Source: a virus
Direction: 5' to 3' (one strand)
IMG/VR virus record: IMGVR_UViG_3300033148_006102
Coordinates: 64,001-128,000 of that record
DNA: 64,000 nt
Shown here: piece after piece, positions 1 through 64,000 of the stretch
Position numbering within the stretch: the first letter of the stretch is position 1
How the letters are laid out: each line of letters opens with the position of its first letter
Position numbers and translations under genes: made by a program
Notes under the pieces: generated by a model
Databases searched by the model: none
The model's input: the letters and a program-made list of their open reading frames with translations, nothing else
What the model was told of the DNA's origin: nothing

Positions 1-1
1 T

Positions 2-1198
2 GATCCGACTACGAATTTACCCACATCAAGCCCAACCGGTGTATACAAGGCTGCCATTATTGATGTGCAGAATACGTATGCAGATTCGTTGCAGGTAGGC
101 GACCCGTATTTCTTCCACAAACTTGAAGTGGATGCGGACACTGTTGAGTCATACGAGTACAGTGTTCAGCGTGGTGATATGGTAGTTATCAGCACAAACG
201 GCGGCTCGGTTGATGACGGCCGATACACGGTGCTGAATGTAATCTTTGGTGTGTGGAAGTCCGGTGAGGCAAATACACATTTCTTGCTGCTTGACGGTGT
301 GTTCGCAGATACGGCTTTTGATGCAGTCACACCGAACAACGCGGATTTCACCAAACACGAATATACGATTGAGTCATCTGTGCGAGTGGATGAGTTTCAT
401 GTGGGTGGCAAGGCCGACATCTACGTAAATTCTACGAATATTTCAGAGCAGGTGATTCAGATCCCACAGGTGACTACTGTGACAGGTTCGTCGCCGGCGC
501 GGATGATTGATATACCGATATCTGCTATCCCTGTGACGTATTCAGATGTGGGCGCCACTACGTTGGGCAGCACGTCGCTGTATGAGGACTCACAGACATT
601 CCTGTTACCGTTTCTGGACATCGTGTCGATCGAGGTTATTGACTTTTCGAATGCAGCTTTGGTATTGCGTACGCTGGATCGCGGAGCAGACTATACGTTC
701 ATTACTCGCAATCCGGATACTCGATTCACTGAGCAGGAAGATTCGTTCATTCGTTTACTGGACGATTCATTGGCGACCAGTGGTGCACGACTCAAGATTA
801 CGTATCAGACGAACTCAGATATTCCGACGATTCAGGCTTTTGTGTCAGATCCGGAGAATCGTGACACGACCGCGGATCTGCTTGTGCGCAGCGTGAAACC
901 TATCCAGGTTGATTTCCTCATGTCGTATGCGGGCACGCCGACTATTGATGAAGTGACAGGATTACTCGAGGCATACGTTGAATCACGGCCGCAAGGTGGA
1001 ACGATTCGTGCTAGTGATGTGGTAGCTTTCCTGCAAGTTTTTGGAGTCACGTCTGTTACGTTGCCGCTCACAATGACCGCGGTATCGTTCGCTGACGACG
1101 GTAGTATTGAAAGCCAGGTAAGTACAAATAGCATATCTATTGGCGTCCGCGAGATTTTCCAGTTGAGCGCGTCTCAGCAGATCACTAAGCTCGAATAG
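2..1198 (+). CDS. Baseplate wedge (J/gp6-like) protein, 5'-truncated
   Basis: Frame is open from base 2. The C-terminus (IQAFVSDPENRDTTADLLVR...LEAYVESRPQGGTIRASDVV) resembles baseplate J-type C-termini; phage structural context. Confidence 0.5.
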   Translation, partial: DPTTNLPTSSPTGVYKAAIIDVQNTYADSLQVGDPYFFHKLEVDADTVESYEYSVQRGDMVVISTNGGSVDDGRYTVLNVIFGVWKSGEANTHFLLLDGVFADTAFDAVTPNNADFTKHEYTIESSVRVDEFHVGGKADIYVNSTNISEQVIQIPQVTTVTGSSPARMIDIPISAIPVTYSDVGATTLGSTSLYEDSQTFLLPFLDIVSIEVIDFSNAALVLRTLDRGADYTFITRNPDTRFTEQEDSFIRLLDDSLATSGARLKITYQTNSDIPTIQAFVSDPENRDTTADLLVRSVKPIQVDFLMSYAGTPTIDEVTGLLEAYVESRPQGGTIRASDVVAFLQVFGVTSVTLPLTMTAVSFADDGSIESQVSTNSISIGVREIFQLSASQQITKLE

Positions 1199-1267
1199 CG
1201 GCCGGCGCGCATTCTCGTCAATCGCTCGCAGCTTCTGGCAGGATCCGCCGGTCGCAGCCTTTCATCT

Positions 1268-1286
1268 GGGATGATGCCAAAATCCC
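1268..1286. promoter_or_regulatory. 19-bp palindromic motif copy (GGGATGAT-GCC-AAAATCCC)
   Basis: One mismatch per half-site to the consensus GGGAYTAT-N3-ATARTCCC seen at 21048, 33545, 44872 and 58703. Confidence 0.5.
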
Positions 1287-1454
1287 ATTGATATGCGGCA
1301 TAAGACTATGAGAATTTGGTTTCTATGTCCAACTATCCTGTTGATGTGAAACCGAGAGTAAAAACTTTACTGCAATGGGGGAGCCGCACCGCGGCTTTTT
1401 GACACAACGGAGCCGCGAGTACTGGCGAACGCTGTATTAGTCGGCTTCCTGGGC

Positions 1455-1904
1455 ATGGTGGTCTGCCGCAATTGGCTCAGTTTGCTCAACGCACAGACTC
1501 ATAAACCCGTGTACCCGTTTGTCCGTGACGTCTTAATGGCCTCGGACGGTTTGCCACAAGAAATTATTGATGACTGGGTTGAGGCCATTTCCTTTGAAGA
1601 GTTGTATTGTCCGGATGCACAGGCCTCGGGACATCTAATCGATAATCTTGGTGAGATTCCAGTCGATACACCATTGCGTAAATTCGAAGAGGCGCTGCAG
1701 CACCGACTACACACCGCTCGTCATAGCTTGGAATACGCAATGACGCATCTCACGTCCGAGGATGTTCGCAAGCTTACATGCGGTCTGTATGTTGAGCTCC
1801 GCAAGGACTACGACATTCATCAGTATTACATGCGACCACCGGAAGAAATAAACCCGGAAGAGGGGATGCCGTTGCCGCTTGGAACGTTGCCACCAGACTG
1901 GTAA
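1455..1904 (+). CDS. Hypothetical protein (possibly starts at 1325 via a +1 shift at TTT-TGA 1397-1402)
   Basis: 149-aa ORF. The upstream 25-codon ORF 1325-1402 joins it in frame if one T of the run 1396-1400 is skipped. Confidence 0.6.
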   Translation: MVVCRNWLSLLNAQTHKPVYPFVRDVLMASDGLPQEIIDDWVEAISFEELYCPDAQASGHLIDNLGEIPVDTPLRKFEEALQHRLHTARHSLEYAMTHLTSEDVRKLTCGLYVELRKDYDIHQYYMRPPEEINPEEGMPLPLGTLPPDW

Positions 1905-1923
1905 AAGTTTTTCACAAAATCTC

Positions 1924-1952
1924 TTGATTCTTGATGCTATCACAGATACCTT
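1924..1952 (+). promoter_or_regulatory. Sigma70-like promoter of the tRNA island
   Basis: TTGATT-17 bp-TACCTT; the same -10 hexamer occurs at 17989. Confidence 0.55.
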
Positions 1953-1966
1953 TACGTCTTACTGTA

Positions 1967-2107
1967 ATGGATAGCTTTTGCTACATGTTGCGGATGAGAC
2001 CAATGCGTTTGATAAGACAAGCCGAACCGAAAACGACACCAGTCACCCATAATATGGGTCGACAGGTGATTGATTTCGCGTGGAAGGATCCCGGCCGGTT
2101 TGCTTAA
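1967..2107 (+). CDS. Putative attenuator leader peptide MDSFCYMLRMRPMRLIRQAEPKTTPVTHNMGRQVIDFAWKDPGRFA
   Basis: 46 codons translated by hand; the last codons overlap an antiterminator strand (2090-2103). Confidence 0.55.
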   Translation: MDSFCYMLRMRPMRLIRQAEPKTTPVTHNMGRQVIDFAWKDPGRFA

Positions 2108-2129
2108 AAGACGCTGAACATAGTAGCGC

Positions 2130-2167
2130 AAACCGGCGGGAACTCAAAAGCCCGCCGGTTTCTTTTT
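2130..2167 (+). terminator. Intrinsic terminator with alternative antiterminator pairing
   Basis: AAACCGGCGGG/CCCGCCGGTTT 11-bp stem followed by CTTTTT; 2128-2140 can instead pair with 2090-2103. Confidence 0.8.
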
Positions 2168-2200
2168 GACAACTTTGTGATCACCGGGAGCAGCATTAGA

Positions 2201-2283
2201 TCAGGGCAACCTTCGGGGTGAAGGAGCGGGCTGTTAACCCGTCGTGAGAAATCACATGCTGGGTTCGACACCCAGGCCCTGAG
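2201..2283 (+). tRNA. tRNA-Asn(GTT), atypical: long variable arm, no encoded CCA
   Basis: TCAGGGC/GCCCTGA acceptor, G73, loop CT-GTT-AA, V-arm GTGA-GAAA-TCAC, T-loop TTCGACA; followed by CCC. Confidence 0.75.
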
Positions 2284-2286
2284 CCC

Positions 2287-2340
2287 TTGAACCCTCCTCG
2301 CAGAATGTTATAGTGTAGTTAACTTTTGTAAGGAGGGTTC
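2287..2340 (+). promoter_or_regulatory. Internal promoter inside an RBS-sequestering hairpin for the HNH gene
   Basis: TTGAAC-16-TATAGT with an extended TG; inverted repeat GAACCCTCCT (2289-98)/AGGAGGGTTC (2331-40) covers the AGGAGG SD. Confidence 0.55.
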
Positions 2341-2342
2341 GA

Positions 2343-2888
2343 ATGGGAACATCGCAGCATGTTAAAGATTGGCGGGCGCGAACAAAGGCACGGATGGTCG
2401 CGGCAATGGGAGGCGCATGTGTTTGTTGTGGTTACGACACGTACGAGGGAGCGCTGCTTTTTCATCATCGAGATCCGAGCACGAAAGATTTTTCGTTGAG
2501 CGGAGTTCGAATGAATCCGAAGAAGTGGTCACGGATTGTCGAGGAACTGAGAAAATGTGTGCTCGTTTGTTGGAACTGCCATATCGAGTTACATGCGGGC
2601 TTACGAAACATACCTGTAGGTGCGGCGGGCTTTGATGAATCGTTTGCCGATTATCGGGCAGAACAACGGGCGAAACTTTTTGATACGTGTCCTGTTTGTG
2701 GGGATAGAAAACGTAAACGACGGAAGTACTGTTCCATCGCATGTAGCCATGAAAATAAAAAGCGTGTATCTGATGAACAATTACGCGCAATGGCAGAACA
2801 AGGAGCAAACTATTCGCAGATAGGACGCGAGTACGGGATTTCTGGAAATGCTGTGAAGAAACGACTGGAGAAATTAAACGGGGTGTAG
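2343..2888 (+). CDS. HNH endonuclease with C-terminal Zn-ribbon/HTH
   Basis: CVCCGY...LLFHHRDP...KCVLVCWNCHIELH; the stop codon lies inside tRNA-Pro. Confidence 0.8.
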   Translation: MGTSQHVKDWRARTKARMVAAMGGACVCCGYDTYEGALLFHHRDPSTKDFSLSGVRMNPKKWSRIVEELRKCVLVCWNCHIELHAGLRNIPVGAAGFDESFADYRAEQRAKLFDTCPVCGDRKRKRRKYCSIACSHENKKRVSDEQLRAMAEQGANYSQIGREYGISGNAVKKRLEKLNGV

Positions 2889-2953
2889 TTCAGAGGAAGA
2901 ACGCCGTGTTTGGGACGCGGAGGCCGGGATTTCAAAATTCCCCACCCCGACCA
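2879..2953 (+). tRNA. tRNA-Pro(TGG)
   Basis: CGGGGTG/CACCCCG-A-CCA; loop TT-TGG-GA. Confidence 0.92.
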
Positions 2954-2962
2954 CTTGAGGAT

Positions 2963-3040
2963 GCCTAGCGAGGCCGAAGTAGTCGAGGCACTTGGTTGTG
3001 GTCCAAGGGGAAGTGGGCGCAAGTCCCATCGCTAGGCCCA
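2963..3040 (+). tRNA. tRNA-His(GTG)
   Basis: Encoded G-1:C73, CCTAGCG/CGCTAGG, loop TT-GTG-GT, CCA. Confidence 0.9.
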
Positions 3041-3050
3041 GATTGAAAGA

Positions 3051-3124
3051 GCGCCTGTAGTTCAATGGAAGAATGACAGCCTTCCAAGCTGTAGACGAGG
3101 GATCGATACCCTCCAGGCGCTCCA
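3051..3124 (+). tRNA. tRNA-Gly(TCC)
   Basis: GCGCCTG/CAGGCGC-T-CCA; loop CT-TCC-AA. Confidence 0.92.
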
Positions 3125-3158
3125 GCTCTTTGACATCTGAAACGGCCAAACAAAAAAC

Positions 3159-3228
3159 GGGCGTAGATACAGGCTCGATGCCTGTCCTTTCCCGGTTGGG
3201 TAAGGTAGCTTAACGCAAAGCGACGCCC
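3159..3228 (+). ncRNA. Circularly permuted tRNA-like RNA (closed acceptor, no anticodon loop)
   Basis: GGGCGT..ACGCCC outer stem enclosing a T-arm, an acceptor capped by GGTT, TA and a D-arm. Confidence 0.65.
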
Positions 3229-3233
3229 TTTTC

Positions 3234-3307
3234 GCCGCTCTAGCTCAAGGGCAGAGCGCCACTCTCGTAAAGTGGAGATCCCAGTTCGACTCTGGGGAGC
3301 GGCTCCA
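3234..3307 (+). tRNA. tRNA-Thr(CGT)
   Basis: GCCGCTC/GAGCGGC-T-CCA; loop CT-CGT-AA. Confidence 0.92.
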
Positions 3308-3333
3308 AATTTCTTTTACATGAAAGGATAATT

Positions 3334-3522
3334 GTGGATTTGGTGACGAAAGAAGACGTAAACATCGACTTCGCAGAGGAAACAGAATTTCAGCTGCAGC
3401 TACTCGACCACCGCGTTGCGCCTACGTTGGTCGTCAAGCGCGGTGGTGACATCGTCCTGATCAAGATTTCGAAGGCCAAGGCCGAAGAGCTCTTGAAACT
3501 GGACATTACGGTAGAGGGATAG
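3334..3522 (+). CDS. Small hypothetical protein
   Basis: GAAAGGA SD, GTG start; the last base of TAG is +1 of tRNA-Thr(GGT). Confidence 0.65.
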   Translation: MDLVTKEDVNIDFAEETEFQLQLLDHRVAPTLVVKRGGDIVLIKISKAKAEELLKLDITVEG

Positions 3523-3595
3523 CCACTATAGCTCAAGGGAAGAGCACTCGCTTGGTACGCGGGCGATCTCAGTTCGACTCTGAGTAGTGGCTCCA
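3522..3595 (+). tRNA. tRNA-Thr(GGT)
   Basis: GCCACTA/TAGTGGC-T-CCA; loop TT-GGT-AC. Confidence 0.9.
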
Positions 3596-3615
3596 CATCA
3601 TTATGAAAGGGATCG

Positions 3616-4152
3616 ATGATTGAACGTGAGCGGGAAATTGAAGAACGTTTCTTGTTAACACAAATGACCAGCGAAGTTGGCAAAACGATGGCGACGCACA
3701 TAACAGTAGGAGCCATTCAAACGGTCGAACAGCTGAAGGAACAGTTTTGCGAATACGTAGACTCGTGTTATGCAAATTTTCGCTCAAAGATAGGAGTACG
3801 CCAGCGTAGCTCAACGGCAGAGCTTTCGACTTGTAATCGGAAAGACGTCGGTTCGAATCCGACCGCTGGCTCCAAACTTGAAAAGGACGGAGTGGAATAC
3901 AAGGTTGGCGATCGCGTCATCATGGCCGGTCGCGGAATAAACGAGATAGTAGAACTTCCGAATCCGCCCGAAAAGACCACAATCACCCTGCTGTCACCGA
4001 GTGGTCAGGTATGGTGGGCCGGAGTTGAAGACATTGTGCGATTCCCTGAGAAAGAGTATTACGATCAGTTTATAGCAGATTCGGAAAGACTTGATCTTTG
4101 GGGTGTACCCGCTTTGTACAGATGGCGGGACGAAACATATCCGGAAACGTAG
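3616..4152 (+). CDS. Hypothetical ORF reading through tRNA-Thr(TGT); second in-frame SD+GTG at 3892
   Basis: SD GAAAGGG before 3616 and AAAAGGA before 3892; stop TAG equals tRNA-Phe positions 8-10. Confidence 0.55.
   Translation: MIEREREIEERFLLTQMTSEVGKTMATHITVGAIQTVEQLKEQFCEYVDSCYANFRSKIGVRQRSSTAELSTCNRKDVGSNPTAGSKLEKDGVEYKVGDRVIMAGRGINEIVELPNPPEKTTITLLSPSGQVWWAGVEDIVRFPEKEYYDQFIADSERLDLWGVPALYRWRDETYPET
3800..3874 (+). tRNA. tRNA-Thr(TGT)
   Basis: GCCAGCG/CGCTGGC-T-CCA; loop CT-TGT-AA. Confidence 0.93.
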
Positions 4153-4221
4153 CTCAGTTTTGGTAGAGCACCGGCCTGAAGAGTCGGGTTGTCGCCGGTT
4201 CGATTCCGACCGGTTCCACCA
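4143..4221 (+). tRNA. tRNA-Phe(GAA)
   Basis: GGAAACG/CGGTTCC-A-CCA (one mismatch); loop CT-GAA-GA; one T-stem mismatch. Confidence 0.85.
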
Positions 4222-4232
4222 ACTTCCGACAT

Positions 4233-4274
4233 GGACAGTTTTCCCGCTATATTGATGTAGAGGGAAAACTGTCC
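4233..4274. repeat. 13-bp perfect inverted repeat (terminator or promoter hairpin)
   Basis: GGACAGTTTTCCC/GGGAAAACTGTCC with loop GCTATATTGATGTAGA. Confidence 0.7.
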
Positions 4275-4292
4275 TTTGTTCGGGAGAATAAC

Positions 4293-6821
4293 ATGCCTGA
4301 TGCTGATCTCAGCCTGATCCTGAAGGGAAGTCGTGAAGTACATACGGCTTACCAAATCCAGATCATTTACGACGGCTTGAATGCGACACAACAAACTGCT
4401 GCAGCCACGCTGTTGGCAGAATACGGCATAAATGCCACAAATATCACGGCGACGAGTGCGCCGTTGGATGATATCGAACGCGCTCTGCAAACTATGTTGG
4501 CGACATTTATGGGAACTGCAGCTACAGGCTCAGGACCAGGTGTCGCTGACTTGGCGGCCTTGAAAGCGATCATTGCAGGTGATCGTACAGACAAGGACGT
4601 GCGGCTAGTCGAATCAGTAGGGTTAACCTATCGTTTCGATGCTGACAGCATTGTGGATCCTACAACAGATCCTGACATTGAAATTCCGGATGACGTTACG
4701 CATCCAGCCCCAGGTCGCTGGTATCTGGTTGAACTGGATGAAGCTGACGAAATTCTGTACGTCAACACAGCGAGTTGGCTGACGGCCACGCATATGCAAG
4801 CGGCTGTCGACGAATTGGCACCGGTGATGCATTCGCCAGTTGCAGATATTGCTGGATTGACGGCGATTGTCGCAGCTTCGCGTGCAGACAGGATGCTGGC
4901 CTTTGTTGATGATCAGAATCGTTTGTATAGTTTTGATGCTGCGGATACGACAGATCCGACTACGCGCACAGACATGGAAATTCCTGATGACGTGACGCAC
5001 CCAGCGCCAGGTCGTTGGATTCGAATGGCGTATCATGCATCTGAGCATGAAAACGGCGGTGTTGATGAGATCAGTGTTGCCGGTCTTAGTGGCCTCTTAG
5101 CAGATGACCAGAATCCGGTTAATCACGCAACTGATCACCAGCATGGCGGCAGCGATGAAGTCGCAACTGCCACACCTGGCGCCAACGCTATTCCGAAGGC
5201 AGACGCATCTGGCTTGCTTGATGGCTGGATCACACAGGCTTGGGACGCGATCGTCGTGGGCACTAACACGGCGGCTACGGATAAGACCAATATTGATGCG
5301 GCTATCTCAGCTGTATCTGCTGGGTCAGGCGATCGTAAGACCATCCTGTTGATGGGACGGTTTGCACTCGGTGCTAATGTGTTCGCGGCAGCGGATTACA
5401 TTACTTTCAATGCTGAGCAAGCATATTTCCGCAAGACTGCAGACAACGCTGGTACGATTTACTTCACCGGTACTGAAATGGTTATGCTCGGCGGTTTTGT
5501 CGAGAACGCCGGTTCATCGTCTAGCGGTGGTTTCTTTGGTGGTCATAAGTGGGAAGGCGGCTTTGTTCTTAGCTGGCCAGCCGCAACACTTATTTCAACT
5601 TCGCAGACCTATGCGCAGTTATCATACCGCGCACAGAGCGGCCTGCCTGTTTCGATATCTGGGGCGGGTTCACAGATTACCGCGAATTATGTAAACGGCG
5701 CAACAGCACCAACCAATAGTTCTTGGGATGTCGCCGCTTCGTCTGGAACGATCACACTTTCTGGCGATAACGTTAATTATCGTAATGGTGGAGGCGGCCC
5801 AGCTGTTGTGGTTTCAGGCTCGGGATCATACTGGCGTGGTAGAGCAAGTGGCGGTATTACAGTAACAGGTACGTATTCGCATGTTGAGGTACCGAACGGT
5901 GCTGCGACATGTAGCGTTACGCAATCTGGCCAAGAAAGCTTTGTAGACGTTCGAGCATCAACTGGCGCAATAGCGCTGAGTGGTATCAATATCACAACGC
6001 GCATCCAATACACTGGTTCCACAGTGTCATCTTTCACGAATACCGCGTCGGATTCAGATATTTTGGTTCGCATGCGTTACCTCGGTAATGCAGTAAATAT
6101 CGCGTTGGGTACAAGAAACACGTACTCGCTGCTCGTGCGGGATACAGCTGGTGGTACAGCTGATACTCTAACGCTGTTATCAGGTACGGACTGTCCAGAA
6201 GCTAAGATTCAGACAGTTCAGCCGACAGTTGATATCGGTGGCGCATCTTTGACAGGCTGCTCCATGACGGTGATGGCTACTGCAGCAGGCGCAGCGGTAA
6301 CAGCCAAGAATGGCTCAGTCGGTAACACGATTGACATTTATTGCGATACGCAGCCGACAGTCGAGGCAGACGCGGCACTTGAGAACACAATTCGTTGGTA
6401 CGACACTTCTGCCCGCGGTATCCTTCGGATGGCGTGGGAGAAGGGTCGCCTGTACCAGACCAAGGAAGAGCTCATCGACTTTGGTGGTACCGGTGCGAAG
6501 AACACGACTATTCAGGTCGACGCGAACGAATGGTGCGAAGGTGTACCGTTGGTTATCGAAACCATTGTTGCGGGTACAAACCCAGGAGCACCGACACAGG
6601 TTGTACCGACTTGGAATGCTGGCGGTATGACAGATCCAACACCGATTGCAGGTGTTGCGGTCAATACGAAGAGTACAGCAGATCTCTTCGAACAGTCTGC
6701 AGCAGCAGCTACTTTGAATCTTGATCCACAGACCGGCGGTGCAGCCTCTGTGGTTGATGCGACCGGCAAGGTGCGGGTCCGTTTCACAACCATCAGGAAT
6801 CTGGCAATGCCGGACGAATAA
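4293..6821 (+). CDS. Large virion/tail-fibre-like protein with beta-rich C-terminal half
   Basis: 842 aa; duplicated EIPDDVTHPAPGRW module, two HxxxHxxGGxDE motifs, G/S/T-rich beta-strand region. Confidence 0.55.
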   Translation: MPDADLSLILKGSREVHTAYQIQIIYDGLNATQQTAAATLLAEYGINATNITATSAPLDDIERALQTMLATFMGTAATGSGPGVADLAALKAIIAGDRTDKDVRLVESVGLTYRFDADSIVDPTTDPDIEIPDDVTHPAPGRWYLVELDEADEILYVNTASWLTATHMQAAVDELAPVMHSPVADIAGLTAIVAASRADRMLAFVDDQNRLYSFDAADTTDPTTRTDMEIPDDVTHPAPGRWIRMAYHASEHENGGVDEISVAGLSGLLADDQNPVNHATDHQHGGSDEVATATPGANAIPKADASGLLDGWITQAWDAIVVGTNTAATDKTNIDAAISAVSAGSGDRKTILLMGRFALGANVFAAADYITFNAEQAYFRKTADNAGTIYFTGTEMVMLGGFVENAGSSSSGGFFGGHKWEGGFVLSWPAATLISTSQTYAQLSYRAQSGLPVSISGAGSQITANYVNGATAPTNSSWDVAASSGTITLSGDNVNYRNGGGGPAVVVSGSGSYWRGRASGGITVTGTYSHVEVPNGAATCSVTQSGQESFVDVRASTGAIALSGINITTRIQYTGSTVSSFTNTASDSDILVRMRYLGNAVNIALGTRNTYSLLVRDTAGGTADTLTLLSGTDCPEAKIQTVQPTVDIGGASLTGCSMTVMATAAGAAVTAKNGSVGNTIDIYCDTQPTVEADAALENTIRWYDTSARGILRMAWEKGRLYQTKEELIDFGGTGAKNTTIQVDANEWCEGVPLVIETIVAGTNPGAPTQVVPTWNAGGMTDPTPIAGVAVNTKSTADLFEQSAAAATLNLDPQTGGAASVVDATGKVRVRFTTIRNLAMPDE

Positions 6822-6834
6822 TAGAGGATGAACG

Positions 6835-7080
6835 ATGGCAGTAACAAGAGATGATGTGGTCACGAAGTTTGACGCACTTCCTGACACCGGTACCATTCGC
6901 GCCCTCGGTTCGGACTACAACATTGTCTGTACCAAGGACGAGGAAACGCCGGCGAACCCTCCGCTGATCGTGGCGGTACAACCACTTGATGGCAGCACGC
7001 ATGTCTTTCTTCAGCATCAGAATGATGATACGCCAGAACCATATGTCGAAGGACCTTGGGAGGCGTTAATTACAGCGTAA
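6835..7080 (+). CDS. Hypothetical protein
   Basis: 81 aa with GAGGA SD. Confidence 0.6.
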   Translation: MAVTRDDVVTKFDALPDTGTIRALGSDYNIVCTKDEETPANPPLIVAVQPLDGSTHVFLQHQNDDTPEPYVEGPWEALITA

Positions 7081-7630
7081 TGAATTCATTCTTTACTGCG
7101 GATCTCCATTTGGATCACGCGAAGATACTACGGCCGGACTTTTGTGCCCGGCCGTATTCTTGTGTAGAGGAAATGAATGAGGCGTTGATCGCGAATTGGA
7201 ACGACCGCGTTACCAAACATGACCAGATATACATACTTGGCGACGTTTCATGGGAGAAACGCGCGATAGAGCATGTACAACGATTAAATGGTCAGAAGTT
7301 TTGATCATAGGTAATCATGATCGAAAGCTACTACCAAAGTACAAGAAGTCAGGCCTATTCCAGTGGGTAAAACCGCTGCACGAAATCAAGGTCGACGACC
7401 AGAAGATTGTGCTTTGTCATTACTCCATGCGCACATGGAATCGTATGCAGCACGGATCCTGGCATTTATTCGGCCATAGTCACGGAACGCTCCCGCCGCA
7501 TGGTAAGTCATTCGATGTAGGCGTGGACTGTTGGAACTATGCGCCGGTCTCATATGAAGAAGTAAAACAAAAGATGGACACACTCGAGATAATATCAGTT
7601 GATCACCACAGACCAAAAGAAGGAGAATAA
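7080..7630 (+). pseudogene. Calcineurin-like metallophosphoesterase split by a 1-nt frameshift near 7300
   Basis: ADLHLDH, YILGDV, GNHD and HLFGHSHG motifs are split over two frames; adding one T at AAGTTTTGA restores KFLIIGNHD. Confidence 0.75.
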
Positions 7631-7631
7631 C

Positions 7632-8021
7632 TTGGCAATAAAACTGAACCAATTTCAAAACGGTCGACAGCGAGAGCATACTGTATCGATTCGCACTATC
7701 ATGGAACGTGCATTGGCGCGGACCGAAGATCAAACGCCTTTTCTAAGGGGTGTGCTGTTGTTAGATAAAGAATGGCGACAGATCTGTACAAAGCTGGACT
7801 ACATTGATGCTGCGCTAGCAGCGGCGGAACGCTACGAAGCTTCACTCAATGATAGCAGTCAAACGGCGGAAGATATGATGTTTGAAGCTTTGCGCGAACG
7901 TCTACCCAGCGATGTTGTCGACATGATGGAGTCGGTCACGCCATTCCGCAAGGATGGCAGTACACCGGCAGTTGAGGCAGTTGAGAAACTGGGAAAGTTT
8001 GTAGACAATGCGAAGCTTTAA
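7632..8021 (+). CDS. Hypothetical protein
   Basis: AAGGAGA SD and TTG start within ORF-track 7599-8021. Confidence 0.6.
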   Translation: MAIKLNQFQNGRQREHTVSIRTIMERALARTEDQTPFLRGVLLLDKEWRQICTKLDYIDAALAAAERYEASLNDSSQTAEDMMFEALRERLPSDVVDMMESVTPFRKDGSTPAVEAVEKLGKFVDNAKL

Positions 8022-8208
8022 GCAATGTGTTGAAGAATACAAACAAAATCATGCCTGTTTTTGCCTATATTGCGGTCACGACGAGCTGATAGTTCAAGAG
8101 CGATCTGGTCCTAAGATCGAGATGAAACAGCTTGTGACGTGCCCCAAGTGCAAGAGGGCCTGGTGGGAATACTGGGGCTTGATCAGTGTTGAAGAAGCGC
8201 TAGCATGA
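8008..8208 (+). CDS. Small Zn-ribbon protein
   Basis: CLYC...CPKC. Confidence 0.6.
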   Translation: MRSFKQCVEEYKQNHACFCLYCGHDELIVQERSGPKIEMKQLVTCPKCKRAWWEYWGLISVEEALA

Positions 8209-8283
8209 GGCCTCGTCGTCTAATGAACAGGACACTACCCTCCGAAGGTAGAGATCCAGGTTTGAGTCCTGGCGGGGCTACCA
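8209..8283 (+). tRNA. tRNA-Arg(CCG)
   Basis: GGCCTCG/CGGGGCT-A-CCA; loop CT-CCG-AA. Confidence 0.9.
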
Positions 8284-8297
8284 ATTGAAAGGAACAG

Positions 8298-8783
8298 ATG
8301 AAGATTTTGCCCAAGCCATATGATTGGGATATATGCATGCTTGAGATGGCGGCCACACTCGCCAAGATGAGCAAAGATACGTCGACACAGGTTGGCGCAC
8401 TGCTTGTCAGCCCTGATAAGCGGCGCATGTCAGGAGGCTACAACGGCTTTCCGACGAACATTCCCGATTATGAGGACTGGTGGAATCGACGCGAAGACAC
8501 AGAAGGTGAATTTACCAAGTACGAGCTGGTGGTCCATGCTGAGGAAAACGCCATCTGCCAAGCGCGTACGGATCTCACGGGCTGGACGCTGTACTGCACG
8601 CATCAACCATGTCTTCGGTGTTCAAGGTTGATAGCTTCGCAAGGTATTCGACGTGTTGTATGGGATGCGGGTCATGAGGTGACGCGCATGGATCTACAAA
8701 CAGAGAAGGCGCTGAAGCTTTTCGAAGAAGCGGGAATCGAAGTACACACGATTCATTACCGGGATACATATAAGGGGGCGTAG
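8298..8783 (+). CDS. dCMP deaminase family protein
   Basis: SKDTSTQVGA, GYNGFP, VHAEENAI, PCLRC motifs. Confidence 0.92.
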   Translation: MKILPKPYDWDICMLEMAATLAKMSKDTSTQVGALLVSPDKRRMSGGYNGFPTNIPDYEDWWNRREDTEGEFTKYELVVHAEENAICQARTDLTGWTLYCTHQPCLRCSRLIASQGIRRVVWDAGHEVTRMDLQTEKALKLFEEAGIEVHTIHYRDTYKGA

Positions 8784-8851
8784 CTCAACGGAATTAGAGC
8801 GCTGGTCTACGGAACCAGAGGTTGAAGGTTCGAATCCTTCCGTCCCTACCA
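8774..8851 (+). tRNA. tRNA-Arg(ACG)
   Basis: GGGGGCG/CGTCCCT-A-CCA; loop CT-ACG-GA. Confidence 0.92.
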
Positions 8852-8984
8852 TCTTGAAAGGAAACTGTGGAGAAGCAGGAAGTTGTAATCAAAGTAGTTG
8901 AAAAGGGTGGCAGCGGAATAAGTATCCTGTCGCTGCTTGGCATCGCCGGCGTACTGCCAAGCAGTATGGTTGGTATCAGTAATT

Positions 8985-9058
8985 GGCCACGTCGTCTAAT
9001 GGAAGGATACCAGGCTTTCAACCTGGAGACCGGGGATCGATACCCCGCGTGGCTACCA
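8985..9058 (+). tRNA. tRNA-Glu(TTC)
   Basis: GGCCACG/CGTGGCT-A-CCA; loop CT-TTC-AA; embedded in frame in ORF 8867-9262. Confidence 0.9.
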
Positions 9059-9076
9059 ATTTCACAAGGAGAAGGA

Positions 9077-9262
9077 ATGGCAGAAGAATATGTGACATCG
9101 TTGGTGGACAAACCATCGATTGATATTACTGCACCAAAGGCAGTACAGATCGATATTCGTGAGGATGGGAAGGTGCTCTGGATCAACGTGGACGGGATCT
9201 GTCGTTTACGTTGTTGTCAGATTGAGCTCCTTGAAGTTGAAGACAGGCGAACGAAGAAATGA
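9077..9262 (+). CDS. Small hypothetical protein (in frame with an upstream GTG at 8867)
   Basis: AAGGAGAAGGA SD before ATG 9077. Confidence 0.6.
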   Translation: MAEEYVTSLVDKPSIDITAPKAVQIDIREDGKVLWINVDGICRLRCCQIELLEVEDRRTKK

Positions 9263-9567
9263 AGATGTATATTTTGGTCAAGGAGGATGTGCGCTTAGGC
9301 CTTGCCGCCGTAAGTATCGCGCACGCTGCCATGGCCGCCTATTTGGCATACAAAGACACGCCAGAAGTAAAAGAATGGCTCGCCGGTCCTTTCTACAAAG
9401 TTGTGTGTAAAGTGACTGCGCAAGAGATGGAGCAGGCTAAGGACGCCGGGGACTATGTCAGGATCACAGATTCAAACTATGCGGATGGGACTGTGATAAT
9501 TGCACTGGCATTCAAGCCGCGGGAAGAATACCCGAAGGCGTTCAAATACTTCAAGCTTTTCAAATAG
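9259..9567 (+). CDS. Peptidyl-tRNA hydrolase 2 (PTH2)-like protein
   Basis: MYILVKEDV...AVSIAHAA...FYKVVCKV...ALAFKPR pattern of PTH2-fold proteins. Confidence 0.75.
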   Translation: MKMYILVKEDVRLGLAAVSIAHAAMAAYLAYKDTPEVKEWLAGPFYKVVCKVTAQEMEQAKDAGDYVRITDSNYADGTVIIALAFKPREEYPKAFKYFKLFK

Positions 9568-9642
9568 GTCGCGTGGCGCAACAGGGAGCGCATCAGCATG
9601 ACACGCTGAAGGTTAGAGGTTCGATTCCTCTCGTGGCCACCA
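9567..9642 (+). tRNA. tRNA-Val(GAC)
   Basis: GGTCGCG/CGTGGCC-A-CCA; loop AT-GAC-AC. Confidence 0.88.
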
Positions 9643-9656
9643 AATTTGAGGAAAAC

Positions 9657-9905
9657 ATGCTAGAACCACAGAAGACAAAACACATCAAAGAATACCCAGT
9701 CACCATAGAAACCATATTTCCTTTGGATACGTTTGACGTGCGATGGACAGAAGGTCCGGCGACGCAGCGCGTAAAGATTCGACAGGTAGAAACAGGAATC
9801 TATTTGATGTGCGACAACGATGTGCGCCCGCTCGAGGTCACAATTCCTTGGGAACGATTCTTCAATAAAATTGAAGAGCTCGTATTATCGAGCAAGCCGA
9901 TATAA
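9657..9905 (+). CDS. Hypothetical protein
   Basis: GAGGA SD and ATG 9657; ORF-track start 9573 lies inside the tRNA. Confidence 0.6.
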   Translation: MLEPQKTKHIKEYPVTIETIFPLDTFDVRWTEGPATQRVKIRQVETGIYLMCDNDVRPLEVTIPWERFFNKIEELVLSSKPI

Positions 9906-9981
9906 GCCCGCATAGCTCAACTGGGAGAGCGCCTGACTTACATTCAGGAGGTTGGGAGTTCGAAACTCTCTGTGGGCACCA
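9906..9981 (+). tRNA. tRNA-Val(TAC)
   Basis: GCCCGCA/TGTGGGC-A-CCA; loop CT-TAC-AT. Confidence 0.9.
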
Positions 9982-9982
9982 T

Positions 9983-10060
9983 GGCCGCATCGTCTAGTCT
10001 GGCTCAGGATACTGCCCTCTCAAGGCAGAGACGAGGGTTCAAATCCCTCTGCGGCTACCA
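9983..10060 (+). tRNA. tRNA-Glu(CTC)
   Basis: GGCCGCA/TGCGGCT-A-CCA; loop CT-CTC-AA. Confidence 0.9.
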
Positions 10061-10078
10061 CAATTTTGAGAAAGGAAA

Positions 10079-10154
10079 AGCCCCGTAGCTTAATTGGAAA
10101 AGCGTCCGCCTCCTAAGTGGTCAGATCTCGGTTCGACTCCGGGCGGGGCCGCCA
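10079..10154 (+). tRNA. tRNA-Arg(CCT)
   Basis: Loop CT-CCT-AA, T-loop TTCGACT, GCCA end; 1:72 mismatch. Confidence 0.82.
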
Positions 10155-10159
10155 ATAAC

Positions 10160-10435
10160 ATGACACACAAATTCATCAAAGAAAAAATAGAACCAAAACT
10201 TGCGGAGCTTGAAGCGAAGTTTCCGCGACGTTCAAAAGTGAGAGTGCGGAGCGCGCCTTGGGAATACCCGCATTGGCAGCGCATAGGGCACGTAGTTGAC
10301 TATGACGTGCGACACAGCGCAAATGATAGTTTGCGTGGTGTGATCAAGATTGTCGCACAGGATGTAGATCCTTGGTATGCATGGGAAGAGGATGTTGAGA
10401 TTCTTTGGGATGCGCCATCTGGGACTTTACCATAA
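10160..10435 (+). CDS. Hypothetical protein
   Basis: ATG just after the tRNA-Arg CCA within ORF-track 10094-10435. Confidence 0.55.
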   Translation: MTHKFIKEKIEPKLAELEAKFPRRSKVRVRSAPWEYPHWQRIGHVVDYDVRHSANDSLRGVIKIVAQDVDPWYAWEEDVEILWDAPSGTLP

Positions 10436-10444
10436 TCACAGAAT

Positions 10445-10520
10445 GCCGCTGTCGTTCAACGGAATAGGACATCCGCCTTCTAAGCGGAGAATCGGGGTTC
10501 GAATCCCTGCAGCGGTACCA
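10445..10520 (+). tRNA. tRNA-Arg(TCT)
   Basis: GCCGCTG/CAGCGGT-A-CCA; loop CT-TCT-AA. Confidence 0.92.
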
Positions 10521-10521
10521 G

Positions 10522-10593
10522 GGCACACCCGCATGGTGCGGACTTGCCTCTCATAAGGGCAAAGATTGAGTTCGATTCTCAGGTGTGCCACCA
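10522..10593 (+). tRNA. tRNA-Ile2 or Met (CAT), short D-loop type
   Basis: GGCACAC/GTGTGCC-A-CCA; D-arm CCGCA-TGG-TGCGG; loop CT-CAT-AA. Confidence 0.8.
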
Positions 10594-10684
10594 AATTTCT
10601 CTTGCAACGGTGAATCGGCATAATAGGATTCACGCAGGACTTTATTTTGCCGGAACAGTCCGCCGGCTTACAAAGGAGATCGCA

Positions 10685-12082
10685 ATGATGCATCACAGTA
10701 ACTGTGTGGTCACGCTCTGTGACCAGGACAACCGCCCATTCAGAGAATACAGCCACCACCGCGAAGGCGACGCCTCTCGCGCTAAGGTTAGTATTTCGTA
10801 CGGAACTGAGTACAAGTTCATGTTCCGTATCAGGGACCATCTTCGCCGGCGCGTCGAGTTCACGATCGACGGGTCGCAGGTAGGCGAGCTCATCTTCGAG
10901 GGTAACTCGCAGACCTATCTCGAGCGCTTCATCGACAGCGCACGCAAGTTCAAGGTCGTACATCCGGAGAGTAGCGAGTGCCAGGATCCGGGTAATCCGA
11001 AGAACGGCCAAGTCGAATTGACGGTATGGACAGAGAAGGCGCCGCCTCCGCCACCACCAAGGCCTGCGCGGCGTGCATTCCGCAGCCGTGGTATCACGGG
11101 ACAGACCATAGGTTGTTCTGGTATGAACAGCCCCGTCTTTGGTTCTTCTGCAGGCTCACTGGGATCCGCAGGTCCTGAATATGAGATGTTGACCAACGGC
11201 GCGGCCGCAACAGGCGAGGGCGGTTACTCGAATCAGGAATTTGGGTCGACTACCTGGCGCGGCGACGCAGGTGAGCCGATTACCTTCCAGTTCAAGATTA
11301 TGGGGAAGGAAGATGAGCATGCGCCGAACAGTAAGTTCTTCTACTGTGCGAAGTGCGGTGATCAGGTTCCTGTAGGCTCTAATTATTGCGGCAGGTGTGG
11401 TGCGCATATAGCAAGCATGAATCCTGACGGGTGCACGATTCATCTCGGCATCGTGCTTGATGAGTCGTCATCTATGGAAGGCGACTGGGATATGACGATC
11501 GACGCGATCAACGAGTATCTCGATACGCTGCAGGGTGACGACCACCGATACAGGGTCTCGATCACAGCCTTCAATACGGTGAGTCGTCCGGTCTTTCATG
11601 CGACGGATCTGACGAAGGATGTCCGGATAAGTCGGCACAACTACCGGCCTAACGGTATGACGGCGTTGTACGACGCGATCGCGGATGGTATCGGTAGCCT
11701 CGAAGACAGCGTATGGGATTATGACGGCAAGGCCATGCTGGTGATCATGACAGATGGCCAAGAGAATAGCTCCAGGAACTTCAGCCTTGACCGGATCCGT
11801 AAGTTGATCTCGAGCAAAGAACGCGATGGCAACTGGACGTTTGTCTACATGGGATCGCACAACGATGCTTGGAAGCATGGCAGCGCGCTCGGAATTAGTA
11901 AGGCGAATGTCATGCAGTTTGATCAGGCACAGGCGCAGCCGTTGATGCGCGCGTTTGGTGCAAGTACGCAGGCATATGCCAGCAGCGCGGATGCAAACTC
12001 GCAGGCCATCTTCGCGTCGAATAAAGCGGATTACAAGAATATCGGCGCAACGGCGATAGACGATCATAAGGCGGATTGTTAA
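10685..12082 (+). CDS. Multi-domain protein: N-terminal unknown domain, Zn-ribbon, C-terminal vWA domain
   Basis: AAAGGAG SD; CAKC..CGRC; VLDESSSM (DxSxS MIDAS), TALYDAI, VIMTDGQENSS. Confidence 0.8.
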   Translation: MMHHSNCVVTLCDQDNRPFREYSHHREGDASRAKVSISYGTEYKFMFRIRDHLRRRVEFTIDGSQVGELIFEGNSQTYLERFIDSARKFKVVHPESSECQDPGNPKNGQVELTVWTEKAPPPPPPRPARRAFRSRGITGQTIGCSGMNSPVFGSSAGSLGSAGPEYEMLTNGAAATGEGGYSNQEFGSTTWRGDAGEPITFQFKIMGKEDEHAPNSKFFYCAKCGDQVPVGSNYCGRCGAHIASMNPDGCTIHLGIVLDESSSMEGDWDMTIDAINEYLDTLQGDDHRYRVSITAFNTVSRPVFHATDLTKDVRISRHNYRPNGMTALYDAIADGIGSLEDSVWDYDGKAMLVIMTDGQENSSRNFSLDRIRKLISSKERDGNWTFVYMGSHNDAWKHGSALGISKANVMQFDQAQAQPLMRAFGASTQAYASSADANSQAIFASNKADYKNIGATAIDDHKADC

Positions 12083-12127
12083 CGTTTTCCGGCCCCAAAG
12101 CATAAGTAGTGACGGGCTCTTGACTTT

Positions 12128-12637
12128 GTGATGCACCTGTGTTTTACTCGGCGCATGAAAAAGTTCAAGAGCCCAGCTAAGCACCAAACACCGTTATATC
12201 GAGCACGATGTGCGTATCGTGATATGTCACGTCGTTGCGGCAATCCTAACGGAAAGAATCCAGCATATGTTGATGTTGAACTCCGAATGACGATGGAAGC
12301 ATGGCTGGAGTGGTCGCTGCCGCATTACGAAAAGTTTATAGCTGAAAACCCCGGTGTGTCGCCAAGCGTATCGCGTAACGGCGATGTAGGTCATTATGAA
12401 ATCGGGAACCTGGAAATCGTGTCTTTACAAGAAAATCGTCGACGACAGAAGACGAAGTTGTTGGTGCGACCAAACGGTACGAAGCTTTGTTGTACGTGCA
12501 GGGTGGTGCAGCCAAAAGAAAATTTTTGTAAGAACAGAACACGCGCAGATGGCTTGAATCACGAGTGTCGTAGCTGTCGCGCCATTCGTGTGCGTGAATG
12601 GCGCGCAAAGAAAAAGAAGGCTCCTACTCCTAGATAG
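12128..12637 (+). CDS. HNH-type homing endonuclease
   Basis: MSRRCGNP...SVSRNGDVGHYEIGNLEIV plus C-terminal CCTC..CRSC; stop lies in the tRNA-Lys D-loop. Confidence 0.7.
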   Translation: MMHLCFTRRMKKFKSPAKHQTPLYRARCAYRDMSRRCGNPNGKNPAYVDVELRMTMEAWLEWSLPHYEKFIAENPGVSPSVSRNGDVGHYEIGNLEIVSLQENRRRQKTKLLVRPNGTKLCCTCRVVQPKENFCKNRTRADGLNHECRSCRAIRVREWRAKKKKAPTPR

Positions 12638-12693
12638 CGAGGAACCTGTCTCTTAAACAGGGAAGCGGCGTGCAAGTCGTCGAGGAGCCACCA
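12619..12693 (+). tRNA. tRNA-Lys(CTT)
   Basis: GGCTCCT/AGGAGCC-A-CCA; loop CT-CTT-AA; T-loop TGCAAGT. Confidence 0.85.
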
Positions 12694-12701
12694 ACATATA
12701 A

Positions 12702-12776
12702 GGGCTCATAGTTCAATTCGTAGAACAGCTGACTCATAATCAGCCGATCTCGGTGCAAATCCGGGTGAGCCCACCA
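12702..12776 (+). tRNA. tRNA-Met(CAT), elongator-like
   Basis: GGGCTCA/TGAGCCC-A-CCA; loop CT-CAT-AA. Confidence 0.88.
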
Positions 12777-12798
12777 TCGCTTTCCTTGAAAGGATGGG

Positions 12799-13263
12799 AT
12801 GTCATATACATACGAAACTCTTGTTGAAGTTCAATGTTATAAGTGTGGGATTCGCTTTGGACTGATCCAGAGCTATTACGATCTGCGGAAGCGTGATAAG
12901 AAAGAGTGGTATTGTCCGAACGGCCATACACAGTATTTCATAGGTGAAACTGCTGAACAACGGTTACGCCGTGAATTGCGCGCGGAGGAAGCAAAACACA
13001 GGAAAACCAAGCAAACACTGAAGACACAGCAGACAAGGACTGCAAATTATAGGGAAGACAACGACGCTAAGGATCGCCAGATGATTTCCTTGCGTGGCAC
13101 GATAACCATGTTGCGCCGATACATGAAGGATGGTAAATGTCCGTGTTGTCACAAGACAGTTGATGATTTACCGGGGCATCTAAAAGAAAAGCATCCCCAT
13201 TTCATGGCGCCGGTGCAACCCAAGAAAGAGAAGGAATGCCAAAACCAGAACAAGAACGAGTGA
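12799..13263 (+). CDS. Cys/His-rich coiled-coil hypothetical protein
   Basis: GAAAGGA SD; CYKC, CPNGH, CPCC...HLKEKH. Confidence 0.7.
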   Translation: MSYTYETLVEVQCYKCGIRFGLIQSYYDLRKRDKKEWYCPNGHTQYFIGETAEQRLRRELRAEEAKHRKTKQTLKTQQTRTANYREDNDAKDRQMISLRGTITMLRRYMKDGKCPCCHKTVDDLPGHLKEKHPHFMAPVQPKKEKECQNQNKNE

Positions 13264-13508
13264 ACCTCAAACTGGAGCTGACAGGCCTGCGGGAGTGCGA
13301 TGCGGTCAGTATTGTCAAGCTGATGTGCATGATGAACTACTTCGGCTCGGCCGGTTGCTCGCGAACCATCAAGCTGTTCGTGGACGGCGACGGCGCATTT
13401 AATTTCGGTCGCGTGCTGGTCGACGGCGAGGAAGTATCACGCAAGGAGCGGCTGAAGCTGATTGGGGAATATGACAAGGAAGATGGGCTGGACTTCGCGT
13501 TCGATTAG
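13236..13508 (+). CDS. Hypothetical protein
   Basis: AAGGA SD; last base of the stop is +1 of tRNA-Lys(TTT). Confidence 0.65.
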   Translation: MPKPEQERVNLKLELTGLRECDAVSIVKLMCMMNYFGSAGCSRTIKLFVDGDGAFNFGRVLVDGEEVSRKERLKLIGEYDKEDGLDFAFD

Positions 13509-13584
13509 GGAGCGTGGCGCAATGGTATAGCGCATCGGTCTTTTAAACCGAGGGTTGTGGGTTCGAGTCCCACCGCTCCCACCA
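13508..13584 (+). tRNA. tRNA-Lys(TTT)
   Basis: GGGAGCG/CGCTCCC-A-CCA; loop CT-TTT-AA. Confidence 0.93.
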
Positions 13585-13585
13585 T

Positions 13586-13660
13586 TGGCGCGTAGTGTAA
13601 TTGGGAACACGGCAGACTCTGGATCTGCAGTAGAGGGTTCGATTCCTTCCGCGCCAACCA
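13586..13660 (+). tRNA. tRNA-Gln(CTG)
   Basis: TGGCGCG/CGCGCCA-A-CCA; loop CT-CTG-GA. Confidence 0.92.
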
Positions 13661-13695
13661 AATTTATGGCCGTTCAGATGGACGGAGAAAGGAAG

Positions 13696-14289
13696 ATGAT
13701 GAAGCGGAACGTACTATTGTTAAACAAGAATTGGCAGCCGATCGCGTCGGCGCCGTGGAGAACTGCGGTAAAGATTGTGATTCGCGGCCATGGGTACGTC
13801 GTGGATCATCGAACTTTTGAACGCTTGGATTGGGTAGCTTGGGTCGCTACGCATTCGGCCGGTATCGATGCGGATGTAGACCGGAGGAGATACATCCAAA
13901 CTGGTGTACGGTTAATCGAATGTCCGAAAGTAGTGACCCTTGCCCGATTCGGCGGTTTACCCAAGCGTCGCCTGGCGTTCAGCCGTAACGGCATTTATGC
14001 CAGAGACAGCCATCGTGGTAAGCCGCAGTGTCAGTACTGCGGATCTTACCCAACTGGTAGAAGCCTGACGTTGGATCACGTTATCCCGCGGGCGCAGGGC
14101 GGAAAGACGCAGTGGGAGAATTGTGTTGTGGCCTGCGAAAAATGCAATATGCTCAAAGCAGATCGCACACCAGAACAAGCAGGCATGCGCCTGTTGAGTA
14201 AGCCTAAACGGCCAGAAGTTTTCCAAGCGTTGCTTGGCGAACTCGAACCGGAATGGGAAGTGTTTGTGAAGCAAGGAAATACAGCATGA
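13696..14289 (+). CDS. HNH endonuclease (McrA/HNH_5-like)
   Basis: VLLLNKNWQPI...CQYCG...LTLDHVIPRAQGG...NCVVACEKCNMLKADRTPEQAGM. Confidence 0.9.
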   Translation: MMKRNVLLLNKNWQPIASAPWRTAVKIVIRGHGYVVDHRTFERLDWVAWVATHSAGIDADVDRRRYIQTGVRLIECPKVVTLARFGGLPKRRLAFSRNGIYARDSHRGKPQCQYCGSYPTGRSLTLDHVIPRAQGGKTQWENCVVACEKCNMLKADRTPEQAGMRLLSKPKRPEVFQALLGELEPEWEVFVKQGNTA

Positions 14290-14471
14290 ATGGGACTGAG
14301 CTGAGAGAATACATACGGAAGCAGGTCCGCAGGTTCCATTACATGAGCCTGTGGGATCTTGTCAGTGAACGAAGTAGCCTACCCAGAAATGGAATGCTAC
14401 ATCGAATCCTGGGACACGTGATTGATTACCGACTCTTGGAGTCGGCGCGACAAAGAGCAGGTACAACGTAG
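14286..14471 (+). CDS. Small hypothetical protein
   Basis: ATGA overlap with the HNH stop; TAG overlaps tRNA-Trp +1/+2. Confidence 0.5.
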   Translation: MNGTELREYIRKQVRRFHYMSLWDLVSERSSLPRNGMLHRILGHVIDYRLLESARQRAGTT

Positions 14472-14541
14472 GTCGGGCGCTGGGTCGCAGGACGGTCTCC
14501 AAAATCGTCCTTGGTGGGTTCGATTCCCACCCGGCCTGCCA
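14470..14541 (+). tRNA. tRNA-Trp(CCA), minimal D-arm
   Basis: AGGTCGG/CCGGCCT-G-CCA; 7-bp anticodon stem; loop CT-CCA-AA. Confidence 0.82.
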
Positions 14542-14558
14542 ACAATTTTGGAGGTAAC

Positions 14559-14759
14559 GTGGAATTTGAATATGAATGCAAACTTTGCGGAGCGATCGTC
14601 AAACTAGCGGATCTTGATAAACATCTTGAAGAGGAGCATTGGCTCTCTGCGGATGTTAAAGCTGCGCCCAAGAGTGAGTTCTATAAGCTCCACCTCGAGG
14701 GAGATTGTTATGCGATTGCGGCAGACAGCCTGCCAAAAATAAACGGTTCTGTGGCATAA
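14559..14759 (+). CDS. Small C2H2-like Zn-finger protein
   Basis: GGAGG SD, GTG start; CKLC...HLEEEH. Confidence 0.6.
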   Translation: MEFEYECKLCGAIVKLADLDKHLEEEHWLSADVKAAPKSEFYKLHLEGDCYAIAADSLPKINGSVA

Positions 14760-14818
14760 GACTGTGTAAGGGCAATCTTATGTGGGATGGCCCGTAATGT
14801 AACGGCTAGCACATGGAA

Positions 14819-14893
14819 TGCGGGATCGTTCAATTGGTAGGACACCTGACTTTGAATCAGGCAATGAGAGTTCAAATCTCTCTCCCGCAGCCA
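14819..14893 (+). tRNA. tRNA-Gln(TTG)
   Basis: TGCGGGA/TCCCGCA-G-CCA; loop CT-TTG-AA. Confidence 0.92.
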
Positions 14894-14907
14894 AAAAAGG
14901 AATAGCG

Positions 14908-15399
14908 ATGAAAAAACACAGTCATGGGAAATACGTGATGTTAGTGTTTTCCGATGGTACACGTGTTCTAGAACATCGCTATGTGATGGCGCGACATATT
15001 GGTCGGAAACTACATAGTGATGAAGTGGTGCATCATCGGAACGGAGACGGAAAAGATAATCGTCTACGCAATTTACGGTTATGGTCTTCGAACAGTGAAC
15101 ATACACAACATCACGCGCGGGAGCGTAGTCGAAGTGTCACATGCATGACCTGTGGTAGGTCCTTTGTGTTGAGCCTGGGCGAGTATACGCGCAGGAAACG
15201 TCGAGTAAAACATGGTTTGTACTGCTCACGCTCGTGTGCAGCGCGTTCACCATATACGCGGCGCGCGGAAAGCAAAATTGGTGATTACATACAGCTGTGT
15301 AAAGATTTACCAGGTATATCGATCAATGAAGCAGCAAGTATTCTGAGGGTTTGTCGTAGGACCATATGTAATTGGCGACGACGCCTGAAGAACAATTAA
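14908..15399 (+). CDS. HNH homing endonuclease (HNH_3-like) with C-terminal HTH
   Basis: EHRYVMARHIGRKL...VVHHRNGDGKDNRLRNL. Confidence 0.88.
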   Translation: MKKHSHGKYVMLVFSDGTRVLEHRYVMARHIGRKLHSDEVVHHRNGDGKDNRLRNLRLWSSNSEHTQHHARERSRSVTCMTCGRSFVLSLGEYTRRKRRVKHGLYCSRSCAARSPYTRRAESKIGDYIQLCKDLPGISINEAASILRVCRRTICNWRRRLKNN

Positions 15400-15435
15400 C
15401 TTTCTTTTGAATCTTTCGTCAAAGGAGAACGAAGA

Positions 15436-17031
15436 ATGGCGAACAAGTCAATTTTCAGCACCCAGCGGGGGCCTGTACATCGACAGTACGGGGAAAGTGT
15501 GAAGACCGTTGATACGGTCAATGAGGCAGGCGGAGAGGCTTACAGCTTCACAGCAAAGTCTGCATTGGCGCAGTTGGCATCGACGGGCTGCTTTGGCAAC
15601 ACGTTCTATGTGAATGCCAAGAGTCAGCTTGACAAGGTTCAGGAATTGTTGCCACAGGTTGACAGCGAGTTTTTGGCCAAGCTGGCCGTATATGCCCGCC
15701 AGAAGGGTTACATGAAGGACATGCCGGCGCTCATGCTCGCGTATCTCTTCGCGCATGCGAAGGATTCTGCGACAGTTGGCGCGTATTTCAAGGCAGCGTT
15801 CCCGGAGGTCATGGACAATGGCCGTATGTTGCGAAACTTTGTCCAGATCATCCGTAGTGGCGTCACCGGGCGTAAGTCGTTCGGTACGGCCGGCAAGCGT
15901 GTGATCCAGGACTGGTTGACTAACCGGTCATACTGGAAGTTGTTCGGCGAAGCAGTTGGCAATGATCCGTCGATGTGTGATGTGCTCAAGATGACGCGGC
16001 CGCATCCAAAGGATGATGAGCAGCGTGCATTGTTTGGTTACATCACTGATGCGAAGGAAGGTTGGGACCGCGAGGCTCTGCCGGACTTCGTGAAGGAATT
16101 TGAGGCCTTCAAGCAGGATCAGACCAAACCTGTACCGAACGTTTCATTCGAACGGTTGTCTGCCCTTCCGCTTGGAAAGGAACACTGGATCGAGATCGCC
16201 AAGAAGGCGACTTGGTTCCAGACGCTCAAATCTCTTAACACGTACAAGCGTCATGGGGCGCTTGAGCATTCTGATGTTGTCGACATTGTCGCTGAGCGTT
16301 TGGCAGATCTTGAGTTGGTCAAGAAGGCCAAGGTATTTCCGTACCAGATCTTTGTGGCTTACAAGGCCGCGAATGACCTGCCACGGAAGATTACTAATGC
16401 GCTGCAGGATGCGCTGGAGCACGCGCTCCGAAACATCCCATTTTATGAGGGCCAGGTTTACATCTTCCCAGATGTTTCCGGCTCAATGTTATGGGGTAAC
16501 TTGACAGGTCATTCGCAGAGTTCAATTCGTTGTATTGACGTGGCGGCATTGATCACCGCGGCGATCATGAAGACGAACTATCTGGCGGAAGTACTTCCGT
16601 TTGATACACGCGTGCATGATGCGAAGTCATTGAATCATCGTGATTCAGTAGTACGCAACGCAGAGATCTTGTCGCGCTTTGGCGGTGGCGGAACGTACTG
16701 CGAGCTTCCGCTGCGTGAACTGAACGACCGTAACGCGAAGGGCGACCTGTTAATCTACGTCTCGGATAACGAGTCGTGGGTCGGCGCCGGCTATCGCAGC
16801 CATACAGGCTTGCTCAATGAGTGGGCGAAGTTCAAGCAGCGTAACCGGCAGGCCAAGATGGTCTGCATTGATCTGCAGGCTAACACCAGCACGCAGGCAA
16901 CGGATACGCCGGACATCTTGAATGTCGGTGGATTCTCTGATCAGGTGTTCAACGTTATCGACGCCTTTTTGAAGGGTGGATCTGATAAGGAACATTGGGT
17001 CAAGGAAATCGAGAAAGTTTATCTAGGATAG
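15436..17031 (+). CDS. rsr: Ro60/TROVE RNA-binding protein (Rsr)
   Basis: NEAGGEAY, LAQLASTGCFGNTFY, YARQKGYMKDMP, MLRNFVQIIRSG, vWA DVSGSM, SDNESW, LNVGGFSDQVF. Confidence 0.95.
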   Translation: MANKSIFSTQRGPVHRQYGESVKTVDTVNEAGGEAYSFTAKSALAQLASTGCFGNTFYVNAKSQLDKVQELLPQVDSEFLAKLAVYARQKGYMKDMPALMLAYLFAHAKDSATVGAYFKAAFPEVMDNGRMLRNFVQIIRSGVTGRKSFGTAGKRVIQDWLTNRSYWKLFGEAVGNDPSMCDVLKMTRPHPKDDEQRALFGYITDAKEGWDREALPDFVKEFEAFKQDQTKPVPNVSFERLSALPLGKEHWIEIAKKATWFQTLKSLNTYKRHGALEHSDVVDIVAERLADLELVKKAKVFPYQIFVAYKAANDLPRKITNALQDALEHALRNIPFYEGQVYIFPDVSGSMLWGNLTGHSQSSIRCIDVAALITAAIMKTNYLAEVLPFDTRVHDAKSLNHRDSVVRNAEILSRFGGGGTYCELPLRELNDRNAKGDLLIYVSDNESWVGAGYRSHTGLLNEWAKFKQRNRQAKMVCIDLQANTSTQATDTPDILNVGGFSDQVFNVIDAFLKGGSDKEHWVKEIEKVYLG

Positions 17032-17037
17032 GAATTT

Positions 17038-17177
17038 GGGGCGAATGCGGACGGGATTACATTGATTCATAATCCGTTGGTCGGAGGTTCGAATCCTTCC
17101 CTCGCCACCACTATGGCGAGGTAGCTCAGTCTGGTAGAGCAGCGTATATGTCAAATCTCGTCGATTCTCGTCGCCCC
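17038..17177 (+). ncRNA. yrlA: YrlA-like Y RNA with permuted tRNA module
   Basis: GGGGCGA/TCGCCCC closing stem; T-arm, acceptor 3' strand with ACCA, acceptor 5' strand, D-arm in permuted order; directly after rsr. Confidence 0.85.
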
Positions 17178-17196
17178 ATCCTTTTCCTTCTTATTT

Positions 17197-17273
17197 GGGT
17201 GAATGCCGGTATGGGAGTACATTTCTGCGTGTAATGCTGAACCATGACCACTCTCTACCATCTTTCGTCACCC
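17197..17273 (+). ncRNA. Short Y-RNA-like RNA 2
   Basis: GGGTGA/TCACCC stem; shared GAATGC..TACATT and TCGTC motifs. Confidence 0.75.
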
Positions 17274-17285
17274 ACCCTTTTGAAA

Positions 17286-17353
17286 TGGCCGAATGCCGAT
17301 TGGACTACATTGTATCCATCACAAACAACGTCTAATCATAAGCTCGTCGGCCA
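17286..17353 (+). ncRNA. Short Y-RNA-like RNA 3
   Basis: TGGCCGA/TCGGCCA stem; GAATGC..TACATT; inner GATTGGAC/GTCTAATC stem. Confidence 0.75.
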
Positions 17354-17362
17354 TTTTCTTTT

Positions 17363-17759
17363 GGGGGTGAGTAGGATCGACTGGTCGTTACTGACTGGAA
17401 GAAGCGTGTCGCAGTTGACCAACACCTGCGTTATCAAGATGGTCGCAAACCCAGATGGCAACATCCATCACATGAGCGATTACGCTCGTCCGCAGCTTCA
17501 GGCTGCATAAAGGACAGCTCCGACCAGGTAGCTACCACACCTGGCTGCGGGATACCAACCCAAGGTGAGAAACCAAACAGAGTTAGGTCGGTGAACATGC
17601 CGCAGAGGGGATTCACCATCGAAGTTACGGCGGATAAGGCGTGACCGGGCTGTCGTCGGCTCAGAGGATCGCTCGAAAACATAGATGACGACTACACACG
17701 TAGAAGTGCCGGAATGATCGATACAGCACACGGGGTGCGACTCCCCGTCACCTCCACCA
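17363..17759 (+). ncRNA. ssrA: tmRNA; tag (A)ANPDGNIHHMSDYARPQLQAA
   Basis: GGGGGTG/CACCTCC-A-CCA with G3:U70, GGATCGAC 5' motif, PK1-like pairings, tag ORF 17445-17510 ending AA. Confidence 0.93.
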
Positions 17760-17765
17760 GATTTT

Positions 17766-17873
17766 GCCGTCGAATGCGGTGATAATTATTACCCCGCACT
17801 GAAAACTATTTCGGGAATTTGGCTACCGGAAATAGGCAGTAGGAAGCCGAATAGCCTACGGGGAATCGGCGGC
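17766..17873 (+). ncRNA. Y-RNA-like RNA 4
   Basis: GCCGTCGA/TCGGCGGC stem with the CGAATGCGG motif; internal hairpins. Confidence 0.55.
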
Positions 17874-17907
17874 CCATATTGAGAGCGCACGGGGGTTCCG
17901 TGCACGC

Positions 17908-17956
17908 GCCGCGCAACGTTCATGCTCATGTCCGTTGCGCGGCTGCTTTCTTTTTT
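17908..17956 (+). terminator. Intrinsic terminator closing the Ro-Y-ssrA unit
   Basis: GCCGCGCAACG/CGTTGCGCGGC 11-bp stem followed by TGCTTTCTTTTTT. Confidence 0.8.
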
Positions 17957-17966
17957 ACGAAGAGGG

Positions 17967-17994
17967 TTGACATCCGATTTATCGAATGTACCTT
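17967..17994 (+). promoter_or_regulatory. Sigma70-like promoter
   Basis: TTGACA-16-TACCTT right after the terminator. Confidence 0.65.
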
Positions 17995-18144
17995 GAGATG
18001 TTCGCGGAGCTTAGCAGGCTTGCACTGCGATTTCGGTTTCTCTGTTCCGACCTGGCACGCTATGCGTGATTAAAAACAGAGTGGTGGACTGGGACAGTGG
18101 ATGGAGGACACCAAATCCGCCGGAAGCCTGTCACGCCCTCGTCT

Positions 18145-18176
18145 TGATCCGGGACGCTAACTTGGATCAGCTTTTT
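18145..18176 (+). terminator. Terminator-like hairpin ending a structured leader
   Basis: TGATCCGGG/CTTGGATCA followed by GCTTTTT. Confidence 0.55.
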
Positions 18177-18184
18177 GAATTTGT

Positions 18185-18262
18185 TGCGGGGTGGAGCAGT
18201 CTAGTCAGCTCGCAAGGCTCATAACCTTGAGGTCGTCAGTTCAAATCCTTCCCCCGCCACCA
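18185..18262 (+). tRNA. Initiator-like tRNA-Met(CAT) with degenerate T-stem
   Basis: TGCGGGG/CCCCGCC-A-CCA with 1:72 mismatch, fMet-type D-arm; T-stem GTCAG/CCTTC has 3 mismatches. Confidence 0.7.
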
Positions 18263-18275
18263 ATTTGGAGAAAAG

Positions 18276-18341
18276 ATGAAGACGTTACTGAGTTACTCGT
18301 CCTTGTATCTGTGCCTCTCAGGCGCGGAGGTTGGCGTGTAA
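18276..18341 (+). CDS. Putative attenuator leader peptide MKTLLSYSSLYLCLSGAEVGV
   Basis: GGAG SD; 21 codons followed by a terminator. Confidence 0.55.
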   Translation: MKTLLSYSSLYLCLSGAEVGV

Positions 18342-18366
18342 CTGGATCTTCATCACCTACCGGTCC

Positions 18367-18401
18367 CAGAAACCCGCCAGCACAACCTGGCGGGTTTTCT
18401 G
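18367..18401 (+). terminator. Intrinsic terminator
   Basis: CAGAAACCCGCCAG/CTGGCGGGTTTTCTG. Confidence 0.8.
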
Positions 18402-18433
18402 TTGAGCTCTTTGACATTTGTGACGGAACTAAT

Positions 18434-18523
18434 GGTCGGTGTTCCCCATGGCGGTCTGTAAAACCGTTGTCGTTAAATATTTGGGGTAGTAGACGAATGG
18501 TCCAATTCCATTACCGACCACCA
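18434..18523 (+). tRNA. tRNA-Tyr(GTA), no D-stem, long variable region
   Basis: GGTCGGT/ACCGACC-A-CCA; loop CT-GTA-AA; T-arm AATGG-TCCAATT-CCATT. Confidence 0.78.
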
Positions 18524-18540
18524 TTTCTTGAAAGGAAAAC

Positions 18541-19029
18541 ATGGGAAGAGAAGTACGAATGGTTCCACCCAACTGGAAGCATCCAATAGGCGATCGTGGA
18601 TACCTACAACCAATGCACGATGAGAACTTCGAAGAAGCACTTGCGGAGTGGAAGAACGGTCAGGCTGCATGGGAAGCTGGCACGCACGAAGATTTCGCAG
18701 AATATGGTGAAGACACCTCCTGGGAAGATTGGGCCGGCGAAGAGCCAGAGCCTGAATACTATCGGCCATGGAAAGCCGAAGAAGCCACGTGGTATCAGCT
18801 CTGGGAGACGGTTAGCGAAGGTACGCCGGTAACACCACCTTTTGCAACAAAGGAAGAGCTCGCGGACTACCTAGTCAATGTCGGCGAAGACTTCGGCCGG
18901 CGACAGACATGGCCGCGCGAGGCCGCTGATAACATGATGCGAGAAGAATGGGCGCCTTCGTTCATTGCTCGAGACGGCGTGATAATGGAGCCTAAGGATC
19001 CTGCTTTCTTTTCGGGAATGAAGAAATAA
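18541..19029 (+). CDS. Hypothetical protein
   Basis: GAAAGGA SD; 162 aa, Trp/acidic-rich. Confidence 0.75.
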   Translation: MGREVRMVPPNWKHPIGDRGYLQPMHDENFEEALAEWKNGQAAWEAGTHEDFAEYGEDTSWEDWAGEEPEPEYYRPWKAEEATWYQLWETVSEGTPVTPPFATKEELADYLVNVGEDFGRRQTWPREAADNMMREEWAPSFIARDGVIMEPKDPAFFSGMKK

Positions 19030-19032
19030 TAA

Positions 19033-19109
19033 GCCTCCGTAGGCGAATTGGGATAGCCGCTTGACTTAGGATCAAGTGTTTGTGAGTTCGACTTTCACCG
19101 GAGGTACCA
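19033..19109 (+). tRNA. tRNA-Leu(TAG), short variable loop
   Basis: GCCTCCG/CGGAGGT-A-CCA; loop CT-TAG-GA. Confidence 0.88.
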
Positions 19110-19114
19110 ATATT

Positions 19115-19236
19115 GAAGAGTACGGCGACGCAGCGAACTGCGGACGGGGTAGGCGGGTTGCTAGCACTTGGCCTGCACGGGCGGAATAAATCGAAAGACG
19201 CCGTGAGCAGAGGTAATTGAACTGCCCGTACTCTTC
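19115..19236 (+). ncRNA. Unknown multi-hairpin structured RNA
   Basis: 11-bp closing stem GAAGAGTACGG/CCGTACTCTTC and four internal hairpins; flanked by tRNAs. Confidence 0.6.
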
Positions 19237-19244
19237 TTCATTTT

Positions 19245-19321
19245 GGCAGCGTAGGCGAATTGGGATAGCCGCCGTACTCAAAATGCGGTGTTTGTGGGTT
19301 CGACTCCCACCGCTGCTACCA
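19245..19321 (+). tRNA. tRNA-Leu(CAA), short variable loop
   Basis: GGCAGCG/CGCTGCT-A-CCA; loop CT-CAA-AA. Confidence 0.88.
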
Positions 19322-19330
19322 CATTCAACT

Positions 19331-19413
19331 GGCTGGATGGCGGAACTGGTAGACGCGCACGGTTGAGGGCCGTGTTCCCAGGAGTGAGGGTTCGAATCCC
19401 TCTCCAGCCACCA
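19331..19413 (+). tRNA. tRNA-Leu(GAG)
   Basis: GGCTGGA/TCCAGCC-A-CCA; loop TT-GAG-GG; longer variable region. Confidence 0.88.
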
Positions 19414-19423
19414 GTTTGACGGA

Positions 19424-19500
19424 GCCTCCGTAGCCCAACTGGGAGAGGCACTTGGTTTAAGCCCAAGTCAGTGTCGGTTCGAATCCGACCGGAGGTACCA
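19424..19500 (+). tRNA. tRNA-Leu(TAA), short variable loop
   Basis: GCCTCCG/CGGAGGT-A-CCA; loop TT-TAA-GC. Confidence 0.85.
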
Positions 19501-19501
19501 A

Positions 19502-19589
19502 GGAGGTATGGCTGAGTGGAAAAGCTCCCGGTTGCTAACCGGTGGACAGGGTAACACCTGCGCAGGTTCGAATCCTGCTACCTCCGCCA
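19502..19589 (+). tRNA. tRNA-Ser(GCT)
   Basis: GGAGGTA/TACCTCC-G-CCA; long V-arm; loop TT-GCT-AA. Confidence 0.9.
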
Positions 19590-19608
19590 ATTTTCTTAAA
19601 GGAGAAAA

Positions 19609-19980
19609 GTGAAACGATATAAGCTGAACCTATCAACAAGATTAGTCGGCACGCTAAATATAGAAGCCGAATCAAAAGAAGAGGCCCTGGAAAAGGCAAA
19701 CGTACGAAGTGATAACAGTAATATCGAATGGTTGAATCACGACCAGGCAGCTGAGATCACCGGTGTTGACTGTCTGGGCGAGGCCACCATCCGCGAATAC
19801 ACCTTCACGGTTAAGCGACAGCTTCAAGGTCAATGTGAAGTAGAGGCGGCTAATGAAGACGAGGCCCGCCGAAAGCTCGACAGTATCATGGAGCATAGTG
19901 ATGGTGACATCGAATGGGATGATGATGGCTATGACATCGAAGATGTTGAAATTGAGGAATGGGAAGCTGACGAGGAGTAA
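19609..19980 (+). CDS. Acidic protein with an internally duplicated domain
   Basis: AAAGGAG SD; two copies of (R/K)Y....V/IEAxxxEEA....IEW. Confidence 0.7.
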   Translation: MKRYKLNLSTRLVGTLNIEAESKEEALEKANVRSDNSNIEWLNHDQAAEITGVDCLGEATIREYTFTVKRQLQGQCEVEAANEDEARRKLDSIMEHSDGDIEWDDDGYDIEDVEIEEWEADEE

Positions 19981-19981
19981 A

Positions 19982-20479
19982 ATGTCGGCAAAATGTAAAA
20001 CACCAAACAAAATAGATCTCAAGAAGCTCGATCTTTATCGAGTCAAATTTGAATGGAATGGTGAGACAGTTTACGGTCTTGTCGATTTGTACGATAGAGA
20101 CTCTGATGAATACGCCGAACGTGGCTTAGTACTTGTGGATCATTGTGTGCTGAGGACACGATATGCGCTACCGCCAAGTAAACTGACACCAATGAAATGT
20201 TCTTTTGAACCTGATGATGAATTTGACCAATATGTTGAGCAGCAGGCCAAAGAGGCGCAAGAGCTCCATAAATCGCTGCCGAAGGACAAGCTCTGTGTTG
20301 GCCATATGTTTTCAATCGGTGTGGGCGATGGTTATGCGTCTTATGTGGTAACAAAGGTATTCAAGAAGAATTGCGATATTGAATGGCGCGGCTTCTGTGT
20401 GGATCGTTGGACGGACCATCACTTCGGATGGGGCGGCCGCTTCCCGATCGATGAGATCATGCGGTACGTGGGACCATAG
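19982..20479 (+). CDS. Hypothetical protein
   Basis: ATG right after the previous stop, within ORF-track 19853-20479. Confidence 0.7.
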   Translation: MSAKCKTPNKIDLKKLDLYRVKFEWNGETVYGLVDLYDRDSDEYAERGLVLVDHCVLRTRYALPPSKLTPMKCSFEPDDEFDQYVEQQAKEAQELHKSLPKDKLCVGHMFSIGVGDGYASYVVTKVFKKNCDIEWRGFCVDRWTDHHFGWGGRFPIDEIMRYVGP

Positions 20480-20481
20480 CT

Positions 20482-20703
20482 TTGACGATGTACATACGCG
20501 AGTCCGCGGATGAATATAGGCCGATCTCAGATGAGGAATTCGATGAGATCAACCGCAAGTGTGATACTGTTTCAGGTGATGCAATTTGTGAAGTATGTGG
20601 AAAACCATATCGTGATCACCCTACGTTGAAGATATACCAGGATCGACACACAGCGTGGTGGTTTCCGAAGATCCTTTGCAACGGGCGCTATGGTCATACG
20701 TAG
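20482..20703 (+). CDS. Small Cys-containing protein
   Basis: CEVCGKPY..H..C; last base of the stop is +1 of tRNA-Ser(TGA). Confidence 0.6.
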   Translation: MTMYIRESADEYRPISDEEFDEINRKCDTVSGDAICEVCGKPYRDHPTLKIYQDRHTAWWFPKILCNGRYGHT

Positions 20704-20789
20704 GAGGGTACCGCTGAAGTGGTCGGCAACCGGTCTTGAAAATCGGGGTGGTGTAACAGCCAGGGGTTCGAACCCTCTACCCTCCGCCA
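20703..20789 (+). tRNA. tRNA-Ser(TGA)
   Basis: GGAGGGT/ACCCTCC-G-CCA; long V-arm; loop CT-TGA-AA. Confidence 0.9.
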
Positions 20790-20794
20790 AATTA

Positions 20795-20833
20795 CTACGC
20801 CCTCGGTGGCTAAATAGACCTCCGAGGGCGTAG
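20795..20833. repeat. 12-bp perfect inverted repeat
   Basis: CTACGCCCTCGG/CCGAGGGCGTAG with loop TGGCTAAATAGACCT. Confidence 0.7.
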
Positions 20834-20896
20834 CGAAAAGGCTCGACGCATTCTGGGAAGGTTTTTCAGATCTGTCAATTGCAATCTTTTGTACGG

Positions 20897-20969
20897 GGCC
20901 GCGATCCGCTGGGAGTGGGGTGCGTCTGCAAAACGCACAGATCAGGTTCGACTCCTGACGCGGCCTCCA
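20897..20969 (+). tRNA. tRNA-Cys(GCA), short D-loop type
   Basis: GGCCGCG/CGCGGCC-T-CCA; D-arm CCGCT-GGG-AGTGG; loop CT-GCA-AA. Confidence 0.85.
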
Positions 20970-21047
20970 TAATTTTTTACCTGCCTCCGCGTTTGTGGAG
21001 GCAGCTGTCGTTGCTGGTTATACTGATAAAGAGAGGCTGTCTAATTT

Positions 21048-21066
21048 GGGACTATCGCATAGTCCC
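21048..21066. promoter_or_regulatory. 19-bp palindromic operator/promoter motif
   Basis: GGGACTAT-CGC-ATAGTCCC perfect palindrome. Confidence 0.7.
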
Positions 21067-21089
21067 AGGTCGGTTCGTGGAGCTAGCTC

Positions 21090-22595
21090 ATGACCATTCC
21101 CGCCAGACAACGAGATACGGTTTCACGTGAAAACCGGCTTGTAGATTTGCTCCAAAAGTACATCGCTACTCTGTCAACTTCAGACCAGACACTGGCGCGC
21201 GCAGATCTAGCGTCAATGGGTATTGAGATTGACAATTATGCTAAGGCCGGTGCGGCTTCTTTGGAAGCGTTGCGCAGTGGGCTTGGCTACGTCCAATCGC
21301 AATATGGTGCCGGGGAAGGCGAGTATGTCCCGCAGGTCAAATTGACCATTGAGTCATTTGTCGCGGATTTTGCTGCAGCCTTAGCGGAGCTGAACACTGC
21401 TATTGAGGAAGCACGGGCGATCAATCAATTTTCGATCGAGCTCATCCTGGAGCGTACAGATCCTTCAACCAGCACATGGTTCTATATGAAAGAAGCTGTA
21501 GCGGGTGATACGACGCTGAGCTTAGCTGGTTTTGAGAATGTGTTCATTTCATCCTACGACACGTTACGTGTTGCGTGCATGGAAATGAAGCTACATTTGA
21601 GCAAGAATATCCGACGACTCGTTATCACGGATGCCTATGTGGGCGCGTACGAGATTGAGCCGGTCGAAGATGATGGGACTGTATCAACCTGGGCGTATCC
21701 ACTAACGTTGGATCTCATAGGTGGTGCGCTATACGAGCGAGGCACAGCAGCGCCATTTACAGCCACACGTCTTCCGGTTGGTGCAGTTTATTCCCGGCGT
21801 GCACAGCTGTTTGCGCCGTTGTTAGGCTATCCGTTGGAATCTAGCGCGTTAACGTACAACACGCTTTATATGTTCGATGAGCTGAGTTGGGTTCTTGGAT
21901 CCACTCCGCAGAATGGACTCATCAAGCTTTTAGATGGCTATGATACAGAAGTAACTATTCGTCGGCCGTACATGCAAGGTAGCAGTGCAAACGCGGCGTT
22001 ATTTACGGTGGCACCAGGCGAAATTGGCTTCTTCCGGATGCTGTACGTGTACGACCACATATATCCACGAGGTGGTTTGCGGCCGCGCTATGTGCTGTTC
22101 GCCAGCGTAGATGGCGCTACGTACAACATTAATGAGGCGTTGTTTGCCGATACGCCAGACGTTTATAATCGTTCACTTGATGATCAGGTAAACGGTTGGT
22201 TCCCGCTTGATTCTACGAAGGCACCGCTAGCACATTATGGCCGTTGCACCTTGCGGAATATCGCGATCCAGACAGCAGATTGGAGTTACCTAAATGATTC
22301 GATCTATGTGGATGTGACAGAGTCGTTTGTGTTGGATAACGTGCGTCTTCATAAAGACGGGGATACTAATCCCATGTTCTCGATGCACAGCGATTGTACA
22401 GTGCATTTGACGAACTGCCATTTTGACGGCGCTATGGCATGGCCTATCATCGAAGAGAATGGTGGTACACCAACAGTAAATGTATTGGTTAATTCAAGCT
22501 TTATGGGAACTGGTTTCACCGAGTGGCTGAAGGGCCAAGGTGTGACAGCGAATGGCGCTGTCGGTCGTAACATTGAAAACGGGGCAGTAGTCTAA
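21090..22595 (+). CDS. Hypothetical virion-associated protein, beta-helix-like C-terminus
   Basis: 501 aa; first gene after the tRNA island. Confidence 0.6.
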   Translation: MTIPARQRDTVSRENRLVDLLQKYIATLSTSDQTLARADLASMGIEIDNYAKAGAASLEALRSGLGYVQSQYGAGEGEYVPQVKLTIESFVADFAAALAELNTAIEEARAINQFSIELILERTDPSTSTWFYMKEAVAGDTTLSLAGFENVFISSYDTLRVACMEMKLHLSKNIRRLVITDAYVGAYEIEPVEDDGTVSTWAYPLTLDLIGGALYERGTAAPFTATRLPVGAVYSRRAQLFAPLLGYPLESSALTYNTLYMFDELSWVLGSTPQNGLIKLLDGYDTEVTIRRPYMQGSSANAALFTVAPGEIGFFRMLYVYDHIYPRGGLRPRYVLFASVDGATYNINEALFADTPDVYNRSLDDQVNGWFPLDSTKAPLAHYGRCTLRNIAIQTADWSYLNDSIYVDVTESFVLDNVRLHKDGDTNPMFSMHSDCTVHLTNCHFDGAMAWPIIEENGGTPTVNVLVNSSFMGTGFTEWLKGQGVTANGAVGRNIENGAVV

Positions 22596-22777
22596 TGTTT
22601 GTAGAAAATCTGGAAGCAATCAACGCGACCACGGTTAGAGCTACGTTTGATGATGCTTCAACCGTCGATGTCACCGTATCATATGCAAATCGCCAATTTA
22701 CTGTATCATCAGAGGGACTCACTGCTCCGCAGGAAGCTGCAATCAGAGCGTGGGTAGATGAATTCGGACCGCCGTAA
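22595..22777 (+). CDS. Small hypothetical protein
   Basis: TAATG coupling on both sides. Confidence 0.65.
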   Translation: MFVENLEAINATTVRATFDDASTVDVTVSYANRQFTVSSEGLTAPQEAAIRAWVDEFGPP

Positions 22778-24270
22778 TGGTACAAGTGCCGGTACATCTG
22801 GAAGGCTCAGTAAAAGCTGCTAAGGTTAAGGCCGAGCTGCAGCCGTTGCAACGTAACGTTGTTGAGGCACTACGGCGTTCTCCAGGTTTGGTTGCGGCGT
22901 ACGGTACCGGTACAGGCAAGACGTTGGCCAGCATAGCAGCGGCGCATGAACTCGGTATGCCTATCGAAGCAATCGTGCCTGCTGCTCTTCAAGAGAACTA
23001 CGCCAAAGAAATCGCAAAGCATGTCGAAGGCGAGCAGCCGGCACGCATCCGATCGTATGAAAAGGCGACGAAAGATCAGACGATTGATCCGAATGCGTTA
23101 ATGGTGCTGGATGAGGCACATCGAATTCGAAACGCGATGTCTAGTCGTAGTGCGACGCTTCAGGGTCTTGCACCGCATGCACAGAAACGATTGGCATTGA
23201 CTGGTTCGCCAATTTACAACCGCCCAGCCGACATTGCTTCGCTGGTGAACTTTGCAGCCGGCAAAGAAGTTTTGCCATCGAATCCGAAGCAGTTCAAGAA
23301 GATGTTTATCGGCGAGCGGAAGCTGATGCCGAGTTTGTATGCGCAGCTACGCGGTGTACAGCCCGGTGTTGAAGAGTACGTGAAGGGTGATCCGTATCTT
23401 TACGAGCAGCTCAAGAAGTACGTGCTTTACAAGAAGGATCAAGGGAACGAGCACTTTCCGAAGCAGGATGACGAGGTCGTCAATGTTCCCATGTCGAAGG
23501 TACAGAATCGCGTATACCGTGGTTTGCTCAGACGGCTTCCTTTCTGGGCGCAATACAAGTTCAAGCGTGGATTGCCGCCGTCAAAACGTGAAGCACGTGA
23601 GCTCAATGCCTTCATGGGCGGTGTGCGGCAAGTATCGAATACGCCATCGGGTTTTTTACGTAAGCTTACGCCGGAGAAAGAGCGTGAGCATACACCGAAG
23701 ATCAACAAGGCGGTCGAGACGATTAGGAAGAATCTCAAGAAGAACCCGCGGCACCGGGCTGTGATCTTCACGAATTATTTACAGAGTGGTGTGGATCCGA
23801 TCGAGCGTCGTTTGCGTGAGGCTGGGATTCCTCATGCGGTATTCAAGGGTGGATTGAAGCCGGAAGAGCGTAAGCAGATCGTGCACGATTACAACACGGG
23901 CAAAACACCAGTATTAGCGATCACTTCGTCTGGGGCTGAGGGTTTGGATCTCAAAGGCACGCGAGCAGTTCACCTCATAGAGCCACACTTCAATGATGAA
24001 AAGATCCAGCAGGTAATTGGCCGCGCTCGCCGATACAAATCGCATGAGCACCTCCCGGAGGATGAACGGAAGGTTAAGGTTCTGCATTACGCAGCGCAGC
24101 CACGTGCTGGCCTGTTGAAACGCCTGTTTACCAAGCAGAAGCACGTGCCGGGTGTTGACGAGTACTTGATGGGCCTATCGCACAGAAAAGCACAACTGGG
24201 TAAGCAGTTGGAGCGAATGATGCAAATCGCGACGAAAGAACGACTTAGGGCGCCACACATGGCAGCCTGA
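22777..24270 (+). CDS. Superfamily 2 (SNF2-like) helicase/ATPase
   Basis: YGTGTGKT, LDEAH, LTGSP, SGAEGLDLKG, QVIGRARR. Confidence 0.9.
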   Translation: MVQVPVHLEGSVKAAKVKAELQPLQRNVVEALRRSPGLVAAYGTGTGKTLASIAAAHELGMPIEAIVPAALQENYAKEIAKHVEGEQPARIRSYEKATKDQTIDPNALMVLDEAHRIRNAMSSRSATLQGLAPHAQKRLALTGSPIYNRPADIASLVNFAAGKEVLPSNPKQFKKMFIGERKLMPSLYAQLRGVQPGVEEYVKGDPYLYEQLKKYVLYKKDQGNEHFPKQDDEVVNVPMSKVQNRVYRGLLRRLPFWAQYKFKRGLPPSKREARELNAFMGGVRQVSNTPSGFLRKLTPEKEREHTPKINKAVETIRKNLKKNPRHRAVIFTNYLQSGVDPIERRLREAGIPHAVFKGGLKPEERKQIVHDYNTGKTPVLAITSSGAEGLDLKGTRAVHLIEPHFNDEKIQQVIGRARRYKSHEHLPEDERKVKVLHYAAQPRAGLLKRLFTKQKHVPGVDEYLMGLSHRKAQLGKQLERMMQIATKERLRAPHMAA

Positions 24271-24336
24271 CATATCGTCATCTACATATTGACATTGCTA
24301 TATTGACAGGTATCCTTTTGCGATGCGGAGACCCTG

Positions 24337-24936
24337 ATGGCAAAGATATATGTAGACACCGACGATGGCGGCCGGTCTGTTTACTACGTACGAGAAGACG
24401 ACTTAGTTTTTTGTCTGCGAACAATTGGGAAATTTGCTACGAGAGCGCCAGTAGAGACGATTCCCGCATCGTCGAAAGAAGTGCGATTTGCTGAGGCGCT
24501 CAGTCGTGTACGTAAACACTGGGACGAATTGACCCAGGAACTGCGGCCGGACGTATGTAGGCGCATCCAGGATACCTGGGGCCGCCAACCTGCGTGGTTT
24601 TTTGAGCAGGGAAATTCGCATTACCGGGCCGACATCAATAACGCCAACCAAGCTATTGACAGCATTCTCGCACGTCGGGATAAACAGTCCAGCCACCTCT
24701 TAGCAATTCAAGATACCGGTGCAAGAGCGCTCACCTTGGTCAGTAACTGGGCTAGGTTAACACAAAACGAAAAGAGCTCGCTTGCACGCCTCCATATTTT
24801 GTTGGAGGCCGCGGAAGAAAGATTAGGCAATCCCGTGGAAGGCGAGGATGCTGAGAAGTATATTGGCGAAGCTCTATTTGGGACACGTTTCAGAGATCTA
24901 CGTGAGATCGTAGATGAAGTATATGCGCGCTTGTAA
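24337..24936 (+). CDS. Hypothetical protein
   Basis: GGAG SD; upstream ATATTGACA direct repeat / TTGACA-16-TATCCT. Confidence 0.7.
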   Translation: MAKIYVDTDDGGRSVYYVREDDLVFCLRTIGKFATRAPVETIPASSKEVRFAEALSRVRKHWDELTQELRPDVCRRIQDTWGRQPAWFFEQGNSHYRADINNANQAIDSILARRDKQSSHLLAIQDTGARALTLVSNWARLTQNEKSSLARLHILLEAAEERLGNPVEGEDAEKYIGEALFGTRFRDLREIVDEVYARL

Positions 24937-25277
24937 TGGCTATGATGCTATTGCAAGGACGACGTATGCATTACCTCACGTGGGAACAAATTTCTGAGAA
25001 TGAATTCCTGGGAAAATGCCAGGAAGGCACTATTCAAGCGCGTCTGATCCGTCGTCGAAAGGGTTGGATGCTGGAGCTTCGCATACTAACAAATCACTGG
25101 TTGCAGGACCCCAGTGTATCGGCGAAACCCACGGACCTGCAAGACAGAGCGGATCGAATTATCCGCAATGGCGTGGCCCGATGGCTTCGGGTCTCGGAAG
25201 GAGTAGAAAATGCCAGAAGATGCAATTGCAGTAGAAATGCTAAGTACGCCCGCGCAGTTTGCAGCGAGGCCGAGTGA
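24936..25277 (+). CDS. Hypothetical protein
   Basis: TAATG coupling. Confidence 0.55.
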   Translation: MAMMLLQGRRMHYLTWEQISENEFLGKCQEGTIQARLIRRRKGWMLELRILTNHWLQDPSVSAKPTDLQDRADRIIRNGVARWLRVSEGVENARRCNCSRNAKYARAVCSEAE

Positions 25278-25827
25278 GAACCCGCATTACAAGTTTGGGT
25301 ACAACCAGCAGAAGGATATTCTCGCGTTACGCCAGAGGATCCTTGACAACATTGAGGAAGATCATGGGTCAGAGCCGCTGGTCTATTTGGACGGTATGCC
25401 GCCGCGGGAGTTCTGTGCAGCGAACTTTCAAATATTCCGCAAAGAGAATGTGGTGGTCACTCGCCCACGCGTCGATCGAAAGCCTAAACTGTTATATGGT
25501 TTCGGCTATCAGGAAACCGGGCGTAGTATTTACGGTCGCTTCGGACTGCCGAACAAAGACGATATCTTGGAGCTTGGCGGCAAGATCCAGGACATCATGG
25601 ATAAAATGGTAGAACCCGATAGTGAGTTGATCAGAAAGCTTGAGCTGAAGAGCGCCGTCGCAGGCACCACGCCTATGCTCGAGAAAGCTGATCCTGCACA
25701 GGTAGTACCAAATACAGGTGGAGTCATCCGAAAAGATTTTAGCGGTACCCAGATCTACCAACGTGTTGTGATTATACAGCGGGATCAAGAAGCGTCGCAC
25801 AATGAATGGTTCGCGGTACTTGTGTAG
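25210..25827 (+). CDS. Hypothetical protein
   Basis: 205-aa ORF. Confidence 0.65.
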   Translation: MPEDAIAVEMLSTPAQFAARPSENPHYKFGYNQQKDILALRQRILDNIEEDHGSEPLVYLDGMPPREFCAANFQIFRKENVVVTRPRVDRKPKLLYGFGYQETGRSIYGRFGLPNKDDILELGGKIQDIMDKMVEPDSELIRKLELKSAVAGTTPMLEKADPAQVVPNTGGVIRKDFSGTQIYQRVVIIQRDQEASHNEWFAVLV

Positions 25828-25839
25828 GGATGATTACCT

Positions 25840-28596
25840 GTGGCCGGTGGTATTACATCTGACCTGTTCGGAGGCTTTGAAGACGTAGATCCAAGGCCGG
25901 ATCCGAACCCAAATCTACTTGATTACGACACACTCTTCAGGGCGGTCGGCAATACGTTCCGTACGTTCCGGGCTGTTGACCGGGACTTGGTGCGGTCGAT
26001 TTGGGAAGGCATTACGCGCGTCTTTGATAACGAGTATCGTCAGCTCGAGCAGATTAATGCGTCGAAGAACATCAACACGGTACCGACGTATATTCGAAAG
26101 GATTGGCTGCAGTACGAACTGGAGTACGATTACCTTGGCACCCCGCATGCACATGTACTCCAACAGGTCGTAACCACCGGTGGCCTACCGACTGATCTCA
26201 ATGGGAAATATTATGTTGATCTCCTGCACTTCTATCAAGAGGACGCATTCCAGCTGTGGATAGATGGTAAGGAAGTACTACCGAACCTCGATCCATTCAG
26301 CCTGACGAATGTGCCAGCGCTTGGTGGAAGTACGCTGACTGGTTCTCGCTTGTGGTTTGATTCAGACTTGTCAATAGGCACTGTGCTTGTCATCCATGGT
26401 CTACGGCAGCAGGAACGGCTGTCATTTACTGGCGACGGAACAACAGCTACATTCTCATTCGGGAATGCAGTTGATATTAACAGCGCCACAGTTTATCTGA
26501 ATGATGTGCAGATCGGCGAAGGCACTGTCCGGTTTGTCGGGTCGAAGGTTATTCTAACTGGCGGTGTATCTGTTGGTGATACTTTCCGCATCACAGATGG
26601 CACCAACTCATATGGCGTGACGGCCACATCGCCGACGCAGACGTTCAATGTTGGGTTCATTCCGAATCGGGAAACGGCGAAGGTATACCTGAACGGTATC
26701 GAGATCCAACATGGCTTTACGCTGGAAAGTTCGCGGATTAGCTTCTTGGTGGCACCGCGAGTCGGCACGACTATTTCTGTTGTTGGAACCGTTATTCGGA
26801 CACATTCGCATGAAGAGATTTCATTCACGCTACCATCGCCAACAGATACGCTAACACTACCGGCAGATGTTGAGCCTTTTACATTGGATGCCGGTGGGGA
26901 CATGGATGGTTTCTTCCCCGTATTGGTATTTGTAGACGGTTTGCTTGTTCCGCCGAGTGCGCTCTCGTTCACAAGTAGTACTATTGTTGTGTTGCCAGGC
27001 GTTGTACCAGCAGGCACGCAGGTTGATATGTGGTGGGCGGTGGACGCCGGCCGTGTAGCGCATGTTCATGATTTGCAGACGATTCAGGTAACTGCACCGG
27101 AAACGACGTTTGTTCATGGTGGTCAATATGACGTCGGTGATCCCATTATGGTGACTGTCGACGGCGTACTTCAAGTGAACAACGATGACTATCGGCTTGT
27201 TGGTTTGCGTGGTCAGACGATCATCTTTACGAGCGCCGTACCAGCTAGTGCTATCGTGCACATCACAGGTCAGCGGTTCCAGCATACGTGGCGCGCAACA
27301 ACAGCGACGTTCCCGAAACGACTTGTGGCGGCCGAATCAATTCAAAACGGAATTGATTATCCGACTATCGTGATGGTGCCGCGCGTAGATGGGGAAGGCG
27401 ATTTCGAGATTCTTGACGGGGTACTTTACACGCCGCTCAAGATTGATGCTCCATGGTTTAAGAATGCCGATATTGACGAGGATACGGTTTACAACAACTT
27501 CGGTTCGTTGTTGGAATATCGTCAAGCTTCTAGTGAAACGTATACGCGCATTGTGCGGGCTTTATTTGCAGCTTACACGGCAGGTAGTCAGGTCTATACG
27601 TTAGAGAACTTCTCGCGATTGATCCTCAACACGCCTTTTGCGCAAGAATCAGGCAAAGTTTTATCTGTTGTAGCAGATAGCACAGGTGATCATGTTGTCA
27701 CTATCCGTGAATTGGATGGGACGGAAACGGCATACCGTGTACCAGCGATTATGACTGTAGATGTGATACCTGGGCAGGCGGTACGCCGATACCAAAGTCT
27801 AGCCGCGGGTGTACAGATCCATGACTCGGTGACGTCGCCAGATTGGTACGACGTTTTCCCCTTTTTGATCTACATTGGCGATCAGTTCAGTTCGACATTC
27901 GAAGCAGGGCGCGTACTCGATCGCGGTGTACCAGCGACTTATAAAGGGGATGGTTCGTACGTATCGGCCACGCACCGAATTTCAGATCCTTTGCTTGATG
28001 CGGACAAGTTGGAGGGTTTGCGCAAGGGTGACCGAATTGAGTACACCATTGGTGCAACCACGTATGTTGATTACATCGATCAGATTGATGAGATATCGAA
28101 GGAAATTCTGCTCGGTACGGATCCCACCACAGTAGTTGCAGTTGTTCCGCCAGGTAATGCGACGGTTGATTCCTATACTATTTCGTTCCGTCGTTTTCCA
28201 CGCTACGACGAAAACTTCTTTATGGATCAACCGGAGAAGCCGTACATCGACTATATAAATCAGCAGATGTATGAGCTGCTCAAGCAGTTTGTATTCCTTG
28301 TTGAGGTCACGGCCGAGTTGGTGACAGATCCAGAAGCAATGGAAACTTTGCGGCTACTGCTGAATACGGGCAAGCGAGCTGTCACGACATACGTGTTTTT
28401 CAGTTTCTTGGGCGGTGATGCGTTGTCTTCGCTCGATGGGCGTGACGGTATGCACGAAAATGTGTCTTTGAACATGCAGGATGACGTTACATTTACGACG
28501 ACGCCGGCATATCTGATTTTTGGTCAGACCACGCTTAGTACGGGCGGAGCACACCCGACGACAGGTGGTTACGTGGCGCCTAGCCCAGTACCGTAG
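25840..28596 (+). CDS. Large baseplate/tail structural protein
   Basis: 918 aa; repeated GDGTTATFSF / V.V.VDG.L Ig-like modules; structural context. Confidence 0.55.
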   Translation: MAGGITSDLFGGFEDVDPRPDPNPNLLDYDTLFRAVGNTFRTFRAVDRDLVRSIWEGITRVFDNEYRQLEQINASKNINTVPTYIRKDWLQYELEYDYLGTPHAHVLQQVVTTGGLPTDLNGKYYVDLLHFYQEDAFQLWIDGKEVLPNLDPFSLTNVPALGGSTLTGSRLWFDSDLSIGTVLVIHGLRQQERLSFTGDGTTATFSFGNAVDINSATVYLNDVQIGEGTVRFVGSKVILTGGVSVGDTFRITDGTNSYGVTATSPTQTFNVGFIPNRETAKVYLNGIEIQHGFTLESSRISFLVAPRVGTTISVVGTVIRTHSHEEISFTLPSPTDTLTLPADVEPFTLDAGGDMDGFFPVLVFVDGLLVPPSALSFTSSTIVVLPGVVPAGTQVDMWWAVDAGRVAHVHDLQTIQVTAPETTFVHGGQYDVGDPIMVTVDGVLQVNNDDYRLVGLRGQTIIFTSAVPASAIVHITGQRFQHTWRATTATFPKRLVAAESIQNGIDYPTIVMVPRVDGEGDFEILDGVLYTPLKIDAPWFKNADIDEDTVYNNFGSLLEYRQASSETYTRIVRALFAAYTAGSQVYTLENFSRLILNTPFAQESGKVLSVVADSTGDHVVTIRELDGTETAYRVPAIMTVDVIPGQAVRRYQSLAAGVQIHDSVTSPDWYDVFPFLIYIGDQFSSTFEAGRVLDRGVPATYKGDGSYVSATHRISDPLLDADKLEGLRKGDRIEYTIGATTYVDYIDQIDEISKEILLGTDPTTVVAVVPPGNATVDSYTISFRRFPRYDENFFMDQPEKPYIDYINQQMYELLKQFVFLVEVTAELVTDPEAMETLRLLLNTGKRAVTTYVFFSFLGGDALSSLDGRDGMHENVSLNMQDDVTFTTTPAYLIFGQTTLSTGGAHPTTGGYVAPSPVP

Positions 28597-28625
28597 GCGC
28601 TTATCCTGTTAGCAGGAAGACAATT

Positions 28626-30005
28626 ATGGACAAGGTTCGCTTTCAAGATAACGAAGTCGCCGAAAAAGACGACATGAACGCCATTACGGACCTGACTCAG
28701 GATTACCTGAAAGAGTTCGTACAGGCTTTTGGTAACGACGCATTGTCGTTCCTGTTCAACAATTCACCGCCGTCTATTGCAAGCGAAGTTGGCCAGACGC
28801 TTACGTATGACATTCCGACGCAGCGTTATTGTGCGAGCGGTTTGATTGAACTGATTCCTGATGATGGTGGCGGCGTACATCAGGAGAGCGTTGTCAATTC
28901 AAGTCCGACGGTGACGATGTGGCACTGGATCTTCTTTACCATTATCGAAACCGAGCTTACTGGTACACGTACGATTGTAAATCCGGCGACGGGCGTAGGT
29001 GCGGCGACGCCAGGAACAGTCGTACAAACACAGTTAAGCTACCAAGTTGAGTCGGTGGAAACGGCTGTCGGTGCAGGCATGCCGTCGTTACCTGCATGGG
29101 GTGGTGCTGGTACACGCGTCGGAGAGGTGTGTTACGGTTACTGGGTAATGGATCCTACGGGTGGCGCCAGTTCATGGCAGCAGCTTGTAGCGAATGTACT
29201 AGTGTTACCAGGTTCCGTGGCTATTGGTGATCACGCAGCAGCGCATGTAGTTAGTGGAGGCTCGAACGAAATTCCTTTGCCAACGGGTACGGCGCGCGGC
29301 TTGATGGATATCAACTCTGGCAGTTACTTGGCCAAGATGTTGACGCATGTGAAGCCCGGAACGAATGAACCATTCAGCACTGTGATGGGTGGCGCGAACA
29401 ACTATCCGGCCAGTCCATATCATGCGGTGTCTTCGCCGGGGCGATACGCCGAGTTAGCTCTGACAGTTGGTTCAGGACTCTCGAAGGCTGGCGGTGTATT
29501 GAATCACGATTGGGGTACGCCCGGCGTTGATGCAAACAAGCCAGCCCGTGCTATTGATGTTGTTGCAGCAGCAGTCCCGAAATTTGCCAGCGGATATATC
29601 AACGTGTCTTCTGCAGGATCCTACAACGACATCAATCTTGTTCACAACTGGGGTAACAATCCGGCCACAGGTCAGCCTTACGTGCCACGCATGATTTATG
29701 TGCATGGCGTCGTAGAGGCACCGGGCGGCGTTTTGCGCTATGGCTGGGGTGTGGCAAGCAGTAATGATGTTGGTAATCACGCAACAGAGTGGGCTAATTT
29801 GGTGGCAAGCCAAGTATGCCTGGGTGGTTCAAAGGCAAACACGTCGTCTACAGAAGGTGTGCCGCTGACCGGTAAGCTGGTTCACAACATGTTAAATGGA
29901 TCGGTTTCTTACGAAGGTAAACTGCAGGGCCGTTATTCCAACTACGTGACTTTACGGATAGGCTCGAATCGAGACTTCCCGTTGATTTGGTGGATGATTG
30001 CATAA
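28626..30005 (+). CDS. Tail-fibre/baseplate-associated protein
   Basis: 459 aa, G/A/T-rich, HAAAHVVSGGSNEI motif. Confidence 0.5.
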   Translation: MDKVRFQDNEVAEKDDMNAITDLTQDYLKEFVQAFGNDALSFLFNNSPPSIASEVGQTLTYDIPTQRYCASGLIELIPDDGGGVHQESVVNSSPTVTMWHWIFFTIIETELTGTRTIVNPATGVGAATPGTVVQTQLSYQVESVETAVGAGMPSLPAWGGAGTRVGEVCYGYWVMDPTGGASSWQQLVANVLVLPGSVAIGDHAAAHVVSGGSNEIPLPTGTARGLMDINSGSYLAKMLTHVKPGTNEPFSTVMGGANNYPASPYHAVSSPGRYAELALTVGSGLSKAGGVLNHDWGTPGVDANKPARAIDVVAAAVPKFASGYINVSSAGSYNDINLVHNWGNNPATGQPYVPRMIYVHGVVEAPGGVLRYGWGVASSNDVGNHATEWANLVASQVCLGGSKANTSSTEGVPLTGKLVHNMLNGSVSYEGKLQGRYSNYVTLRIGSNRDFPLIWWMIA

Positions 30006-30559
30006 TGAAGATACGAGAACCTATGTCCATTGCGGTTCGCGGGCGCATGTCCATGCAGTTGGGTCATTCACCAGATGATTCGATCGAAGCGTTCGTGCCG
30101 CAAGAACCGCAGGTGTTTCATTCCAACTTGTTTTTGACAGAGGGATACAACCTTCTAGCCGAGATTGTTGGTGGAAACTTCGTTGACGCCCAGGTCGCAT
30201 ACATCGACATAGGTAACTGGGGCGATTACCGAAACGGAATCGATGTGGGTGCGCGTGTAGCGGAAGATCTCACGGACACCGGTGTACGGAATTCGATCTT
30301 TCGAAAGGCCGTGTTGGACTTTAGCTATACGGCAAACTTAGCCGTGTTTCGTACGATCTTGCGGCCGTATGAAGGAAACACAGCTGGAGAGACTCCACCG
30401 TACATTAATGAATTCGCGCTGCTGTCTGCAGATCTGCGCGCTTTCAGTCATATTGTGCTACCGGAATCTGCAGGACTTGGTACGCCGGCTGTTCAAAAAA
30501 CAAAGACGGCCGGATTGCATGCTTTGTTGGTATACGAACTGGAATTCTTGCCGGCCTAA
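30005..30559 (+). CDS. Baseplate/fibre-attachment protein
   Basis: TAATG start; YIDIGNWG...INEFALLS..FSHIV pattern like fibre-proximal proteins. Confidence 0.5.
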   Translation: MKIREPMSIAVRGRMSMQLGHSPDDSIEAFVPQEPQVFHSNLFLTEGYNLLAEIVGGNFVDAQVAYIDIGNWGDYRNGIDVGARVAEDLTDTGVRNSIFRKAVLDFSYTANLAVFRTILRPYEGNTAGETPPYINEFALLSADLRAFSHIVLPESAGLGTPAVQKTKTAGLHALLVYELEFLPA

Positions 30560-30571
30560 TAGGTAACGACC

Positions 30572-32953
30572 ATGACACAGAGACGCGTCTTTTCATACCA
30601 CGATCTGGAAACATCCCGCCAGCATAACCGGCGTTTTGCGAAAGTTATCCAGAGCGGTGTTTATTCCGGTTTCATTCCATCCATGGCGGCCGGCAGCACC
30701 AGCAAGATTGATTTGAGCCCAGGCACCTTTGATGCTTCGCGCGCTTTGACAAAAGAAGGTGTGCTCATCATCGAAGATGCGACGATCTATGACGCTGTCG
30801 AAGTATCACAGCCGGACGCAGTGAATCCGCGGTGGGATTTATTGGTCATTGAATATCAGTACACGACTAATGCAGCTTTGGCCGCTACCTACACACTGAT
30901 ATCTGGCACACCAAGCGCGACACCAACACAGCCCACCGCGAATGATTATCAAGTACCGCTTGCGTATGTTTACGTGCGAGCAGATACATCCGGCTCTTCA
31001 CCGCGAGTACCAAACATACTTGACGACGATTTGTATCCTGTGCAGCGCGCAAATTTGGTAAACGGTAGCGCAGAGGTCGGTGATCTTAAACCGGTAATTG
31101 CGCCAGATACGCAGCACGTGTACATCAACTCTGGCTCGTTCCACAATGCCGATGGCACAGCCGTGCTGACTTTTGAAGGCGGTTACTCGCCAGACATTGA
31201 TATTAGTTCCACGTCGGTATGGTACTACGTATACGGCATAACAGATAACCTAACGATTGTTGAGATTGAGAAGGTTAGTAGCCTAGCAGATGTGTCGGCA
31301 TTTTCCAGCACCGTCATGCCTTTGGTCATCGCTCGTACTGTGGCTGCTACTGGACCAACTACTAATGACGCACAGATAGCAGAGTTAATTGACCTGCGTA
31401 CGATTTTCTATCGGGCGCCAGCGCTGAATCTGGAAAACGATAAGTGGACCGATCACTTCCAGAATTCGATGTTTCTCAATATGGTACCCGAATACTTCGA
31501 AGATGATTCGGGGTTGTTGAATCTTGGTGTGTATGATTCAGGATCAACTACATATAATACAACGGATGTGGCCGGTGGGGCGTCAACACCAGACTTTACG
31601 CTATCCATTGATGCGGTTACAACTGAGTTGGTGATTACATACAATGGTTCGGGGTTATCGCAGGAAGCGTATATCATTCTTGATGATTTGTTGACGAACC
31701 CGAGCGCAGGCTTTACGCAACCTACGCATTTGCAAGTAATCGGCGAATCCAATTTAACGAAGAATTTGCGGTATTCATATGCGACGGCGAGCCCGACATC
31801 GCCTGCTTCCTTTATTACGATAAGCCAGAAGGTAGAGCCGCCAGAGGAAGCGCTGCCCATACTGTTTGCGTCACCGGGACCAAGTAATCTTTACTTGCGA
31901 CTTGAGCTACAAGCAGGCGAGTTTAGCGCGGCCGGCGAGACGCGTAGAATTGGGGCCATCGTAAGCTTCTTTAACATCGATCCAGCTACTGGTGCGCAGA
32001 CATCATACGTACAGGATGCTATCGAAAATGCGATCTATGCACCGCAGAATCTGATCGCGAATCCGTTCATACTGTGGTCGCAAAATAATCCGAATACTGC
32101 AGGTACACAGGTTCCGCACGATTATCTCAACGATCTGGTATTAACTATCGAAGACGCCGGCGACATGGGACCAGATGGTTGGTATCTGCTGAATGATATT
32201 CCAGGAAGCGATATCGTTACCTTGAAGCGTCCGAAGATAACTGCTGTTCCGTACGAAGGTCGTGCGATTATGCAGATCACGGCTACGGACGCGGTTACTT
32301 TCACGTTGGAACATCGGATACCTTTTACCGCGAATTTGGTCGGAGCAGGACTGACCTTCAGCTGCGATGTGCTATCACCTGTGGCTTCTGTTGAGTTACA
32401 GTTGTTCAGATACGGGTTGGACGCAAGTCAAAACTTAGTAGCTACTGACTTTGGAGTGAGCGCTGTTCATGTGGGCAGTGAGGCGCGGATATTTGTGACA
32501 ACATCAGATACCGCCATTACGCCAGTAACAATTGAAGACCTGTATATTGGCGCTCGGTTTTTTATTACCATGCCGGCAGGGGCCACAGTAACTCTCTCAC
32601 GGCCGATGTTGGCAATCGGCGAATTTGACTCTGGTCTACCATTTGTGCCACCGGAAGACGTGGTTTCGAAAGCGCTTGGTTACTACGAACGTGTTCGTAT
32701 GGTGTATTCGGGTTATGCGGATCAGTCAACCCTTATCACCGTGTCGGCACCGATTCAGCGTAAGTGGACCGAGATGGGCTCATTGGTTGTACAAGAAGCA
32801 GCAAATGGACCGATAACAACCTTGTCAAATCTCGGTGCGCTGACACTGGCGTCATCGTATAAGCATATTCAGGCACAGGCCCGAACAAGTACAATCGGAC
32901 CATGGGCTATGGATGGAGACTTTGAAGTAATCTTGCAACCGGAGATTGTCTAA
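30572..32953 (+). CDS. Tail-fibre/baseplate structural protein
   Basis: 793 aa; PDAVNPRWDLLVI...QVPLAYVYV N-terminal module typical of fibre proteins. Confidence 0.55.
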   Translation: MTQRRVFSYHDLETSRQHNRRFAKVIQSGVYSGFIPSMAAGSTSKIDLSPGTFDASRALTKEGVLIIEDATIYDAVEVSQPDAVNPRWDLLVIEYQYTTNAALAATYTLISGTPSATPTQPTANDYQVPLAYVYVRADTSGSSPRVPNILDDDLYPVQRANLVNGSAEVGDLKPVIAPDTQHVYINSGSFHNADGTAVLTFEGGYSPDIDISSTSVWYYVYGITDNLTIVEIEKVSSLADVSAFSSTVMPLVIARTVAATGPTTNDAQIAELIDLRTIFYRAPALNLENDKWTDHFQNSMFLNMVPEYFEDDSGLLNLGVYDSGSTTYNTTDVAGGASTPDFTLSIDAVTTELVITYNGSGLSQEAYIILDDLLTNPSAGFTQPTHLQVIGESNLTKNLRYSYATASPTSPASFITISQKVEPPEEALPILFASPGPSNLYLRLELQAGEFSAAGETRRIGAIVSFFNIDPATGAQTSYVQDAIENAIYAPQNLIANPFILWSQNNPNTAGTQVPHDYLNDLVLTIEDAGDMGPDGWYLLNDIPGSDIVTLKRPKITAVPYEGRAIMQITATDAVTFTLEHRIPFTANLVGAGLTFSCDVLSPVASVELQLFRYGLDASQNLVATDFGVSAVHVGSEARIFVTTSDTAITPVTIEDLYIGARFFITMPAGATVTLSRPMLAIGEFDSGLPFVPPEDVVSKALGYYERVRMVYSGYADQSTLITVSAPIQRKWTEMGSLVVQEAANGPITTLSNLGALTLASSYKHIQAQARTSTIGPWAMDGDFEVILQPEIV

Positions 32954-33540
32954 TGATCGTCAGGCAGAACCCTAACGCAGATCCGACTCGGCGTTCCTTC
33001 GAACGGCTGAACACTGCCGGCGACGCGCATCGTTTCGCCGCGGCTACGACAGGCTATCAAACGGTCATGCGGGCGAACGATATTGGTTATGGCCCGGTGG
33101 TGGATTTGGGTGGCGGATCGTACGAATTCACGTTGCCGTTTTCGTATCTGGTGGCAACTAACCAGCTCGAGGTTTACATCATTTCAGCAGGTACAGCGAA
33201 CAAGCTTATCAATACGTCAGTACTTGCAGCCGCAGATACCGCGAATTATATCGCGACGGCAGACAAGACCACAATTGAAGCCGGGCCGTATTTCGAAGAG
33301 AGTACCGGAGAAATGGTGATTGTGCACAATATTATACTGGATGATCTCATCTGGTTCTTAATCCCTCATACGAGTGTACCTGGAATCAGCCAAAACCGTG
33401 TTACGGTTGCGCCACAATCGGATCGTACTGCTCTGAAGTTCTTGGGGAGCGGCGATGGTTGGGAGTATGTGACGCCCGATGGTCAGCCAGGCCGGGTTTA
33501 TGTCACGAACAATCACCAACTCGTGGCCGAGAAACTCTAA
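32953..33540 (+). CDS. Structural hypothetical protein
   Basis: TAATG coupling; 195 aa. Confidence 0.6.
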   Translation: MIVRQNPNADPTRRSFERLNTAGDAHRFAAATTGYQTVMRANDIGYGPVVDLGGGSYEFTLPFSYLVATNQLEVYIISAGTANKLINTSVLAAADTANYIATADKTTIEAGPYFEESTGEMVIVHNIILDDLIWFLIPHTSVPGISQNRVTVAPQSDRTALKFLGSGDGWEYVTPDGQPGRVYVTNNHQLVAEKL

Positions 33541-33544
33541 ACGT

Positions 33545-33563
33545 GGGATTATAGCAAAGTCCA
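33545..33563. promoter_or_regulatory. 19-bp palindromic motif copy
   Basis: GGGATTAT-AGC-AAAGTCCA. Confidence 0.55.
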
Positions 33564-33569
33564 AGATTC

Positions 33570-34559
33570 ATGCTGACAGCTGGAACATATGATGCGGTAA
33601 ACCTTTGTGTTAATGGAGGTTTTGACGAAGTAACACCTTCTGGGCTTGTACCAGCAGGCTGGGGAATTGAGGGTGCTGCACCAAATCCTGCGACGTATCC
33701 GTTGTGTTGTGATGAAGATGCGGAAGCATGCGTACCAGCCGTGCCTGTTTCGGAAGCGGAGATAACAAACTTTTTTGCTCGCCTAAGTGAGCCGGTTGAC
33801 TATCCAGGTTATAGGCATAAGTTAAACGTGGTTGTGCGGTCTGAAGATCCGACGAAAGGTGTGACGCTCTCGCATTGGGCAAATATGCGAAAGCAAAATA
33901 CTCGAGCATGGTCACGCCATTGGAAAACTACAGGGTACGTGGATCGCTATCCGTTTACGGTTGAGTTCAGCTTACGTGTGCTTCAAGGCGCAGGTACGAT
34001 CGAATTTCAATCGTTTGATATTACGGGTGGAGCAGTAACCGAACGTACAATCAACGCAGAAGTAAGCGAATGGGCTCGCTACAATGTACAGTTTACCTGG
34101 GATGGGTCATCTGCCATACCAGAGTCGGCTTTCTTACTGAAAGCTGTGCGAACCAGTGAAACATCGCAGTTTGAGTTTGAGATAACTGCGTTTCAGTGGA
34201 TTGCTGGGTATCACGATGACGCACGCTTTACAGGCGATCCTAGCTATCAAGTAACACCGCGGAACACGATCATTATGGTGATGGGTCCTGTGTGTCCGAT
34301 AGGTACGCGACCGCTGCGTGAAGTATATCCGGATGCTGAACAGCGATTTCCGCTTGGAGCATTAAACGGTACGTTGGCGACAGGAGGATCGGAATCACAC
34401 ACGCATGAGACTGGTGAACCGGTAAGTGGTTCAAATCGTCGCTTTACACGCGATGGTGGCGAAGAAGCGATGTCGCGAAATCCCCCACATAAACATGGAA
34501 CGAGTGAGGCACCTAACCGGCCGTATTCGTATGCGTTCAATTACTGTATTAAGCTATGA
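33570..34559 (+). CDS. Short tail-fibre-like protein (collar + HxH)
   Basis: NLCVNGGF, GPVCPIG, SHTH, HKH, terminal CIKL. Confidence 0.6.
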   Translation: MLTAGTYDAVNLCVNGGFDEVTPSGLVPAGWGIEGAAPNPATYPLCCDEDAEACVPAVPVSEAEITNFFARLSEPVDYPGYRHKLNVVVRSEDPTKGVTLSHWANMRKQNTRAWSRHWKTTGYVDRYPFTVEFSLRVLQGAGTIEFQSFDITGGAVTERTINAEVSEWARYNVQFTWDGSSAIPESAFLLKAVRTSETSQFEFEITAFQWIAGYHDDARFTGDPSYQVTPRNTIIMVMGPVCPIGTRPLREVYPDAEQRFPLGALNGTLATGGSESHTHETGEPVSGSNRRFTRDGGEEAMSRNPPHKHGTSEAPNRPYSYAFNYCIKL

Positions 34560-36895
34560 CGAATAACAGAACAGAGTTTTTGCCTGTTGCGCATGCGCTA
34601 AACCGCGTACGAAATGGCGGCTTTCATCACGAGTACGCCTACTGGGAGGCTTCTAGTCTTGCAGGTCTACCGTCGCGGCAAGAGATTACGCCGTATGCAG
34701 AAAGCTATCCTAAGTGGACTGTGGGTGGGACTGAAGCAAAGGGTGTAAAGCAGATTCTGCTTGGTGTGCCTGGCTATCGACCAAGCTACGCACTCTGGTA
34801 CATCAGTGCTAAGTCGGTCAGCATACCCAATAATTACATGCAGATTACGGCCGTGCCGCGAGAAACGGAAGGTACGTTTCTTGCAAATGGCGGTGTAGTC
34901 GTTGGTTCGCGTGTGCGGCTGTACCAGATGGGTAATTCCGCACATGACGGTTATTGGCGCGTCATAGAGATCGTGAATGCCACGACAGTCAAAATTCGGC
35001 CTGAAGTAGGCGTTGTGGAACCAGCGGCTATTGCGCCAGCCGGAGTAGAGTATGTTGGTCGAGAAGTCGATCGTTATCGTTACCAGTTTGGGGCAGCGAT
35101 TACCTTCAAGGAAGAATACATTCCTGGTAAGTTTGACATAGCTGTCACTTTGTTCGCAGGAGACGACCCGACAGGTACAACGTATAAAATGGTTCACCGG
35201 CAAATGCCGTTTGAAGATCCGCTTTCTGTGCCAACGCCGGTTGTCGGCCTCAACGCAACTAAGACGGGCGGTAAGCACTTGCCGCCAACAGGTACGCCGG
35301 ACTGGGTACGTCATTATTTTGCTTTCGATTACGAATCAGAAGACTACTACGACCGCGCCGAATTCATGCTGGAAAGTTTGAATGCATCAGATTGGGAAGC
35401 CAGTGATATTGTAGTCGTACAGGGCGAGGTGCTGGCCTTACGAGTCAATGATACGGGCATAGCGACTAATAATGACTTACCCACGCCTACCGGTGTGGTC
35501 AACGTATGGACGCCGGATTTTGTTGAATATTCGACAGATCCATTAGACACGATGGCGCTCGGTGGAGAGGTCATACTGCATGTCGGTGACGTTTGTCCGC
35601 CAGGCTACAGTGAGGTGCTTTCGGCGCAGCGCATGTACAAACAGGATGGCAGCGGCGAAGCGATATATAATGTGCAGGCTGGTAATGCAAATGTGACGGT
35701 GGCGATGAAGTCGGGGTTTACTACGATTGCTGAAATCAAAATCGGTAATCCGGGTGGAACACCTTTTGACTACACCCAAAATGAGATTCAGCAAATGCTG
35801 CACGCTGGAATTCACCTTGAATTCGATACGGCGTTAACCACGGTGATGATGCTGCGGGTACAAGGAGCAACAGTATCCGCGCAGCGTGCTACATTTGAAG
35901 TAGGTATGCGGAAAGAACAAGCTGATGCGTTAACAGCGTATATTGCGGCAAATCCGGCAACAAACGTATATATTGCGCTATCCTCTTTCCAGCATTATGA
36001 CGATATGCGCACAATTACCCTCGAGATATTGGATTTGACTGGTGTAGTTCCCGCGGGTGTGGGTGTGGCCTCTGTCATGATTATGGATTCTCGTCGTGGC
36101 CAGCATTCTTTCACGATTTCCAATACTGGTGCAGGTCACACTAGCACGAGTATTGATAGTGCGCTAATTGCTTCGGAAGACGATTTGGCAGAAGCAATTG
36201 TGAAGTTGGTTAACCAAGAGTATTCGGGCGCATTCAATTTGCCGTACCTTAGCGCACAACAAGCGGATACTGTCGCAATTATCACAGTACCGGCAGATGC
36301 GGAAGTATCTGGTGAGGCGGTAGAAGGCGGAATAGCTATCGCGACGGATATCGTTTCTCCGAATTTACGTATTACGTCGACAGGCCACGGTATTCGCCCC
36401 GCGTTGATCAGCGAAGAGCCCGCGCATGTTGATGAAGAAAATGACGCGCCGGCGCCTTTTCCGGATAACAAGCTTCAGATAGAGGAACTACAACTGATTG
36501 TCGGGGACATTCTTGACTTTTTTGAGGTATACGATATTTCTACAGATCCGCCAACATTGGTTATTCCATCTCCCCGGCGTGTGAAGATCTCAAGCGTAGT
36601 ACGTAATTTGACTACCCGTGAGGAACACTATCTGGTTACGCAATTAAGCGGTGCAGCAGTGCCGGCTAATTGGGCGGAGTCAGTAGGCGGACCAGATCGG
36701 ACAAATCAGTTCCAGGTTTATCCTGTGCGTATTTTTGGACACGCACACCGAGCCAAAGGACTGATAGAAGGTTTTCAACACATACGTCTAGACGACGGGA
36801 GTATTACGTCATTTGGAGCAGGTCACTTCCACGATCTGGACCGGATTACGTCTTTACCACAATATTTACGTGTACGACTTTGTGAGAGGATCTGA
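34556..36895 (+). CDS. Tail-fibre-like protein (collar split by a large insert)
   Basis: NRVRNGGF, GDVCPPGY, GHAH, HFH, terminal CERI. Confidence 0.6.
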   Translation: MTNNRTEFLPVAHALNRVRNGGFHHEYAYWEASSLAGLPSRQEITPYAESYPKWTVGGTEAKGVKQILLGVPGYRPSYALWYISAKSVSIPNNYMQITAVPRETEGTFLANGGVVVGSRVRLYQMGNSAHDGYWRVIEIVNATTVKIRPEVGVVEPAAIAPAGVEYVGREVDRYRYQFGAAITFKEEYIPGKFDIAVTLFAGDDPTGTTYKMVHRQMPFEDPLSVPTPVVGLNATKTGGKHLPPTGTPDWVRHYFAFDYESEDYYDRAEFMLESLNASDWEASDIVVVQGEVLALRVNDTGIATNNDLPTPTGVVNVWTPDFVEYSTDPLDTMALGGEVILHVGDVCPPGYSEVLSAQRMYKQDGSGEAIYNVQAGNANVTVAMKSGFTTIAEIKIGNPGGTPFDYTQNEIQQMLHAGIHLEFDTALTTVMMLRVQGATVSAQRATFEVGMRKEQADALTAYIAANPATNVYIALSSFQHYDDMRTITLEILDLTGVVPAGVGVASVMIMDSRRGQHSFTISNTGAGHTSTSIDSALIASEDDLAEAIVKLVNQEYSGAFNLPYLSAQQADTVAIITVPADAEVSGEAVEGGIAIATDIVSPNLRITSTGHGIRPALISEEPAHVDEENDAPAPFPDNKLQIEELQLIVGDILDFFEVYDISTDPPTLVIPSPRRVKISSVVRNLTTREEHYLVTQLSGAAVPANWAESVGGPDRTNQFQVYPVRIFGHAHRAKGLIEGFQHIRLDDGSITSFGAGHFHDLDRITSLPQYLRVRLCERI

Positions 36896-37884
36896 TGGCC
36901 GACCAAGTCAATGTGTATTCGTCAACGCGCAACGGCATCAATCAGCTGCTAAACGGCAGTTTGCAGGCCATTGCTCGCGTGGTGGATTACGCCGATATGG
37001 CTTCGCCATTAACACCGTTTCGCGAAGGGGCCGTGCAAGATCCTGTATTGAATTCGGTGGTTAACATCGAAGAGGCCAAGCCGGCTTCCGAGACAATCGG
37101 CGGATGGAAATTCTGGGGTACTAAGGGACAAGCGTTTCATCGACGTACCCGTGGTGCCGGTGCCGTTCGTGATGGTGGCCATCGAGGGGGAGTATACGTC
37201 CAGGTTGACTTCTTGTTGGAAGGCACCATTTATATTGAGCAGCCGCTAGATCCTTTTGAGCATCTACTGTCACGGGTAATCACGTTTAGTGCAGGATTTG
37301 ATGCGGCAGAAGGTGCGGTTGACCTGCAACTACAACTCGTTGATGGTATAACTGTTGTAGCAGAATCCGACCCATTCTCGTCGGCTTTTCTGACTGGTTA
37401 TCAGCGGTTGAAGCTCGAAGCTACACTGGCAAATGATTTAAGCAGCTTGGCAGTACGGATTAAGGCCGTTGGTAAGCAAAATACAGCTTTTCGGTTTACT
37501 GATCTTTCGTTAAGTTTTGGTCAGCAGCGTTTGCTTGACACAGACTTGGCGCCAGATCTAGGTGAAATCGGCCGGCCAGGCGGCGCATTGATAATGGTGG
37601 TTGGCGATGCCTGTCCACCGGGATATCGCATCAATTGCGATCTTCTCAACCGGATCCCGTTCATGACGCACGGTGATATTTTAGCTGACGACGCGCAACG
37701 CGACACCGGCGAAGGTGGTGTATTTATTCACGATCATGGCGGAAGAAGTGGTCCTGCTATCGGGCATACGAAGGTGGCATACGGCGGAGGCACACATCTG
37801 TCGGGACACAGACATACTGTTGAAGCGTCGGATTTTACGCCACCTACGTTTCAGATCCTGTTCTGCGAGAAGATCGGTCCGTGA
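36895..37884 (+). CDS. Short tail-fibre-like protein (collar + HxH)
   Basis: NQLLNGSL, GDACPPGY, HDH, HRH, terminal CEKI. Confidence 0.6.
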   Translation: MADQVNVYSSTRNGINQLLNGSLQAIARVVDYADMASPLTPFREGAVQDPVLNSVVNIEEAKPASETIGGWKFWGTKGQAFHRRTRGAGAVRDGGHRGGVYVQVDFLLEGTIYIEQPLDPFEHLLSRVITFSAGFDAAEGAVDLQLQLVDGITVVAESDPFSSAFLTGYQRLKLEATLANDLSSLAVRIKAVGKQNTAFRFTDLSLSFGQQRLLDTDLAPDLGEIGRPGGALIMVVGDACPPGYRINCDLLNRIPFMTHGDILADDAQRDTGEGGVFIHDHGGRSGPAIGHTKVAYGGGTHLSGHRHTVEASDFTPPTFQILFCEKIGP

Positions 37885-38183
37885 GGAAGCGCCTTATACT
37901 GATATACGTTGAAGGTTGCAGTTTCTGCAAGCGTGAGCTCTATGGAGCTGCGGAACAGCTTGCGCATGAGATCGGATACGAGTTTTCGAAGCGTAAGCCT
38001 ACGATGCAAGAGCTGCAGACACGACGTTGGTCGGCTGGTTTTCCTGCTTTCGTGCTTGAGTGGGGACCGCACCAGCTGATTATGGTAGGTAACAAGGTTG
38101 TGCCCACGCTGGCTCGGTATACGGACGTTCTTCGGGAAGCTAATCTTACCCCGGCCGAATTAGCGCAGCACATCCAAACATAG
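37881..38183 (+). CDS. Thioredoxin/glutaredoxin-like protein
   Basis: CSFC motif and later GFPAFV (cis-Pro loop). Confidence 0.6.
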   Translation: MRKRLILIYVEGCSFCKRELYGAAEQLAHEIGYEFSKRKPTMQELQTRRWSAGFPAFVLEWGPHQLIMVGNKVVPTLARYTDVLREANLTPAELAQHIQT

Positions 38184-38193
38184 GTGATGCGCT

Positions 38194-41100
38194 ATGGCAT
38201 TCCAGATGGTAACCGCGGCTCTCAAGACCGCATTTGAGGGACAGGCCTACTCCGAACAAGTTCTCGCAATCGAACCTACTGGTGCTATTACGTACAGCAT
38301 CGTATCCGGCGCGTTACCGAGTGGTGTTACGCTAACACCGGCTACTGGTGTTGTTTCAGGTACACCAGCTGCAGGTACCGTTGGAACGTATACGGTCAAG
38401 TTTGACGCGGATGACGGTGCCACAACCGTCCAGACAGGCAACCTAACCTTTTCAGTGCTACCGGCGGCCTACAACCGGGCAGCCGAATTTCTGTTGCAGA
38501 ACAAGGTGCAAGTCGGCGCCGATCATGTTTATGGATCTGGCGTCGATCGCGTAGATCTTGAACGGCACTTCTTTGATCTGCCGTCAGACAAAACATATGT
38601 TCACGATGCGATTCGAATTCTGATGCAATCGGTGGCGGGCTATCCGGCAACGGATCGGTCAGTTGATCAAGTAGCGCGGGATCTGAATACGGCAATTACA
38701 GCGATCAGCGGCAAGGTTTTTGCCGAAACAACAGCTGCATTGGTTGACGGAAATACTGCGGCCTTAACAGATATCGGCGGTAATCAAGCAACTTTCCAGA
38801 TGACGGGTGCGATTTACTTCGGTAAGTCTGGAAGCGCAGACGCGGCGACGTCCCGATCATACGTACGAATTACAGACCCAACCACAGAAGACGAATACAC
38901 GGATGACGATGGAAACGAGCTCGTTATCGCATCGATCTATGACGATCAGGCAGTACCAGTTGAAATTAATCCAGATTTAAATGGCGCAACGCAAGTTGAT
39001 AGCGACGGTTTCTATGTGGGTACGACGGTAACGGTTACGGTCGGTTTCTCTGCCGGTTCCACCAATCCAAAGACATACATTGCAGCGCAACCGGATACAA
39101 ATCTTGTCGTTAATTATGGTCTGAAGAAGACGTTCCAGACTTTGACAGAGGCCGCGCTTTTCCGCAAAGCAAATATTACTGGTGAGGTCGATGCTGACAT
39201 CAAACAGTACATTGCGGAAATTAAAGGTGACGATTACTTTGCCACGCCCGCGATTGACTTAGTTACAGCAGCGGCAGCTATTGCGGCGTCAGCTAAATTC
39301 CTTGTGATTGGTCCGTCTGGTCATTATGCGGACTTTGATACGGCGCTTGCGGCGATTCTCGCGGACACCACAACATACCCAGCTGGTAGCTATATTTTCA
39401 TGACATTGCCGCCAGGTGTGACACAGTATTTGTCAGCTGATCGTACAATTGATCGTGATTTATCTATTACAGCTGTATCAGTTGCACCAATTACTGGATC
39501 AGCTAGTACGTACATAGCCAAGGATGGTACGGCCAACCCGTATCGGATTCTTGTAAGCGGCGGCAATTTGTATCTGGATTTACGGAATGTTGGTCTGCGT
39601 TGTCAGGATACTGCACCGGATGCAAATAAAGAATTGATCTATGTTTCAGGCGCCAATGACTGCTATGTGCATTTCCAGGATTTCAATGGCGGCGGTCAGT
39701 GTTTATGGTCCGAGCATAACGCGGCAACGGCAGTTATTCGACAGGATGTGGCAGGCACAGGAACCATCCGTTGTACTGTGACTGATGGCTGTTTAATGTC
39801 GATCGTTGCTCCTGCGACATATGTAATTGATGTCGCAGCCGGTGGGTTGGCGTTTATTGCTGTGTATGGTGATGGCGATTGGGAAGATGGCGCTTTGAAC
39901 GGCGCTCCAGGCGCTATCGGTAGTATCGCGCAGTACACAGTCATACCGACTAAAACAACGCCATCGGTTTCTGGTGGTATGACACGATTACCGACAAGAC
40001 CTCCACACATGTCTGTGCCAGCTCGATCTTCAGATCCGACACCTAGTGCGGTTCCTGCGGATGATAACGGTATGATGTGGTACAACACCGCATCACACCT
40101 TATTCGAGCATGCATCAATTCGGTCTTTGTCAGCATGATGTCAAACCCGATGACTACACAGGGCGACATCATTACTGGTGCAGCTAGCGGTGTGCCACAA
40201 CGGTTAGCGCTTGGGACACAAAATTATGTGCTGGCCGCTGGCGCAACAGACCCACAATGGATGAACCTTGTACCAATTACTACGCAGGGTGACATCATTT
40301 ATGGGAATGCGACGCCGGTACCTGCCCGCTTGCCGATCGGTTCCACAGATCAGGTACTAACGGTGTCAGGCGGTCAACCAGCGTGGGCGGCCGCGACACC
40401 TCTTACTACAGCCGGCGACATAATCCGTGGTGATACCGCTTCTGGTGATCCAGAACGTCTAGCATTAGGCGCGGCTGGTACTGTGTTGACATCTGTTGGT
40501 GGTCAGGCCGCATGGGCAGTACCTGGCTCTGGGACCTGGACCATCAATAACACGCAAGTCATTCATGTATCGGAGAATGGAAACGATGGTACTGGAGACG
40601 GAAGCCCATACAAGCCGTACTTAACGGTATCAAAGGCATTGACCGTGCTTGCGGCTTCTGGACCAACAGCCATCATGGTGCACGGCGATATTACCGAAAC
40701 CGCGGCACTGGATTTAAGTGGTTACAGTGATTTGGCAATCATCGGAGATGGCCAGGGTGTTAGCCGTATTCTCAACGCAACGACAAATACGACCATGATC
40801 GTGCTGCCAACGGCCGCCAAGTCGAATATCGCGATCATGAACATCATGCTTGAAAACACGGACGATGATCCGGCTAGTCAGGCACTTCGGGTCGGTACAT
40901 CGGGCGCGGCAGGATCCTTGACGAACCTGATTATTCACAATGTGCACTGCAAGGCACGTGGTGGACAAGACGGTATCGTGCGCCTTTGGGTGGACAACGC
41001 AAGTGGCTCTTGGGCTTCGTCTTCGATCACGAACTTGAGTATCGAATGGGGTACGATACCAACGGCGCCAGCGGTCACGACCGGATTGGACCTAACAGAT

Positions 41101-42126
41101 CTGCTTGACGCGTCTGCATCAATTCTTATCGATGGATTGCAATTTGTGAATCTGGGTTGGAGTGGTGCACACTCTGTCGATGCGTATGCAGTTGAAGTTA
41201 TGAATTCGACGGTTTATAGCAAAGTCATCATTAACAATATGCAGATGGATGTAGCGCCGATCGGTACAGGTCAGCGCGTAGGTGTAAAAGGCACCGGGGC
41301 TTCTACCGTCACCGTACAAAATTCAAAGATTCGAATTGACGCCGGTAACGACATCACGGGCAATGTCTACGGCATGCTTTACTGTTTAGCGCTTAATAAT
41401 GACGTTACTATCTATCGTGAGTTTGATGCAGCGCCGGGTTCATCTAGTACGACAGCCGGGATCGGTGCATTATTGAGCGGTTCTACTGGTAACGTCGGCC
41501 GGGTAATACTGCATACAACAGGTACTTGGACTCTAGCTGAGCTCACCGTAGGCTATTTTTGCAGCGCATTAAATCAGCATTACGGTGAAAACACGGGCAT
41601 ACTGCTGTTGGGTGGTGATGGTGGTGATACGCTAACGGCCAACGCGGATTACGGCATAGGTGGAGTATATGTACTCGGTAGTTCGCAACCAAGCTACCAC
41701 GCTACGCTTACTGGTGTGCTAGATACTGTGCGCAGTACTGGTGCAGGAATAGCCACATTTACCAATTTCCAAGCTACTCACATCCGCGCTATAAGCGGTG
41801 CAACACATATCGGCCATTTAGTTTCCGTGATGCTGGACACCGATGCGGCCAATACCGCGCTCACTACTTGTGCTGCGCTGGCTTTGGGGAAGGCTACCTT
41901 AGCGAACACCGTGATCATAGGTTCTGGGGTGTTAGCTTTTGTGGATCGGGGCGCTACCAGTGCTGCATATGCGGGTCCGGCTGTGGTGCATCGTCCTGAA
42001 ACAGGTTTTGGCGGTAATCCTTCACTTGTTAGGCCGGCTAATAATCTGGCTTATTCGAAATTTACGAGCGCCACAGACGCGACGGTTGCGGCAGGTCTTT
42101 CGACCACTAACATGGGTACTGTCTAA
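38194..42126 (+). CDS. Large tail fibre/spike: Ig-like N-terminus, fibre repeats, beta-helix
   Basis: YSIVSGALPSGVTLTPATGVVSGTP; three TTxGDII..RL.LG..W repeats; HVSENGNDGTGDGS..PYLTVSKAL. Confidence 0.7.
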   Translation: MAFQMVTAALKTAFEGQAYSEQVLAIEPTGAITYSIVSGALPSGVTLTPATGVVSGTPAAGTVGTYTVKFDADDGATTVQTGNLTFSVLPAAYNRAAEFLLQNKVQVGADHVYGSGVDRVDLERHFFDLPSDKTYVHDAIRILMQSVAGYPATDRSVDQVARDLNTAITAISGKVFAETTAALVDGNTAALTDIGGNQATFQMTGAIYFGKSGSADAATSRSYVRITDPTTEDEYTDDDGNELVIASIYDDQAVPVEINPDLNGATQVDSDGFYVGTTVTVTVGFSAGSTNPKTYIAAQPDTNLVVNYGLKKTFQTLTEAALFRKANITGEVDADIKQYIAEIKGDDYFATPAIDLVTAAAAIAASAKFLVIGPSGHYADFDTALAAILADTTTYPAGSYIFMTLPPGVTQYLSADRTIDRDLSITAVSVAPITGSASTYIAKDGTANPYRILVSGGNLYLDLRNVGLRCQDTAPDANKELIYVSGANDCYVHFQDFNGGGQCLWSEHNAATAVIRQDVAGTGTIRCTVTDGCLMSIVAPATYVIDVAAGGLAFIAVYGDGDWEDGALNGAPGAIGSIAQYTVIPTKTTPSVSGGMTRLPTRPPHMSVPARSSDPTPSAVPADDNGMMWYNTASHLIRACINSVFVSMMSNPMTTQGDIITGAASGVPQRLALGTQNYVLAAGATDPQWMNLVPITTQGDIIYGNATPVPARLPIGSTDQVLTVSGGQPAWAAATPLTTAGDIIRGDTASGDPERLALGAAGTVLTSVGGQAAWAVPGSGTWTINNTQVIHVSENGNDGTGDGSPYKPYLTVSKALTVLAASGPTAIMVHGDITETAALDLSGYSDLAIIGDGQGVSRILNATTNTTMIVLPTAAKSNIAIMNIMLENTDDDPASQALRVGTSGAAGSLTNLIIHNVHCKARGGQDGIVRLWVDNASGSWASSSITNLSIEWGTIPTAPAVTTGLDLTDLLDASASILIDGLQFVNLGWSGAHSVDAYAVEVMNSTVYSKVIINNMQMDVAPIGTGQRVGVKGTGASTVTVQNSKIRIDAGNDITGNVYGMLYCLALNNDVTIYREFDAAPGSSSTTAGIGALLSGSTGNVGRVILHTTGTWTLAELTVGYFCSALNQHYGENTGILLLGGDGGDTLTANADYGIGGVYVLGSSQPSYHATLTGVLDTVRSTGAGIATFTNFQATHIRAISGATHIGHLVSVMLDTDAANTALTTCAALALGKATLANTVIIGSGVLAFVDRGATSAAYAGPAVVHRPETGFGGNPSLVRPANNLAYSKFTSATDATVAAGLSTTNMGTV
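40150..40515 (+). repeat. Three tandem ~38-40 aa fibre repeats
   Basis: MTTQGDIITG.., ITTQGDIIYG.., LTTAGDIIRG.. each ending in W. Confidence 0.8.
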
Positions 42127-42650
42127 TGAAGTATGCATACGAAAAAGCCACGGGCGAAATATACGAGCTTGATGATGCTGTTACAGATGAAAAATTCCCT
42201 GCGGAAGACTGGGAGTTTGATATCACTGTAGATTTCGAAGCATTGAGTGGTGTTCCGTATCACTATCGCGAAATTGTAGGCGGCGCTTTGGTGGAAATGG
42301 ATCAGGCCGGAAAAGATGCAGTAGATGCAGCAGCGTTGGCCGATTGGAAGGCGCAATGTAAAGCTAATCTGGCGCTGGAGTGCAAGGTTTACATCGAGAG
42401 CAAATGTCCGGCGCATAATCAGAACACGTTGAATGGGTTGTATGTTGAAGCCGCGACAAATCGCAAGGCACATATCAAGGAACTATGGGATTGGATCGAA
42501 ACAGTTATTGCATACAACCAAGGTAAGCAAGATGACATTGCCGAAGCTGCAGATGAGTCCGCAGCTTCGGCAATAACCCAGGATTTTGCCGCGTATGACG
42601 CAACCTGGCCAAATGTTACGATTGCGTCTGTCCGAGCAATTGAGGATTAG
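42126..42650 (+). CDS. Tail-fibre assembly chaperone-like protein
   Basis: Directly follows the fibre gene; helical acidic protein (GALVEMDQAGKDAVDAA). Confidence 0.5.
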   Translation: MKYAYEKATGEIYELDDAVTDEKFPAEDWEFDITVDFEALSGVPYHYREIVGGALVEMDQAGKDAVDAAALADWKAQCKANLALECKVYIESKCPAHNQNTLNGLYVEAATNRKAHIKELWDWIETVIAYNQGKQDDIAEAADESAASAITQDFAAYDATWPNVTIASVRAIED

Positions 42651-42651
42651 T

Positions 42652-43251
42652 ATGGGACTGCTATCGGTAAAAGCACGACCAGAATTAGCGCGTGAGCCTT
42701 TATGGGAATACACGCCGCGTACGTTGTGTATACCGATGGCGCGGACGCATCCTGAGTTTAATGAGCAGTTGACCGATAAGCATATGGCGATGCTGGAAGA
42801 GGTCATCGCTGATGTCTGTGAGTACTTATCTAGTCTCGGATGTTTGTTCTTTCGAGATCCGGAAGGCGTAGACTTGGAGATTCGTATTTACGCGCACTGG
42901 ATTGATCCGACGATCAATCATGGTGTGGCACGTACAAACACTGAACAGCGACTTGCAGAGATCGAACTTAATATCGGAAAAATTCAGTACGGGTTTTTGA
43001 CGAAGGGCTTCCTTCGCGGATTAGTACTGCATGAAATCGGCCATGCTTTGGGCTTGGTCGTAACACCATCGGAGAGTGCAGAGAAGGCCGGTTCGTCGGA
43101 TCGGTCATTAAATCACTGTAGACATCTTACCTGCGCCATGACGCACACTAGGTTGGCGGGATGGTTCAGGCTCTTCTTAGCGTGGTTAGTTAGTCGACAA
43201 CAAACCTTCTGTTCTTCGTGCAAGAACTTCCTCGTGAGACGGCTACCATAG
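42652..43251 (+). CDS. Zn metalloprotease (metzincin-like)
   Basis: LHEIGHALGL ... HC...CAM. Confidence 0.7.
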   Translation: MGLLSVKARPELAREPLWEYTPRTLCIPMARTHPEFNEQLTDKHMAMLEEVIADVCEYLSSLGCLFFRDPEGVDLEIRIYAHWIDPTINHGVARTNTEQRLAEIELNIGKIQYGFLTKGFLRGLVLHEIGHALGLVVTPSESAEKAGSSDRSLNHCRHLTCAMTHTRLAGWFRLFLAWLVSRQQTFCSSCKNFLVRRLP

Positions 43252-43263
43252 AAAAGGAACACG

Positions 43264-43824
43264 ATGGACGAGTCGACTGTTGCAATTGTTATGGCGGCTT
43301 TGGCGTGCGTAAGCGTACTGGCATATACGGTGCGCTATGCGGTGAAGGCCTTGATTAGCACCAAAAACGACAAGGAAAACAAGAGCACAAATACTGCGGC
43401 GGATGTACTTCCATCGCGGGCTACGATAAAGATTGCACCACTGGAGCGGCAGATTAACACAATGGCCGCACAGGTAAGCACCTTAGCGACACAAGTTCAG
43501 GCGTTAGTGGACCGCCCGAGCTTTTTGACAGAAGATCAACAGGATATTCTCCGCCAGTTGTACCGGATGCACGATCAACTGGATAATGACGGCACACCAA
43601 TGTGCTACACACCACGGTCTTGGCGAGAATTGTTGATTGAGATTGTGCAGAAGATGCGGGATCTCTCTGCGACAGATGACACGATGATGAAGCTTATTGA
43701 TACCATCAGTAAGCGGTTGGACGAGATCACGCGGCAGCAGAACGAGCATGATAAAGCCATGCAGCAGTCGTACAATGAACTCGTGTCACGTTTAGAACGG
43801 GCAATAAGAGACTCACGGGGATAA
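43264..43824 (+). CDS. Membrane-anchored coiled-coil protein (holin-like?)
   Basis: N-terminal hydrophobic helix; AAAGGA SD. Confidence 0.45.
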   Translation: MDESTVAIVMAALACVSVLAYTVRYAVKALISTKNDKENKSTNTAADVLPSRATIKIAPLERQINTMAAQVSTLATQVQALVDRPSFLTEDQQDILRQLYRMHDQLDNDGTPMCYTPRSWRELLIEIVQKMRDLSATDDTMMKLIDTISKRLDEITRQQNEHDKAMQQSYNELVSRLERAIRDSRG

Positions 43825-43827
43825 CCC

Positions 43828-44019
43828 ATGCCTAACACAGAAACTCTTTTTCCCGAAGCGCCGCCGGAGACTGAGCTTTTGGAAGAGCTCGACAAGATCG
43901 GTAAGGCTGCCAAGCGCCATCAGGCGACTGGTAAAAAGCTGCTAGAGCGCATTGCAAACGGCAATGGTCATAGTGAAGCAGCCGAAGAGGAAGTCGAGGA
44001 AGAGGACGAGGAAACATAG
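43828..44019 (+). CDS. Small acidic protein
   Basis: 63 aa with poly-Glu tail. Confidence 0.55.
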   Translation: MPNTETLFPEAPPETELLEELDKIGKAAKRHQATGKKLLERIANGNGHSEAAEEEVEEEDEET

Positions 44020-44868
44020 ATGGCGACTATAGTCACTGTGACGGACATCTCAGGTGGAGATGTCGTGTTCGATCTCGTCTCCAGCGCAACGTACGATAAC
44101 GTGCGCGTGGAGTTTGTGCGCTTGAGTGATGGTACCCAGTTACAGGCTACCAACGAGTCACCGGCCGCAGCTATTACGGTGACCTTCACATCAACTGTCG
44201 GTGTGGCAATGATTGTGACGTTGACGCAGGCGGGCGCATTCGTGGAGTCTGCGCCACCGGTACTACTCGAAGGATCTGATTTCGGTGAGCTGGCGACATA
44301 TATTTGTTTCGAGCAGTCATCGTACGCACAGTATTACAACGTTTATCGTACGACGGTTTCGGTGGGTGTGTCTTCGAAGACTCTGTTAGGAACAACAGAA
44401 GTACCGTTCTTCAAAGACACAACAGCATACGCCGATGACGCTGCAGCTGCAGATACCCAGTATGATCCAACACCTGTAGTAGATGGCGAAGAACAAGGAC
44501 CAACCGCGTTAACGGAGCAAACGCGCCATGCGATGCCGACCTGTTTGGTGTATGGCGATGTAACCGATCTTTTTGGCCAAGCGTTGTATGGCCAAGAAGT
44601 ATCATTCCGGCCGCAGGATCAATTACGCGGTCAGATCCGTGGCCAGCGGCGCCAGTCTGTACATAACCGACAGATGACGTTCCGCCAGATAATTATGTCA
44701 CCGAGCCGTAAAGGACGATTCGGTGCGTATCTTCTGCAGGATGCGCGGGTAACGCTAGAAATAGGTGGAGGACCGCATTTCACGGACTTTGTGGTACCGC
44801 GACAGGCGAGCGCCAATCTTGCAGACCTTACACTGGTACCGAGGTTCAAGAGCGATACCCACGGTTAA
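44020..44868 (+). CDS. Structural hypothetical protein
   Basis: 282 aa, beta-rich. Confidence 0.65.
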   Translation: MATIVTVTDISGGDVVFDLVSSATYDNVRVEFVRLSDGTQLQATNESPAAAITVTFTSTVGVAMIVTLTQAGAFVESAPPVLLEGSDFGELATYICFEQSSYAQYYNVYRTTVSVGVSSKTLLGTTEVPFFKDTTAYADDAAAADTQYDPTPVVDGEEQGPTALTEQTRHAMPTCLVYGDVTDLFGQALYGQEVSFRPQDQLRGQIRGQRRQSVHNRQMTFRQIIMSPSRKGRFGAYLLQDARVTLEIGGGPHFTDFVVPRQASANLADLTLVPRFKSDTHG

Positions 44869-44871
44869 CCT

Positions 44872-44890
44872 GGGACTATAGGATAATCCC
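44872..44890. promoter_or_regulatory. 19-bp palindromic motif copy
   Basis: GGGACTAT-AGG-ATAATCCC. Confidence 0.7.
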
Positions 44891-44893
44891 AAA

Positions 44894-46219
44894 ATGGCAG
44901 TACCCGAATCCACAATGACGTTGGTGACGAAGACGTACAATTCGATTGCGGTCGATATTACGCCTCCACCATCGTATCCCGCGTACGCATATACCCGAGT
45001 TACTTGGGTTGATGTAGCAACTGGTACGACGGGTTATCAAGACATCATAGGTACCGGGACTGTCACGTTGACAGGCCTGCGATCACGTGCGTATCACATG
45101 GTCATGGCGCAGACTGTCAATACGTCAGGTGATGCGTCGATCATAACGAATAACAGCGCGTTGTTGACCATTACGCAGTTTGAGAGTGATACGATCCTTC
45201 AATCAAGTGTTGAGATCGACACGGTCAGCGTACAGCCGAACGGCTTAGTAAAAATCGAATACCGCTGTATTGCCATTGATAACGCATCCGGTGACCTTGT
45301 CGGCGCACGCTATGATCCAAGTGGCGGTGGTTTTTTGCGGATGACGCCGGCTGAAACAGATCCAGCCCATAGTGGTATTGACGGCCTTGCCTTCAGCATT
45401 GCACCAGGCACATCGCATGTGTACATGTGGAATGCGCTTGCAGATCTGGGCGAGGATTTCTTTGGGACTGTGGATGTGTCTTTAGTCTTTTGGATCAATG
45501 GTATAGAGACCGCGCCAGCTTACTTCAACAGCCTCTCTGTGGATTTCCGGGAAGTAGAATATCCGCAGGCCTTCATTGCGCCAGGCGATACGTTGACGTT
45601 GACATTTACAGCGTTCCATAATGGTGTGCCAGCAGATTTCGATGTCGTTCAGGTAACTGAAGTACGTGACCCAACAGGCGCAGTTGTCGCTGGCGGACCA
45701 TATGCGGCAACGCCACAAACAGGAACTGGTAATTACTCGGTAGATATCCCGATCGCGGGTGGCGCCACGCTGGGACAGTACGTCGCGCAGATCGATACCA
45801 ATACACCGGCGGTCGCACCTTTCACTCAACAGGCCCAGCTGAACAAAGCATTCTTTGTTGTTGCGGCATCGACGTATGGTCAGATCTGTACGCGGGATGA
45901 CGATACCGTAATCTTGTACGGACAGGTGTATGGACTCGATAAACAGCCGTTGGCATCAAAGACCGTCGTTTTCGAATATGTTACGGACACTGAGCATCTA
46001 TCCCGCGTAGGTTCGGACAATGTTGTGATCGAGACAGACACATTAGGTCATTTCTGCGCGGCGCTGATGCGGAAGGCAACAATTCGTATGTCGATTCCGT
46101 GCTACGAAATCCATCGTCGTATCATTCTCCCAGATGCGCCATATGCCGACTTCATCGCTTACGGCGACACACAGCCATCCATAGTTGCGCGTGACGCGTT
46201 TGGTCATCCTATACCGTAG
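44894..46219 (+). CDS. Structural protein with FN3/Ig-like modules
   Basis: TVTLTGLRSRAYHMV FN3-like strand; C-terminus resembles that of 44020-44868. Confidence 0.55.
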   Translation: MAVPESTMTLVTKTYNSIAVDITPPPSYPAYAYTRVTWVDVATGTTGYQDIIGTGTVTLTGLRSRAYHMVMAQTVNTSGDASIITNNSALLTITQFESDTILQSSVEIDTVSVQPNGLVKIEYRCIAIDNASGDLVGARYDPSGGGFLRMTPAETDPAHSGIDGLAFSIAPGTSHVYMWNALADLGEDFFGTVDVSLVFWINGIETAPAYFNSLSVDFREVEYPQAFIAPGDTLTLTFTAFHNGVPADFDVVQVTEVRDPTGAVVAGGPYAATPQTGTGNYSVDIPIAGGATLGQYVAQIDTNTPAVAPFTQQAQLNKAFFVVAASTYGQICTRDDDTVILYGQVYGLDKQPLASKTVVFEYVTDTEHLSRVGSDNVVIETDTLGHFCAALMRKATIRMSIPCYEIHRRIILPDAPYADFIAYGDTQPSIVARDAFGHPIP

Positions 46220-46282
46220 GTAAAAAATTTAGGCAACGGAAGACCGACGCATACGCGCCGGCCTCCGCTACCGCAGAGGTTG

Positions 46283-46588
46283 CTAACCTCGTGGCCCGTC
46301 GAGTAGTTGATTCAACTTCACGACGGCGGCTTTGCCGACAACTTCGCCGATCAGTGATGTAACGGCTGGAATGACCATAGATACTTTTTGACGTAGTTCT
46401 GGATCTAGCCGCAGAGCCTCAAGCACTAGCTCCGGTGTTGCTTGAAATGCCTTCAAAAGAGCTACGGAATCTACACTGATTCCACCTACCGATGAAAGTG
46501 GTTGTTGAACGCGACGTGCTACGACGCCATTTGTCATATTTACACCTCGGCAGGGCTCGAATACGTATTCGCCAGGTTTGAAATACAT
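46283..46588 (-). CDS. Hypothetical protein (only credible minus-strand gene)
   Basis: GGGGA SD on the minus strand; fills an otherwise empty gap. Confidence 0.6.
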   Translation of the reverse strand: MYFKPGEYVFEPCRGVNMTNGVVARRVQQPLSSVGGISVDSVALLKAFQATPELVLEALRLDPELRQKVSMVIPAVTSLIGEVVGKAAVVKLNQLLDGPRG

Positions 46589-46779
46589 CGTTATTTCCCC
46601 ATACTGATATTGTTGGCAGCATTACCAACAATGGAAGTGTCTGCTGATCTGTAACTCACCGCGGATAAAACACATCGGTGAGTGCAGCGTATCGGTCCTG
46701 CAAAGGGCTGAAGCACAAATGCAGGGTTGCCGATCGCAGAGCGTCTCATACAATGCGTATGAGCGCAGTAGGAGAGTCA

Positions 46780-47568
46780 ATGAGTATTCCTTCCGGTGGA
46801 CGTACATATGATCTCGCCCATCCTTCTGAGGGCGATATGACGCAAGGCGTCTCAAAAGGTGAACGAACTGGTCAACGCGGTGGTGACACTGGCGCTGACG
46901 GTTATACTGTTGGTGCAGAACCCCGTAAGATTATCCTCCGGGATGATGTCCAAGAGGGCTTCCACTATCCCGAACGTGGTCCTGCGTATAATGAAGCGCA
47001 AGGTGAACGTAAGGATTTGGGGTTGCTTCGAAAGATGTTAACAAAGAGAAGCGGAGATAGCGGCATGACCTGTCTAGAACGCGTAAAGCAAGCGATTGAT
47101 GCGATGGCACCAAAATCGGCCGTCGCCCGAGCTGTGCAAGGGACAGCTCTGACTGGTACTTCTGCCATTGGTCGTGTGAAGGCAGCTCTGGACTTAGGCC
47201 AGAATCCTGCTCTTCAAACTGCCGGGCAGTTATCAATGCAGCAGCCTTCGCCGGCGTTGCCACAGGTCAATGAGCTTATGACGCAACTTGCGATGAAGCA
47301 GTTGCAGGAAGAGCTCAACAAATCGACAGAGGTTAACGATCCTGTTGAGGCGGAAAACGAGAGTCTTCGCCGACAAGTTGAAAACCTTCGTCTGAAGAAG
47401 GAACTACTGGAAAAGCAGCAGGAAATGGGAGCTTTGGCGCCGCAACAGCAGGGTGCAGCACCGGCACCACCTCCTGCAGAGGGAGGAATGCCTCCAGACT
47501 CAGCAGAGGCACAGCAGGCACCTGCTCCGCCGTTTGAACAGGCGTTGAGTCCTGGCCAAACGATGTAA
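46780..47568 (+). CDS. Low-complexity/coiled-coil protein (scaffold-like?)
   Basis: AGGAG SD; Q/P/A-rich C-terminus; TTGCCG-16-TACAAT upstream. Confidence 0.65.
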   Translation: MSIPSGGRTYDLAHPSEGDMTQGVSKGERTGQRGGDTGADGYTVGAEPRKIILRDDVQEGFHYPERGPAYNEAQGERKDLGLLRKMLTKRSGDSGMTCLERVKQAIDAMAPKSAVARAVQGTALTGTSAIGRVKAALDLGQNPALQTAGQLSMQQPSPALPQVNELMTQLAMKQLQEELNKSTEVNDPVEAENESLRRQVENLRLKKELLEKQQEMGALAPQQQGAAPAPPPAEGGMPPDSAEAQQAPAPPFEQALSPGQTM

Positions 47569-47627
47569 AACCTCGCTTCATAGTCTTATGCCATTGATTG
47601 GCTATTTCTTGGCAGGTAGGAAGATCC

Positions 47628-48701
47628 ATGTTCAAAGTCGCAGGAAAAGTCATCGACCAGTATGATGATCCCAAGTTCTTCGAAGATGAAGAGATGTTGA
47701 AAGTGGCAGCGCAGGCAGGTGTGTTGCCGGAAGAACTTGATAAACTGCCGGACAGCGACTTTGCGCTGAAGATCGCCGGCCGCACCAAACTTCATCGGTA
47801 TTACCCGATCCGAAACAAGATTGCCACCATGATTTCTTTATGGGGTTTCGAAAGAATATCCCCGAGCCTACCCGAGGATGTGGCCGTGAATGCTGCCACT
47901 CATCTAAAGGAGGCCTGCGAACGGTTCGACATCGATCACCCGATTCGTAAATTGGCGGCCGATTCTGTCGACCCAGTTCTCGACCACCGTCTCATCCGCA
48001 CAGATACCAAGCTTTCTCGGGAAGCGTTGGTTCTTGATCTGAATCATAAGGTTGCGGCATATCTTGAGGAATTCGATTCATACGAACCCAGGGATCGGGT
48101 CACTCTTGCCAGTGAGCTCAAACTACTTGCGGATACGCTTGGTGAGAAGCTCGCTGACGCACGTGTCTTGGATTACGTACCAACAGAGGGTGTTGGGCCG
48201 TTATTCCATTTGGCTGTTAACCAGCGCGAAACCAAATTGGCCGGCGATGGTAAAGCTGCGGAGATCACGGAACTACGTAATCTTTTCACTGAGGAAATGG
48301 ACCCACGCAGTTGTGCTGAAGCGCTAACTGCTTTTGATAAGACCGCAGGATTGAACACCGAGCGAGATCGGCTGATTGATCCGTTCAAGGCTGCTTTTGG
48401 TGGACAGGACAAGTACGCCTTGTGCAGCCCTTTTGCGACATATGATCCGTGGTACTACAAGTTGATGTCACTTGCTTATAATGTGGATCTTCTGCGGGAT
48501 CATTTCACGCAGGAGTTTATCGATCGTTTCCAACGTGCTCCCCAGCAAGAATATGAGCGCGCGGATTCGGCTATTCAAGCACGTATTCGAGATTTGGTAG
48601 ATCGAGTTGTGGAGGATCGAGTAGAAGGTCTGCGGCCAGGTAAGGAACATACTTTCGATAAGAAACGGTACGTAGACGTACCAAATCGAGCGGCTGAATA
48701 G
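47628..48701 (+). CDS. Head-associated hypothetical protein rich in K-x-A motifs
   Basis: AGGTAGGA SD; 13 KxA motifs counted by eye. Confidence 0.7.
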   Translation: MFKVAGKVIDQYDDPKFFEDEEMLKVAAQAGVLPEELDKLPDSDFALKIAGRTKLHRYYPIRNKIATMISLWGFERISPSLPEDVAVNAATHLKEACERFDIDHPIRKLAADSVDPVLDHRLIRTDTKLSREALVLDLNHKVAAYLEEFDSYEPRDRVTLASELKLLADTLGEKLADARVLDYVPTEGVGPLFHLAVNQRETKLAGDGKAAEITELRNLFTEEMDPRSCAEALTAFDKTAGLNTERDRLIDPFKAAFGGQDKYALCSPFATYDPWYYKLMSLAYNVDLLRDHFTQEFIDRFQRAPQQEYERADSAIQARIRDLVDRVVEDRVEGLRPGKEHTFDKKRYVDVPNRAAE

Positions 48702-48702
48702 T

Positions 48703-49299
48703 GTGCTGGACGTCAACGCGAGTGCTGTAAAGATCTACGAGGCGATCAAGGCAAAAGTCCCTGATTGGCCAGACCCGCATATACCAATCGAGATCATTCG
48801 GCATCATCTGTTTGGTGCCGACGAAGCTGATGACCGCTTGATCGCGAAAGTGCAGGCGGTCAACGCCATATGTGTGAATGATAACTGGGCATCAGATTGG
48901 TTGCCCTTTGTATCGGTTGTTCTGTCATTGAACGGCGTGGAAGTAGATCCGGAGATGCTCGAGCCTCCGCTCGTGGGGCATCTGGCGTGTGCATTTCACA
49001 TGCTGCGTGATCTGGCAAAACATCGCGGTATTACATTGCCGCGGTTAACGAACGATATAGGCAATGTGGTACGAGCAGCATGTCGTGCAGAAGGCCTACT
49101 GCGGTATCCCGAGTCATTACGAGAGTTCGAACCGGCGTACAGTGTTGAAGATCGGGCGAATATTGCTCTAATCGATAAGACGCTGGAGCTAGCAAAGTCT
49201 CGTGACGATATTGATTGGGACGTTTTTCCAGCAGATGTGGTCTCCTACAATGTTGCTAAGTTGATTGATATCGACGAGTACTGCGATTCTGGAAGGTAA
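48703..49299 (+). CDS. Hypothetical protein
   Basis: 198 aa upstream of the portal. Confidence 0.7.
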   Translation: MLDVNASAVKIYEAIKAKVPDWPDPHIPIEIIRHHLFGADEADDRLIAKVQAVNAICVNDNWASDWLPFVSVVLSLNGVEVDPEMLEPPLVGHLACAFHMLRDLAKHRGITLPRLTNDIGNVVRAACRAEGLLRYPESLREFEPAYSVEDRANIALIDKTLELAKSRDDIDWDVFPADVVSYNVAKLIDIDEYCDSGR

Positions 49300-49302
49300 A
49301 AC

Positions 49303-51222
49303 ATGGCAGGTGGTACTACATTAAGCTCGACACCCGCCGGCCGCTTTACTGCGGAACCATCAGGCTTAAATAGAAATCGATATCCGCACCAGTTCTTCTC
49401 GTTGTCGGATGGGTTTATTCCGTCGACGACGAAGGAAATGATGCGTTGGGCGCTGTATTTGTACAGCACCAACCCCATCATCAACCAGATCTTCCGGAAG
49501 ATTGCGGGGTTCATCACAACCAAGATCATGGTTAGTGGCGATGCGGACGAAGATAAGCAAGTAGTTGAAGAATTCATCCATGATACGCTCAAACTGCCGC
49601 GGCAAGAGCGGCGCATGATGATCGACTACTTGTTGTATGGCAATGCGTTTGCCAAGTTCATTCCGCCGGCCGACAAGTACATGGTCTGTGACAAGTGCAA
49701 GGCGAAAACGCGCTTGGACGAAGTTGATAAGTGGACGTTTAAGAACATGCGCTTCTCCGGCACTTGTCCGAAGTGCGGCGCAAAAGGTACCAAAGAGCTC
49801 GCTGAGGAACCGATCAAAAACCGGAAGCGGGCGCGTTTGGTGCGTATTAATCCGCGTTATATCGACATCCACTACAACCCGCTAACAGAACAACGGCTAT
49901 ACATTTTCAATGTGCCGGCTGCGATTGAGCAAAGTCTCAAGCAAAGCAAAGATTACGTCCAGCGATGGTTTGTTGAAACTACGCCGCTTGATGTGATCAT
50001 GGCGATCAAGAAAAAGAAGGTCATCAAGTGGAACGAGCAGGAAGTATTTCACTTCCTCTTTGATTCAGCCTCGCGTGATGACGATACGTTCGGCGAGATC
50101 CCGTTATTACCCGTCTTCAAGCAGACCTGGCTACTACATACGCATTGGCGCGCGCAGGAAGCAATCTCGATTGAGCATATCACACCGTGGTTGCTCGTTA
50201 GTCCGGCGTCCGGGGGATCATCAGATGTCATGCACAGTTATGACATGGGACGCTGGACGAATTTCATGCGTCAGGCGTTTCTCAACTGGCGACGGGATCC
50301 CAATTACATTGCGCTCAGTCCGTTCCCGGTTACACAGGTGCAACTCCGCGGTGATGCGAAGGCGTTGGATACCTTCAACCAGCAGGAATTTTTGGTCAAA
50401 ATCATATCCGGCGGCATGGGCGTGCCGGAAGGTTTCATCTTTGGTGGCATGACCTGGAGCAGCGCGAGCGTTGAACTGCGGGCGCTTGAAAATGAATGGA
50501 TCAACCTGACTGCCCGGTTGGAAGAGTTCATCAAATGGGTTAAAACCAAGGCTGAGGCCATGCTGGATCTTCCGAAGGTGGAGATCGAGCACCAAGAATT
50601 CAAGATGGCCGATGATGTGCAGCAACGGCAACAAAGCCTACAGTTAGCTGCGCAAGGCGTGATTTCTCAGCAGCAGCTATGTCGTGACCTGGGTTATGAT
50701 TATGACGAAATGCTGCGCGAGAAGAAGCGTGAGCACGAAACAGATCAGTCTGGTGTGGCCATGCAGCAGAAGCGTGAGGCACAGGCACAAGCTGAAGTTT
50801 TGAAGATTCAAGGGCGGGTCCAGCTCGAACTTGAATTACAGCGTTTGAAGGAAACGCATAAGTTGCAACAGCAATTGGAAGCTGGTACAGTACCGGATAC
50901 ACCAACGGACTTTGGGAATGCCGGCCAGTTATCAGCGGTGAATGCACCAGGTCGTACAGACACGGTTCAGATCGGGCCAATGACATATTCCGAGGAACTG
51001 CTGCGGAACATGGCATCAAACTTCATGCGCACACGGCCGACAAACGAAATGCGCGAACGTGAACTGCGTACTTTGGAACTCGGAGATCCCGGTGGACGCG
51101 TACTTGCGAGAACGATTCGTAGGTATATGAAAGAAATCGAGGCGGAGTCGCGGAAGGCGGTTATGAACCCGTTACCGCAACAGAAGCCTGGTAAACGTAG
51201 TCCTCAGAATATGGTGATCTGA
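49303..51222 (+). CDS. Portal protein with Zn-ribbon insertion
   Basis: YLLYGNAF, RINPRYIDIHYNP, FGEIPLLPVF, ISGGMGVPEGFIFG; CDKC/CPKC insert. Confidence 0.7.
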   Translation: MAGGTTLSSTPAGRFTAEPSGLNRNRYPHQFFSLSDGFIPSTTKEMMRWALYLYSTNPIINQIFRKIAGFITTKIMVSGDADEDKQVVEEFIHDTLKLPRQERRMMIDYLLYGNAFAKFIPPADKYMVCDKCKAKTRLDEVDKWTFKNMRFSGTCPKCGAKGTKELAEEPIKNRKRARLVRINPRYIDIHYNPLTEQRLYIFNVPAAIEQSLKQSKDYVQRWFVETTPLDVIMAIKKKKVIKWNEQEVFHFLFDSASRDDDTFGEIPLLPVFKQTWLLHTHWRAQEAISIEHITPWLLVSPASGGSSDVMHSYDMGRWTNFMRQAFLNWRRDPNYIALSPFPVTQVQLRGDAKALDTFNQQEFLVKIISGGMGVPEGFIFGGMTWSSASVELRALENEWINLTARLEEFIKWVKTKAEAMLDLPKVEIEHQEFKMADDVQQRQQSLQLAAQGVISQQQLCRDLGYDYDEMLREKKREHETDQSGVAMQQKREAQAQAEVLKIQGRVQLELELQRLKETHKLQQQLEAGTVPDTPTDFGNAGQLSAVNAPGRTDTVQIGPMTYSEELLRNMASNFMRTRPTNEMRERELRTLELGDPGGRVLARTIRRYMKEIEAESRKAVMNPLPQQKPGKRSPQNMVI

Positions 51223-51557
51223 TGCTCCACAAAGGCGTGCCCCGTAACCTAACATCGATACAACATGATATTCAAGATCTCGACGGATGCGTCACCTTCG
51301 CTATCTTGGATATGATGATTATGTCAGAACGCTTGCGTTGCGAAGAAATCCTGAACAACACAACGTCGTTTCAAGTGCTGAATGCTGACGAGCTCAAGAA
51401 GCAGTCGTCGGAAGGCGAACTCCACTACCATGTCATTTTGACTTATGTCGATCGGACGATCACAGTGGACGAAAGCTATCTTGAGAATCTCCGAGCACGC
51501 CGCAAAGCATTCGAGCAAACTGAAGCGAGGTTGGCAGCAACCGTGGCAAGTCAATAA
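51222..51557 (+). CDS. Hypothetical protein
   Basis: TGATG coupling to the portal. Confidence 0.65.
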   Translation: MLHKGVPRNLTSIQHDIQDLDGCVTFAILDMMIMSERLRCEEILNNTTSFQVLNADELKKQSSEGELHYHVILTYVDRTITVDESYLENLRARRKAFEQTEARLAATVASQ

Positions 51558-51581
51558 GACTAGAATGCTAGTGGATTGAGA

Positions 51582-54500
51582 ATGAAGACGTTCAACAAAT
51601 CCACAGAGCTCGCGTATAACCGTATGCGCGCGAACGTCGTCGATCGAATATCGGCGATGTTTCCTATTGATACTCGCAAATACACGGTCACGGCGAAGAA
51701 CTTTCGCTGGATTGATAGCGCTGTCAACGATCTCAAACCCTTTCTTACAGCGAAGTTACGTAAAAATACTCTCGCGACACCATTGCGGGCGCACATCACG
51801 GTGAAGGACAAAAAGGGGAAGGTAGTCTACGAAGATAAGGACTTCCTGGTTACCGCGGTACCGAAGATGACGCCGCTAGGATCTTATGTAGTAAACGGGT
51901 CTGACGTTCAAACCATTACACAAGCGCGTCGTAAGCCTGGTATTTATACGTCACGCATGCCTAACGATAACATCTTGACACGTTTCAGCACTGCCGGCGG
52001 GGAGATCGGCATTATGCTGGACCGGCTTACTCGAGTATTCAAGGTTCGGGTGAGGGCGAAGTTCTTCCCGCTGTATTCAATTGCAGCGGCTGCTGGTGTG
52101 ACAGATGAAGAGTTGCGCAAGGCGTGGGGTGACGAACTTTACCGGATCAACAAACAGAAGGCCAAACCACTCAAGGATCAACAACGTTTCTGGCAGGCTA
52201 CACGGCGCGTTGCCTTACCGACGGACGCATCAGAAATTTCAGCCGGAATCAAGGCGTTCTTGGAGTCAAAACCACTGGATCCCAAAGTTACGAAGTTGAC
52301 CGTTGGCGAGGGTTTCGACGCGATAAATGCTCGTGCGCTTGTGGCGGCCTCAGAAGCAGCTTTGAAGGTACAGCAGGGTAAGCGTGAAGTTGACGACATG
52401 GAGTCGTTGGCATACAAGAACTACTACGGTATCGAAGACTTCGTGAGTGAAGCACTAGACCAAGCTACAAACAAGATTCGAAATCATATCGCCTACCTTC
52501 TGGATCGGACTGATAACGCTAAGCGTGCGCTTAGTCCCGAACTCTTTACTCAGCCTATTATGGGCGAGTTTACGCAGTCAGAGTTTTCACGATTTTCGTC
52601 ACAAAACAATCCGCTGGACATACTGGCGACAGATAATCTGGTGACCATTACCGGTCGTGGCGGTATCCAGAATCATCATGCCATTACCGAAGGTCTGCGG
52701 GCGCCGCATAGTACGCATCTTGGGTTTTACGATCCAACGCATACGCCAGAAGGTTGCCATGATTCTGAGACTGAAGTATTTACGGATAAGGGCTGGGTAA
52801 AGTGGCCTGATGTAACTGAGAACACTAGCTTCGCTTGTTTGATGGATGGAGATGTACTTGAGTACCATAAGGCTGAAGAGCTGCAGGTATATGACTGGAA
52901 TCAGCCTCTTTATGGATTTAAATCCAAGACCATTGAATATCTCGTCACAGCTAATCATCGCATGTGGGTTCGCCCAGATGATAGTGATCGCGGGCAGGGG
53001 TTACCGAAGTACCGCTTTGAAGCTGCCGAAGCTGCGCATTTGAAGCCACGTAAGGTTCGGTGTGGTGGGCATCTGGCGTATTACGGTAAACTAGTTAATC
53101 GTAGCACAATACGCTTAGCTGAGGTCCAGGGTGGGAGCGCTACAAAACAAGCCGACGCTTTTGATATTGAGGATTGGGCGGAATTCTTGGGATGGTATAT
53201 TTCCGAGGGTAGTACTTGGTACAAACCTGAAATCGGTAAGTATGCTGTACAGATTACTCAACGATTAGACGCGAATCCCGAAAACGTAGCTCGTATCGCT
53301 GCATTGTTGGATCGCATGCGACTTCCGTTCTCATTCAGTAAGCCCAAAACTTTTTCAATTTCACGGAAGCAACTGGCTGCGTATACGAAACAGTTTGGAA
53401 AATGCGATGAGAAGTTTTTACCTGAAGAGGTTTTTGAATGGCCTGTAGTTGCACGTGAGCGCTTGCTTGAAAGTCTGATGCTAGGTGATGGTCGAAAAGG
53501 TAAAACAAAAATCGGGTGGTTATCTGGAAGTGGCTATTGCACGACAAGTTTACGGCTAGCTAAAGATGTGGAACGTCTTTGTTTTGGGTTGGGGATTTCA
53601 ACACGTACCGTATTTGAACCAGACGAACGTGCAGTACATTACAAAGGTTGCTGGATTATACACTTGCATGTGTGCCACGAACGGACGCTCCGTAAAAGTA
53701 TGACAGCACAAGATTCTGGCTATTTCATGCAGGCATATAATGGCAAAGTGTATTGTGCTACGGTACCAGGTCATCGTTTGTATTGCCGTAGAAATGGTAA
53801 AGGTGGCTTCTGGTCAGGTAACTCTGGCATCGGAATCACAACACACATGGCGTCGGGTGTTGTGCGACAGGGCCAGGAATTGAAAAGCCCTTTCTTCGAT
53901 GTGCGTAACAAGTGGCGAGTAGTGAACCTGACGCCGACGCAGTTGATCGGTAAGGTCATCGCGTTTCCTGACCAAATTGACGCGAAGACGCGGAAGTTCA
54001 AAACCGCTACGGTTAACGTTATTCAGGACGACAAACAGAATCGTGTGCGTACGGATAAAGTCGATTACGCCATGATCGATAGCGCGATGGTGTTTGACCC
54101 TATCACGGGTATGATGCCGTTCTTGCAGAACACAGATGCGAACCGTGTGTTGATGAGCGCACGCCATATGGAGCAGGCGGTACCGCTGATTACACGAGAA
54201 GCGCCGCTGGTTTCCGCACGCGTAGGCGATACCGATATTACTCAAGAACAACGGCTTCATTACACCGGTGTTGGCTCACGGGCACCGGTGGCCGGCGAAG
54301 TTACTCGAGTAACAGCACAGAAAATCACGATTACCGATAAGGACGGAAAGAAGCACGTTGTTCCGATGCTTCGTGATTATCCGTTGAACAGCGAGCAGTA
54401 CTTTACCGAGGTCCCCGCGGTTAAAGCTGGGGACAAGGTAAAAGAAGGCGAAATACTGGCGGATAATAATTTTACCCATAACGGTAGTCTGGCGCTGGGT

Positions 54501-57500
54501 AAGAATTTGACCACAGTATTCATGCCCTATCGCGGACTGAATTTTGAGGACGGCATCGTCATTTCTGAAACGGGCGCGCACAAATTGTCGTCAGAACACA
54601 AGCACGAACTACAGCTTGAATTGGCGAAAAATGTGTTGTACGGCGTTGACAAGTTGTTTGCGATTCAGCCGGACGCCCAGCAGAACTATGATAGCAGTAA
54701 GTTTGATGAAAAGGGTTTACCCAAAGTCGGCGCTAAATTCCATCACGGCGAAATATTGTTGCCGGCTGTGCGAGAAGTGAAGGTAGATCCGACAAGTGAA
54801 TTCGCCCGCATCCACAAAAAATTGCGTAACCCTTATCGAGATGCTTCAATTGTGTGGGAGGAACCTGTCGAGGGCGAAGTAGTACATGTCGCAAAAACTT
54901 CAAAGTTTGTGTCGGTGCTATTGAAGACGATCGAGGCCGCTCAGGTTGGTGATAAGCTTAGTTCGCGCAATGCGAGTAAGGGCATCATTACTGCAATTAT
55001 ACCTGACAAAGAAGCGCCGCATATCAAAGGCGAGCCTGTCGATGTTATCTTTAATCCCTTTGGCGTACCCGGCCGTGTGAACCCCGGTTTGTTCATGGAG
55101 GCCGCCGCATCGAAGATCGCAGATAAAACAGGCCAGCCATACCTCATCCGACAATTTGATCCGAAAGTCAGTATGAACGATCAGCTGATATCGGAGCTGA
55201 AGAAGCACAAGTTGTCGGATACCGAAGAAGTCACAGATCCGTTGACTGAGACGACTCATTCGGATGTGCTTACTGGAAAAGTGTACTGGGGTAAGCTGAA
55301 GCACCATGTACGCAAAAAGTTCAGCGCACGTGGTTTGGATCATTACACACTCGAAGAGCGACCTGGAAAAGGACACCACGCGTCGGCACAGACTATTGGC
55401 GCATTAGATACATATGCATTGCTCGCGCACGGCGTACCGCATGTGATGACGGAATTTACAGGTCTCAAAGCGAATCGAAACGATGAATATTGGAATGCGC
55501 TACAGACAGGTGCACCTTTGCCGGCGCCAAAACGTCCGTTCGTGTTGACCAAGTTTGAGACCTACTTACGTGGCAGCGGAATAAATCTGAAGCGCGAAGG
55601 CACGAAGATCAAAGCGTTGCCGCTAACGGATAAGGACGTCACGACGATGTCCCAGGGTAAGATCAAGAATCCGTTAGTGGTAAATGCGAAGTCATTGAAT
55701 CCTGAACGTGGTGGATTATTTGACGAGGGGATAACTGGCGGCTTCAACGCCAACAATTGGAATCACATAGACTTGGCAGAACCGGTGCCAAATCCACTCT
55801 ATGAGGTTCCCATTGTTACTCTAACCGGTATCAAGAAAACGGAGTACGAATCGATTCTTGCCGGCCAGCTTTATGTGACGCGTGGTGGTACATTGGGTAC
55901 ACGCCAAGTGGAGAACGCGGTCACAGGCGGAGCCGGAATCAAACGTTTGCTTGAGATGATCGATGTTGCGCGTGAATACAAGAAAGCGAAAGCACAGGTC
56001 CTGACAGCAAAGAAGGCCGATCTGGCCCGGCTCTACAAGAAGCTGAAGTATTTGACGGCGCTCAAAGATCTCAAACTGACGCCGGTTGAGGCGTACGTGA
56101 TGCACAAAATGCCGGTCGTTCCGACATCGTTTAGACCGGTAACGGCATTACCAGATGGCAGTCTGAATGTGGCTGACATTAATCATGGGTATCGAGAGGT
56201 GCTCATGGTTAACGACCAACTCAAGAAACTCAAGCAGGACGGCATCGATGATGAGCACTTGGTTCCACTTCGACGCGGCTTATATGGCGCGGTGTCCGGT
56301 ACAATTGGCCTCACCGAACCTCTCACGCGATCAGCGAATTTTAAAGGTTTCATTAGTACAATTGCTGGACGCCAAAATAAAAGTGGCATGTTTCAAGGCC
56401 AACTGGTTTCACGGCGCCAAGATTTATCAGGCCGGTCTACCGTCATCCCCGAGCCCACATACGGGATGGATGAAGTCGGCTTGCCTCGTGAGATGGTTTA
56501 CACGATATACCGTCCGCTCATTGTTCGAGAACTCGTTACAACGCTCCGCGTTAAGCCTCTTGAAGCTCGAAAGCTGATTGAGGAAAACGACCCAAGAGTT
56601 GCGCATGTTGCACGGGAACTGGTAAAGCTCCACCCAGTATTACTGAACCGCGCGCCAACGTTGCATAAGTTCTCCATCATGGGCCTGAAGCCGCGGATCA
56701 TCGAAGGTAAAGCGATCAAGGTGAATCCGCTTATCATCAACGGTATGAACATGGACTTTGACGGTGACTCAAGCGCGGTACATCCCGTTATATCGCTTGA
56801 TGCGCGTCAGGAAGTCTTGGAGAAAATGCTGCCCAGTAAGAATCTGATGTCTCCGCGAGACCGACAGCGCATCGTGCCGAATATTTCGCGTGAAACGGTA
56901 CTGGGTCTCTGGATGATGACCCGTCCGGTGTATCCGTCTGATATTCAGATCATGCATGGCGTGAAGGCGCTGCGCCTCATTGATGAAGGCAAAACTCGAG
57001 TAAACACCCGCATAATGTATCGCGGTAAGCCTACCACACCTGGCTTTTTCTTAGTTCGCGCTGCAGTGCCCGCGTATGTCGATATGGATCCCGGCAAAGA
57101 AGTTACCGGTAAAATGGTTGAGGGTTGGATTCAGCAGATCGCAAAGAAGAGTCCATCTGATGCGGCTCGTGTGCTCAATGACTTGAAGAACCTGGGTAAC
57201 TACTATGTCAGCCGTATTGGTTATTCAGTATCACTGAACGACATGTCCGCCGGTCAAGCCGAGCGTGATCGTATTATGCGCCGATTGGTTAGAAATCTCC
57301 GCCAAGAAGGCATGAAGATGGAGGTTTTCCAGCGTGGCATCGGTGAACTGAATAAGTTGATGAAGCGTCAGAAGAAAAATCGTCTGGTGCAGATGGTTAA
57401 TTCCGGTGCGCTATCCAAGGCTGACGCGATGCGGAAGATGATCTTGCCGGCCGTCGCGGTGACAGATTACAAAGGCAAAGTGGTACCGCTGCTACTTGAA

Positions 57501-58703
57501 AAGTCGTATGCACAAGGAATGCCGTTAAATCAATGGTGGGCGACGGTACCAGGTGCGCGTAAGGGCCTCGCAGATAAAGGCCTATCTACTGCGGATACAG
57601 GCGCTTTTACTAAGGAATTGATGAACACGGCGATTACGCAAATTATTCGCGAGCACGACTGCGGCACAACTGGCTACATAGAAATTGACCGGGATGACCC
57701 ACATATTCTTGGTCGTACGTTGGCGACGGGGAGCAAGAAGGGCCAACAGATTACCGCAGACATGGTGAAGCGTCTTCCGAAAAAGGTCAAGGTACGCTCA
57801 CCGCTTAAATGTCAGTCGAAGGATGGTATTTGTCAGCTGTGCTATGGTTTGGATGAGCATAACGCGCTACCAGTGATTGGCCGTAATATCGGCGTAGTCG
57901 CGGCGCACACAATCAGCGAACCGGCGACACAGTTAACACTGAAGGCTTTTCATACATCTGGTTCTGCCGGCGTACAGCAGTTTGGCTTCGATCGCGTGAA
58001 ACAAGTGTTTTCGCTTCCGGAGAATATTAAAGGTAAAGCGATCCTAGCACTCGAAGATGACAAGGTCACAGAACTACGTCGCTCGCCATTGGGCGGGCAC
58101 GACATAATCACTGAAAAAGGTCACAGCTATTACTGTGATACGTTTGTCGGTACGGCCGTGAAGAAAGGACAAAAGATCAAGAAAGGGCAGCAGTTGTCCG
58201 AACGCGGTACGTTGAAGATTCAAGAAGTGGCTGAATTACGTGGTATCGAAACTGCGCAAAAGCAGCTCGTCAACGATATGCATGCGGCATACGCTGCCGG
58301 CGGTGTGCATATTGACAAGAAAATTTTTGAAACAGTGGCGCGGCCAATGGCGACGAAAGTCAAGGTCACAAACCCAGGCGATGGTGAATTCAAGTACAAC
58401 GTACACGAAGGCGACACATATCAATCGAGTACTGTGGAGAACTGGAATAAGACTTTGTCACGTAAGATTGAGTTTGAACCGATCGTAATGGGTATGAATC
58501 GCGTACCGTTTGTGGGCGAAGATTTCATTGCTCCGCTCATGTATCAGAGATTACCGCGGACGCTGACGCAAGCGCCGGCAATGGGTATGCAGACTGATAT
58601 TGTCACTGGACACGTTATTCCGTCTCATGTATTTGGTACATTACCAGAGCGCGCGCAAAAGCTTAAAACTGATGCGCAGAAGAAGCTTCTAGCGGTCAAA
58701 TAG
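51582..58703 (+). CDS. rpoBC: Single-chain multisubunit-type RNA polymerase (beta-beta' fusion) with intein
   Basis: TPEG, GDKLSSR..KG, KLKHHV..K..AR, PERGGLF, NRAPTLH, NMDFDGD, CQSKDGICQLCYG, EPATQLTLKAFH. Confidence 0.92.
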   Translation: MKTFNKSTELAYNRMRANVVDRISAMFPIDTRKYTVTAKNFRWIDSAVNDLKPFLTAKLRKNTLATPLRAHITVKDKKGKVVYEDKDFLVTAVPKMTPLGSYVVNGSDVQTITQARRKPGIYTSRMPNDNILTRFSTAGGEIGIMLDRLTRVFKVRVRAKFFPLYSIAAAAGVTDEELRKAWGDELYRINKQKAKPLKDQQRFWQATRRVALPTDASEISAGIKAFLESKPLDPKVTKLTVGEGFDAINARALVAASEAALKVQQGKREVDDMESLAYKNYYGIEDFVSEALDQATNKIRNHIAYLLDRTDNAKRALSPELFTQPIMGEFTQSEFSRFSSQNNPLDILATDNLVTITGRGGIQNHHAITEGLRAPHSTHLGFYDPTHTPEGCHDSETEVFTDKGWVKWPDVTENTSFACLMDGDVLEYHKAEELQVYDWNQPLYGFKSKTIEYLVTANHRMWVRPDDSDRGQGLPKYRFEAAEAAHLKPRKVRCGGHLAYYGKLVNRSTIRLAEVQGGSATKQADAFDIEDWAEFLGWYISEGSTWYKPEIGKYAVQITQRLDANPENVARIAALLDRMRLPFSFSKPKTFSISRKQLAAYTKQFGKCDEKFLPEEVFEWPVVARERLLESLMLGDGRKGKTKIGWLSGSGYCTTSLRLAKDVERLCFGLGISTRTVFEPDERAVHYKGCWIIHLHVCHERTLRKSMTAQDSGYFMQAYNGKVYCATVPGHRLYCRRNGKGGFWSGNSGIGITTHMASGVVRQGQELKSPFFDVRNKWRVVNLTPTQLIGKVIAFPDQIDAKTRKFKTATVNVIQDDKQNRVRTDKVDYAMIDSAMVFDPITGMMPFLQNTDANRVLMSARHMEQAVPLITREAPLVSARVGDTDITQEQRLHYTGVGSRAPVAGEVTRVTAQKITITDKDGKKHVVPMLRDYPLNSEQYFTEVPAVKAGDKVKEGEILADNNFTHNGSLALGKNLTTVFMPYRGLNFEDGIVISETGAHKLSSEHKHELQLELAKNVLYGVDKLFAIQPDAQQNYDSSKFDEKGLPKVGAKFHHGEILLPAVREVKVDPTSEFARIHKKLRNPYRDASIVWEEPVEGEVVHVAKTSKFVSVLLKTIEAAQVGDKLSSRNASKGIITAIIPDKEAPHIKGEPVDVIFNPFGVPGRVNPGLFMEAAASKIADKTGQPYLIRQFDPKVSMNDQLISELKKHKLSDTEEVTDPLTETTHSDVLTGKVYWGKLKHHVRKKFSARGLDHYTLEERPGKGHHASAQTIGALDTYALLAHGVPHVMTEFTGLKANRNDEYWNALQTGAPLPAPKRPFVLTKFETYLRGSGINLKREGTKIKALPLTDKDVTTMSQGKIKNPLVVNAKSLNPERGGLFDEGITGGFNANNWNHIDLAEPVPNPLYEVPIVTLTGIKKTEYESILAGQLYVTRGGTLGTRQVENAVTGGAGIKRLLEMIDVAREYKKAKAQVLTAKKADLARLYKKLKYLTALKDLKLTPVEAYVMHKMPVVPTSFRPVTALPDGSLNVADINHGYREVLMVNDQLKKLKQDGIDDEHLVPLRRGLYGAVSGTIGLTEPLTRSANFKGFISTIAGRQNKSGMFQGQLVSRRQDLSGRSTVIPEPTYGMDEVGLPREMVYTIYRPLIVRELVTTLRVKPLEARKLIEENDPRVAHVARELVKLHPVLLNRAPTLHKFSIMGLKPRIIEGKAIKVNPLIINGMNMDFDGDSSAVHPVISLDARQEVLEKMLPSKNLMSPRDRQRIVPNISRETVLGLWMMTRPVYPSDIQIMHGVKALRLIDEGKTRVNTRIMYRGKPTTPGFFLVRAAVPAYVDMDPGKEVTGKMVEGWIQQIAKKSPSDAARVLNDLKNLGNYYVSRIGYSVSLNDMSAGQAERDRIMRRLVRNLRQEGMKMEVFQRGIGELNKLMKRQKKNRLVQMVNSGALSKADAMRKMILPAVAVTDYKGKVVPLLLEKSYAQGMPLNQWWATVPGARKGLADKGLSTADTGAFTKELMNTAITQIIREHDCGTTGYIEIDRDDPHILGRTLATGSKKGQQITADMVKRLPKKVKVRSPLKCQSKDGICQLCYGLDEHNALPVIGRNIGVVAAHTISEPATQLTLKAFHTSGSAGVQQFGFDRVKQVFSLPENIKGKAILALEDDKVTELRRSPLGGHDIITEKGHSYYCDTFVGTAVKKGQKIKKGQQLSERGTLKIQEVAELRGIETAQKQLVNDMHAAYAAGGVHIDKKIFETVARPMATKVKVTNPGDGEFKYNVHEGDTYQSSTVENWNKTLSRKIEFEPIVMGMNRVPFVGEDFIAPLMYQRLPRTLTQAPAMGMQTDIVTGHVIPSHVFGTLPERAQKLKTDAQKKLLAVK
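52755..53822 (+). mobile_element. Intein (356 aa) with LAGLIDADG homing endonuclease
   Basis: CHDSETEVFTDKGW start, FLGWYISEGS and LMLGDG blocks, ends WSGN followed by Ser; inserted after TPEG. Confidence 0.92.
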
Positions 58704-58721
58704 GGATTATGGCATAGTCCC
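58703..58721. promoter_or_regulatory. 19-bp palindromic motif copy
   Basis: GGGATTAT-GGC-ATAGTCCC overlapping the RNAP stop. Confidence 0.7.
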
Positions 58722-58729
58722 AGAAAATC

Positions 58730-59956
58730 ATGGAAATACTAGTTGGTAGAATTATTGAGGCGTATCCGGTCGAAGGTCGGTACGACATAAGCGTCGATGG
58801 CAAAGCCAAAGTCGGGGCGTATCCGATTGAATCAGGTATAGTTTCAACCTGGGAAAAGCATGAGAATGTTGCAGTAGTCAAACTGGCCACAGGCTACTAC
58901 ATTCTTGGTCGGCGATGGAATCCCAGAACACGTCCAGCTGGGTTGGATAATGAGATTGACAAGCAAGTTGAGGAGCTCAATAAAGCCACTCGAGATCTAC
59001 TGCGTCAGCTGGTCAATCCTGAAGAGGATCCACCCTCGCCACGTCCGACACGTCGCCCAGATGACATTAAGACCGTGCCTGCCAAAGGCGAGAAGGTTAT
59101 ATCTAATGGAAAAGGTGTAGCCCATTTACGCAAGGACGGTTCTTGGTTAATACGTGCGGCCGAATTCTGCTTCACACTCTGGGACGCTACTAGGTATGTT
59201 TGCCAGACTGTTGCTAAAAAGATGGTCTGGATTGTGCCTGGGATTAAGACGTGGATGGAAGGTGAGGCCACTGCGCCATTCGTCGGGCATGCCTATCACG
59301 AAACACAGATTTCGCCGACACTGAGTAAGTTGGCACAAGATCTGATCAAATTGCAGGCGGGTTTTCATCCCACAGCGTTAACGACGCCAGGTATTGAATT
59401 AGCCGTCGGGCAGTTTTTGCGTGTCAGTTTTGATGCGAATGAAGGTATTTACAAGCTGCGAGTTATTAATCCGGCCGATCCGTCAGGCGCAACGGATTTC
59501 GCAACGATGCAGCTGGATCAAACGCAGATTGATCTGAAGACATTACTGGGTCAAGTCACTGTCACACCAGAAGAAGTCACGATTAAAGACGGCGAATCAA
59601 TCATATCGGTGAAGCCGGAATCGATTGATGTAGCTACTGTGAGTCAAACTGAGAGTGCGACAACGCGTACAGTTACGGACGGTACACATACACATAGCGT
59701 GGATTCGTATACGCAGACGGTGGCGAATGCGCGAACTGTAACTGTAGCTACTGGGAGTGAAACGAAGAACATCGCGGCCGGCGCATCGACAGAAACAATC
59801 GGCGCTGGAGCAAAGACGATCAATGTGCTGGCCGGAGCTTTCGTGGTCAACGCGGTGGCCGGCACTATAGTGTTAAACAGCCCTACTATTCAATTGCAGG
59901 GTGATTTGGACGTCAAGGGCAAGATTAGCCAACGCGGCGAGGTTATTCACGAGTAG
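58730..59956 (+). CDS. Baseplate central spike (gpV/gp5-like)
   Basis: N-terminal GRIIEAYP..GRYDI OB-like start; C-terminal T/V-rich beta-helix repeats. Confidence 0.6.
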   Translation: MEILVGRIIEAYPVEGRYDISVDGKAKVGAYPIESGIVSTWEKHENVAVVKLATGYYILGRRWNPRTRPAGLDNEIDKQVEELNKATRDLLRQLVNPEEDPPSPRPTRRPDDIKTVPAKGEKVISNGKGVAHLRKDGSWLIRAAEFCFTLWDATRYVCQTVAKKMVWIVPGIKTWMEGEATAPFVGHAYHETQISPTLSKLAQDLIKLQAGFHPTALTTPGIELAVGQFLRVSFDANEGIYKLRVINPADPSGATDFATMQLDQTQIDLKTLLGQVTVTPEEVTIKDGESIISVKPESIDVATVSQTESATTRTVTDGTHTHSVDSYTQTVANARTVTVATGSETKNIAAGASTETIGAGAKTINVLAGAFVVNAVAGTIVLNSPTIQLQGDLDVKGKISQRGEVIHE

Positions 59957-59964
59957 GAACTGCT

Positions 59965-61773
59965 ATGGGTACAGATCTATTTCTTTCGACGCCGGAAGAG
60001 ACTATCGCGCAGCAGCGTAATGACGATGTCAAGCAAGCTGCGGTAACCCTTCCACCTGATGAGGCTGAATGGGTACCTACGATTATTGACGACCTGCAGA
60101 TGCAGTTTCCGGAGTTGGGTTATTCCAGCTTGCGCGTAAACTTCAATGCGAAAAACGCAAACGAAGGCGTGGCGACAGGTGACATCCAGGTCGACGAGCG
60201 CATGTCCATTCCGTTTGTTGTGGATAAGTTCAAGCTACAGCCATTTGACATGTTCCTACACGACAGCGAACTGTACCCGATGACGCGGCGTTCACTGTCG
60301 AATGTATTGAACAACAAAGCGGAATTTGGCGAACTGGTCGAACCGGGCCGTGGTGAGACAAGCGATGCCTTCTTGACAAATGCTTTGCCGCCGTTTGACG
60401 GAAAGTACACGTTTGCTGGTCTTGGTGTGTACGACGGCAAGAACGTTGTCGATGTATTGGAGCATGTGCCTGATCACTTGGCGCAGTTGGCGATTAAGCA
60501 GGGCCAGCATATTCGGAAACTGGCACAGGCCAAGCCGAGCGAAGAACCCATACGCAAAGTAGCGAACACACGCTTTCGTAAGAAGACGTTGCGGGTGATC
60601 GATCCTGACGTGGATCTCAACAAGCTTGCCGTTGATACACCTGGTGTGTACGACGTTCCTGCAGTGGGGCATCGTAAGTTGGCTTGCTATGCTTTTACGC
60701 ACCAGCTGGATGACATAGGTTTTAAGATTGTTGAAGCACCTATGATTTGTGCGCTCAACGGCGTCGGATTCAGCAAGTTAGCCGAGTTTGTGTCGTACGG
60801 TGAGAATCGTGGCGACGATGAAATGCTTGAGAAATTGGCTGAACCGGAGCCGGGTAAAACCTACTGCTTTGTTTTTGGCCACAATGGCGAGTATGCCTGC
60901 ACGCAGCCATATACGATTAAGGCGGCAAGTGATGGTTTGGTGATTACCGCCGGCGGAATGCGTATCGTTGCTAATGAGGCGCTCAAGACGCCGGTGAAGA
61001 CTGCGGAATGCCTTACATTACCAGGGAAGGCGTTGATTGGTTTGGAGACTGAACGCAACCCAATCATCCCTTATACCATCACGCAGGCGGCGAAAATTGC
61101 AACACGGGATGCTGTAACACTGCAGTATAACGCACCAGATAGCACTTATACTTTGCGAGGTGTAAAGCACGCGGGATTTGACATCCCGATGCAGCAACAT
61201 AGGATGTTCAATGTGTTGAAGCCGTACTATGAAGCGGAGAGCTTGAAGGCTGGGTTGCTCAAGGCTGCGCGAGTAGGGTCGGTCTTCATTAACGACAACA
61301 TAGAACCAGAGGAGTGGGAGGCCTGGGAGCAGGCTGAGCTCCACGACGAGGCACAGAAGAAGTACCTCGGCGACTACATCAAGACTGCCAGCTTTGCATG
61401 GCCGTCAAATGTGATGAAGCGAGCCTGTATCCATGCGGGTCTGCTGGTCGACGCCTTTGAAAAGGACATGTTAGCATATGAATCGACGTTGGGTCAGTGT
61501 TTCTCGAAGGTTGCCGAAGGGGATTCCGTCGGCGGTCATGATTCAGTTGATTCATTACTCAGCATTAATTTCCTTAACGAGGAAACGCTGTATCGATATA
61601 TCGACAGCATTGATACGCTGAAACAAGCGCGGCAGGTTTGTCTGCGTATGTTGCTAGCAAGTCGTATCGGTCTACCAGTACCTGCAGCACCTCTTCGTGC
61701 GGCCGCATTTGCTCTGGATGAAGTTGTCAACAATCTGGAGCGACTACGTCAGATCGTAGGCATGCGGCGCTAA
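59965..61773 (+). CDS. Head-morphogenesis hypothetical protein rich in K-x-A motifs
   Basis: 602 aa; about 17 KxA motifs counted by eye. Confidence 0.7.
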   Translation: MGTDLFLSTPEETIAQQRNDDVKQAAVTLPPDEAEWVPTIIDDLQMQFPELGYSSLRVNFNAKNANEGVATGDIQVDERMSIPFVVDKFKLQPFDMFLHDSELYPMTRRSLSNVLNNKAEFGELVEPGRGETSDAFLTNALPPFDGKYTFAGLGVYDGKNVVDVLEHVPDHLAQLAIKQGQHIRKLAQAKPSEEPIRKVANTRFRKKTLRVIDPDVDLNKLAVDTPGVYDVPAVGHRKLACYAFTHQLDDIGFKIVEAPMICALNGVGFSKLAEFVSYGENRGDDEMLEKLAEPEPGKTYCFVFGHNGEYACTQPYTIKAASDGLVITAGGMRIVANEALKTPVKTAECLTLPGKALIGLETERNPIIPYTITQAAKIATRDAVTLQYNAPDSTYTLRGVKHAGFDIPMQQHRMFNVLKPYYEAESLKAGLLKAARVGSVFINDNIEPEEWEAWEQAELHDEAQKKYLGDYIKTASFAWPSNVMKRACIHAGLLVDAFEKDMLAYESTLGQCFSKVAEGDSVGGHDSVDSLLSINFLNEETLYRYIDSIDTLKQARQVCLRMLLASRIGLPVPAAPLRAAAFALDEVVNNLERLRQIVGMRR

Positions 61774-62987
61774 TGGCGAAGAAAAAAGTCAAATCGAAAC
61801 GTAAGTTGCTCAAGCGGCGACCCCGGCGTATGTCGGAAGATGAACTGCTTGAGGAATTTGGCATTGCCCGCAACGTTCTCTACCAGAGCTTTGATATTAA
61901 GATCCTCAATCTCAAACGAGACGAACAGTTTGGTATAACCTTCTACTACGTACCGTCGTCGGCGAAGCCGTTGCTTCAGATGTTGGGTGCGCATCCGCTA
62001 AGTATCGTAGACGCAATTAACGCGAAGACCGAAGCATGGGATGAAGAGGCTGCGGTATGGCGTAAAGAAAAGGATCTACCGTCTCGGAAGATAATGAGTA
62101 CAGCGGCAGTTGGAGAAGCTTTGGGGCGACCACGCCCACAACGCCTACCTTGTCCGCCCTATTTCCCTTTCATGATGCTGTTGATTTTTACGCGTAAGGA
62201 TCAATACGTATTTGACGAGTTAGTTCGACGTAATCTGGTTAAGGGTCGTCCGCCACTCATGTCTTTGCGCAGGATCAAACGATGGCGGGCAGAGCTGCGT
62301 CGTCGAGTATCACCGCCGTTGCAGAAAATGTTGGACGGCAAGATGCCCAAGTCGTTGCCAGAACGGAAAGCATGGGAGCTGTACCTCAAGTCTCTGGGAG
62401 TAGATCCGGAATATCAGTTGGTCACGCTGTTTAATCCGGTGTTCCAGGATAATTATGTACGAGTTGGCTTTGAGGCCTTGCTCATGTGTCGTACGACAAT
62501 GGGCCGCAAGGTGGTTATAGCAGAACGCTACTACAACTTACCATATTCGCAGGAGGAAATTGAAGCGTACCTGAACTTGTTTTATCGGATCAGTCATTTA
62601 CATCCAGCTGATCAGGAACTTTACTTAGAGAGTTTGCCAGCGACGGAGAGAGAACAAAAGCGTGATGCGCTGACGATGCCGTTCGACAAGTTTATGGTCA
62701 CATATCGGATTCCTACAAAGAATCCGGAGGGAGATACGGTGCGAGTTATGATGTATGATGCTTCACACGTTTGTTTGAAACTACATCCGAGCATGCCTGG
62801 CTACGAAAAGGCCGTGGACCAGGCAGTTCGTGCTTTCTCACGTATAACGACTCTGGCACGGGATTTGGAATTGCCTGTGTCGAAGCCACGACGCCCATGG
62901 GCACCGGTGAAGAAGATTGGGAACATTCGGGATTTTAAGCGGGTTGTCCGTACAGCAGGAGGCGGAGGATCAAACTCCGGCTCATGA
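61773..62987 (+). CDS. Basic hypothetical protein preceding terminase
   Basis: 404 aa, K/R-rich; TAATG coupling. Confidence 0.65.
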   Translation: MAKKKVKSKRKLLKRRPRRMSEDELLEEFGIARNVLYQSFDIKILNLKRDEQFGITFYYVPSSAKPLLQMLGAHPLSIVDAINAKTEAWDEEAAVWRKEKDLPSRKIMSTAAVGEALGRPRPQRLPCPPYFPFMMLLIFTRKDQYVFDELVRRNLVKGRPPLMSLRRIKRWRAELRRRVSPPLQKMLDGKMPKSLPERKAWELYLKSLGVDPEYQLVTLFNPVFQDNYVRVGFEALLMCRTTMGRKVVIAERYYNLPYSQEEIEAYLNLFYRISHLHPADQELYLESLPATEREQKRDALTMPFDKFMVTYRIPTKNPEGDTVRVMMYDASHVCLKLHPSMPGYEKAVDQAVRAFSRITTLARDLELPVSKPRRPWAPVKKIGNIRDFKRVVRTAGGGGSNSGS

Positions 62988-64000
62988 TTCGGAGTTCGAC
63001 GAATCGTATGTTCCTGTACGCTGTGCGTATGACGTAGTACCTGAAGAGCTTGCAGCTCCAGAGGACGAGTATCTCTACTCCGGACCTCGTGATAAGTCAC
63101 GTCCAGATCTTTTGATAGACGAATACCGGAATATACCGCCATTATACGATGGTGCGGATGTCCTGCGGTATTCGGATGTTGCCGCGCAGTATCTGTTCGT
63201 TATGGGCCGACCGTTCAATCTGATAGATCGGCCATTTCTGCGTGAGATTATGGACATTGACTCTCGCGAGACGCACTTGCAGTGCGGTCGCCAGGTCGGT
63301 AAGTCCATTACGATGGCGTCGGAGCTGATTATTCACGGTACTGGCGTCCCAAACTACCCACAACTGTACGTAACGCCACGAGGTGGGCAGGCATCTGTTT
63401 TCTCGCGTGACGTGTTCAACGCTATCTGTAAGGACTCTCCGGAGATTATTCCGTTTGTATCAGGTGAGGCTACTTGGCAGGTGAACGCCCGCGAGTTCAC
63501 AAACAGATCTCGTACATATTTCCGTTCGGCCTTTCACACACCTGACGCTATTCGCGGAATTACGGCAGGTCGTATCATTTACGACGAACGACAGGACTTG
63601 GTATCTGATTTTGTTGCAGTCATTAACGAATGCGCTGCCAACTTCCCTGATCGTCGTACAAAATTCGTCGGTACACCAAAATCCAAATCGAACATGCTAA
63701 GCCGCGATTTTTATAAGTCGACGGCATGCGAATGGTTGGTGCGTTGTGACGCATGCAATCATTACAACTACCAAGACATGTCGATTATTGGTGATACTGG
63801 TTATATCTGTCAGAAGTGCGGCAAGCCAATTGACGTTAGTAGCGGTTGTTGGGTACCAGCGAATCCGTCCAAGGTCGGTGATTCAAACGGTTATCGAATC
63901 ACCCAGATGATGAACCCGAATGTTAGTTTTGCAGACGTCAAGCGAAAGATTGAGGATCAGGCGTCTACCGAGCTGACAGTCCATAACGAGATTTTCGGGT
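62944..64000 (+). CDS. Terminase large subunit (GpA-like), 3'-truncated; TTG start tentative
   Basis: Hand-translated open frame to the window end: CGRQVGKS, RGITAGRIIYDERQD, VGTPKS, CDAC..CQKC. Confidence 0.85.
   Translation, partial: MSVQQEAEDQTPAHDSEFDESYVPVRCAYDVVPEELAAPEDEYLYSGPRDKSRPDLLIDEYRNIPPLYDGADVLRYSDVAAQYLFVMGRPFNLIDRPFLREIMDIDSRETHLQCGRQVGKSITMASELIIHGTGVPNYPQLYVTPRGGQASVFSRDVFNAICKDSPEIIPFVSGEATWQVNAREFTNRSRTYFRSAFHTPDAIRGITAGRIIYDERQDLVSDFVAVINECAANFPDRRTKFVGTPKSKSNMLSRDFYKSTACEWLVRCDACNHYNYQDMSIIGDTGYICQKCGKPIDVSSGCWVPANPSKVGDSNGYRITQMMNPNVSFADVKRKIEDQASTELTVHNEIFG

What the first reader, a model, noticed from the sequence alone, without database searches (positions are those of the whole stretch)
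1924..2171. Attenuator-like switch at the head of the tRNA island; leader peptide contains all 20 amino acids
Promoter, then a 46-codon leader, then an intrinsic terminator, then the first tRNA. The last leader codons (2090-2103, CCCGGCCGGTTTGC) pair with the terminator 5' arm (2128-2140, GCAAACCGGCGGG) over 13 bp with one bulge. By classical attenuation logic, a ribosome reaching the stop blocks the antiterminator (OFF), while earlier stalling allows read-through (ON). The peptide uses all 20 amino acids and codons such as AGA, CGG, CGA and ATA, and contains an R-x-R motif like macrolide-arrest motifs. Inference: a general translation-stress sensor that turns on phage tRNAs when host tRNAs are depleted or cleaved.
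Basis: partly seen in the sequence, partly recalled or inferred. Interest (0 to 1): 0.85.

Follow-up and report, generated by a model that had tools for sequence, protein, structure and literature searches.

The report
Switch-like terminator leader before phage tRNAs
In front of the tRNA gene island of an uncultured 195-kb phage lies a strongly folded 205-base leader RNA ending in a strong transcription stop that is wired like a classical attenuator, but I found no good evidence that the small reading frame inside it is translated, so the proposed "translation-stress sensor" is possible, not shown.

Summary
These are a promoter-like site, a 46-codon ORF with all 20 amino acids, a strong intrinsic terminator, a 13-bp antiterminator pairing, and a non-canonical tRNA-Asn-like gene downstream.

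The antiterminator pairing exceeds chance: 0.35% of shuffles match it, about 0.1% of natural genome windows do, and it is the only such case among 20 terminator-like hairpins in the genome. A third helix (1:2) sequesters the antiterminator, so the full attenuator topology is there. The terminated and read-through folds differ by 4 kcal/mol.

The case for a ribosome sensor is weak:
- The ORF has no Shine-Dalgarno site, while 87% of the phage's genes have one.
- Its AUG lies inside a hairpin.
- An ORF of this length arises by chance 12% of the time, and its codon usage is equivocal.
- It has no codon run and no homologue among 1.8 billion protein-cluster representatives.
- It runs through a very stable fold (-46.6 kcal/mol, z -6).

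No relative carries the leader, so conservation could not be tested.

Best reading: a default-off conditional terminator (about 0.5) whose trigger is unknown. The ribosome version is about 0.2, and a plain small RNA with a constitutive terminator about 0.3. The scan has made similar claims on other phage genomes, and those remain unverified.

The parts
1924..1952 (+). Promoter-like site TTGATT-17-TACCTT. The predicted transcription start is near 1959-1961.
   Evidence: It is not called by the generic scan. It shares TTGA..-N16/17-TATC-N5-TACCTT with the intergenic site at 17967. These are the only two genome matches to TTGA[CT][AT]-N15-18-TACCTT, and both are intergenic on the + strand.
1962..1993 (+). 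5' hairpin that encloses the AUG at 1967 and the AUG at 1985.
   Evidence: It is present in the MFE and centroid folds; dG is -10.3.
1967..2107 (+). 46-codon ORF, the putative leader peptide. Four in-frame ATGs lie at 1967, 1985, 1994 and 2003.
   Evidence: Found. There is no SD (+0.7 kcal/mol). The codon score of 0.05 lies between real genes (0.30) and spurious ORFs (-0.07). A phmmer search of 1.8 billion representatives gave only one marginal hit, E 2.5e-4.
2005..2024 (+). Segment 1, the anti-antiterminator and 5' strand of the closing helix P1.
   Evidence: It forms a 17-bp interrupted helix with 2096-2114. Duplex dG is -23.7, matched by 0.35% of shuffles and 1.1% of natural windows.
2028..2078 (+). 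Long irregular hairpin P2 inside the P1 junction.
   Evidence: The region 2000-2118 folds at -46.6 kcal/mol with z -6.0, and 0 of 300 shuffles do as well. The reverse strand folds at only -39.8.
2089..2115 (+). Segment 2. It pairs either with segment 1 or with the terminator 5' arm, and it contains the stop codon at 2105-2107.
   Evidence: The A:B hairpin (2089-2141) has dG -25.0.
2126..2140 (+). Segment 3, the terminator 5' arm plus two flanking pairs.
2130..2170 (+). Intrinsic terminator: 11-bp GC-rich stem, 10-nt loop and a U-rich tail (TTTCTTTTT).
   Evidence: dG is -20.3. P(formed) is 0.97 in the full RNA.
2162..2181 (+). CTTTTTGACA..TTTGTGA motif overlapping the terminator tail.
   Evidence: CT[CT]TT(T)GAC[AT] has 12 copies in the genome. 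Five are intergenic, and all five are on the + strand in or at the tRNA island: 1395, 2162, 3126, 12117 and 18407. None has a -10 hexamer at promoter spacing (read from the sequences).
2201..2285 (+). Non-canonical tRNA-Asn(GTT)-like gene with a long variable arm, the first gene after the terminator.
   Evidence: Relaxed ARAGORN finds it. Its Rfam match is tRNA-Sec at 33.3 bits, below threshold. ARAGORN calls a 91-nt tRNA-Asn(GTT) next to the HNH homologue in the distant relative L016; its arm was not examined.
2080..2169 (+). Alternative 29-codon ORF (GTG start) with a good SD (AGGTGAT, -6.8). It runs through segments 2-4 and stops in the U tract.
   Evidence: By my rough estimate about 0.3 such ORFs are expected by chance. 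The SD lies within the paired region of P2 in the predicted fold.

Best explanation
The stretch is most likely a short transcription unit of its own. A weak host-type promoter at 1924-1952 would drive a strongly folded RNA of about 205 nt that runs into a strong intrinsic terminator (2130-2170), placed 30-40 nt before the first tRNA-like gene.

The RNA is built as a conditional terminator of the attenuator type. Helix 1:2 (2005-2024 with 2096-2114) forms first and locks away segment 2. The terminator 3:4 then forms, and transcription stops. This is the default-off state and would release a small RNA of about 205 nt.

If segment 1 is kept from pairing, segment 2 pairs with the terminator 5' arm (13 bp, hairpin dG -25.0 against -20.3 for the terminator). 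Polymerase then reads on into the tRNA-Asn-like gene and beyond.

Shown by computation: the three mutually exclusive pairings, their excess over chance, and the near-equal energies of the two full-length folds. Inferred: that the promoter fires, that the switch operates in vivo, and what triggers it.

I split the 0.5 by trigger as follows:
- About 0.3 for a trigger that needs no translation, such as a protein or RNA binding the three-way junction, or polymerase speed.
For: - Terminator and antiterminator complementarity: duplex -24.5 kcal/mol, matched by 0.35% of shuffles and by 16 of 9748 natural windows, roughly half of which I estimate overlap the locus itself. It is the only real case among 20 terminator-like hairpins in the genome.
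- Anti-antiterminator helix 1:2: -23.7 kcal/mol, matched by 0.35% of shuffles and 1.1% of natural windows.
- Fold: region 2000-2118 has z -6.0 and folds better on the + strand.
- Energies: the full RNA is -78.3 terminated and -74.3 with 2:3 forced.
- Co-transcriptional snapshots: the MFE flips to 2:3 once segment 3 is out but segment 4 is not (transcript ends 2141-2150), and flips back at 2158 and later.
- Blocking segment 1 gives P(antiterminator) up to 0.98.
- A promoter-like site recurs at 17967, so a transcript would start just upstream and meet a terminator before any gene.
- No sigma-70-like -10 hexamer lies between the terminator and the tRNA-like gene (read).
Against: - No relative carries the leader, so there is no covariation and no evidence of conservation.
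- In context the bistability is only mildly unusual. The net gain when segment 3 pairs upstream is matched by 25% of shuffles, and the cost of losing the terminator by 7.5%.
- The finding was picked by a reader who was looking for such pairings. After allowing for about 10-20 terminators per genome, the family-wise P is about 0.03-0.07 (my calculation).
- Segments 2 and 4 also resemble a local direct repeat that includes the T-rich tail, which could be a duplication without function.
- The promoter is a weak consensus match.
- All folding is equilibrium prediction, with no experimental data.
Confidence: 0.5

Rival explanations
1. The first reader's version, which is a sub-case of the best explanation. 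A ribosome translating the 46-codon frame is the trigger. Stalling at codons 15-25 (2009-2041) on scarce tRNAs frees segment 2 and gives read-through. A ribosome that reaches the stop codon, or no ribosome at all, gives termination. The peptide samples many codons, so the device reports general decoding stress.
For: - The frame covers segments 1 and 2 and stops 22 nt before the terminator stem.
- The footprint model gives the predicted ON window at codons 15-25 and OFF elsewhere.
- All four ATGs between 1967 and 2003 are in the same frame.
- Leader codons are read by the island's first-block tRNAs somewhat more often than expected: 63% against 51%, and P 0.02-0.04 when weighted by tRNA copy number.
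- The ON window contains the rare codons ATA and AGA.
- A 44-codon leader is known in pyrBI (my own knowledge).
Against: - There is no SD at any of the four ATGs (+0.7, -3.1, +1.0, -3.3 kcal/mol), against a median of -6.5 and 87% of genes at -4 or below. The phage's other candidate leader at 18276 and the HNH gene both have clear SDs.
- With a start near 1960 the message would be neither leaderless nor SD-led.
- The AUG is in a -10.3 kcal/mol hairpin.
- The frame runs through a -46.6 kcal/mol fold, far more stable than a classical 1:2 hairpin.
- The ORF length arises by chance 12% of the time, and 22% of spurious ORFs have codon scores as good.
- There is no run of regulatory codons.
- There are no homologues.
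- The plain fraction of matched codons is not significant (P about 0.1).
Confidence: 0.2
2. The unit is a constitutive small-RNA gene, or a structured 3' end, with an ordinary strong terminator. It would make a stable folded RNA of about 205 nt, comparable to the small stable RNAs encoded in the T4 tRNA cluster (my own knowledge) or to the Y-like RNAs elsewhere in this island. The downstream tRNA-like gene would then be expressed by leaky read-through or from an unrecognised promoter that involves the TTGACA motif. On this reading the 2:3 complementarity is a by-product of a local duplication of the terminator 3' arm.
For: - The fold is very strong (z -5 to -6) and prefers the + strand.
- Promoter-like and terminator signals bracket it.
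- The terminator forms with P 0.97 at equilibrium.
- Segments 2 and 4 share CCCG(G)CCGGTTT plus a T-rich tail and GAC, as a direct repeat would.
- The island holds other structured RNAs: a tmRNA, and a YrlA-like RNA next to a Ro60 gene.
- A second promoter-like site at 17967 is also followed by a rod-like 140-nt RNA, a hairpin with a U tract, and then a tRNA.
- The bistability statistic is not extreme.
Against: - It leaves the 13-bp complement of the terminator arm unexplained, at P about 0.001-0.004 per locus.
- No Rfam family matches.
- No promoter with a -10 hexamer lies between the terminator and the tRNA-like gene.
Confidence: 0.3
3. A pyrBI-style coupling device, which would be another sub-case of the switch. 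The 29-codon GTG frame at 2080-2169 has a good SD and runs through the terminator. A ribosome following the polymerase closely would prevent the terminator hairpin, so efficient translation would give read-through.
For: The SD AGGTGAT scores -6.8 kcal/mol and sits 9 nt before GTG 2080. The frame ends in the U tract.
Against: By my rough estimate about 0.3 such ORFs are expected by chance. The SD lies within the paired region of hairpin P2. There is no conservation data.
Confidence: 0.05

Closest known systems
Leader-peptide transcription attenuators of enterobacterial amino-acid operons (trpL, hisL, pheL, thrL, leuL, ilv leaders)
   Same: The layout is promoter, short ORF, four segments with mutually exclusive 1:2, 2:3 and 3:4 pairings, an intrinsic terminator, then the regulated genes. 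The default without a ribosome is termination. The modelled ON window lies over segment 1.
   Different: There is no ribosome-binding site and no run of codons for one amino acid. The 1:2 domain is far larger and more stable. The regulated genes are tRNA-like genes in a phage rather than biosynthetic enzymes. Translation is unproven.
Riboswitch and T-box expression platforms (terminator / antiterminator with a P1-type closing helix)
   Same: A long closing helix around a multi-branch junction has a 3' strand that doubles as the antiterminator. This is the usual way a ligand-bound domain controls a terminator, and it needs no translation.
   Different: No Rfam family matches, T-box included. 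No ligand or partner can be named. There are no homologues with which to define an aptamer.
pyrBI leader of E. coli (44-codon leader read through the attenuator)
   Same: The leader ORF is of similar length. The alternative GTG 2080 frame overlaps the terminator as pyrL does.
   Different: The 46-codon frame stops 22 nt before the terminator stem. No UTP-sensitive pause sites were examined.
Small stable RNAs in the phage T4 tRNA gene cluster (from my own knowledge, not tested here)
   Same: A structured RNA of about 100-200 nt and unknown function is encoded next to phage tRNA genes.
   Different: There is no sequence relation to test. The T4 RNAs are not known to carry a terminator switch.

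Membership tests
Rho-independent (intrinsic) terminator | A GC-rich hairpin directly followed by a U tract on the transcribed strand | tested here: met
   The stem is 11 bp (8 G-C pairs), dG is -20.3, and the tail is TTTCTTTTT.
Leader-peptide transcription attenuator | The terminator lies between a promoter and the first regulated gene | tested here: inconclusive
   The terminator lies 30-40 nt before the tRNA-Asn-like gene. The promoter is only a weak consensus match that recurs once elsewhere. There is no transcript data.
Leader-peptide transcription attenuator | An antiterminator that excludes the terminator, and an anti-antiterminator that excludes the antiterminator | tested here: met
   The 2:3 duplex is -24.5 and the 1:2 duplex is -23.7, each matched by 0.35% of shuffles.
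Leader-peptide transcription attenuator | A short ORF with a working translation start that overlaps segment 1 | tested here: not met
   The ORF is present, but it has no SD (+0.7 kcal/mol, against a gene median of -6.5) and its AUG is in a hairpin. Translation itself is not testable with these tools.
Leader-peptide transcription attenuator | Regulatory codons clustered where stalling frees the antiterminator | tested here: not met
   ON-window codons 15-25 are 11 codons for 9 different amino acids. Matching to downstream tRNAs is 63% against 51%, P about 0.1.
Leader-peptide transcription attenuator | Conservation of the ORF and the pairings in relatives | not testable with these tools
   No relative carries the leader. 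The nearest phages, at 40-48% protein identity, have a different locus organisation.
Known riboswitch, T-box or other curated cis-regulatory RNA (Rfam 15) | A match to a family covariance model | tested here: not met
   Nothing credible lies in 1900-2200. The only overlapping matches are a 9-bit fungal SRP hit (E 7.1) and a 9-bit lncRNA hit on the minus strand at 2165-2215 (E 9.4).
Conserved small protein | Detectable homologues of the 58/46-residue product | tested here: not met
   Exhaustive phmmer gave one marginal hit (E 2.5e-4, five short stretches in a 241-residue protein).
rrn/lambda-type boxA antitermination site | A boxA consensus bound by NusB-NusE | not tested
   The resemblance of GCTCTTTGACA to rrn boxA is recalled from memory. 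Only the motif's non-random distribution was tested.

The most novel reading that the evidence does not exclude
A phage measures the decoding capacity of the infected cell with a translated, codon-diverse leader. It opens a terminator in front of its own tRNA or tRNA-like genes when ribosomes slow down. This would be ribosome-mediated attenuation applied to tRNA genes, acting as a homeostat against tRNA depletion or cleavage by host defences.
Probability: 0.2. Interest if true: 0.8.

Novelty: new variant of a known kind. Interest (0 to 1): 0.45.

Why it matters
Phage tRNA arrays are widely thought to compensate for codon-usage mismatch or for host defences that cleave tRNAs. How their expression is controlled is largely unknown. 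Two full-text searches found no paper describing a terminator/antiterminator switch in front of phage tRNA genes.

A conditional terminator here would mean the phage regulates its tRNA supply instead of expressing it constitutively. If the trigger were the ribosome, it would extend a textbook amino-acid-sensing circuit to tRNA genes.

The element is short and self-contained. The three pairings can be tested with a handful of mutants in vitro, even though the host of this uncultured phage is unknown.

Tried and rejected
**Relatives**
- Single-protein scans of IMG/VR with the upstream ORFan and with baseplate J found none.
- Exact-pattern scans of IMG/VR for the terminator and for the odd tRNA found none.
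- blastn of 1400-3000 against 50,697 phage records matched only tRNA-Pro. I first misread that hit as lying in the ORFan and corrected it.
- The ORFan has no homologue in 5.8 billion proteins.
- Baseplate J relatives (39-43% identity; the two I fetched, P0004 and P0006) have no tRNA island after the gene.
- In the four Ro60-relative loci I scanned (44-45% identity), no tRNA lies within the fetched 10-kb flanks.
- HNH relatives led to a real tRNA island in a 190-kb contig (L016). It has no similar leader, motif or promoter class.
- The records behind L004-L006 are not held for whole-record search.
- The Vibrio phage hits are too distant and have no island at that locus.

**Expression**
- No sequencing run was listed and no RNA holder was listed.

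**Internal comparisons**
- The leader before tRNA-Met at 17958-18190 is not alignable to this one.
- The 21-codon leader at 18276 has an SD and a Leu/Ser/Tyr/Cys run, but its terminator stays formed (P 0.92) for every modelled ribosome position. It therefore gives no internal precedent for a working attenuator.
- The second-best "antiterminator" in the genome, at 138,682 on the minus strand, is just part of one long palindrome.

**Readings considered and dropped**
- T-box reading: no T-box match in Rfam. The unpaired AAC at 2025-2027 facing the Asn anticodon is a 3-nt coincidence.
- Y-RNA reading: no Ro-binding helix was found.
- Macrolide-arrest R-x-R: not informative.

The single metagenome pattern scan was not spent, because the protein evidence shows there are no close relatives.

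Full report
**Setting.** The window is bases 64,001-128,000 of a 195,108-bp IMG/VR phage record with direct terminal repeats. A baseplate J gene ends at 1198. A 149-residue ORFan occupies 1455-1904; its codon usage is gene-like (score 0.32) and it has no homologue anywhere. The spacer 1905-2200 follows. After it comes a + strand island with 28 ARAGORN tRNAs, a tmRNA, a YrlA-like RNA, Ro60, HNH genes and more.

**Observation.**
- The ORF runs from ATG 1967 to TAA 2105-2107. It has 46 codons and uses all 20 amino acids.
- The terminator has an 11-bp stem (2130-2140 / 2151-2161), a 10-nt loop, a U-rich tail and dG -20.3. The consensus scanner missed it because its loop limit is 8 nt.
- The antiterminator pairs 2089-2104 with 2126-2140 over 13 bp with one bulge, at -24.5 kcal/mol.
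- The "first tRNA" at 2201-2285 is not called at default settings. Relaxed ARAGORN calls it tRNA-Asn(GTT) with a long variable arm. Its Rfam match is a sub-threshold tRNA-Sec hit. ARAGORN also calls a 91-nt tRNA-Asn(GTT) next to the HNH homologue in a distant relative, so the gene is probably real.

**Is it more than chance?**
- The pairing is. It is matched by 0.35% of dinucleotide shuffles. It is matched by 16 of 9748 natural 161-nt windows of the genome, roughly half of which I estimate overlap the locus itself.
- Among 20 terminator-like hairpins genome-wide it ranks first. The only comparable case is part of one long palindrome.
- The ORF is not. An ATG ORF of 46 or more codons arises in 11.7% of shuffles of the spacer.
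- All 20 amino acids occur in 1.2% of 46-residue windows, and 4 of 320 small ORFs in the genome also have them. This is a post hoc property.

**Anatomy beyond the finding.** The full RNA (1960-2175) folds at -78.3 kcal/mol with z -5.5. It has four parts:
- a 5' hairpin (1962-1993) that encloses the AUG;
- a 17-bp interrupted helix between 2005-2024 and 2096-2114;
- a long hairpin (2028-2078) inside that helix;
- the terminator.

Without the terminator, region 2000-2118 still has z -6.0, and the + strand folds better than the - strand. Helix 1:2 is itself unusual: 0.35% of shuffles and 1.1% of natural windows match it. The complete 1:2 / 2:3 / 3:4 topology of an attenuator or riboswitch platform is therefore present.

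Forcing 2:3 costs only 4 kcal/mol in the full RNA. MFE snapshots flip to 2:3 while segment 3 is out and segment 4 is not, and flip back once the terminator is complete.

A stricter control tempers this. The net gain from segment 3 pairing upstream is matched by 25% of shuffles. The cost of losing the terminator is matched by 7.5%.

**Promoter.** TTGATT-17-TACCTT fails the generic scan. The only other genome match to that pattern, TTGACA-16-TACCTT at 17967, is also intergenic, on the + strand, directly after a terminator-like hairpin, and shares TATC-N5. A few other intergenic TTGAC(A/T) sites carry TA(C/T)NNT hexamers. A transcription start near 1960 is plausible but unproven.

**Is the frame translated?** The evidence is mostly against.
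- SD energy is +0.7 kcal/mol at 1967 and no better than -3.3 at the three other in-frame ATGs. The median at gene starts is -6.5, and 87% of genes are at -4 or below. The HNH gene (-12.6) and the 21-codon ORF at 18276 (-6.4) have clear SDs.
- The AUG sits in a -10.3 kcal/mol hairpin.
- The codon score of 0.05 lies at the 6th percentile of real gene windows, and 22% of spurious ORFs exceed it.
- Exhaustive phmmer against 1.8 billion representatives gave one marginal hit.

Some points favour translation.
- The frame spans segments 1 and 2 and stops 22 nt before the terminator stem.
- All four ATGs share one frame.
- A footprint model gives read-through only for ribosomes at codons 15-25, and termination for ribosomes elsewhere, at the stop codon, or absent.
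- Codon matching to the first-block tRNAs is weakly elevated: 63% against 51%, P about 0.1. Weighted by tRNA copy number, P is 0.02-0.04, driven largely by the five ATGs.

A second frame, GTG 2080-2169, has a good SD and crosses the terminator. It is not beyond chance.

**Comparison within and outside the genome.** The other candidate leader at 18276 has an SD and a striking Leu/Ser/Tyr/Cys run. Its terminator is insensitive to ribosome position in the same model. The phage therefore offers no internal precedent for a working attenuator.

No relative carries this leader. The nearest phages share 40-48% protein identity and organise these loci differently. No Rfam family matches. Two literature searches found no description of attenuation of phage tRNA genes.

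**Earlier scan notes.** The scan's own notes hold many similar claims on other phage genomes, including two "all-amino-acid leader" cases. They are unverified. One later check priced the bold reading at 30/100. I did not count them as evidence.

**Verdict.**
- The RNA architecture is real and unusual.
- The best reading is a default-off conditional terminator ahead of the first tRNA-like gene, at about 0.5. The split is roughly 0.2 for a ribosome trigger and 0.3 for a translation-independent trigger.
- A constitutive small-RNA gene or terminator, with the complement as a duplication relic, is about 0.3.
- The claim that the device gates the whole island is weak. Further promoter-like sites and terminators lie inside the island.

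Noticed in passing
window 2284-2347: A very stable hairpin (-32.3 kcal/mol, z -6.3) pairs CCCTCCT with the AAGGAGGG Shine-Dalgarno site of the HNH gene (start 2343). A good extended -10 promoter-like site (TTGAAC-16-TGnTATAGT, 2287-2314) lies inside it. Read-through transcripts would keep the HNH gene silent, and transcripts started inside the hairpin would free the SD. From memory, this is the logic known for T4 homing-endonuclease genes.
   Followed up: partly
window 1395, 2162, 3126, 12117, 18407: The motif CT(C/T)TT(T)GAC(A/T), often followed by TTTGTGA, has 12 copies in the genome. Five are intergenic, and all five are on the + strand in or at the tRNA island. Three directly follow hairpins with T tracts, and none has a -10 hexamer at promoter spacing. 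From memory it resembles rrn boxA (GCTCTTTAACA).
   Followed up: partly
window 18276-18400: A 21-codon ORF with an SD has 12 consecutive Leu/Ser/Tyr/Cys codons. It precedes a strong terminator and then the Tyr-like, Leu, Ser and Cys tRNAs. In the ribosome-footprint model the terminator stays formed (P 0.92) at every position, so no antiterminator is evident. Its codon score is very low (-1.42).
   Followed up: partly
window 17958-18184: A promoter-like site (TTGACA-16-TACCTT) is followed by a rod-like fold of about 140 nt (-65.2 kcal/mol, z -1.7), then a hairpin plus CTTTTTGAAT, directly before tRNA-Met at 18185. The layout parallels the unit studied here, but there is no sequence similarity.
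   Followed up: partly
L016 8001-8641 (190-kb ENA contig) and window 2201-2888: An HNH homologue (48% identity) sits directly beside a 91-nt tRNA-Asn(GTT) in a distant relative. The gene order is reversed relative to this phage. The unusually long tRNA-Asn and the HNH gene seem to travel together.
   Followed up: no
L016 120-193 and L006 15602-15676 (minus strand): Distant relatives carry a tRNA with a CUA anticodon, which ARAGORN calls 'Pyl'. This is a possible amber suppressor. Stop-codon use in those phages was not examined.
   Followed up: no
window 74640-74730 (genome 138,640-138,730): A long perfect palindrome of about 30 bp per arm around a bidirectional terminator. It produced a false 'antiterminator' signal in my genome-wide control.
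   Followed up: partly
window 15436-17759: A Ro60/TROVE protein with a vWA domain is followed by a YrlA-like RNA (17038-17180, 64.9 bits, just under the threshold of 69) and a tmRNA (17363-17759). In the four Ro60-relative viral contigs I scanned, no tRNA lies nearby.
   Followed up: partly

Follow-up and report, generated by a model that had tools for sequence, protein, structure and literature searches.

Stop codons overlapping downstream tRNAs in a compact phage tRNA island: borrowed stops and tight packing as the probable explanation

The locus described here raises the question of why genes interspersed in a phage tRNA cluster end so often within the next tRNA. The DNA analysed (the window) is a stretch of 64,000 nucleotides, positions 64,001 to 128,000 of the IMG/VR record IMGVR_UViG_3300033148_006102, from a complete phage genome of ~195 kb with a tRNA island of ~18-19 kb. 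A previous sequence-only reading had proposed that tRNA maturation deprives the upstream messages of their stops and acts as an off-switch or timer for the interspersed genes, with simple compaction as the alternative.

The island and its gene-tRNA junctions

In the island, 29 tRNAs are packed in ~18 kb (ARAGORN, relaxed threshold included) together with a tmRNA, a PTH2 gene and four HNH genes, in such a way that it constitutes a dense phage tRNA array with ribosome-rescue genes (PMC5966550). The tmRNA and PTH2, predicted beforehand from the letters, were both recognised by family models (Rfam RF00023 and Pfam PF01981). The tmRNA match is full-length (model positions 1-374), with a CCA-terminated tRNA-like domain and a tag of the form ANPDG...QAA followed by UAA, as expected for RF00023; ARAGORN made no call for it. 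Two extra relaxed-threshold ARAGORN calls were not taken as tRNAs, one at 18449-18523 with an unconvincing fold, and another at 2201-2285 with a cloverleaf fold but without CCA. A YrlA-like Y RNA begins 6 nt past a Ro60/TROVE gene, the pair spanning 15436..17180 (+). The small island ORFs are acidic (pI 4.4-6.7), and promoter-like or terminator-like sites in the island were not above their frequency in shuffled sequence. The features are the following:

2343..2888, +, HNH endonuclease gene (PHROG 35854, E=1.6e-31, alignment reaching residue 177 of 181); TAG at 2886-2888 is T8-A9-G10 of tRNA-Pro (2879-2953), a 10-nt overlap
3334..3522, +, 62-aa ORF (codon-usage likelihood ratio 291 for coding); stop TA|G, G being +1 of tRNA-Thr(GGU) 3522-3595
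3616..3799, +, 61-codon coding-like segment (codon score p=0.011 vs null); enters tRNA-Thr(UGU) 3800-3874 without a stop, the frame continuing uninterrupted across the tRNA and on into the following ORF
3892..4152, +, 86-aa ORF, its frame also readable from 3616 (codon likelihood ratio 9); TAG is T8-A9-G10 of tRNA-Phe 4143-4221
8008..8208, +, 66-aa ORF with CxxC motifs (weak codon score); TGA abuts tRNA-Arg(CCG) 8209-8283 (8208|8209)
8298..8783, +, dCMP deaminase gene (Pfam PF00383, E=6e-20; PHROG 174, E=9e-44); TAG is T8-A9-G10 of tRNA-Arg(ACG) 8774-8851
8867..8984, +, 39-codon coding-like segment with an RBS in front (codon score p=0.007); runs without a stop into tRNA-Glu(UUC) 8985-9058
9259..9567, +, PTH2-type peptidyl-tRNA hydrolase gene (Pfam PF01981, homologues, alignment); stop TA|G, G being +1 of tRNA-Val(GAC) 9567-9642
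9657..9905, +, 82-aa ORF (codon likelihood ratio 17); TAA abuts tRNA-Val(UAC) 9906-9981 (9905|9906)
12128..12637, +, HNH / endonuclease VII-like gene (PHROG matches); TAG 12635-12637 in the D-loop of tRNA-Lys(CUU) 12619-12694, a 19-nt overlap
13236..13508, +, 90-aa orphan ORF (codon likelihood ratio 51; same ORF called in a protein collection); stop TA|G, G being +1 of tRNA-Lys(UUU) 13508-13584
14253..14471, +, 72-codon ORF (codon score equal to the non-coding null, likelihood ratio ~0); stop T|AG on tRNA-Trp 14470-14541
15436..17031, +, Ro60/TROVE gene (Pfam PF25045 and PF05731)
17038..17180, +, YrlA-like Y RNA (Rfam RF02553, 64.9 bits, slightly below the gathering score of 69)
17363..17759, +, phage tmRNA with the 21-codon tag ANPDGNIHHMSDYARPQLQAA (Rfam RF00023, 69.1 bits vs a gathering score of 47)
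18541..19029, +, 162-aa ORF (junction geometry); double stop TAATAA ends at 19032, adjoining tRNA-Leu(UAG) 19033-19109
20482/20488..20703, +, 71-aa ORF (codon likelihood ratio 1.9, ambiguous); stop TA|G, G being +1 of tRNA-Ser(UGA) 20703-20789

The overlap pattern is real and unusually frequent. All nine stops that had been reported to overlap a downstream tRNA were found at the same positions, and every one of them is TAG. Three coincide with T8-A9-G10 (2888 Pro, 4152 Phe and 8783 Arg-ACG), four share their last base with +1 (3522 Thr, 9567 Val, 13508 Lys and 20703 Ser), one spans +1/+2 of tRNA-Trp (14471, in an ORF that is non-coding by codon usage), and one lies in the D-loop of tRNA-Lys (12637). 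This last tRNA is non-canonical and was missed by default ARAGORN and by Rfam, but it has a cloverleaf fold and is called by ARAGORN at the relaxed threshold; the other eight overlapped tRNAs are canonical and high-scoring. In these cases an upstream same-strand gene stops within the mature part of a valid tRNA, which is how Hudson et al. (2014) define a gene-tRNA overlap. Five junctions had been overlooked before, three in which ORFs end 0-3 nt ahead of a tRNA and two in which stop-less segments run into one.

Such a pattern could also arise if spurious open frames simply ran on to the TAG built into a tRNA. T8-A9-G10 is TAG in 14 of 28 island tRNAs, so that every such tRNA closes one of the three reading frames, and the Trp ORF looks non-coding while the Ser ORF is ambiguous. 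However, Pfam or PHROG homology reaches the C-terminus in four of the overlapping ORFs, codon usage is strongly phage-like in three more, and the TA|G stops draw on bases upstream of the tRNA. By these measures seven of the nine overlapping ORFs are credible genes: the two HNH nucleases that had been noticed beforehand (PHROG matches), the dCMP deaminase, PTH2, and the three with phage-like codon use. This rules out the artefact reading for seven or more of the nine, and as an account of the whole pattern it is very improbable; the Trp-junction ORF (14253..14471) is probably not a gene. The last residue of PTH2 is identical in position to that of 11 homologues, which supports that TA|G is its natural stop.

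Searches for close relatives gave nothing usable. Megablast against phage records produced no match, an 842-aa island protein had no match in viral or metagenome contigs, and no homologue of the 90-aa ORF was found. Among the relatives of the Ro60, helicase and VWA proteins none has a comparable array except the distant G001, and the PTH2 homologues are located in bacterial chromosomes or unrelated phages.

Stop geometry and overlap frequency

The stops ending at +1, +10 and +19 share one common reading frame. T8-A9-G10 serves as the stop in three of the four tRNAs having TAG there, and in the three frame-matched tRNAs without it TA|G is used instead, an association that involves 4 versus 4 tRNAs and alone is not significant; the pattern suggests that the stop used is the first one available in the precursor. 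Positions -5 to -1 of the tRNA leaders are 65-84% A/T, versus a background of 49%, which gives room for stop triplets there. On the other side of the tRNAs, start codons fall mostly ~12-25 nt past the CCA end of the preceding one.

This geometry has been considered in two other ways. In the first, control would run in reverse: a ribosome terminating on or in the acceptor and D arms would prevent the tRNA from folding, and upstream translation would thereby delay or gate its maturation by RNase P. As 11-12 of the 14 stops fall between -3 and +19, a terminating ribosome must indeed extend over the tRNA's 5' half, and start codons are also close behind tRNA 3' ends. However, the basis of this proposal is geometry, and the footprint argument holds equally for the gaps of 4-10 nt common in other phages, so we regard it as quite unlikely. 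In the second, punctuation would be of the mitochondrial type, with RNase P freeing mRNAs that end in UA and polyadenylation completing UAA. The four TA|G junctions, the three complete stops at the last base before a tRNA, and the short mRNAs flanked by tRNAs nearly without UTRs would all suit it, but cleavage at stops of the +10 (three cases) and +19 (one case) kind would leave sense codons at the end, which cannot be completed, and no member of the PolyA_pol family (poly(A) polymerase/CCA-adding enzyme) was found in the phage. Bacterial polyadenylation is, moreover, usually infrequent and destabilising. As a whole, this explanation is very improbable.

The frequency of the overlaps was compared with that of other phage arrays. 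Nine of the 14 gene-tRNA junctions overlap here, versus 41 of 206 in 76 other arrays (~20%, mostly at +10; Fisher p=7e-4), and the TA|G form accounts for 4 of 14 junctions versus none of the 206 elsewhere (p=1e-5). Within the same genome, 92 of 228 gene-to-gene junctions overlap (40%), 32 of them by one shared base (TAATG or TGATG), and the difference from the gene-tRNA junctions is not significant (p=0.096). Gene-gene overlap in other phages is 30-44%, a similar compaction, yet only ~20% of their tRNA junctions overlap; in G001, where a 6-nt spacer is kept, 1 of 13 does. Hence packing alone explains neither the 9 of 14 nor the 4 of 14 with TA|G. TAG makes up 27% of the stops here versus 5-14% in other phages, and this high use may contribute to the excess. 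Compaction, offered originally as the simple alternative, therefore fits the data better than the timer but leaves the excess over equally compact phages unexplained.

The predicted fate of the processed messages

The premise of the timer was found to be sound and is published for bacteria (PMC4131195): an RNase P cut at +1 would leave the processed upstream RNA without a complete stop. The adaptive switch coupled to tmRNA and PTH2, for which the evidence is co-location, was not supported. According to it, ribosomes stall once RNase P has cut off the stop, the phage tmRNA tags the products with host SmpB, and PTH2 recycles dropped peptidyl-tRNA, limiting the interspersed genes, HNH nucleases included. 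The exceptional overlap rate, the presence of tmRNA and PTH2 in the same island, the two further ORF segments without a stop before a tRNA, and the plausibility of nucleases as targets of self-limitation speak for it. The comparison proposed to decide on the tmRNA link turned out unfavourable, though, since overlaps occur in T5, which lacks tmRNA (4 of 12 annotated junctions, the HNH genes hegC and hegD among them), and in about a fifth of the junctions of the 76 arrays, whereas tmRNA-bearing arrays, including Bxz1 with tmRNA and PTH2, show 0 of 14. PTH2 and the dCMP deaminase are also among the overlapping genes with no obvious reason for being switched off, and a PTH2 stop placed exactly at the natural C-terminus indicates that the stop is used.

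The rescue factors encoded by the phage were also searched for. SmpB was not found in the complete genome, so its tmRNA would lack a phage-encoded partner and need that of the host; no RF-1/ArfB domain was found in the phage, nor any match to ArfA (PF03889) that would make this an ArfA-type programmed non-stop case. An mRNA cut by RNase P would, in addition, lose its 3' end to exonucleases with or without a tRNA overlap. Taken together, an adaptive timer appears unlikely. The same low chance is given to tRNA punctuation as an expression device, in which ORFs would be fully translated only on the precursor, RNase P would convert it into a stop-less message, tmRNA and PTH2 would clear ribosomes and products, and output would follow the speed at which the tRNAs mature.

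We consider it probable, instead, that the island reflects very tight packing, in which stops are borrowed from tRNAs and read before the precursor is processed, and that the stop-less mRNA is a side effect which the phage tolerates rather than a mechanism linked to its tmRNA. The island is an extremely compact tRNA-mRNA array, probably co-transcribed, in which gene ends may have been trimmed until the stop touched or used the next tRNA. The resulting forms are a complete TAA| or TGA| directly ahead of the tRNA, TA|G completed by its first G, and the T8-A9-G10 of the tRNA itself. Selfish HNH nucleases, a type that usually lodges against tRNA genes, account for two of the overlapping genes. The composite stops would be genuine and decoded on the unprocessed precursor; RNase P cleavage would then separate ORF from stop, and the resulting RNA would be dealt with by ordinary decay and ribosome rescue. 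Stop-less mRNAs after cleavage are likely a by-product of this arrangement.

Comparison with known systems

Should the overlaps prove functional, a bacterial virus would have its own version of the tRNA punctuation of mitochondria, and phage-encoded tmRNA and PTH2 would acquire a concrete role. In mitochondria, as here, mRNAs directly adjoin their flanking tRNAs, and RNase P cleavage falls within some of the stops, leaving them incomplete (TA); the phage case differs in that polyadenylation could not complete the stops at +10 and +19 and in that the bacterial setting lets translation start on the precursor.

Among phages, tRNA arrays with tmRNA, a PTH2-like hydrolase and HNH genes were described in cluster C mycobacteriophages (Morgado and Vicente 2018, PMC5966550). 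The array of Bxz1, from this cluster, carries all three, but gene and tRNA are 5-305 nt apart at its four annotated junctions, none of which overlaps. T5 (NC_005859) also has its tRNAs among small ORFs and HNH genes, with four overlaps of 6-24 nt, two of them in HNH genes, and one gene abutting a tRNA; it differs in lacking PTH2 as well as tmRNA, and in its rarer overlaps, all inside the tRNA body and none of the TA|G form.

Overlaps of genes with tRNA or tmRNA genes as a source of non-stop mRNA were published for bacteria by Hudson, Lau and Williams (2014, PMC4131195), where they affect 250 of 115,660 tRNA/tmRNA genes (0.2%) and derive mostly from few evolutionary events. Among phage tRNA arrays the borrowing of stops is rather frequent, at about one in five junctions and mostly through T8-A9-G10, compared with that 0.2%, and genes of this kind should therefore not be dropped as annotation errors. 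The bacterial overlaps and those described here are alike in the same-strand upstream gene, in the stop inside a valid tRNA and in the stop-less mRNA expected from maturation, but here they concern 9 of the 29 tRNAs of one island and include the one-base TA|G form, making this phage the extreme case, one that offers nine natural constructs for the competition between translation and RNase P on one transcript.

Contents of the tRNA island

The source record, of which the window covers bases 64001-128000, is a complete virus of 195,108 bp with direct terminal repeats, and no close relative was found in phage, IMG/VR or metagenome collections. Every gene up to ~149.7 kb of the genome lies on the + strand. 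ARAGORN detected 28 tRNAs within 2879-20969 of the window, all 28 with an encoded CCA end. Among them lie four HNH endonuclease genes, a dCMP deaminase, a PTH2-type peptidyl-tRNA hydrolase, a VWA/zinc-ribbon protein, a phosphoesterase and around 12 small acidic orphan ORFs.

Main features of the island (window coordinates)
2201-2285: tRNA-like cloverleaf located 5' of the first HNH gene, GUU anticodon, long variable arm, CCA end absent (ARAGORN call at relaxed threshold only)
2343-2888: HNH endonuclease, homology to the C-terminus
4293-6821: 842-aa protein
8298-8783: dCMP deaminase, homology to the C-terminus
9259-9567: PTH2, homology to the C-terminus
12128-12637: HNH endonuclease, homology to the C-terminus
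12619-12694: tRNA-Lys(CUU), a 29th tRNA, cloverleaf fold, unusual T-loop TGCAAGT (ARAGORN at relaxed threshold only)
13555-14289 and 14818-15399: two other HNH endonucleases, starting just 3' of tRNA-Gln genes
15436-17180: Ro60/TROVE gene, then a YrlA-like Y RNA (17038-17180) 6 nt 3' of it
17363-17759: tmRNA, full-length, 69.1 bits in Rfam vs a gathering score of 47

The tRNA-Lys(CUU) was missed by ARAGORN at default settings and by Rfam even at E<=1; the T-loop of tRNA-Met at 12702, TGCAAAT, resembles that of this non-canonical tRNA. The YrlA-like RNA scored 64.9 bits in Rfam, slightly below its gathering score of 69, and a Ro60-like gene (23% identity) is also located among the tRNAs of a distant relative, IMGVR_UViG_3300020577_008743. 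For the 842-aa protein, Pfam and PHROG gave no match, and its sole matches in phage records were to a stretch of ~60 residues in the haloarchaeal tailed viruses HFTV1 and Hardycor1. Four inter-tRNA spacers of 97-135 nt (2954-3050, 3142-3241, 19110-19244 and 20790-20896) are free of ORFs, and one of them has a weak YrlA match (24.5 bits); such spacers may encode small structured RNAs resembling the stable RNAs of T5. The top intrinsic-terminator-like hairpin of the island + strand, a 10-bp stem followed by CTTTTT at 18144-18170, is placed after the tmRNA and just before tRNA-Met 18185.

Stop codons at the tRNA boundaries

The sequence-only reading had listed nine stop codons overlapping the downstream tRNA, and all nine coordinates proved right. 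As shown below, where the slash marks the tRNA 5' boundary, the stop is TAG in all nine.

Stop codons overlapping tRNAs
TAG at tRNA T8-A9-G10: Pro, Phe, Arg-ACG
TA/G, the G being tRNA base +1: Thr-GGU, Val-GAC, Lys-UUU, Ser-UGA
T/AG: Trp
TAG in the D-loop, 19-nt overlap: Lys-CUU

At the 14 junctions with an upstream ORF, the overlaps in nt (negative for gaps) were +10, +1, +10, 0, +10, +1, 0, -9, +19, +1, +2, -59, -3 and +1. Three ORFs outside the original list end 0-3 nt before a tRNA (8208/8209, 9905/9906, and TAATAA to 19032 beside 19033), and two further coding-like segments, 3616-3799 and 8867-8984, run into a tRNA without a stop, their frame staying open across it.

Four of the overlapping ORFs, with homology reaching the C-terminus, are real genes, including two HNH nucleases (2343-2888 and 12128-12637), as had been proposed; the final residue of PTH2 coincides exactly with that of 11 homologues. 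Codon usage typical of genes in this phage was found for 3334-3522, 3892-4152 and 13236-13508 (likelihood ratios of 291, 9 and 51, respectively). The ORF before tRNA-Ser is ambiguous (ratio 1.9), with a CxxC motif, and the one before tRNA-Trp looks non-coding.

Stops ending at +1, +10 and +19 fall in a single reading frame. Any tRNA with T8-A9-G10 itself closes this frame, and three of the four frame-matched tRNAs with these bases use that TAG as the stop. The three frame-matched tRNAs that lack them (Val-GAC, Lys-UUU, Ser-UGA) all have TA at -2/-1, without which the proteins before them would gain ~11 or more codons. Stop triplets fit the tRNA leaders because positions -5 to -1 are A/T-rich (65-84% vs a 49% background). 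Start codons are mostly ~12-25 nt 3' of the preceding CCA, with an AGGA-type ribosome-binding site ahead. The hexamer ACATAT occupies -8 to -3 of tRNAs Phe (4135-4140), Arg-ACG (8766-8771) and Met (12694-12699), three placements vs ~0.01 expected from its + strand density, with a partial copy ahead of Val-UAC. In two unrelated ORFs it lies in a shared frame and encodes Thr-Tyr, and it may be a common tRNA leader or processing motif.

Frequency of the overlaps

Within the same genome, 92 of 228 same-strand gene-to-gene junctions (40%; gene calls made in this analysis) overlap, 27 by the four bases of ATGA and 32 by one base (24 TAATG, 8 TGATG), and the 9/14 at tRNA junctions is not significantly different from this (p=0.096). 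TAG closes 27% of called genes (66/242) vs 5-14% in five comparator phages.

Other phage tRNA arrays were run through the same mechanical procedure, in which the longest ORF above a minimum of 50-70 aa was taken, with GenBank annotation for T5 and Bxz1, giving 206 junctions from 76 arrays. Overlaps were found at 41 of the 206 (20%), 14 of them stopping at +10, with some noise among these junctions from the mechanical calling; in our island, the frames of HNH genes 13555-14289 and 14818-15399 stay open back across the entire tRNA, so that mechanical ORF calls are inflated. With p-values that are post hoc, the window having been flagged for its striking look, this phage is an outlier in overlap (9/14 vs 41/206, Fisher p=7e-4), in stops from -3 to +2 (8/14 vs 26/206, p=2e-4) and in the TA/G form (4/14 vs 0/206, p=1e-5). 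Gene-to-gene compaction in the comparator phages is similar, with 30-44% overlaps. The distant relative has 17 tRNAs, which are dispersed, and the gene ahead of a tRNA there typically closes with TAA and a spacer of exactly 6 nt (-6 at five junctions).

Proposed processing of tRNA-mRNA precursors and relation to known systems

Tolerated packing is probably the right reading, and the likeliest. The island would be transcribed as tRNA-mRNA precursors, on which the composite stops would be read, as the exact C-terminus of PTH2 suggests. Spacers would have been lost as far as both elements permit, as at TAATG and ATGA gene junctions, and HNH genes may have contributed extra overlaps through their insertion, seen in T5 as well, against tRNA genes. 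RNase P would then part each ORF from its stop, leaving a stop-less upstream RNA to decay and ribosome rescue.

Such a by-product could be used as a timer, and the sequence-only reading had proposed a tmRNA-coupled off-switch of this kind. The island does encode both a tmRNA, whose tag is ANPDGNIHHMSDYARPQLQAA, and PTH2, as the Rfam score and homology confirmed. However, the comparison that this reading itself named goes against the coupling. In T5, which has no tmRNA, annotated genes overlap the next tRNA at 4 of 12 junctions (by 6, 14, 23 and 24 nt), the HNH endonucleases hegC and hegD among them, and one more gene abuts its tRNA, whereas the pooled tmRNA-bearing comparators showed 0/14 overlaps. 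Bxz1, whose array has both tmRNA and PTH2 (PMC5966550), has gaps of 5-305 nt at its four junctions. No gene for SmpB, an RF-1/ArfB-domain protein, ArfA or a poly(A)-polymerase-family protein was found in the phage genome. We consider the timer improbable, and the reverse coupling, in which the by-product acts as a brake on tRNA maturation, quite improbable; the remaining readings are more doubtful still.

Overlap between coding and tRNA genes leading to non-stop mRNA has been published for bacteria, at 250 of 115,660 tRNA/tmRNA genes (PMC4131195), and arrays combining tRNAs with tmRNA, PTH2 and HNH genes have been described as a module (PMC5966550). Both of these, like the precedent in T5, are therefore already known. 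Beyond them, we know of no description of such a density of borrowed stops or of the one-base TA/G form. The phage-array baseline of ~20% overlap, set against 0.2% of bacterial tRNA/tmRNA genes, is a minor finding by itself.

What the first reader, a model, noticed from the sequence alone, without database searches (positions are those of the whole stretch)
3159..3228. Free-standing circularly permuted tRNA mimic with sealed acceptor end
Order: GGGCGT, AGAT, T-arm (ACAGG-CTCGATG-CCTGT), CCTTTCCC-GGTT-GGGTAAGG, TA, D-arm (GCTT-AACGCA-AAGC), G, ACGCCC. It keeps the elbow (D/T arms and connectors), but the acceptor is closed by a tetraloop and the ends open at the anticodon stem, so it can neither be charged nor decode. 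The topology matches the tRNA module of YrlA but there is no Ro-binding stem, and it lies about 14 kb from rsr between intact tRNAs. Inference: a decoy for elbow-recognising host factors, or a YrlA-derived RNA. Standard tRNA finders would probably miss it.
Basis: partly seen in the sequence, partly recalled or inferred. Interest (0 to 1): 0.8.

Follow-up and report, generated by a model that had tools for sequence, protein, structure and literature searches.

The report
Handle-less tRNA mimic in phage tRNA array
Between two tRNA genes of a 195-kb uncultured phage lies a 70-base gene for a tRNA-shaped RNA with rearranged arm order, a closed amino-acid end and no anticodon; it matches the tRNA-like part of known Y RNAs but lacks the stem that binds their partner protein Ro60, and whether it works or is a leftover is untested.

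Summary
Window 3159-3228 (+) folds into the stated four-way junction (MFE -30.2 kcal/mol, z -2.95). When un-permuted it is called a tRNA by ARAGORN. It keeps 8 of 10 canonical tRNA core positions (P about 3e-4 for random loops).

It has the permuted topology of the YrlA tRNA-like module. The Rfam YrlA model gives 21-24.5 bits against a cut-off of 69. A model built from four modules gives 72.9 bits, but the element was one of the four.

The Ro60 handle is absent. There is no GNCGAA motif in the 34-nt leader, and only 5 nt separate it from the next tRNA. A true, handle-bearing YrlA lies right after rsr at 17038-17180.

I scanned 15 phage records that encode Ro60 or a related helicase or vWA protein, including the nearest cultured relative, Myxococcus phage Mx1. 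All 17 other non-tRNA modules found (in 11 records) carry a handle-type motif upstream. This element is the only one without it.

No homologue of the element was found, so there is no covariation or expression evidence for it.

Best reading (0.45): a free-standing tRNA-body mimic, YrlA- or tRNA-derived, cut out of the tRNA operon. A relic is a serious rival (0.3). The elbow is not fully canonical (C54, no GG in the D loop).

Earlier notes of this scan report similar handle-less mimics in other phages; I did not verify them.

The parts
3159..3228 (+). Whole element: 70-nt circularly permuted, anticodon-less tRNA-shaped RNA gene
   Evidence: Fold; model R1/R2 hits; ARAGORN call after un-permutation
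3159..3164 (+). Closing stem, 5' strand (GGGCGU). Corresponds to the 3' strand of a tRNA anticodon stem (positions 38-43)
   Evidence: Pairs 6/6 with 3223-3228
3165..3168 (+). Variable-loop equivalent AGAU. Its last U can form the Levitt pair with A15 of the D loop
   Evidence: Read from the sequence; positional scoring
3169..3185 (+). T arm: 5-bp stem and 7-nt loop CUCGAUG (U55, C56, G57, A58 kept; position 54 is C)
   Evidence: (aligned to the YrlA T arm)
3186..3205 (+). Acceptor-like stem of 7 bp plus an extra C-G pair, closed by the tetraloop GGUU (3194-3197). One U.U mismatch. No CCA
3206..3222 (+). U8-A9 connector, D arm (4-bp stem GCUU/AAGC, 6-nt loop AACGCA) and G26
   Evidence: The same 18-nt D arm occurs in a predicted tRNA-Thr(UGU) of an unrelated viral contig
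3223..3228 (+). Closing stem, 3' strand (ACGCCC). Corresponds to the 5' strand of a tRNA anticodon stem
3125..3158 (+). 34-nt A-rich leader between the CCA of tRNA-Gly and the element. No GNCGAA/CGAA handle motif and no promoter call
3229..3233 (+). 5-nt trailer UUUUC, ending at the predicted RNase P site of tRNA-Thr(CGU)
   Evidence: The cleavage itself is inferred
3051..3124 (+). Upstream neighbour tRNA-Gly(UCC) with encoded CCA
3234..3307 (+). Downstream neighbour tRNA-Thr(CGU)
15436..17031 (+). rsr (Ro60 orthologue; TROVE and vWA_Ro60 domains), 12.2 kb downstream
17038..17180 (+). Complete YrlA with GGCGAAUG handle, the comparator. Its tRNA-like module lies at about 17075-17144
   Evidence: 64.9 bits, E 9e-15; gathering score 69

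Best explanation
The element is a real non-coding RNA gene. It has the architecture of the tRNA-like (effector-binding) module of YrlA-type Y RNAs: a circularly permuted tRNA body made of T arm, loop-closed acceptor-like stem and D arm, closed by an anticodon-stem equivalent. It lacks the Ro60-binding handle. It is transcribed as part of the phage's polycistronic tRNA precursor. It is freed by the enzymes that mature its neighbours: RNase P cutting 5 nt downstream at +1 of tRNA-Thr, and 3' processing of tRNA-Gly upstream. The product, about 70-105 nt, cannot decode. It most likely acts as a free tRNA-body mimic that occupies a factor recognising the T arm/D arm region of tRNA, possibly the still unknown YrlA effector, without recruiting Ro60. 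Shown: the fold, the tRNA-like core positions, the architectural match to true YrlA modules, the absence of the handle, and the position and strand in the tRNA operon. Inferred: transcription, processing, stability and any binding partner.
For: The fold is well defined. Eight of 10 tRNA core positions are kept, including the A15:U48 Levitt option that Chen et al. 2014 describe for YrlA, P about 3e-4 (PMC4201824). ARAGORN accepts the un-permuted body, but 0/1000 shuffles and only 7-8% of stem-preserving controls. Rfam YrlA aligns the T arm, sealed stem and D arm at 21-24.5 bits, genome-level E 5e-4. The single-sequence model R1 finds the true YrlA modules of this phage (23.8 bits), Bxz1 (17.6) and Mx1 (16.5). 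The four modules share all four helices: 94% of cells paired and 18 of 23 pairs with compensatory changes, against 38-46% paired when the partners are slid. That alignment was fitted to the model. Twenty-two of 23 pairs are intact, which argues against long neutral decay. All tRNAs, the tmRNA and rsr are on the same strand, and a promoter-like site lies upstream at 2287-2314. Handle-bearing YrlAs also sit inside tRNA arrays far from rsr in Mx1 (11.6 kb) and Myrna (about 36 kb), so tRNA arrays are a normal home for this module.
Against: No homologue of this element was found, so no covariation or conservation speaks for it specifically. There are no expression data. The elbow is non-canonical: C54 and one G in the D loop, whereas the YrlA crystal structure uses two D-loop guanines (bioRxiv 10.1101/312249). 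In 15 phage records scanned it is the only handle-less module. That fits an accident as well as a specialised function. The Rfam score is far below the gathering score, and tandem tRNA junctions score similarly with that model.
Confidence: 0.45

Rival explanations
1. Non-functional relic: a YrlA copy that lost its handle when the array was rearranged, or a leftover of a tandem duplication of one tRNA gene. It is transcribed only because it sits in the operon.
For: It is unique among 18 modules in 15 phage records, and every other module keeps a handle. The core is degraded at T54 (C), G18G19 is missing and the stem has a U.U mismatch. The 3' flank is only 5 nt, as if a handle strand had been replaced by tRNA-Thr. 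Mx1 has a full YrlA directly after tRNA-Pro(UGG) in its array, and here a tRNA-Pro(UGG) lies two tRNA-sized slots upstream. No homologues were found.
Against: Twenty-two of 23 base pairs and 8 of 10 core positions are intact. The ends are flush with a perfect 6-bp closing stem. The acceptor loop is a tight tetraloop rather than a decayed CCA plus spacer. The short GG-less D arm also occurs in a predicted intact tRNA-Thr(UGU) elsewhere, so it need not be decay.
Confidence: 0.3
2. Cis-acting processing or stability element: a tRNA-shaped punctuation mark that guides or blocks nucleases on the polycistronic precursor. For example, it could protect the 3' side of tRNA-Gly or set the leader of tRNA-Thr. 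It would have no role in trans.
For: It occupies a tRNA-sized slot, 34 nt after one tRNA and 5 nt before the next. tRNA-like structures are recognised by RNase P and RNase Z (general knowledge; M. smegmatis YrlA is cut by RNase P, PMC4201824).
Against: Other spacers of the same array work without such an element. The detailed retention of tRNA core nucleotides is more than a simple nuclease block needs.
Confidence: 0.1
3. Pro-form of a two-piece or re-joined tRNA. Either RNase P opens the sealed stem and CCA is added, as in M. smegmatis YrlA. Or the ends are ligated: joining 3233 to 3159 would give a 7-nt loop CUUUUCG (anticodon UUU), and the acceptor end would then be opened, as for the permuted tRNA genes of red algae.
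For: The acceptor-like stem has 7 bp (PMC4201824 names this as the RNase P determinant). The trailer length happens to give a 7-nt loop with U33 (read from the sequence).
Against: The loop would have C37 and G38, or collapse to 5 nt through a C32-G38 pair. A 4-nt cap leaves no single-stranded leader for RNase P. No RtcB or Rnl-type RNA ligase family was found in the phage genome. The phage already has tRNA-Lys(UUU). No splicing-endonuclease pathway is known in bacteria (general knowledge).
Confidence: 0.05
4. A chance fold in an intergenic spacer.
For: A minus-strand fold is equally stable. The z-score on the plus strand is moderate (-2.95).
Against: The tRNA core positions have P about 3e-4 given the stems. 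ARAGORN/1000 shuffles. The model cross-hits true YrlA modules. The T-loop consensus reads only on the strand of all neighbouring genes.
Confidence: 0.03

Closest known systems
YrlA-type Y RNAs of bacteria and phages (Rfam RF02553; Chen et al. 2014, PMC4201824; Wang et al. 2018, bioRxiv 10.1101/312249, PDB 6CU1)
   Same: Same permuted order: anticodon-stem strand, variable loop, T arm, loop-closed acceptor-like stem, U8-N9, D arm, N26, anticodon-stem strand. It keeps U8, A14, A21, a 15:48 Levitt option, U55, C56, R57 and A58. It is encoded in a Ro60-carrying phage. Like the YrlAs of Mx1 and Myrna, it lies among tRNA genes.
   Different: No GNCGAAN0-1G motif and no handle helix. It is 70 nt rather than about 115-145 nt. 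It lies 12.2 kb from rsr. It scores 21-24.5 bits against a gathering score of 69. The T loop starts with C, and the D loop has one G instead of the conserved GG.
The phage's own YrlA at 17038-17180
   Same: Four-helix module with a 7-bp acceptor-like stem. The stem has similar ends (CCU..CC / GG..AGG) and shares AGGUAGCU. The two are 59% identical over the aligned module.
   Different: The own YrlA has the GGCGAAUG handle, a canonical UUCGAAU T loop, GG in the D loop, and an ACCA-containing 8-nt loop on the acceptor stem.
Circularly permuted tRNA genes (red alga Cyanidioschyzon merolae; recalled from memory, not read here)
   Same: The 3' half of the tRNA lies upstream of the 5' half.
   Different: Those genes encode a complete tRNA, including the anticodon loop, and mature through a circular intermediate. 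This element has no anticodon-loop nucleotides and no known ligation route.
Junctions of tandem tRNA genes (a false-positive class noted by Chen et al. 2014)
   Same: T arm, then two acceptor strands, then D arm in the same order. Scores with the YrlA model are similar (window 13553-13610 and 10030-10103).
   Different: In this element the two acceptor strands pair with each other, and so do the two outer strands. No tRNA gene overlaps it.

Membership tests
YrlA (RF02553) | GNCGAAN0-1G motif near the 5' end (proposed Rsr/Ro60 contact) | tested here: not met
   No CGAA anywhere in 3125-3158. The nearest plus-strand GNCGAANG sites are at 1424 and 3345. The Y RNAs at 17040, 17288 and 17769 have it.
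YrlA (RF02553) | Terminal handle helix formed by the 5' and 3' ends | tested here: not met
   Only 5 nt (UUUUC) lie between the closing stem and tRNA-Thr +1. The best extension is three A-U pairs after a mismatch.
YrlA (RF02553) | T stem-loop and D stem-loop flanking a loop-closed acceptor-like stem (tRNA-like module) | tested here: met
   Deviations: C54 and a single G in the D loop.
YrlA (RF02553) | Score at or above the Rfam gathering threshold (69 bits) | tested here: not met
   21 bits and 24.5 bits.
YrlA (RF02553) | Encoded next to rsr | tested here: not met
   It lies 12.2 kb upstream of rsr. This criterion is soft: the handle-bearing YrlAs of Mx1 and Myrna are 11.6 kb and about 36 kb from rsr.
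YrlA (RF02553) | Bound by Rsr/Ro60 in vivo | not testable with these tools
   Needs immunoprecipitation or EMSA.
tRNA (RF00005) | Contiguous cloverleaf with anticodon loop and free acceptor end | tested here: not met
   No tRNA hit even at E up to 10. ARAGORN finds nothing at relaxed thresholds. It is called only after in-silico un-permutation with an added loop.
Permuted tRNA genes | Both halves together encode a complete tRNA, including the anticodon loop | tested here: not met
   The closing stem ends flush. Joining the trailer to the 5' end gives CUUUUCG with C37. No RNA ligase family was found in the phage.
Permuted (two-piece) tmRNA (RF04321) | tRNA-like domain plus a tag reading frame | tested here: not met
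   10.4 bits, E 4.2, covering only a T arm. The phage has a standard tmRNA at 17363-17759.

The most novel reading that the evidence does not exclude
The tRNA-like module of Y RNAs can work on its own. Phages would place handle-less, anticodon-less, end-sealed tRNA mimics in their tRNA operons as free RNAs that bind a host or phage factor recognising the tRNA body, independently of Ro60. That factor could be the unidentified YrlA effector, a tRNA-processing enzyme or a tRNA-targeting defence protein. This element would then be one member of a recurrent, undescribed class; unverified earlier notes of this scan report similar cases in at least four other phage genomes.
Probability: 0.3. Interest if true: 0.75.

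Novelty: new variant of a known kind. Interest (0 to 1): 0.5.

Why it matters
[quoted passage not shown] 2018). A natural version of that domain without the Ro60 handle would be a clean bait for finding it. It would also show that the module has a function separable from Ro60. In addition, it would add a class of phage small RNAs that tRNA finders and Rfam thresholds miss. That matters for reading the large tRNA islands of big phages and their conflicts with host tRNA-directed defences. If it is only a relic, it still records how Y RNAs and tRNA arrays exchange parts.

Tried and rejected
1. Exact-pattern scans gave only chance hits or one unrelated tRNA, and no homologue. The patterns were the T arm (17-mer, viral contigs), the D arm (18-mer, viral contigs) and the D arm (19-mer, metagenome contigs).

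2. Neighbour-protein routes did not find a syntenic array. The 842-aa fibre-like protein and the 501-aa protein have no relatives in viral contigs. Homologues of the 842-aa protein lie in tail modules of other phages, and their records could not be searched whole. Relatives of the vWA and Ro60 proteins in IMG/VR hold no tRNAs or modules nearby.

3. BLAST of each half against cultured phages found nothing.

4. A tRNA-Thr origin is not supported. The D arm is identical to a predicted tRNA-Thr(UGU) in L063. However, the 3'-half identity (24/33) is matched by unrelated tRNAs (mean 18.8, maximum 24), so no parent tRNA can be named. My first two similarity tables were wrong for the 3' halves because wrapped ARAGORN sequence lines were read. 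One search corrects them.

5. An own promoter is unlikely. TTGACA at 3130 has no -10 partner, and the scan finds none.

6. A minus-strand gene is rejected. The fold is equally stable, but the T-loop and core positions read only on the plus strand, and every neighbouring gene is on the plus strand.

7. An attP-like half-tRNA is rejected. The phage has direct terminal repeats, and its nearest cultured relative by Ro60 is Mx1. I did not search for an integrase, so this rejection rests on kinship only.

8. A decayed handle in the leader (UGAAACGG against CGAAUGCGG) is too weak a match to claim.

Full report
**What is there.** The window is bases 64001-128000 of a 195,108-bp IMG/VR virus record with direct terminal repeats. 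RNAfold returns one dominant structure: -30.2 kcal/mol, 37% of the ensemble, z -2.95. It consists of:
- a 6-bp closing stem;
- 4 unpaired nt;
- a 5-bp/7-nt hairpin;
- directly abutting it, an 8-bp hairpin with a tetraloop and one U.U mismatch;
- 2 nt;
- a 4-bp/6-nt hairpin;
- 1 nt, then the closing stem.

ARAGORN finds 28 tRNAs in the window, which are all the tRNAs of the genome. Rfam finds 24 matches at gathering score (23 tRNAs and a tmRNA). Neither calls this stretch. It lies 34 nt after the CCA of tRNA-Gly(UCC) and 5 nt before +1 of tRNA-Thr(CGU), on the strand of every neighbouring gene.

**Is it tRNA-like beyond its shape?** In tRNA numbering the order is: 38-43, variable loop, T arm, 66-73, cap, -1 to 7, U8-A9, D arm, G26, 27-32.
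- I un-permuted it in silico and added a generic anticodon loop. ARAGORN then calls a tRNA.
- It calls none of 1000 full shuffles, and only 7-8% of controls that keep the stems but randomise the 20 unpaired letters.
- Eight of ten canonical positions are present: U8, A14, A21, A15:U48, U55, C56, R57, A58. P is about 3e-4 for random loops.
- The two misses are position 54 (C) and the G18G19 pair (one G only).
- So the elbow is not fully canonical. In the YrlA crystal structure, two D-loop guanines build the elbow (bioRxiv 10.1101/312249).
- A predicted intact tRNA-Thr(UGU) in an unrelated viral contig has the identical D arm with this short loop. That loop is therefore compatible with a tRNA-looking gene.

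**Relation to YrlA.**
- Rfam RF02553 aligns the T arm, sealed stem and D arm at 21 bits and 24.5 bits (genome-level E 5e-4). This is far below the gathering score of 69 and in the range of tandem-tRNA junctions, a false-positive class that Chen et al. 2014 also note.
- Unlike such junctions, the element's two acceptor strands pair with each other, as do its outer strands, and no tRNA overlaps it.
- rsr (TROVE and vWA_Ro60 domains) is at 15436-17031.
- Directly after it, at 17038-17180, lies a complete YrlA: 64.9 bits, E 9e-15, with a GGCGAAUG motif, a 7-bp acceptor-like stem and a loop containing ACCA.
- A model built from the element alone finds the modules of that YrlA (23.8 bits), of mycobacteriophage Bxz1 (17.6) and of Myxococcus phage Mx1 (16.5).
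- The four modules share all four helices: 94% of cells paired and 18 of 23 pairs with changes on both sides, against 38-46% paired when partners are slid. The caveat is that this alignment was fitted to the model.

**The handle is absent.** Chen et al. (PMC4201824) define YrlA by a 5' GNCGAAN0-1G motif plus the T, acceptor-like and D stem-loops. The 34-nt leader contains no CGAA at all. The trailer is 5 nt long. No terminal helix can form beyond three A-U pairs.

**Comparison with other phages.**
- The nearest cultured relative by Ro60 (45% identity) is Myxococcus phage Mx1. It has the same island of tRNAs, tmRNA, vWA protein, PTH2 and rsr.
- In Mx1 the full, handle-bearing YrlA lies inside the tRNA array, directly after a tRNA-Pro(UGG) and 11.6 kb from rsr.
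- I scanned 15 phage records with the four-module model R2. These were: this phage, Mx1, Bxz1, Tonenili, Myrna, Limpid, PacManQ, Big4, Frankenweenie and GMA2; the IMG/VR helicase relatives G006 and G007 and the vWA relative G008; and two provirus records, G009 and G010.
- The top hits that do not overlap tRNAs are 18 modules in 11 records. Frankenweenie, G007, G008, G009 and G010 yielded none.
- Seventeen of the 18 carry a handle-type motif upstream: GNCGA(A/G/C), or a GNCGG/GCCG/ACCG variant in a few. Most also carry a CGGUUAUC-like box. The element at 3159 is the only one without either.
- Five further Ro60-bearing IMG/VR fragments gave no hit at all.

**Origin.**
- Identity is 36/61 to the phage's own YrlA module and at most 44/62 to its own tRNAs. 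The data do not separate a YrlA origin from a tRNA origin.
- The acceptor-like stems of the element and of the own YrlA share their outer pairs. This is suggestive but weak.
- The phage's tRNAs encode CCA and the element does not. It is therefore not a recent junction of two of them.

**Function.**
- Nothing here shows expression.
- From context, the RNA would be made with the tRNA precursor; a promoter-like site lies at 2287-2314. It would be released by tRNA-processing enzymes.
- My preferred reading (0.45) is a free tRNA-body mimic that engages a factor recognising the T/D region, without Ro60.
- A relic of array rearrangement is a serious rival (0.3). The element is unique in the sample, has a weakened elbow, and no conserved homologue was found.
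- A cis-processing role (0.1), a two-piece or re-ligated tRNA (0.05) and chance (0.03) rank lower. For the re-ligated tRNA, no RtcB or Rnl family was found in the genome, and the loop would be CUUUUCG.

**Known or new.** In the searchable literature I found YrlA and its phage members, but no description of a handle-less, free-standing module. Earlier notes of this scan report similar handle-less mimics in tRNA arrays of other phages. I could not check them, and they share no sequence with this element. I therefore class it as a new variant of a known kind.

Noticed in passing
window 17038-17180: Complete YrlA directly after rsr. It scores just under the Rfam cut-off (64.9 against 69 bits), so a gathering-score scan misses it. 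Its 7-bp acceptor-like stem is followed by ACCA in an 8-nt loop, the configuration that made M. smegmatis YrlA an RNase P and CCA-adding substrate (PMC4201824).
   Followed up: partly
window 17190-17360 and 17760-17880: Further Y-RNA-like handles (GGUGAAUGC near 17197, GCCGAAUG at 17288, GUCGAAUG at 17769) flank the tmRNA at 17363-17759. This suggests a cluster of about four Y RNAs with the tmRNA in between.
   Followed up: partly
window 2954-3050: The 97-nt spacer between tRNA-Pro and tRNA-Gly folds into a cloverleaf-like shape. It has a 9-bp terminal stem followed by CCA, and a 5-bp/7-nt hairpin whose loop UUGUGGU would present a GUG (His) anticodon. The T loop is odd (CGCAAGU). ARAGORN does not call it, even at relaxed thresholds, nor does the Rfam tRNA model. 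The fold z-score is only -1.3. It may be an aberrant tRNA-His or nothing.
   Followed up: partly
window 8298-8783 and 8774-8851: A cytidine/deoxycytidylate-deaminase-family protein (PF00383, E 6e-20) ends inside the start of tRNA-Arg(ACG). That is the tRNA whose A34 is deaminated by TadA-type enzymes, so this may be a phage TadA paired with its substrate.
   Followed up: no
window 9259-9567, 10544-12082, 2343-2888, 14818-15399: The tRNA island also holds a PTH2-type peptidyl-tRNA hydrolase, a zinc-ribbon/vWA protein and an HNH endonuclease with an HTH tail (14818-15399). The 181-aa ORF at 2343-2888 has HNH-like cysteine/histidine motifs by eye but no Pfam hit.
   Followed up: no
L027 (Myxococcus phage Mx1, OR576727.2) 8182-8458 and 9732-10109: The Mx1 record lacks annotation for a handle-bearing YrlA (locus 8255-8383), for two flanking tRNA-Pro-like genes (8182-8251 and 8385-8458) and for a tmRNA (117.7 bits). 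The tmRNA overlaps a small CDS annotated as a Hef-like endonuclease.
   Followed up: partly
Microbacterium phage Big4, ON637770.1 99966-100034 and 100234-100299: Two handle-bearing YrlA-like modules lie 3 kb upstream of rsr. The second overlaps a 68-nt feature annotated as tRNA-Ser(cga), which ARAGORN does not call. This is probably a mis-annotated Y RNA.
   Followed up: partly
Mycobacterium phage Myrna, NC_011273.1 92712-92782 and 95190-95252: Handle-bearing YrlA-like modules sit inside the tRNA array, about 36-38 kb from rsr, in addition to one beside rsr (131170-131233).
   Followed up: partly
L100, L103, L106, L107 (IMG/VR contig with a 39%-identical helicase), record 37682-41717: A run of at least four YrlA-like modules within 4 kb, each with a GCCG/ACCG...GAUUAUC-type handle. 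The 3' flanks show further handle motifs. This is a multi-copy Y-RNA array in a distant relative.
   Followed up: partly
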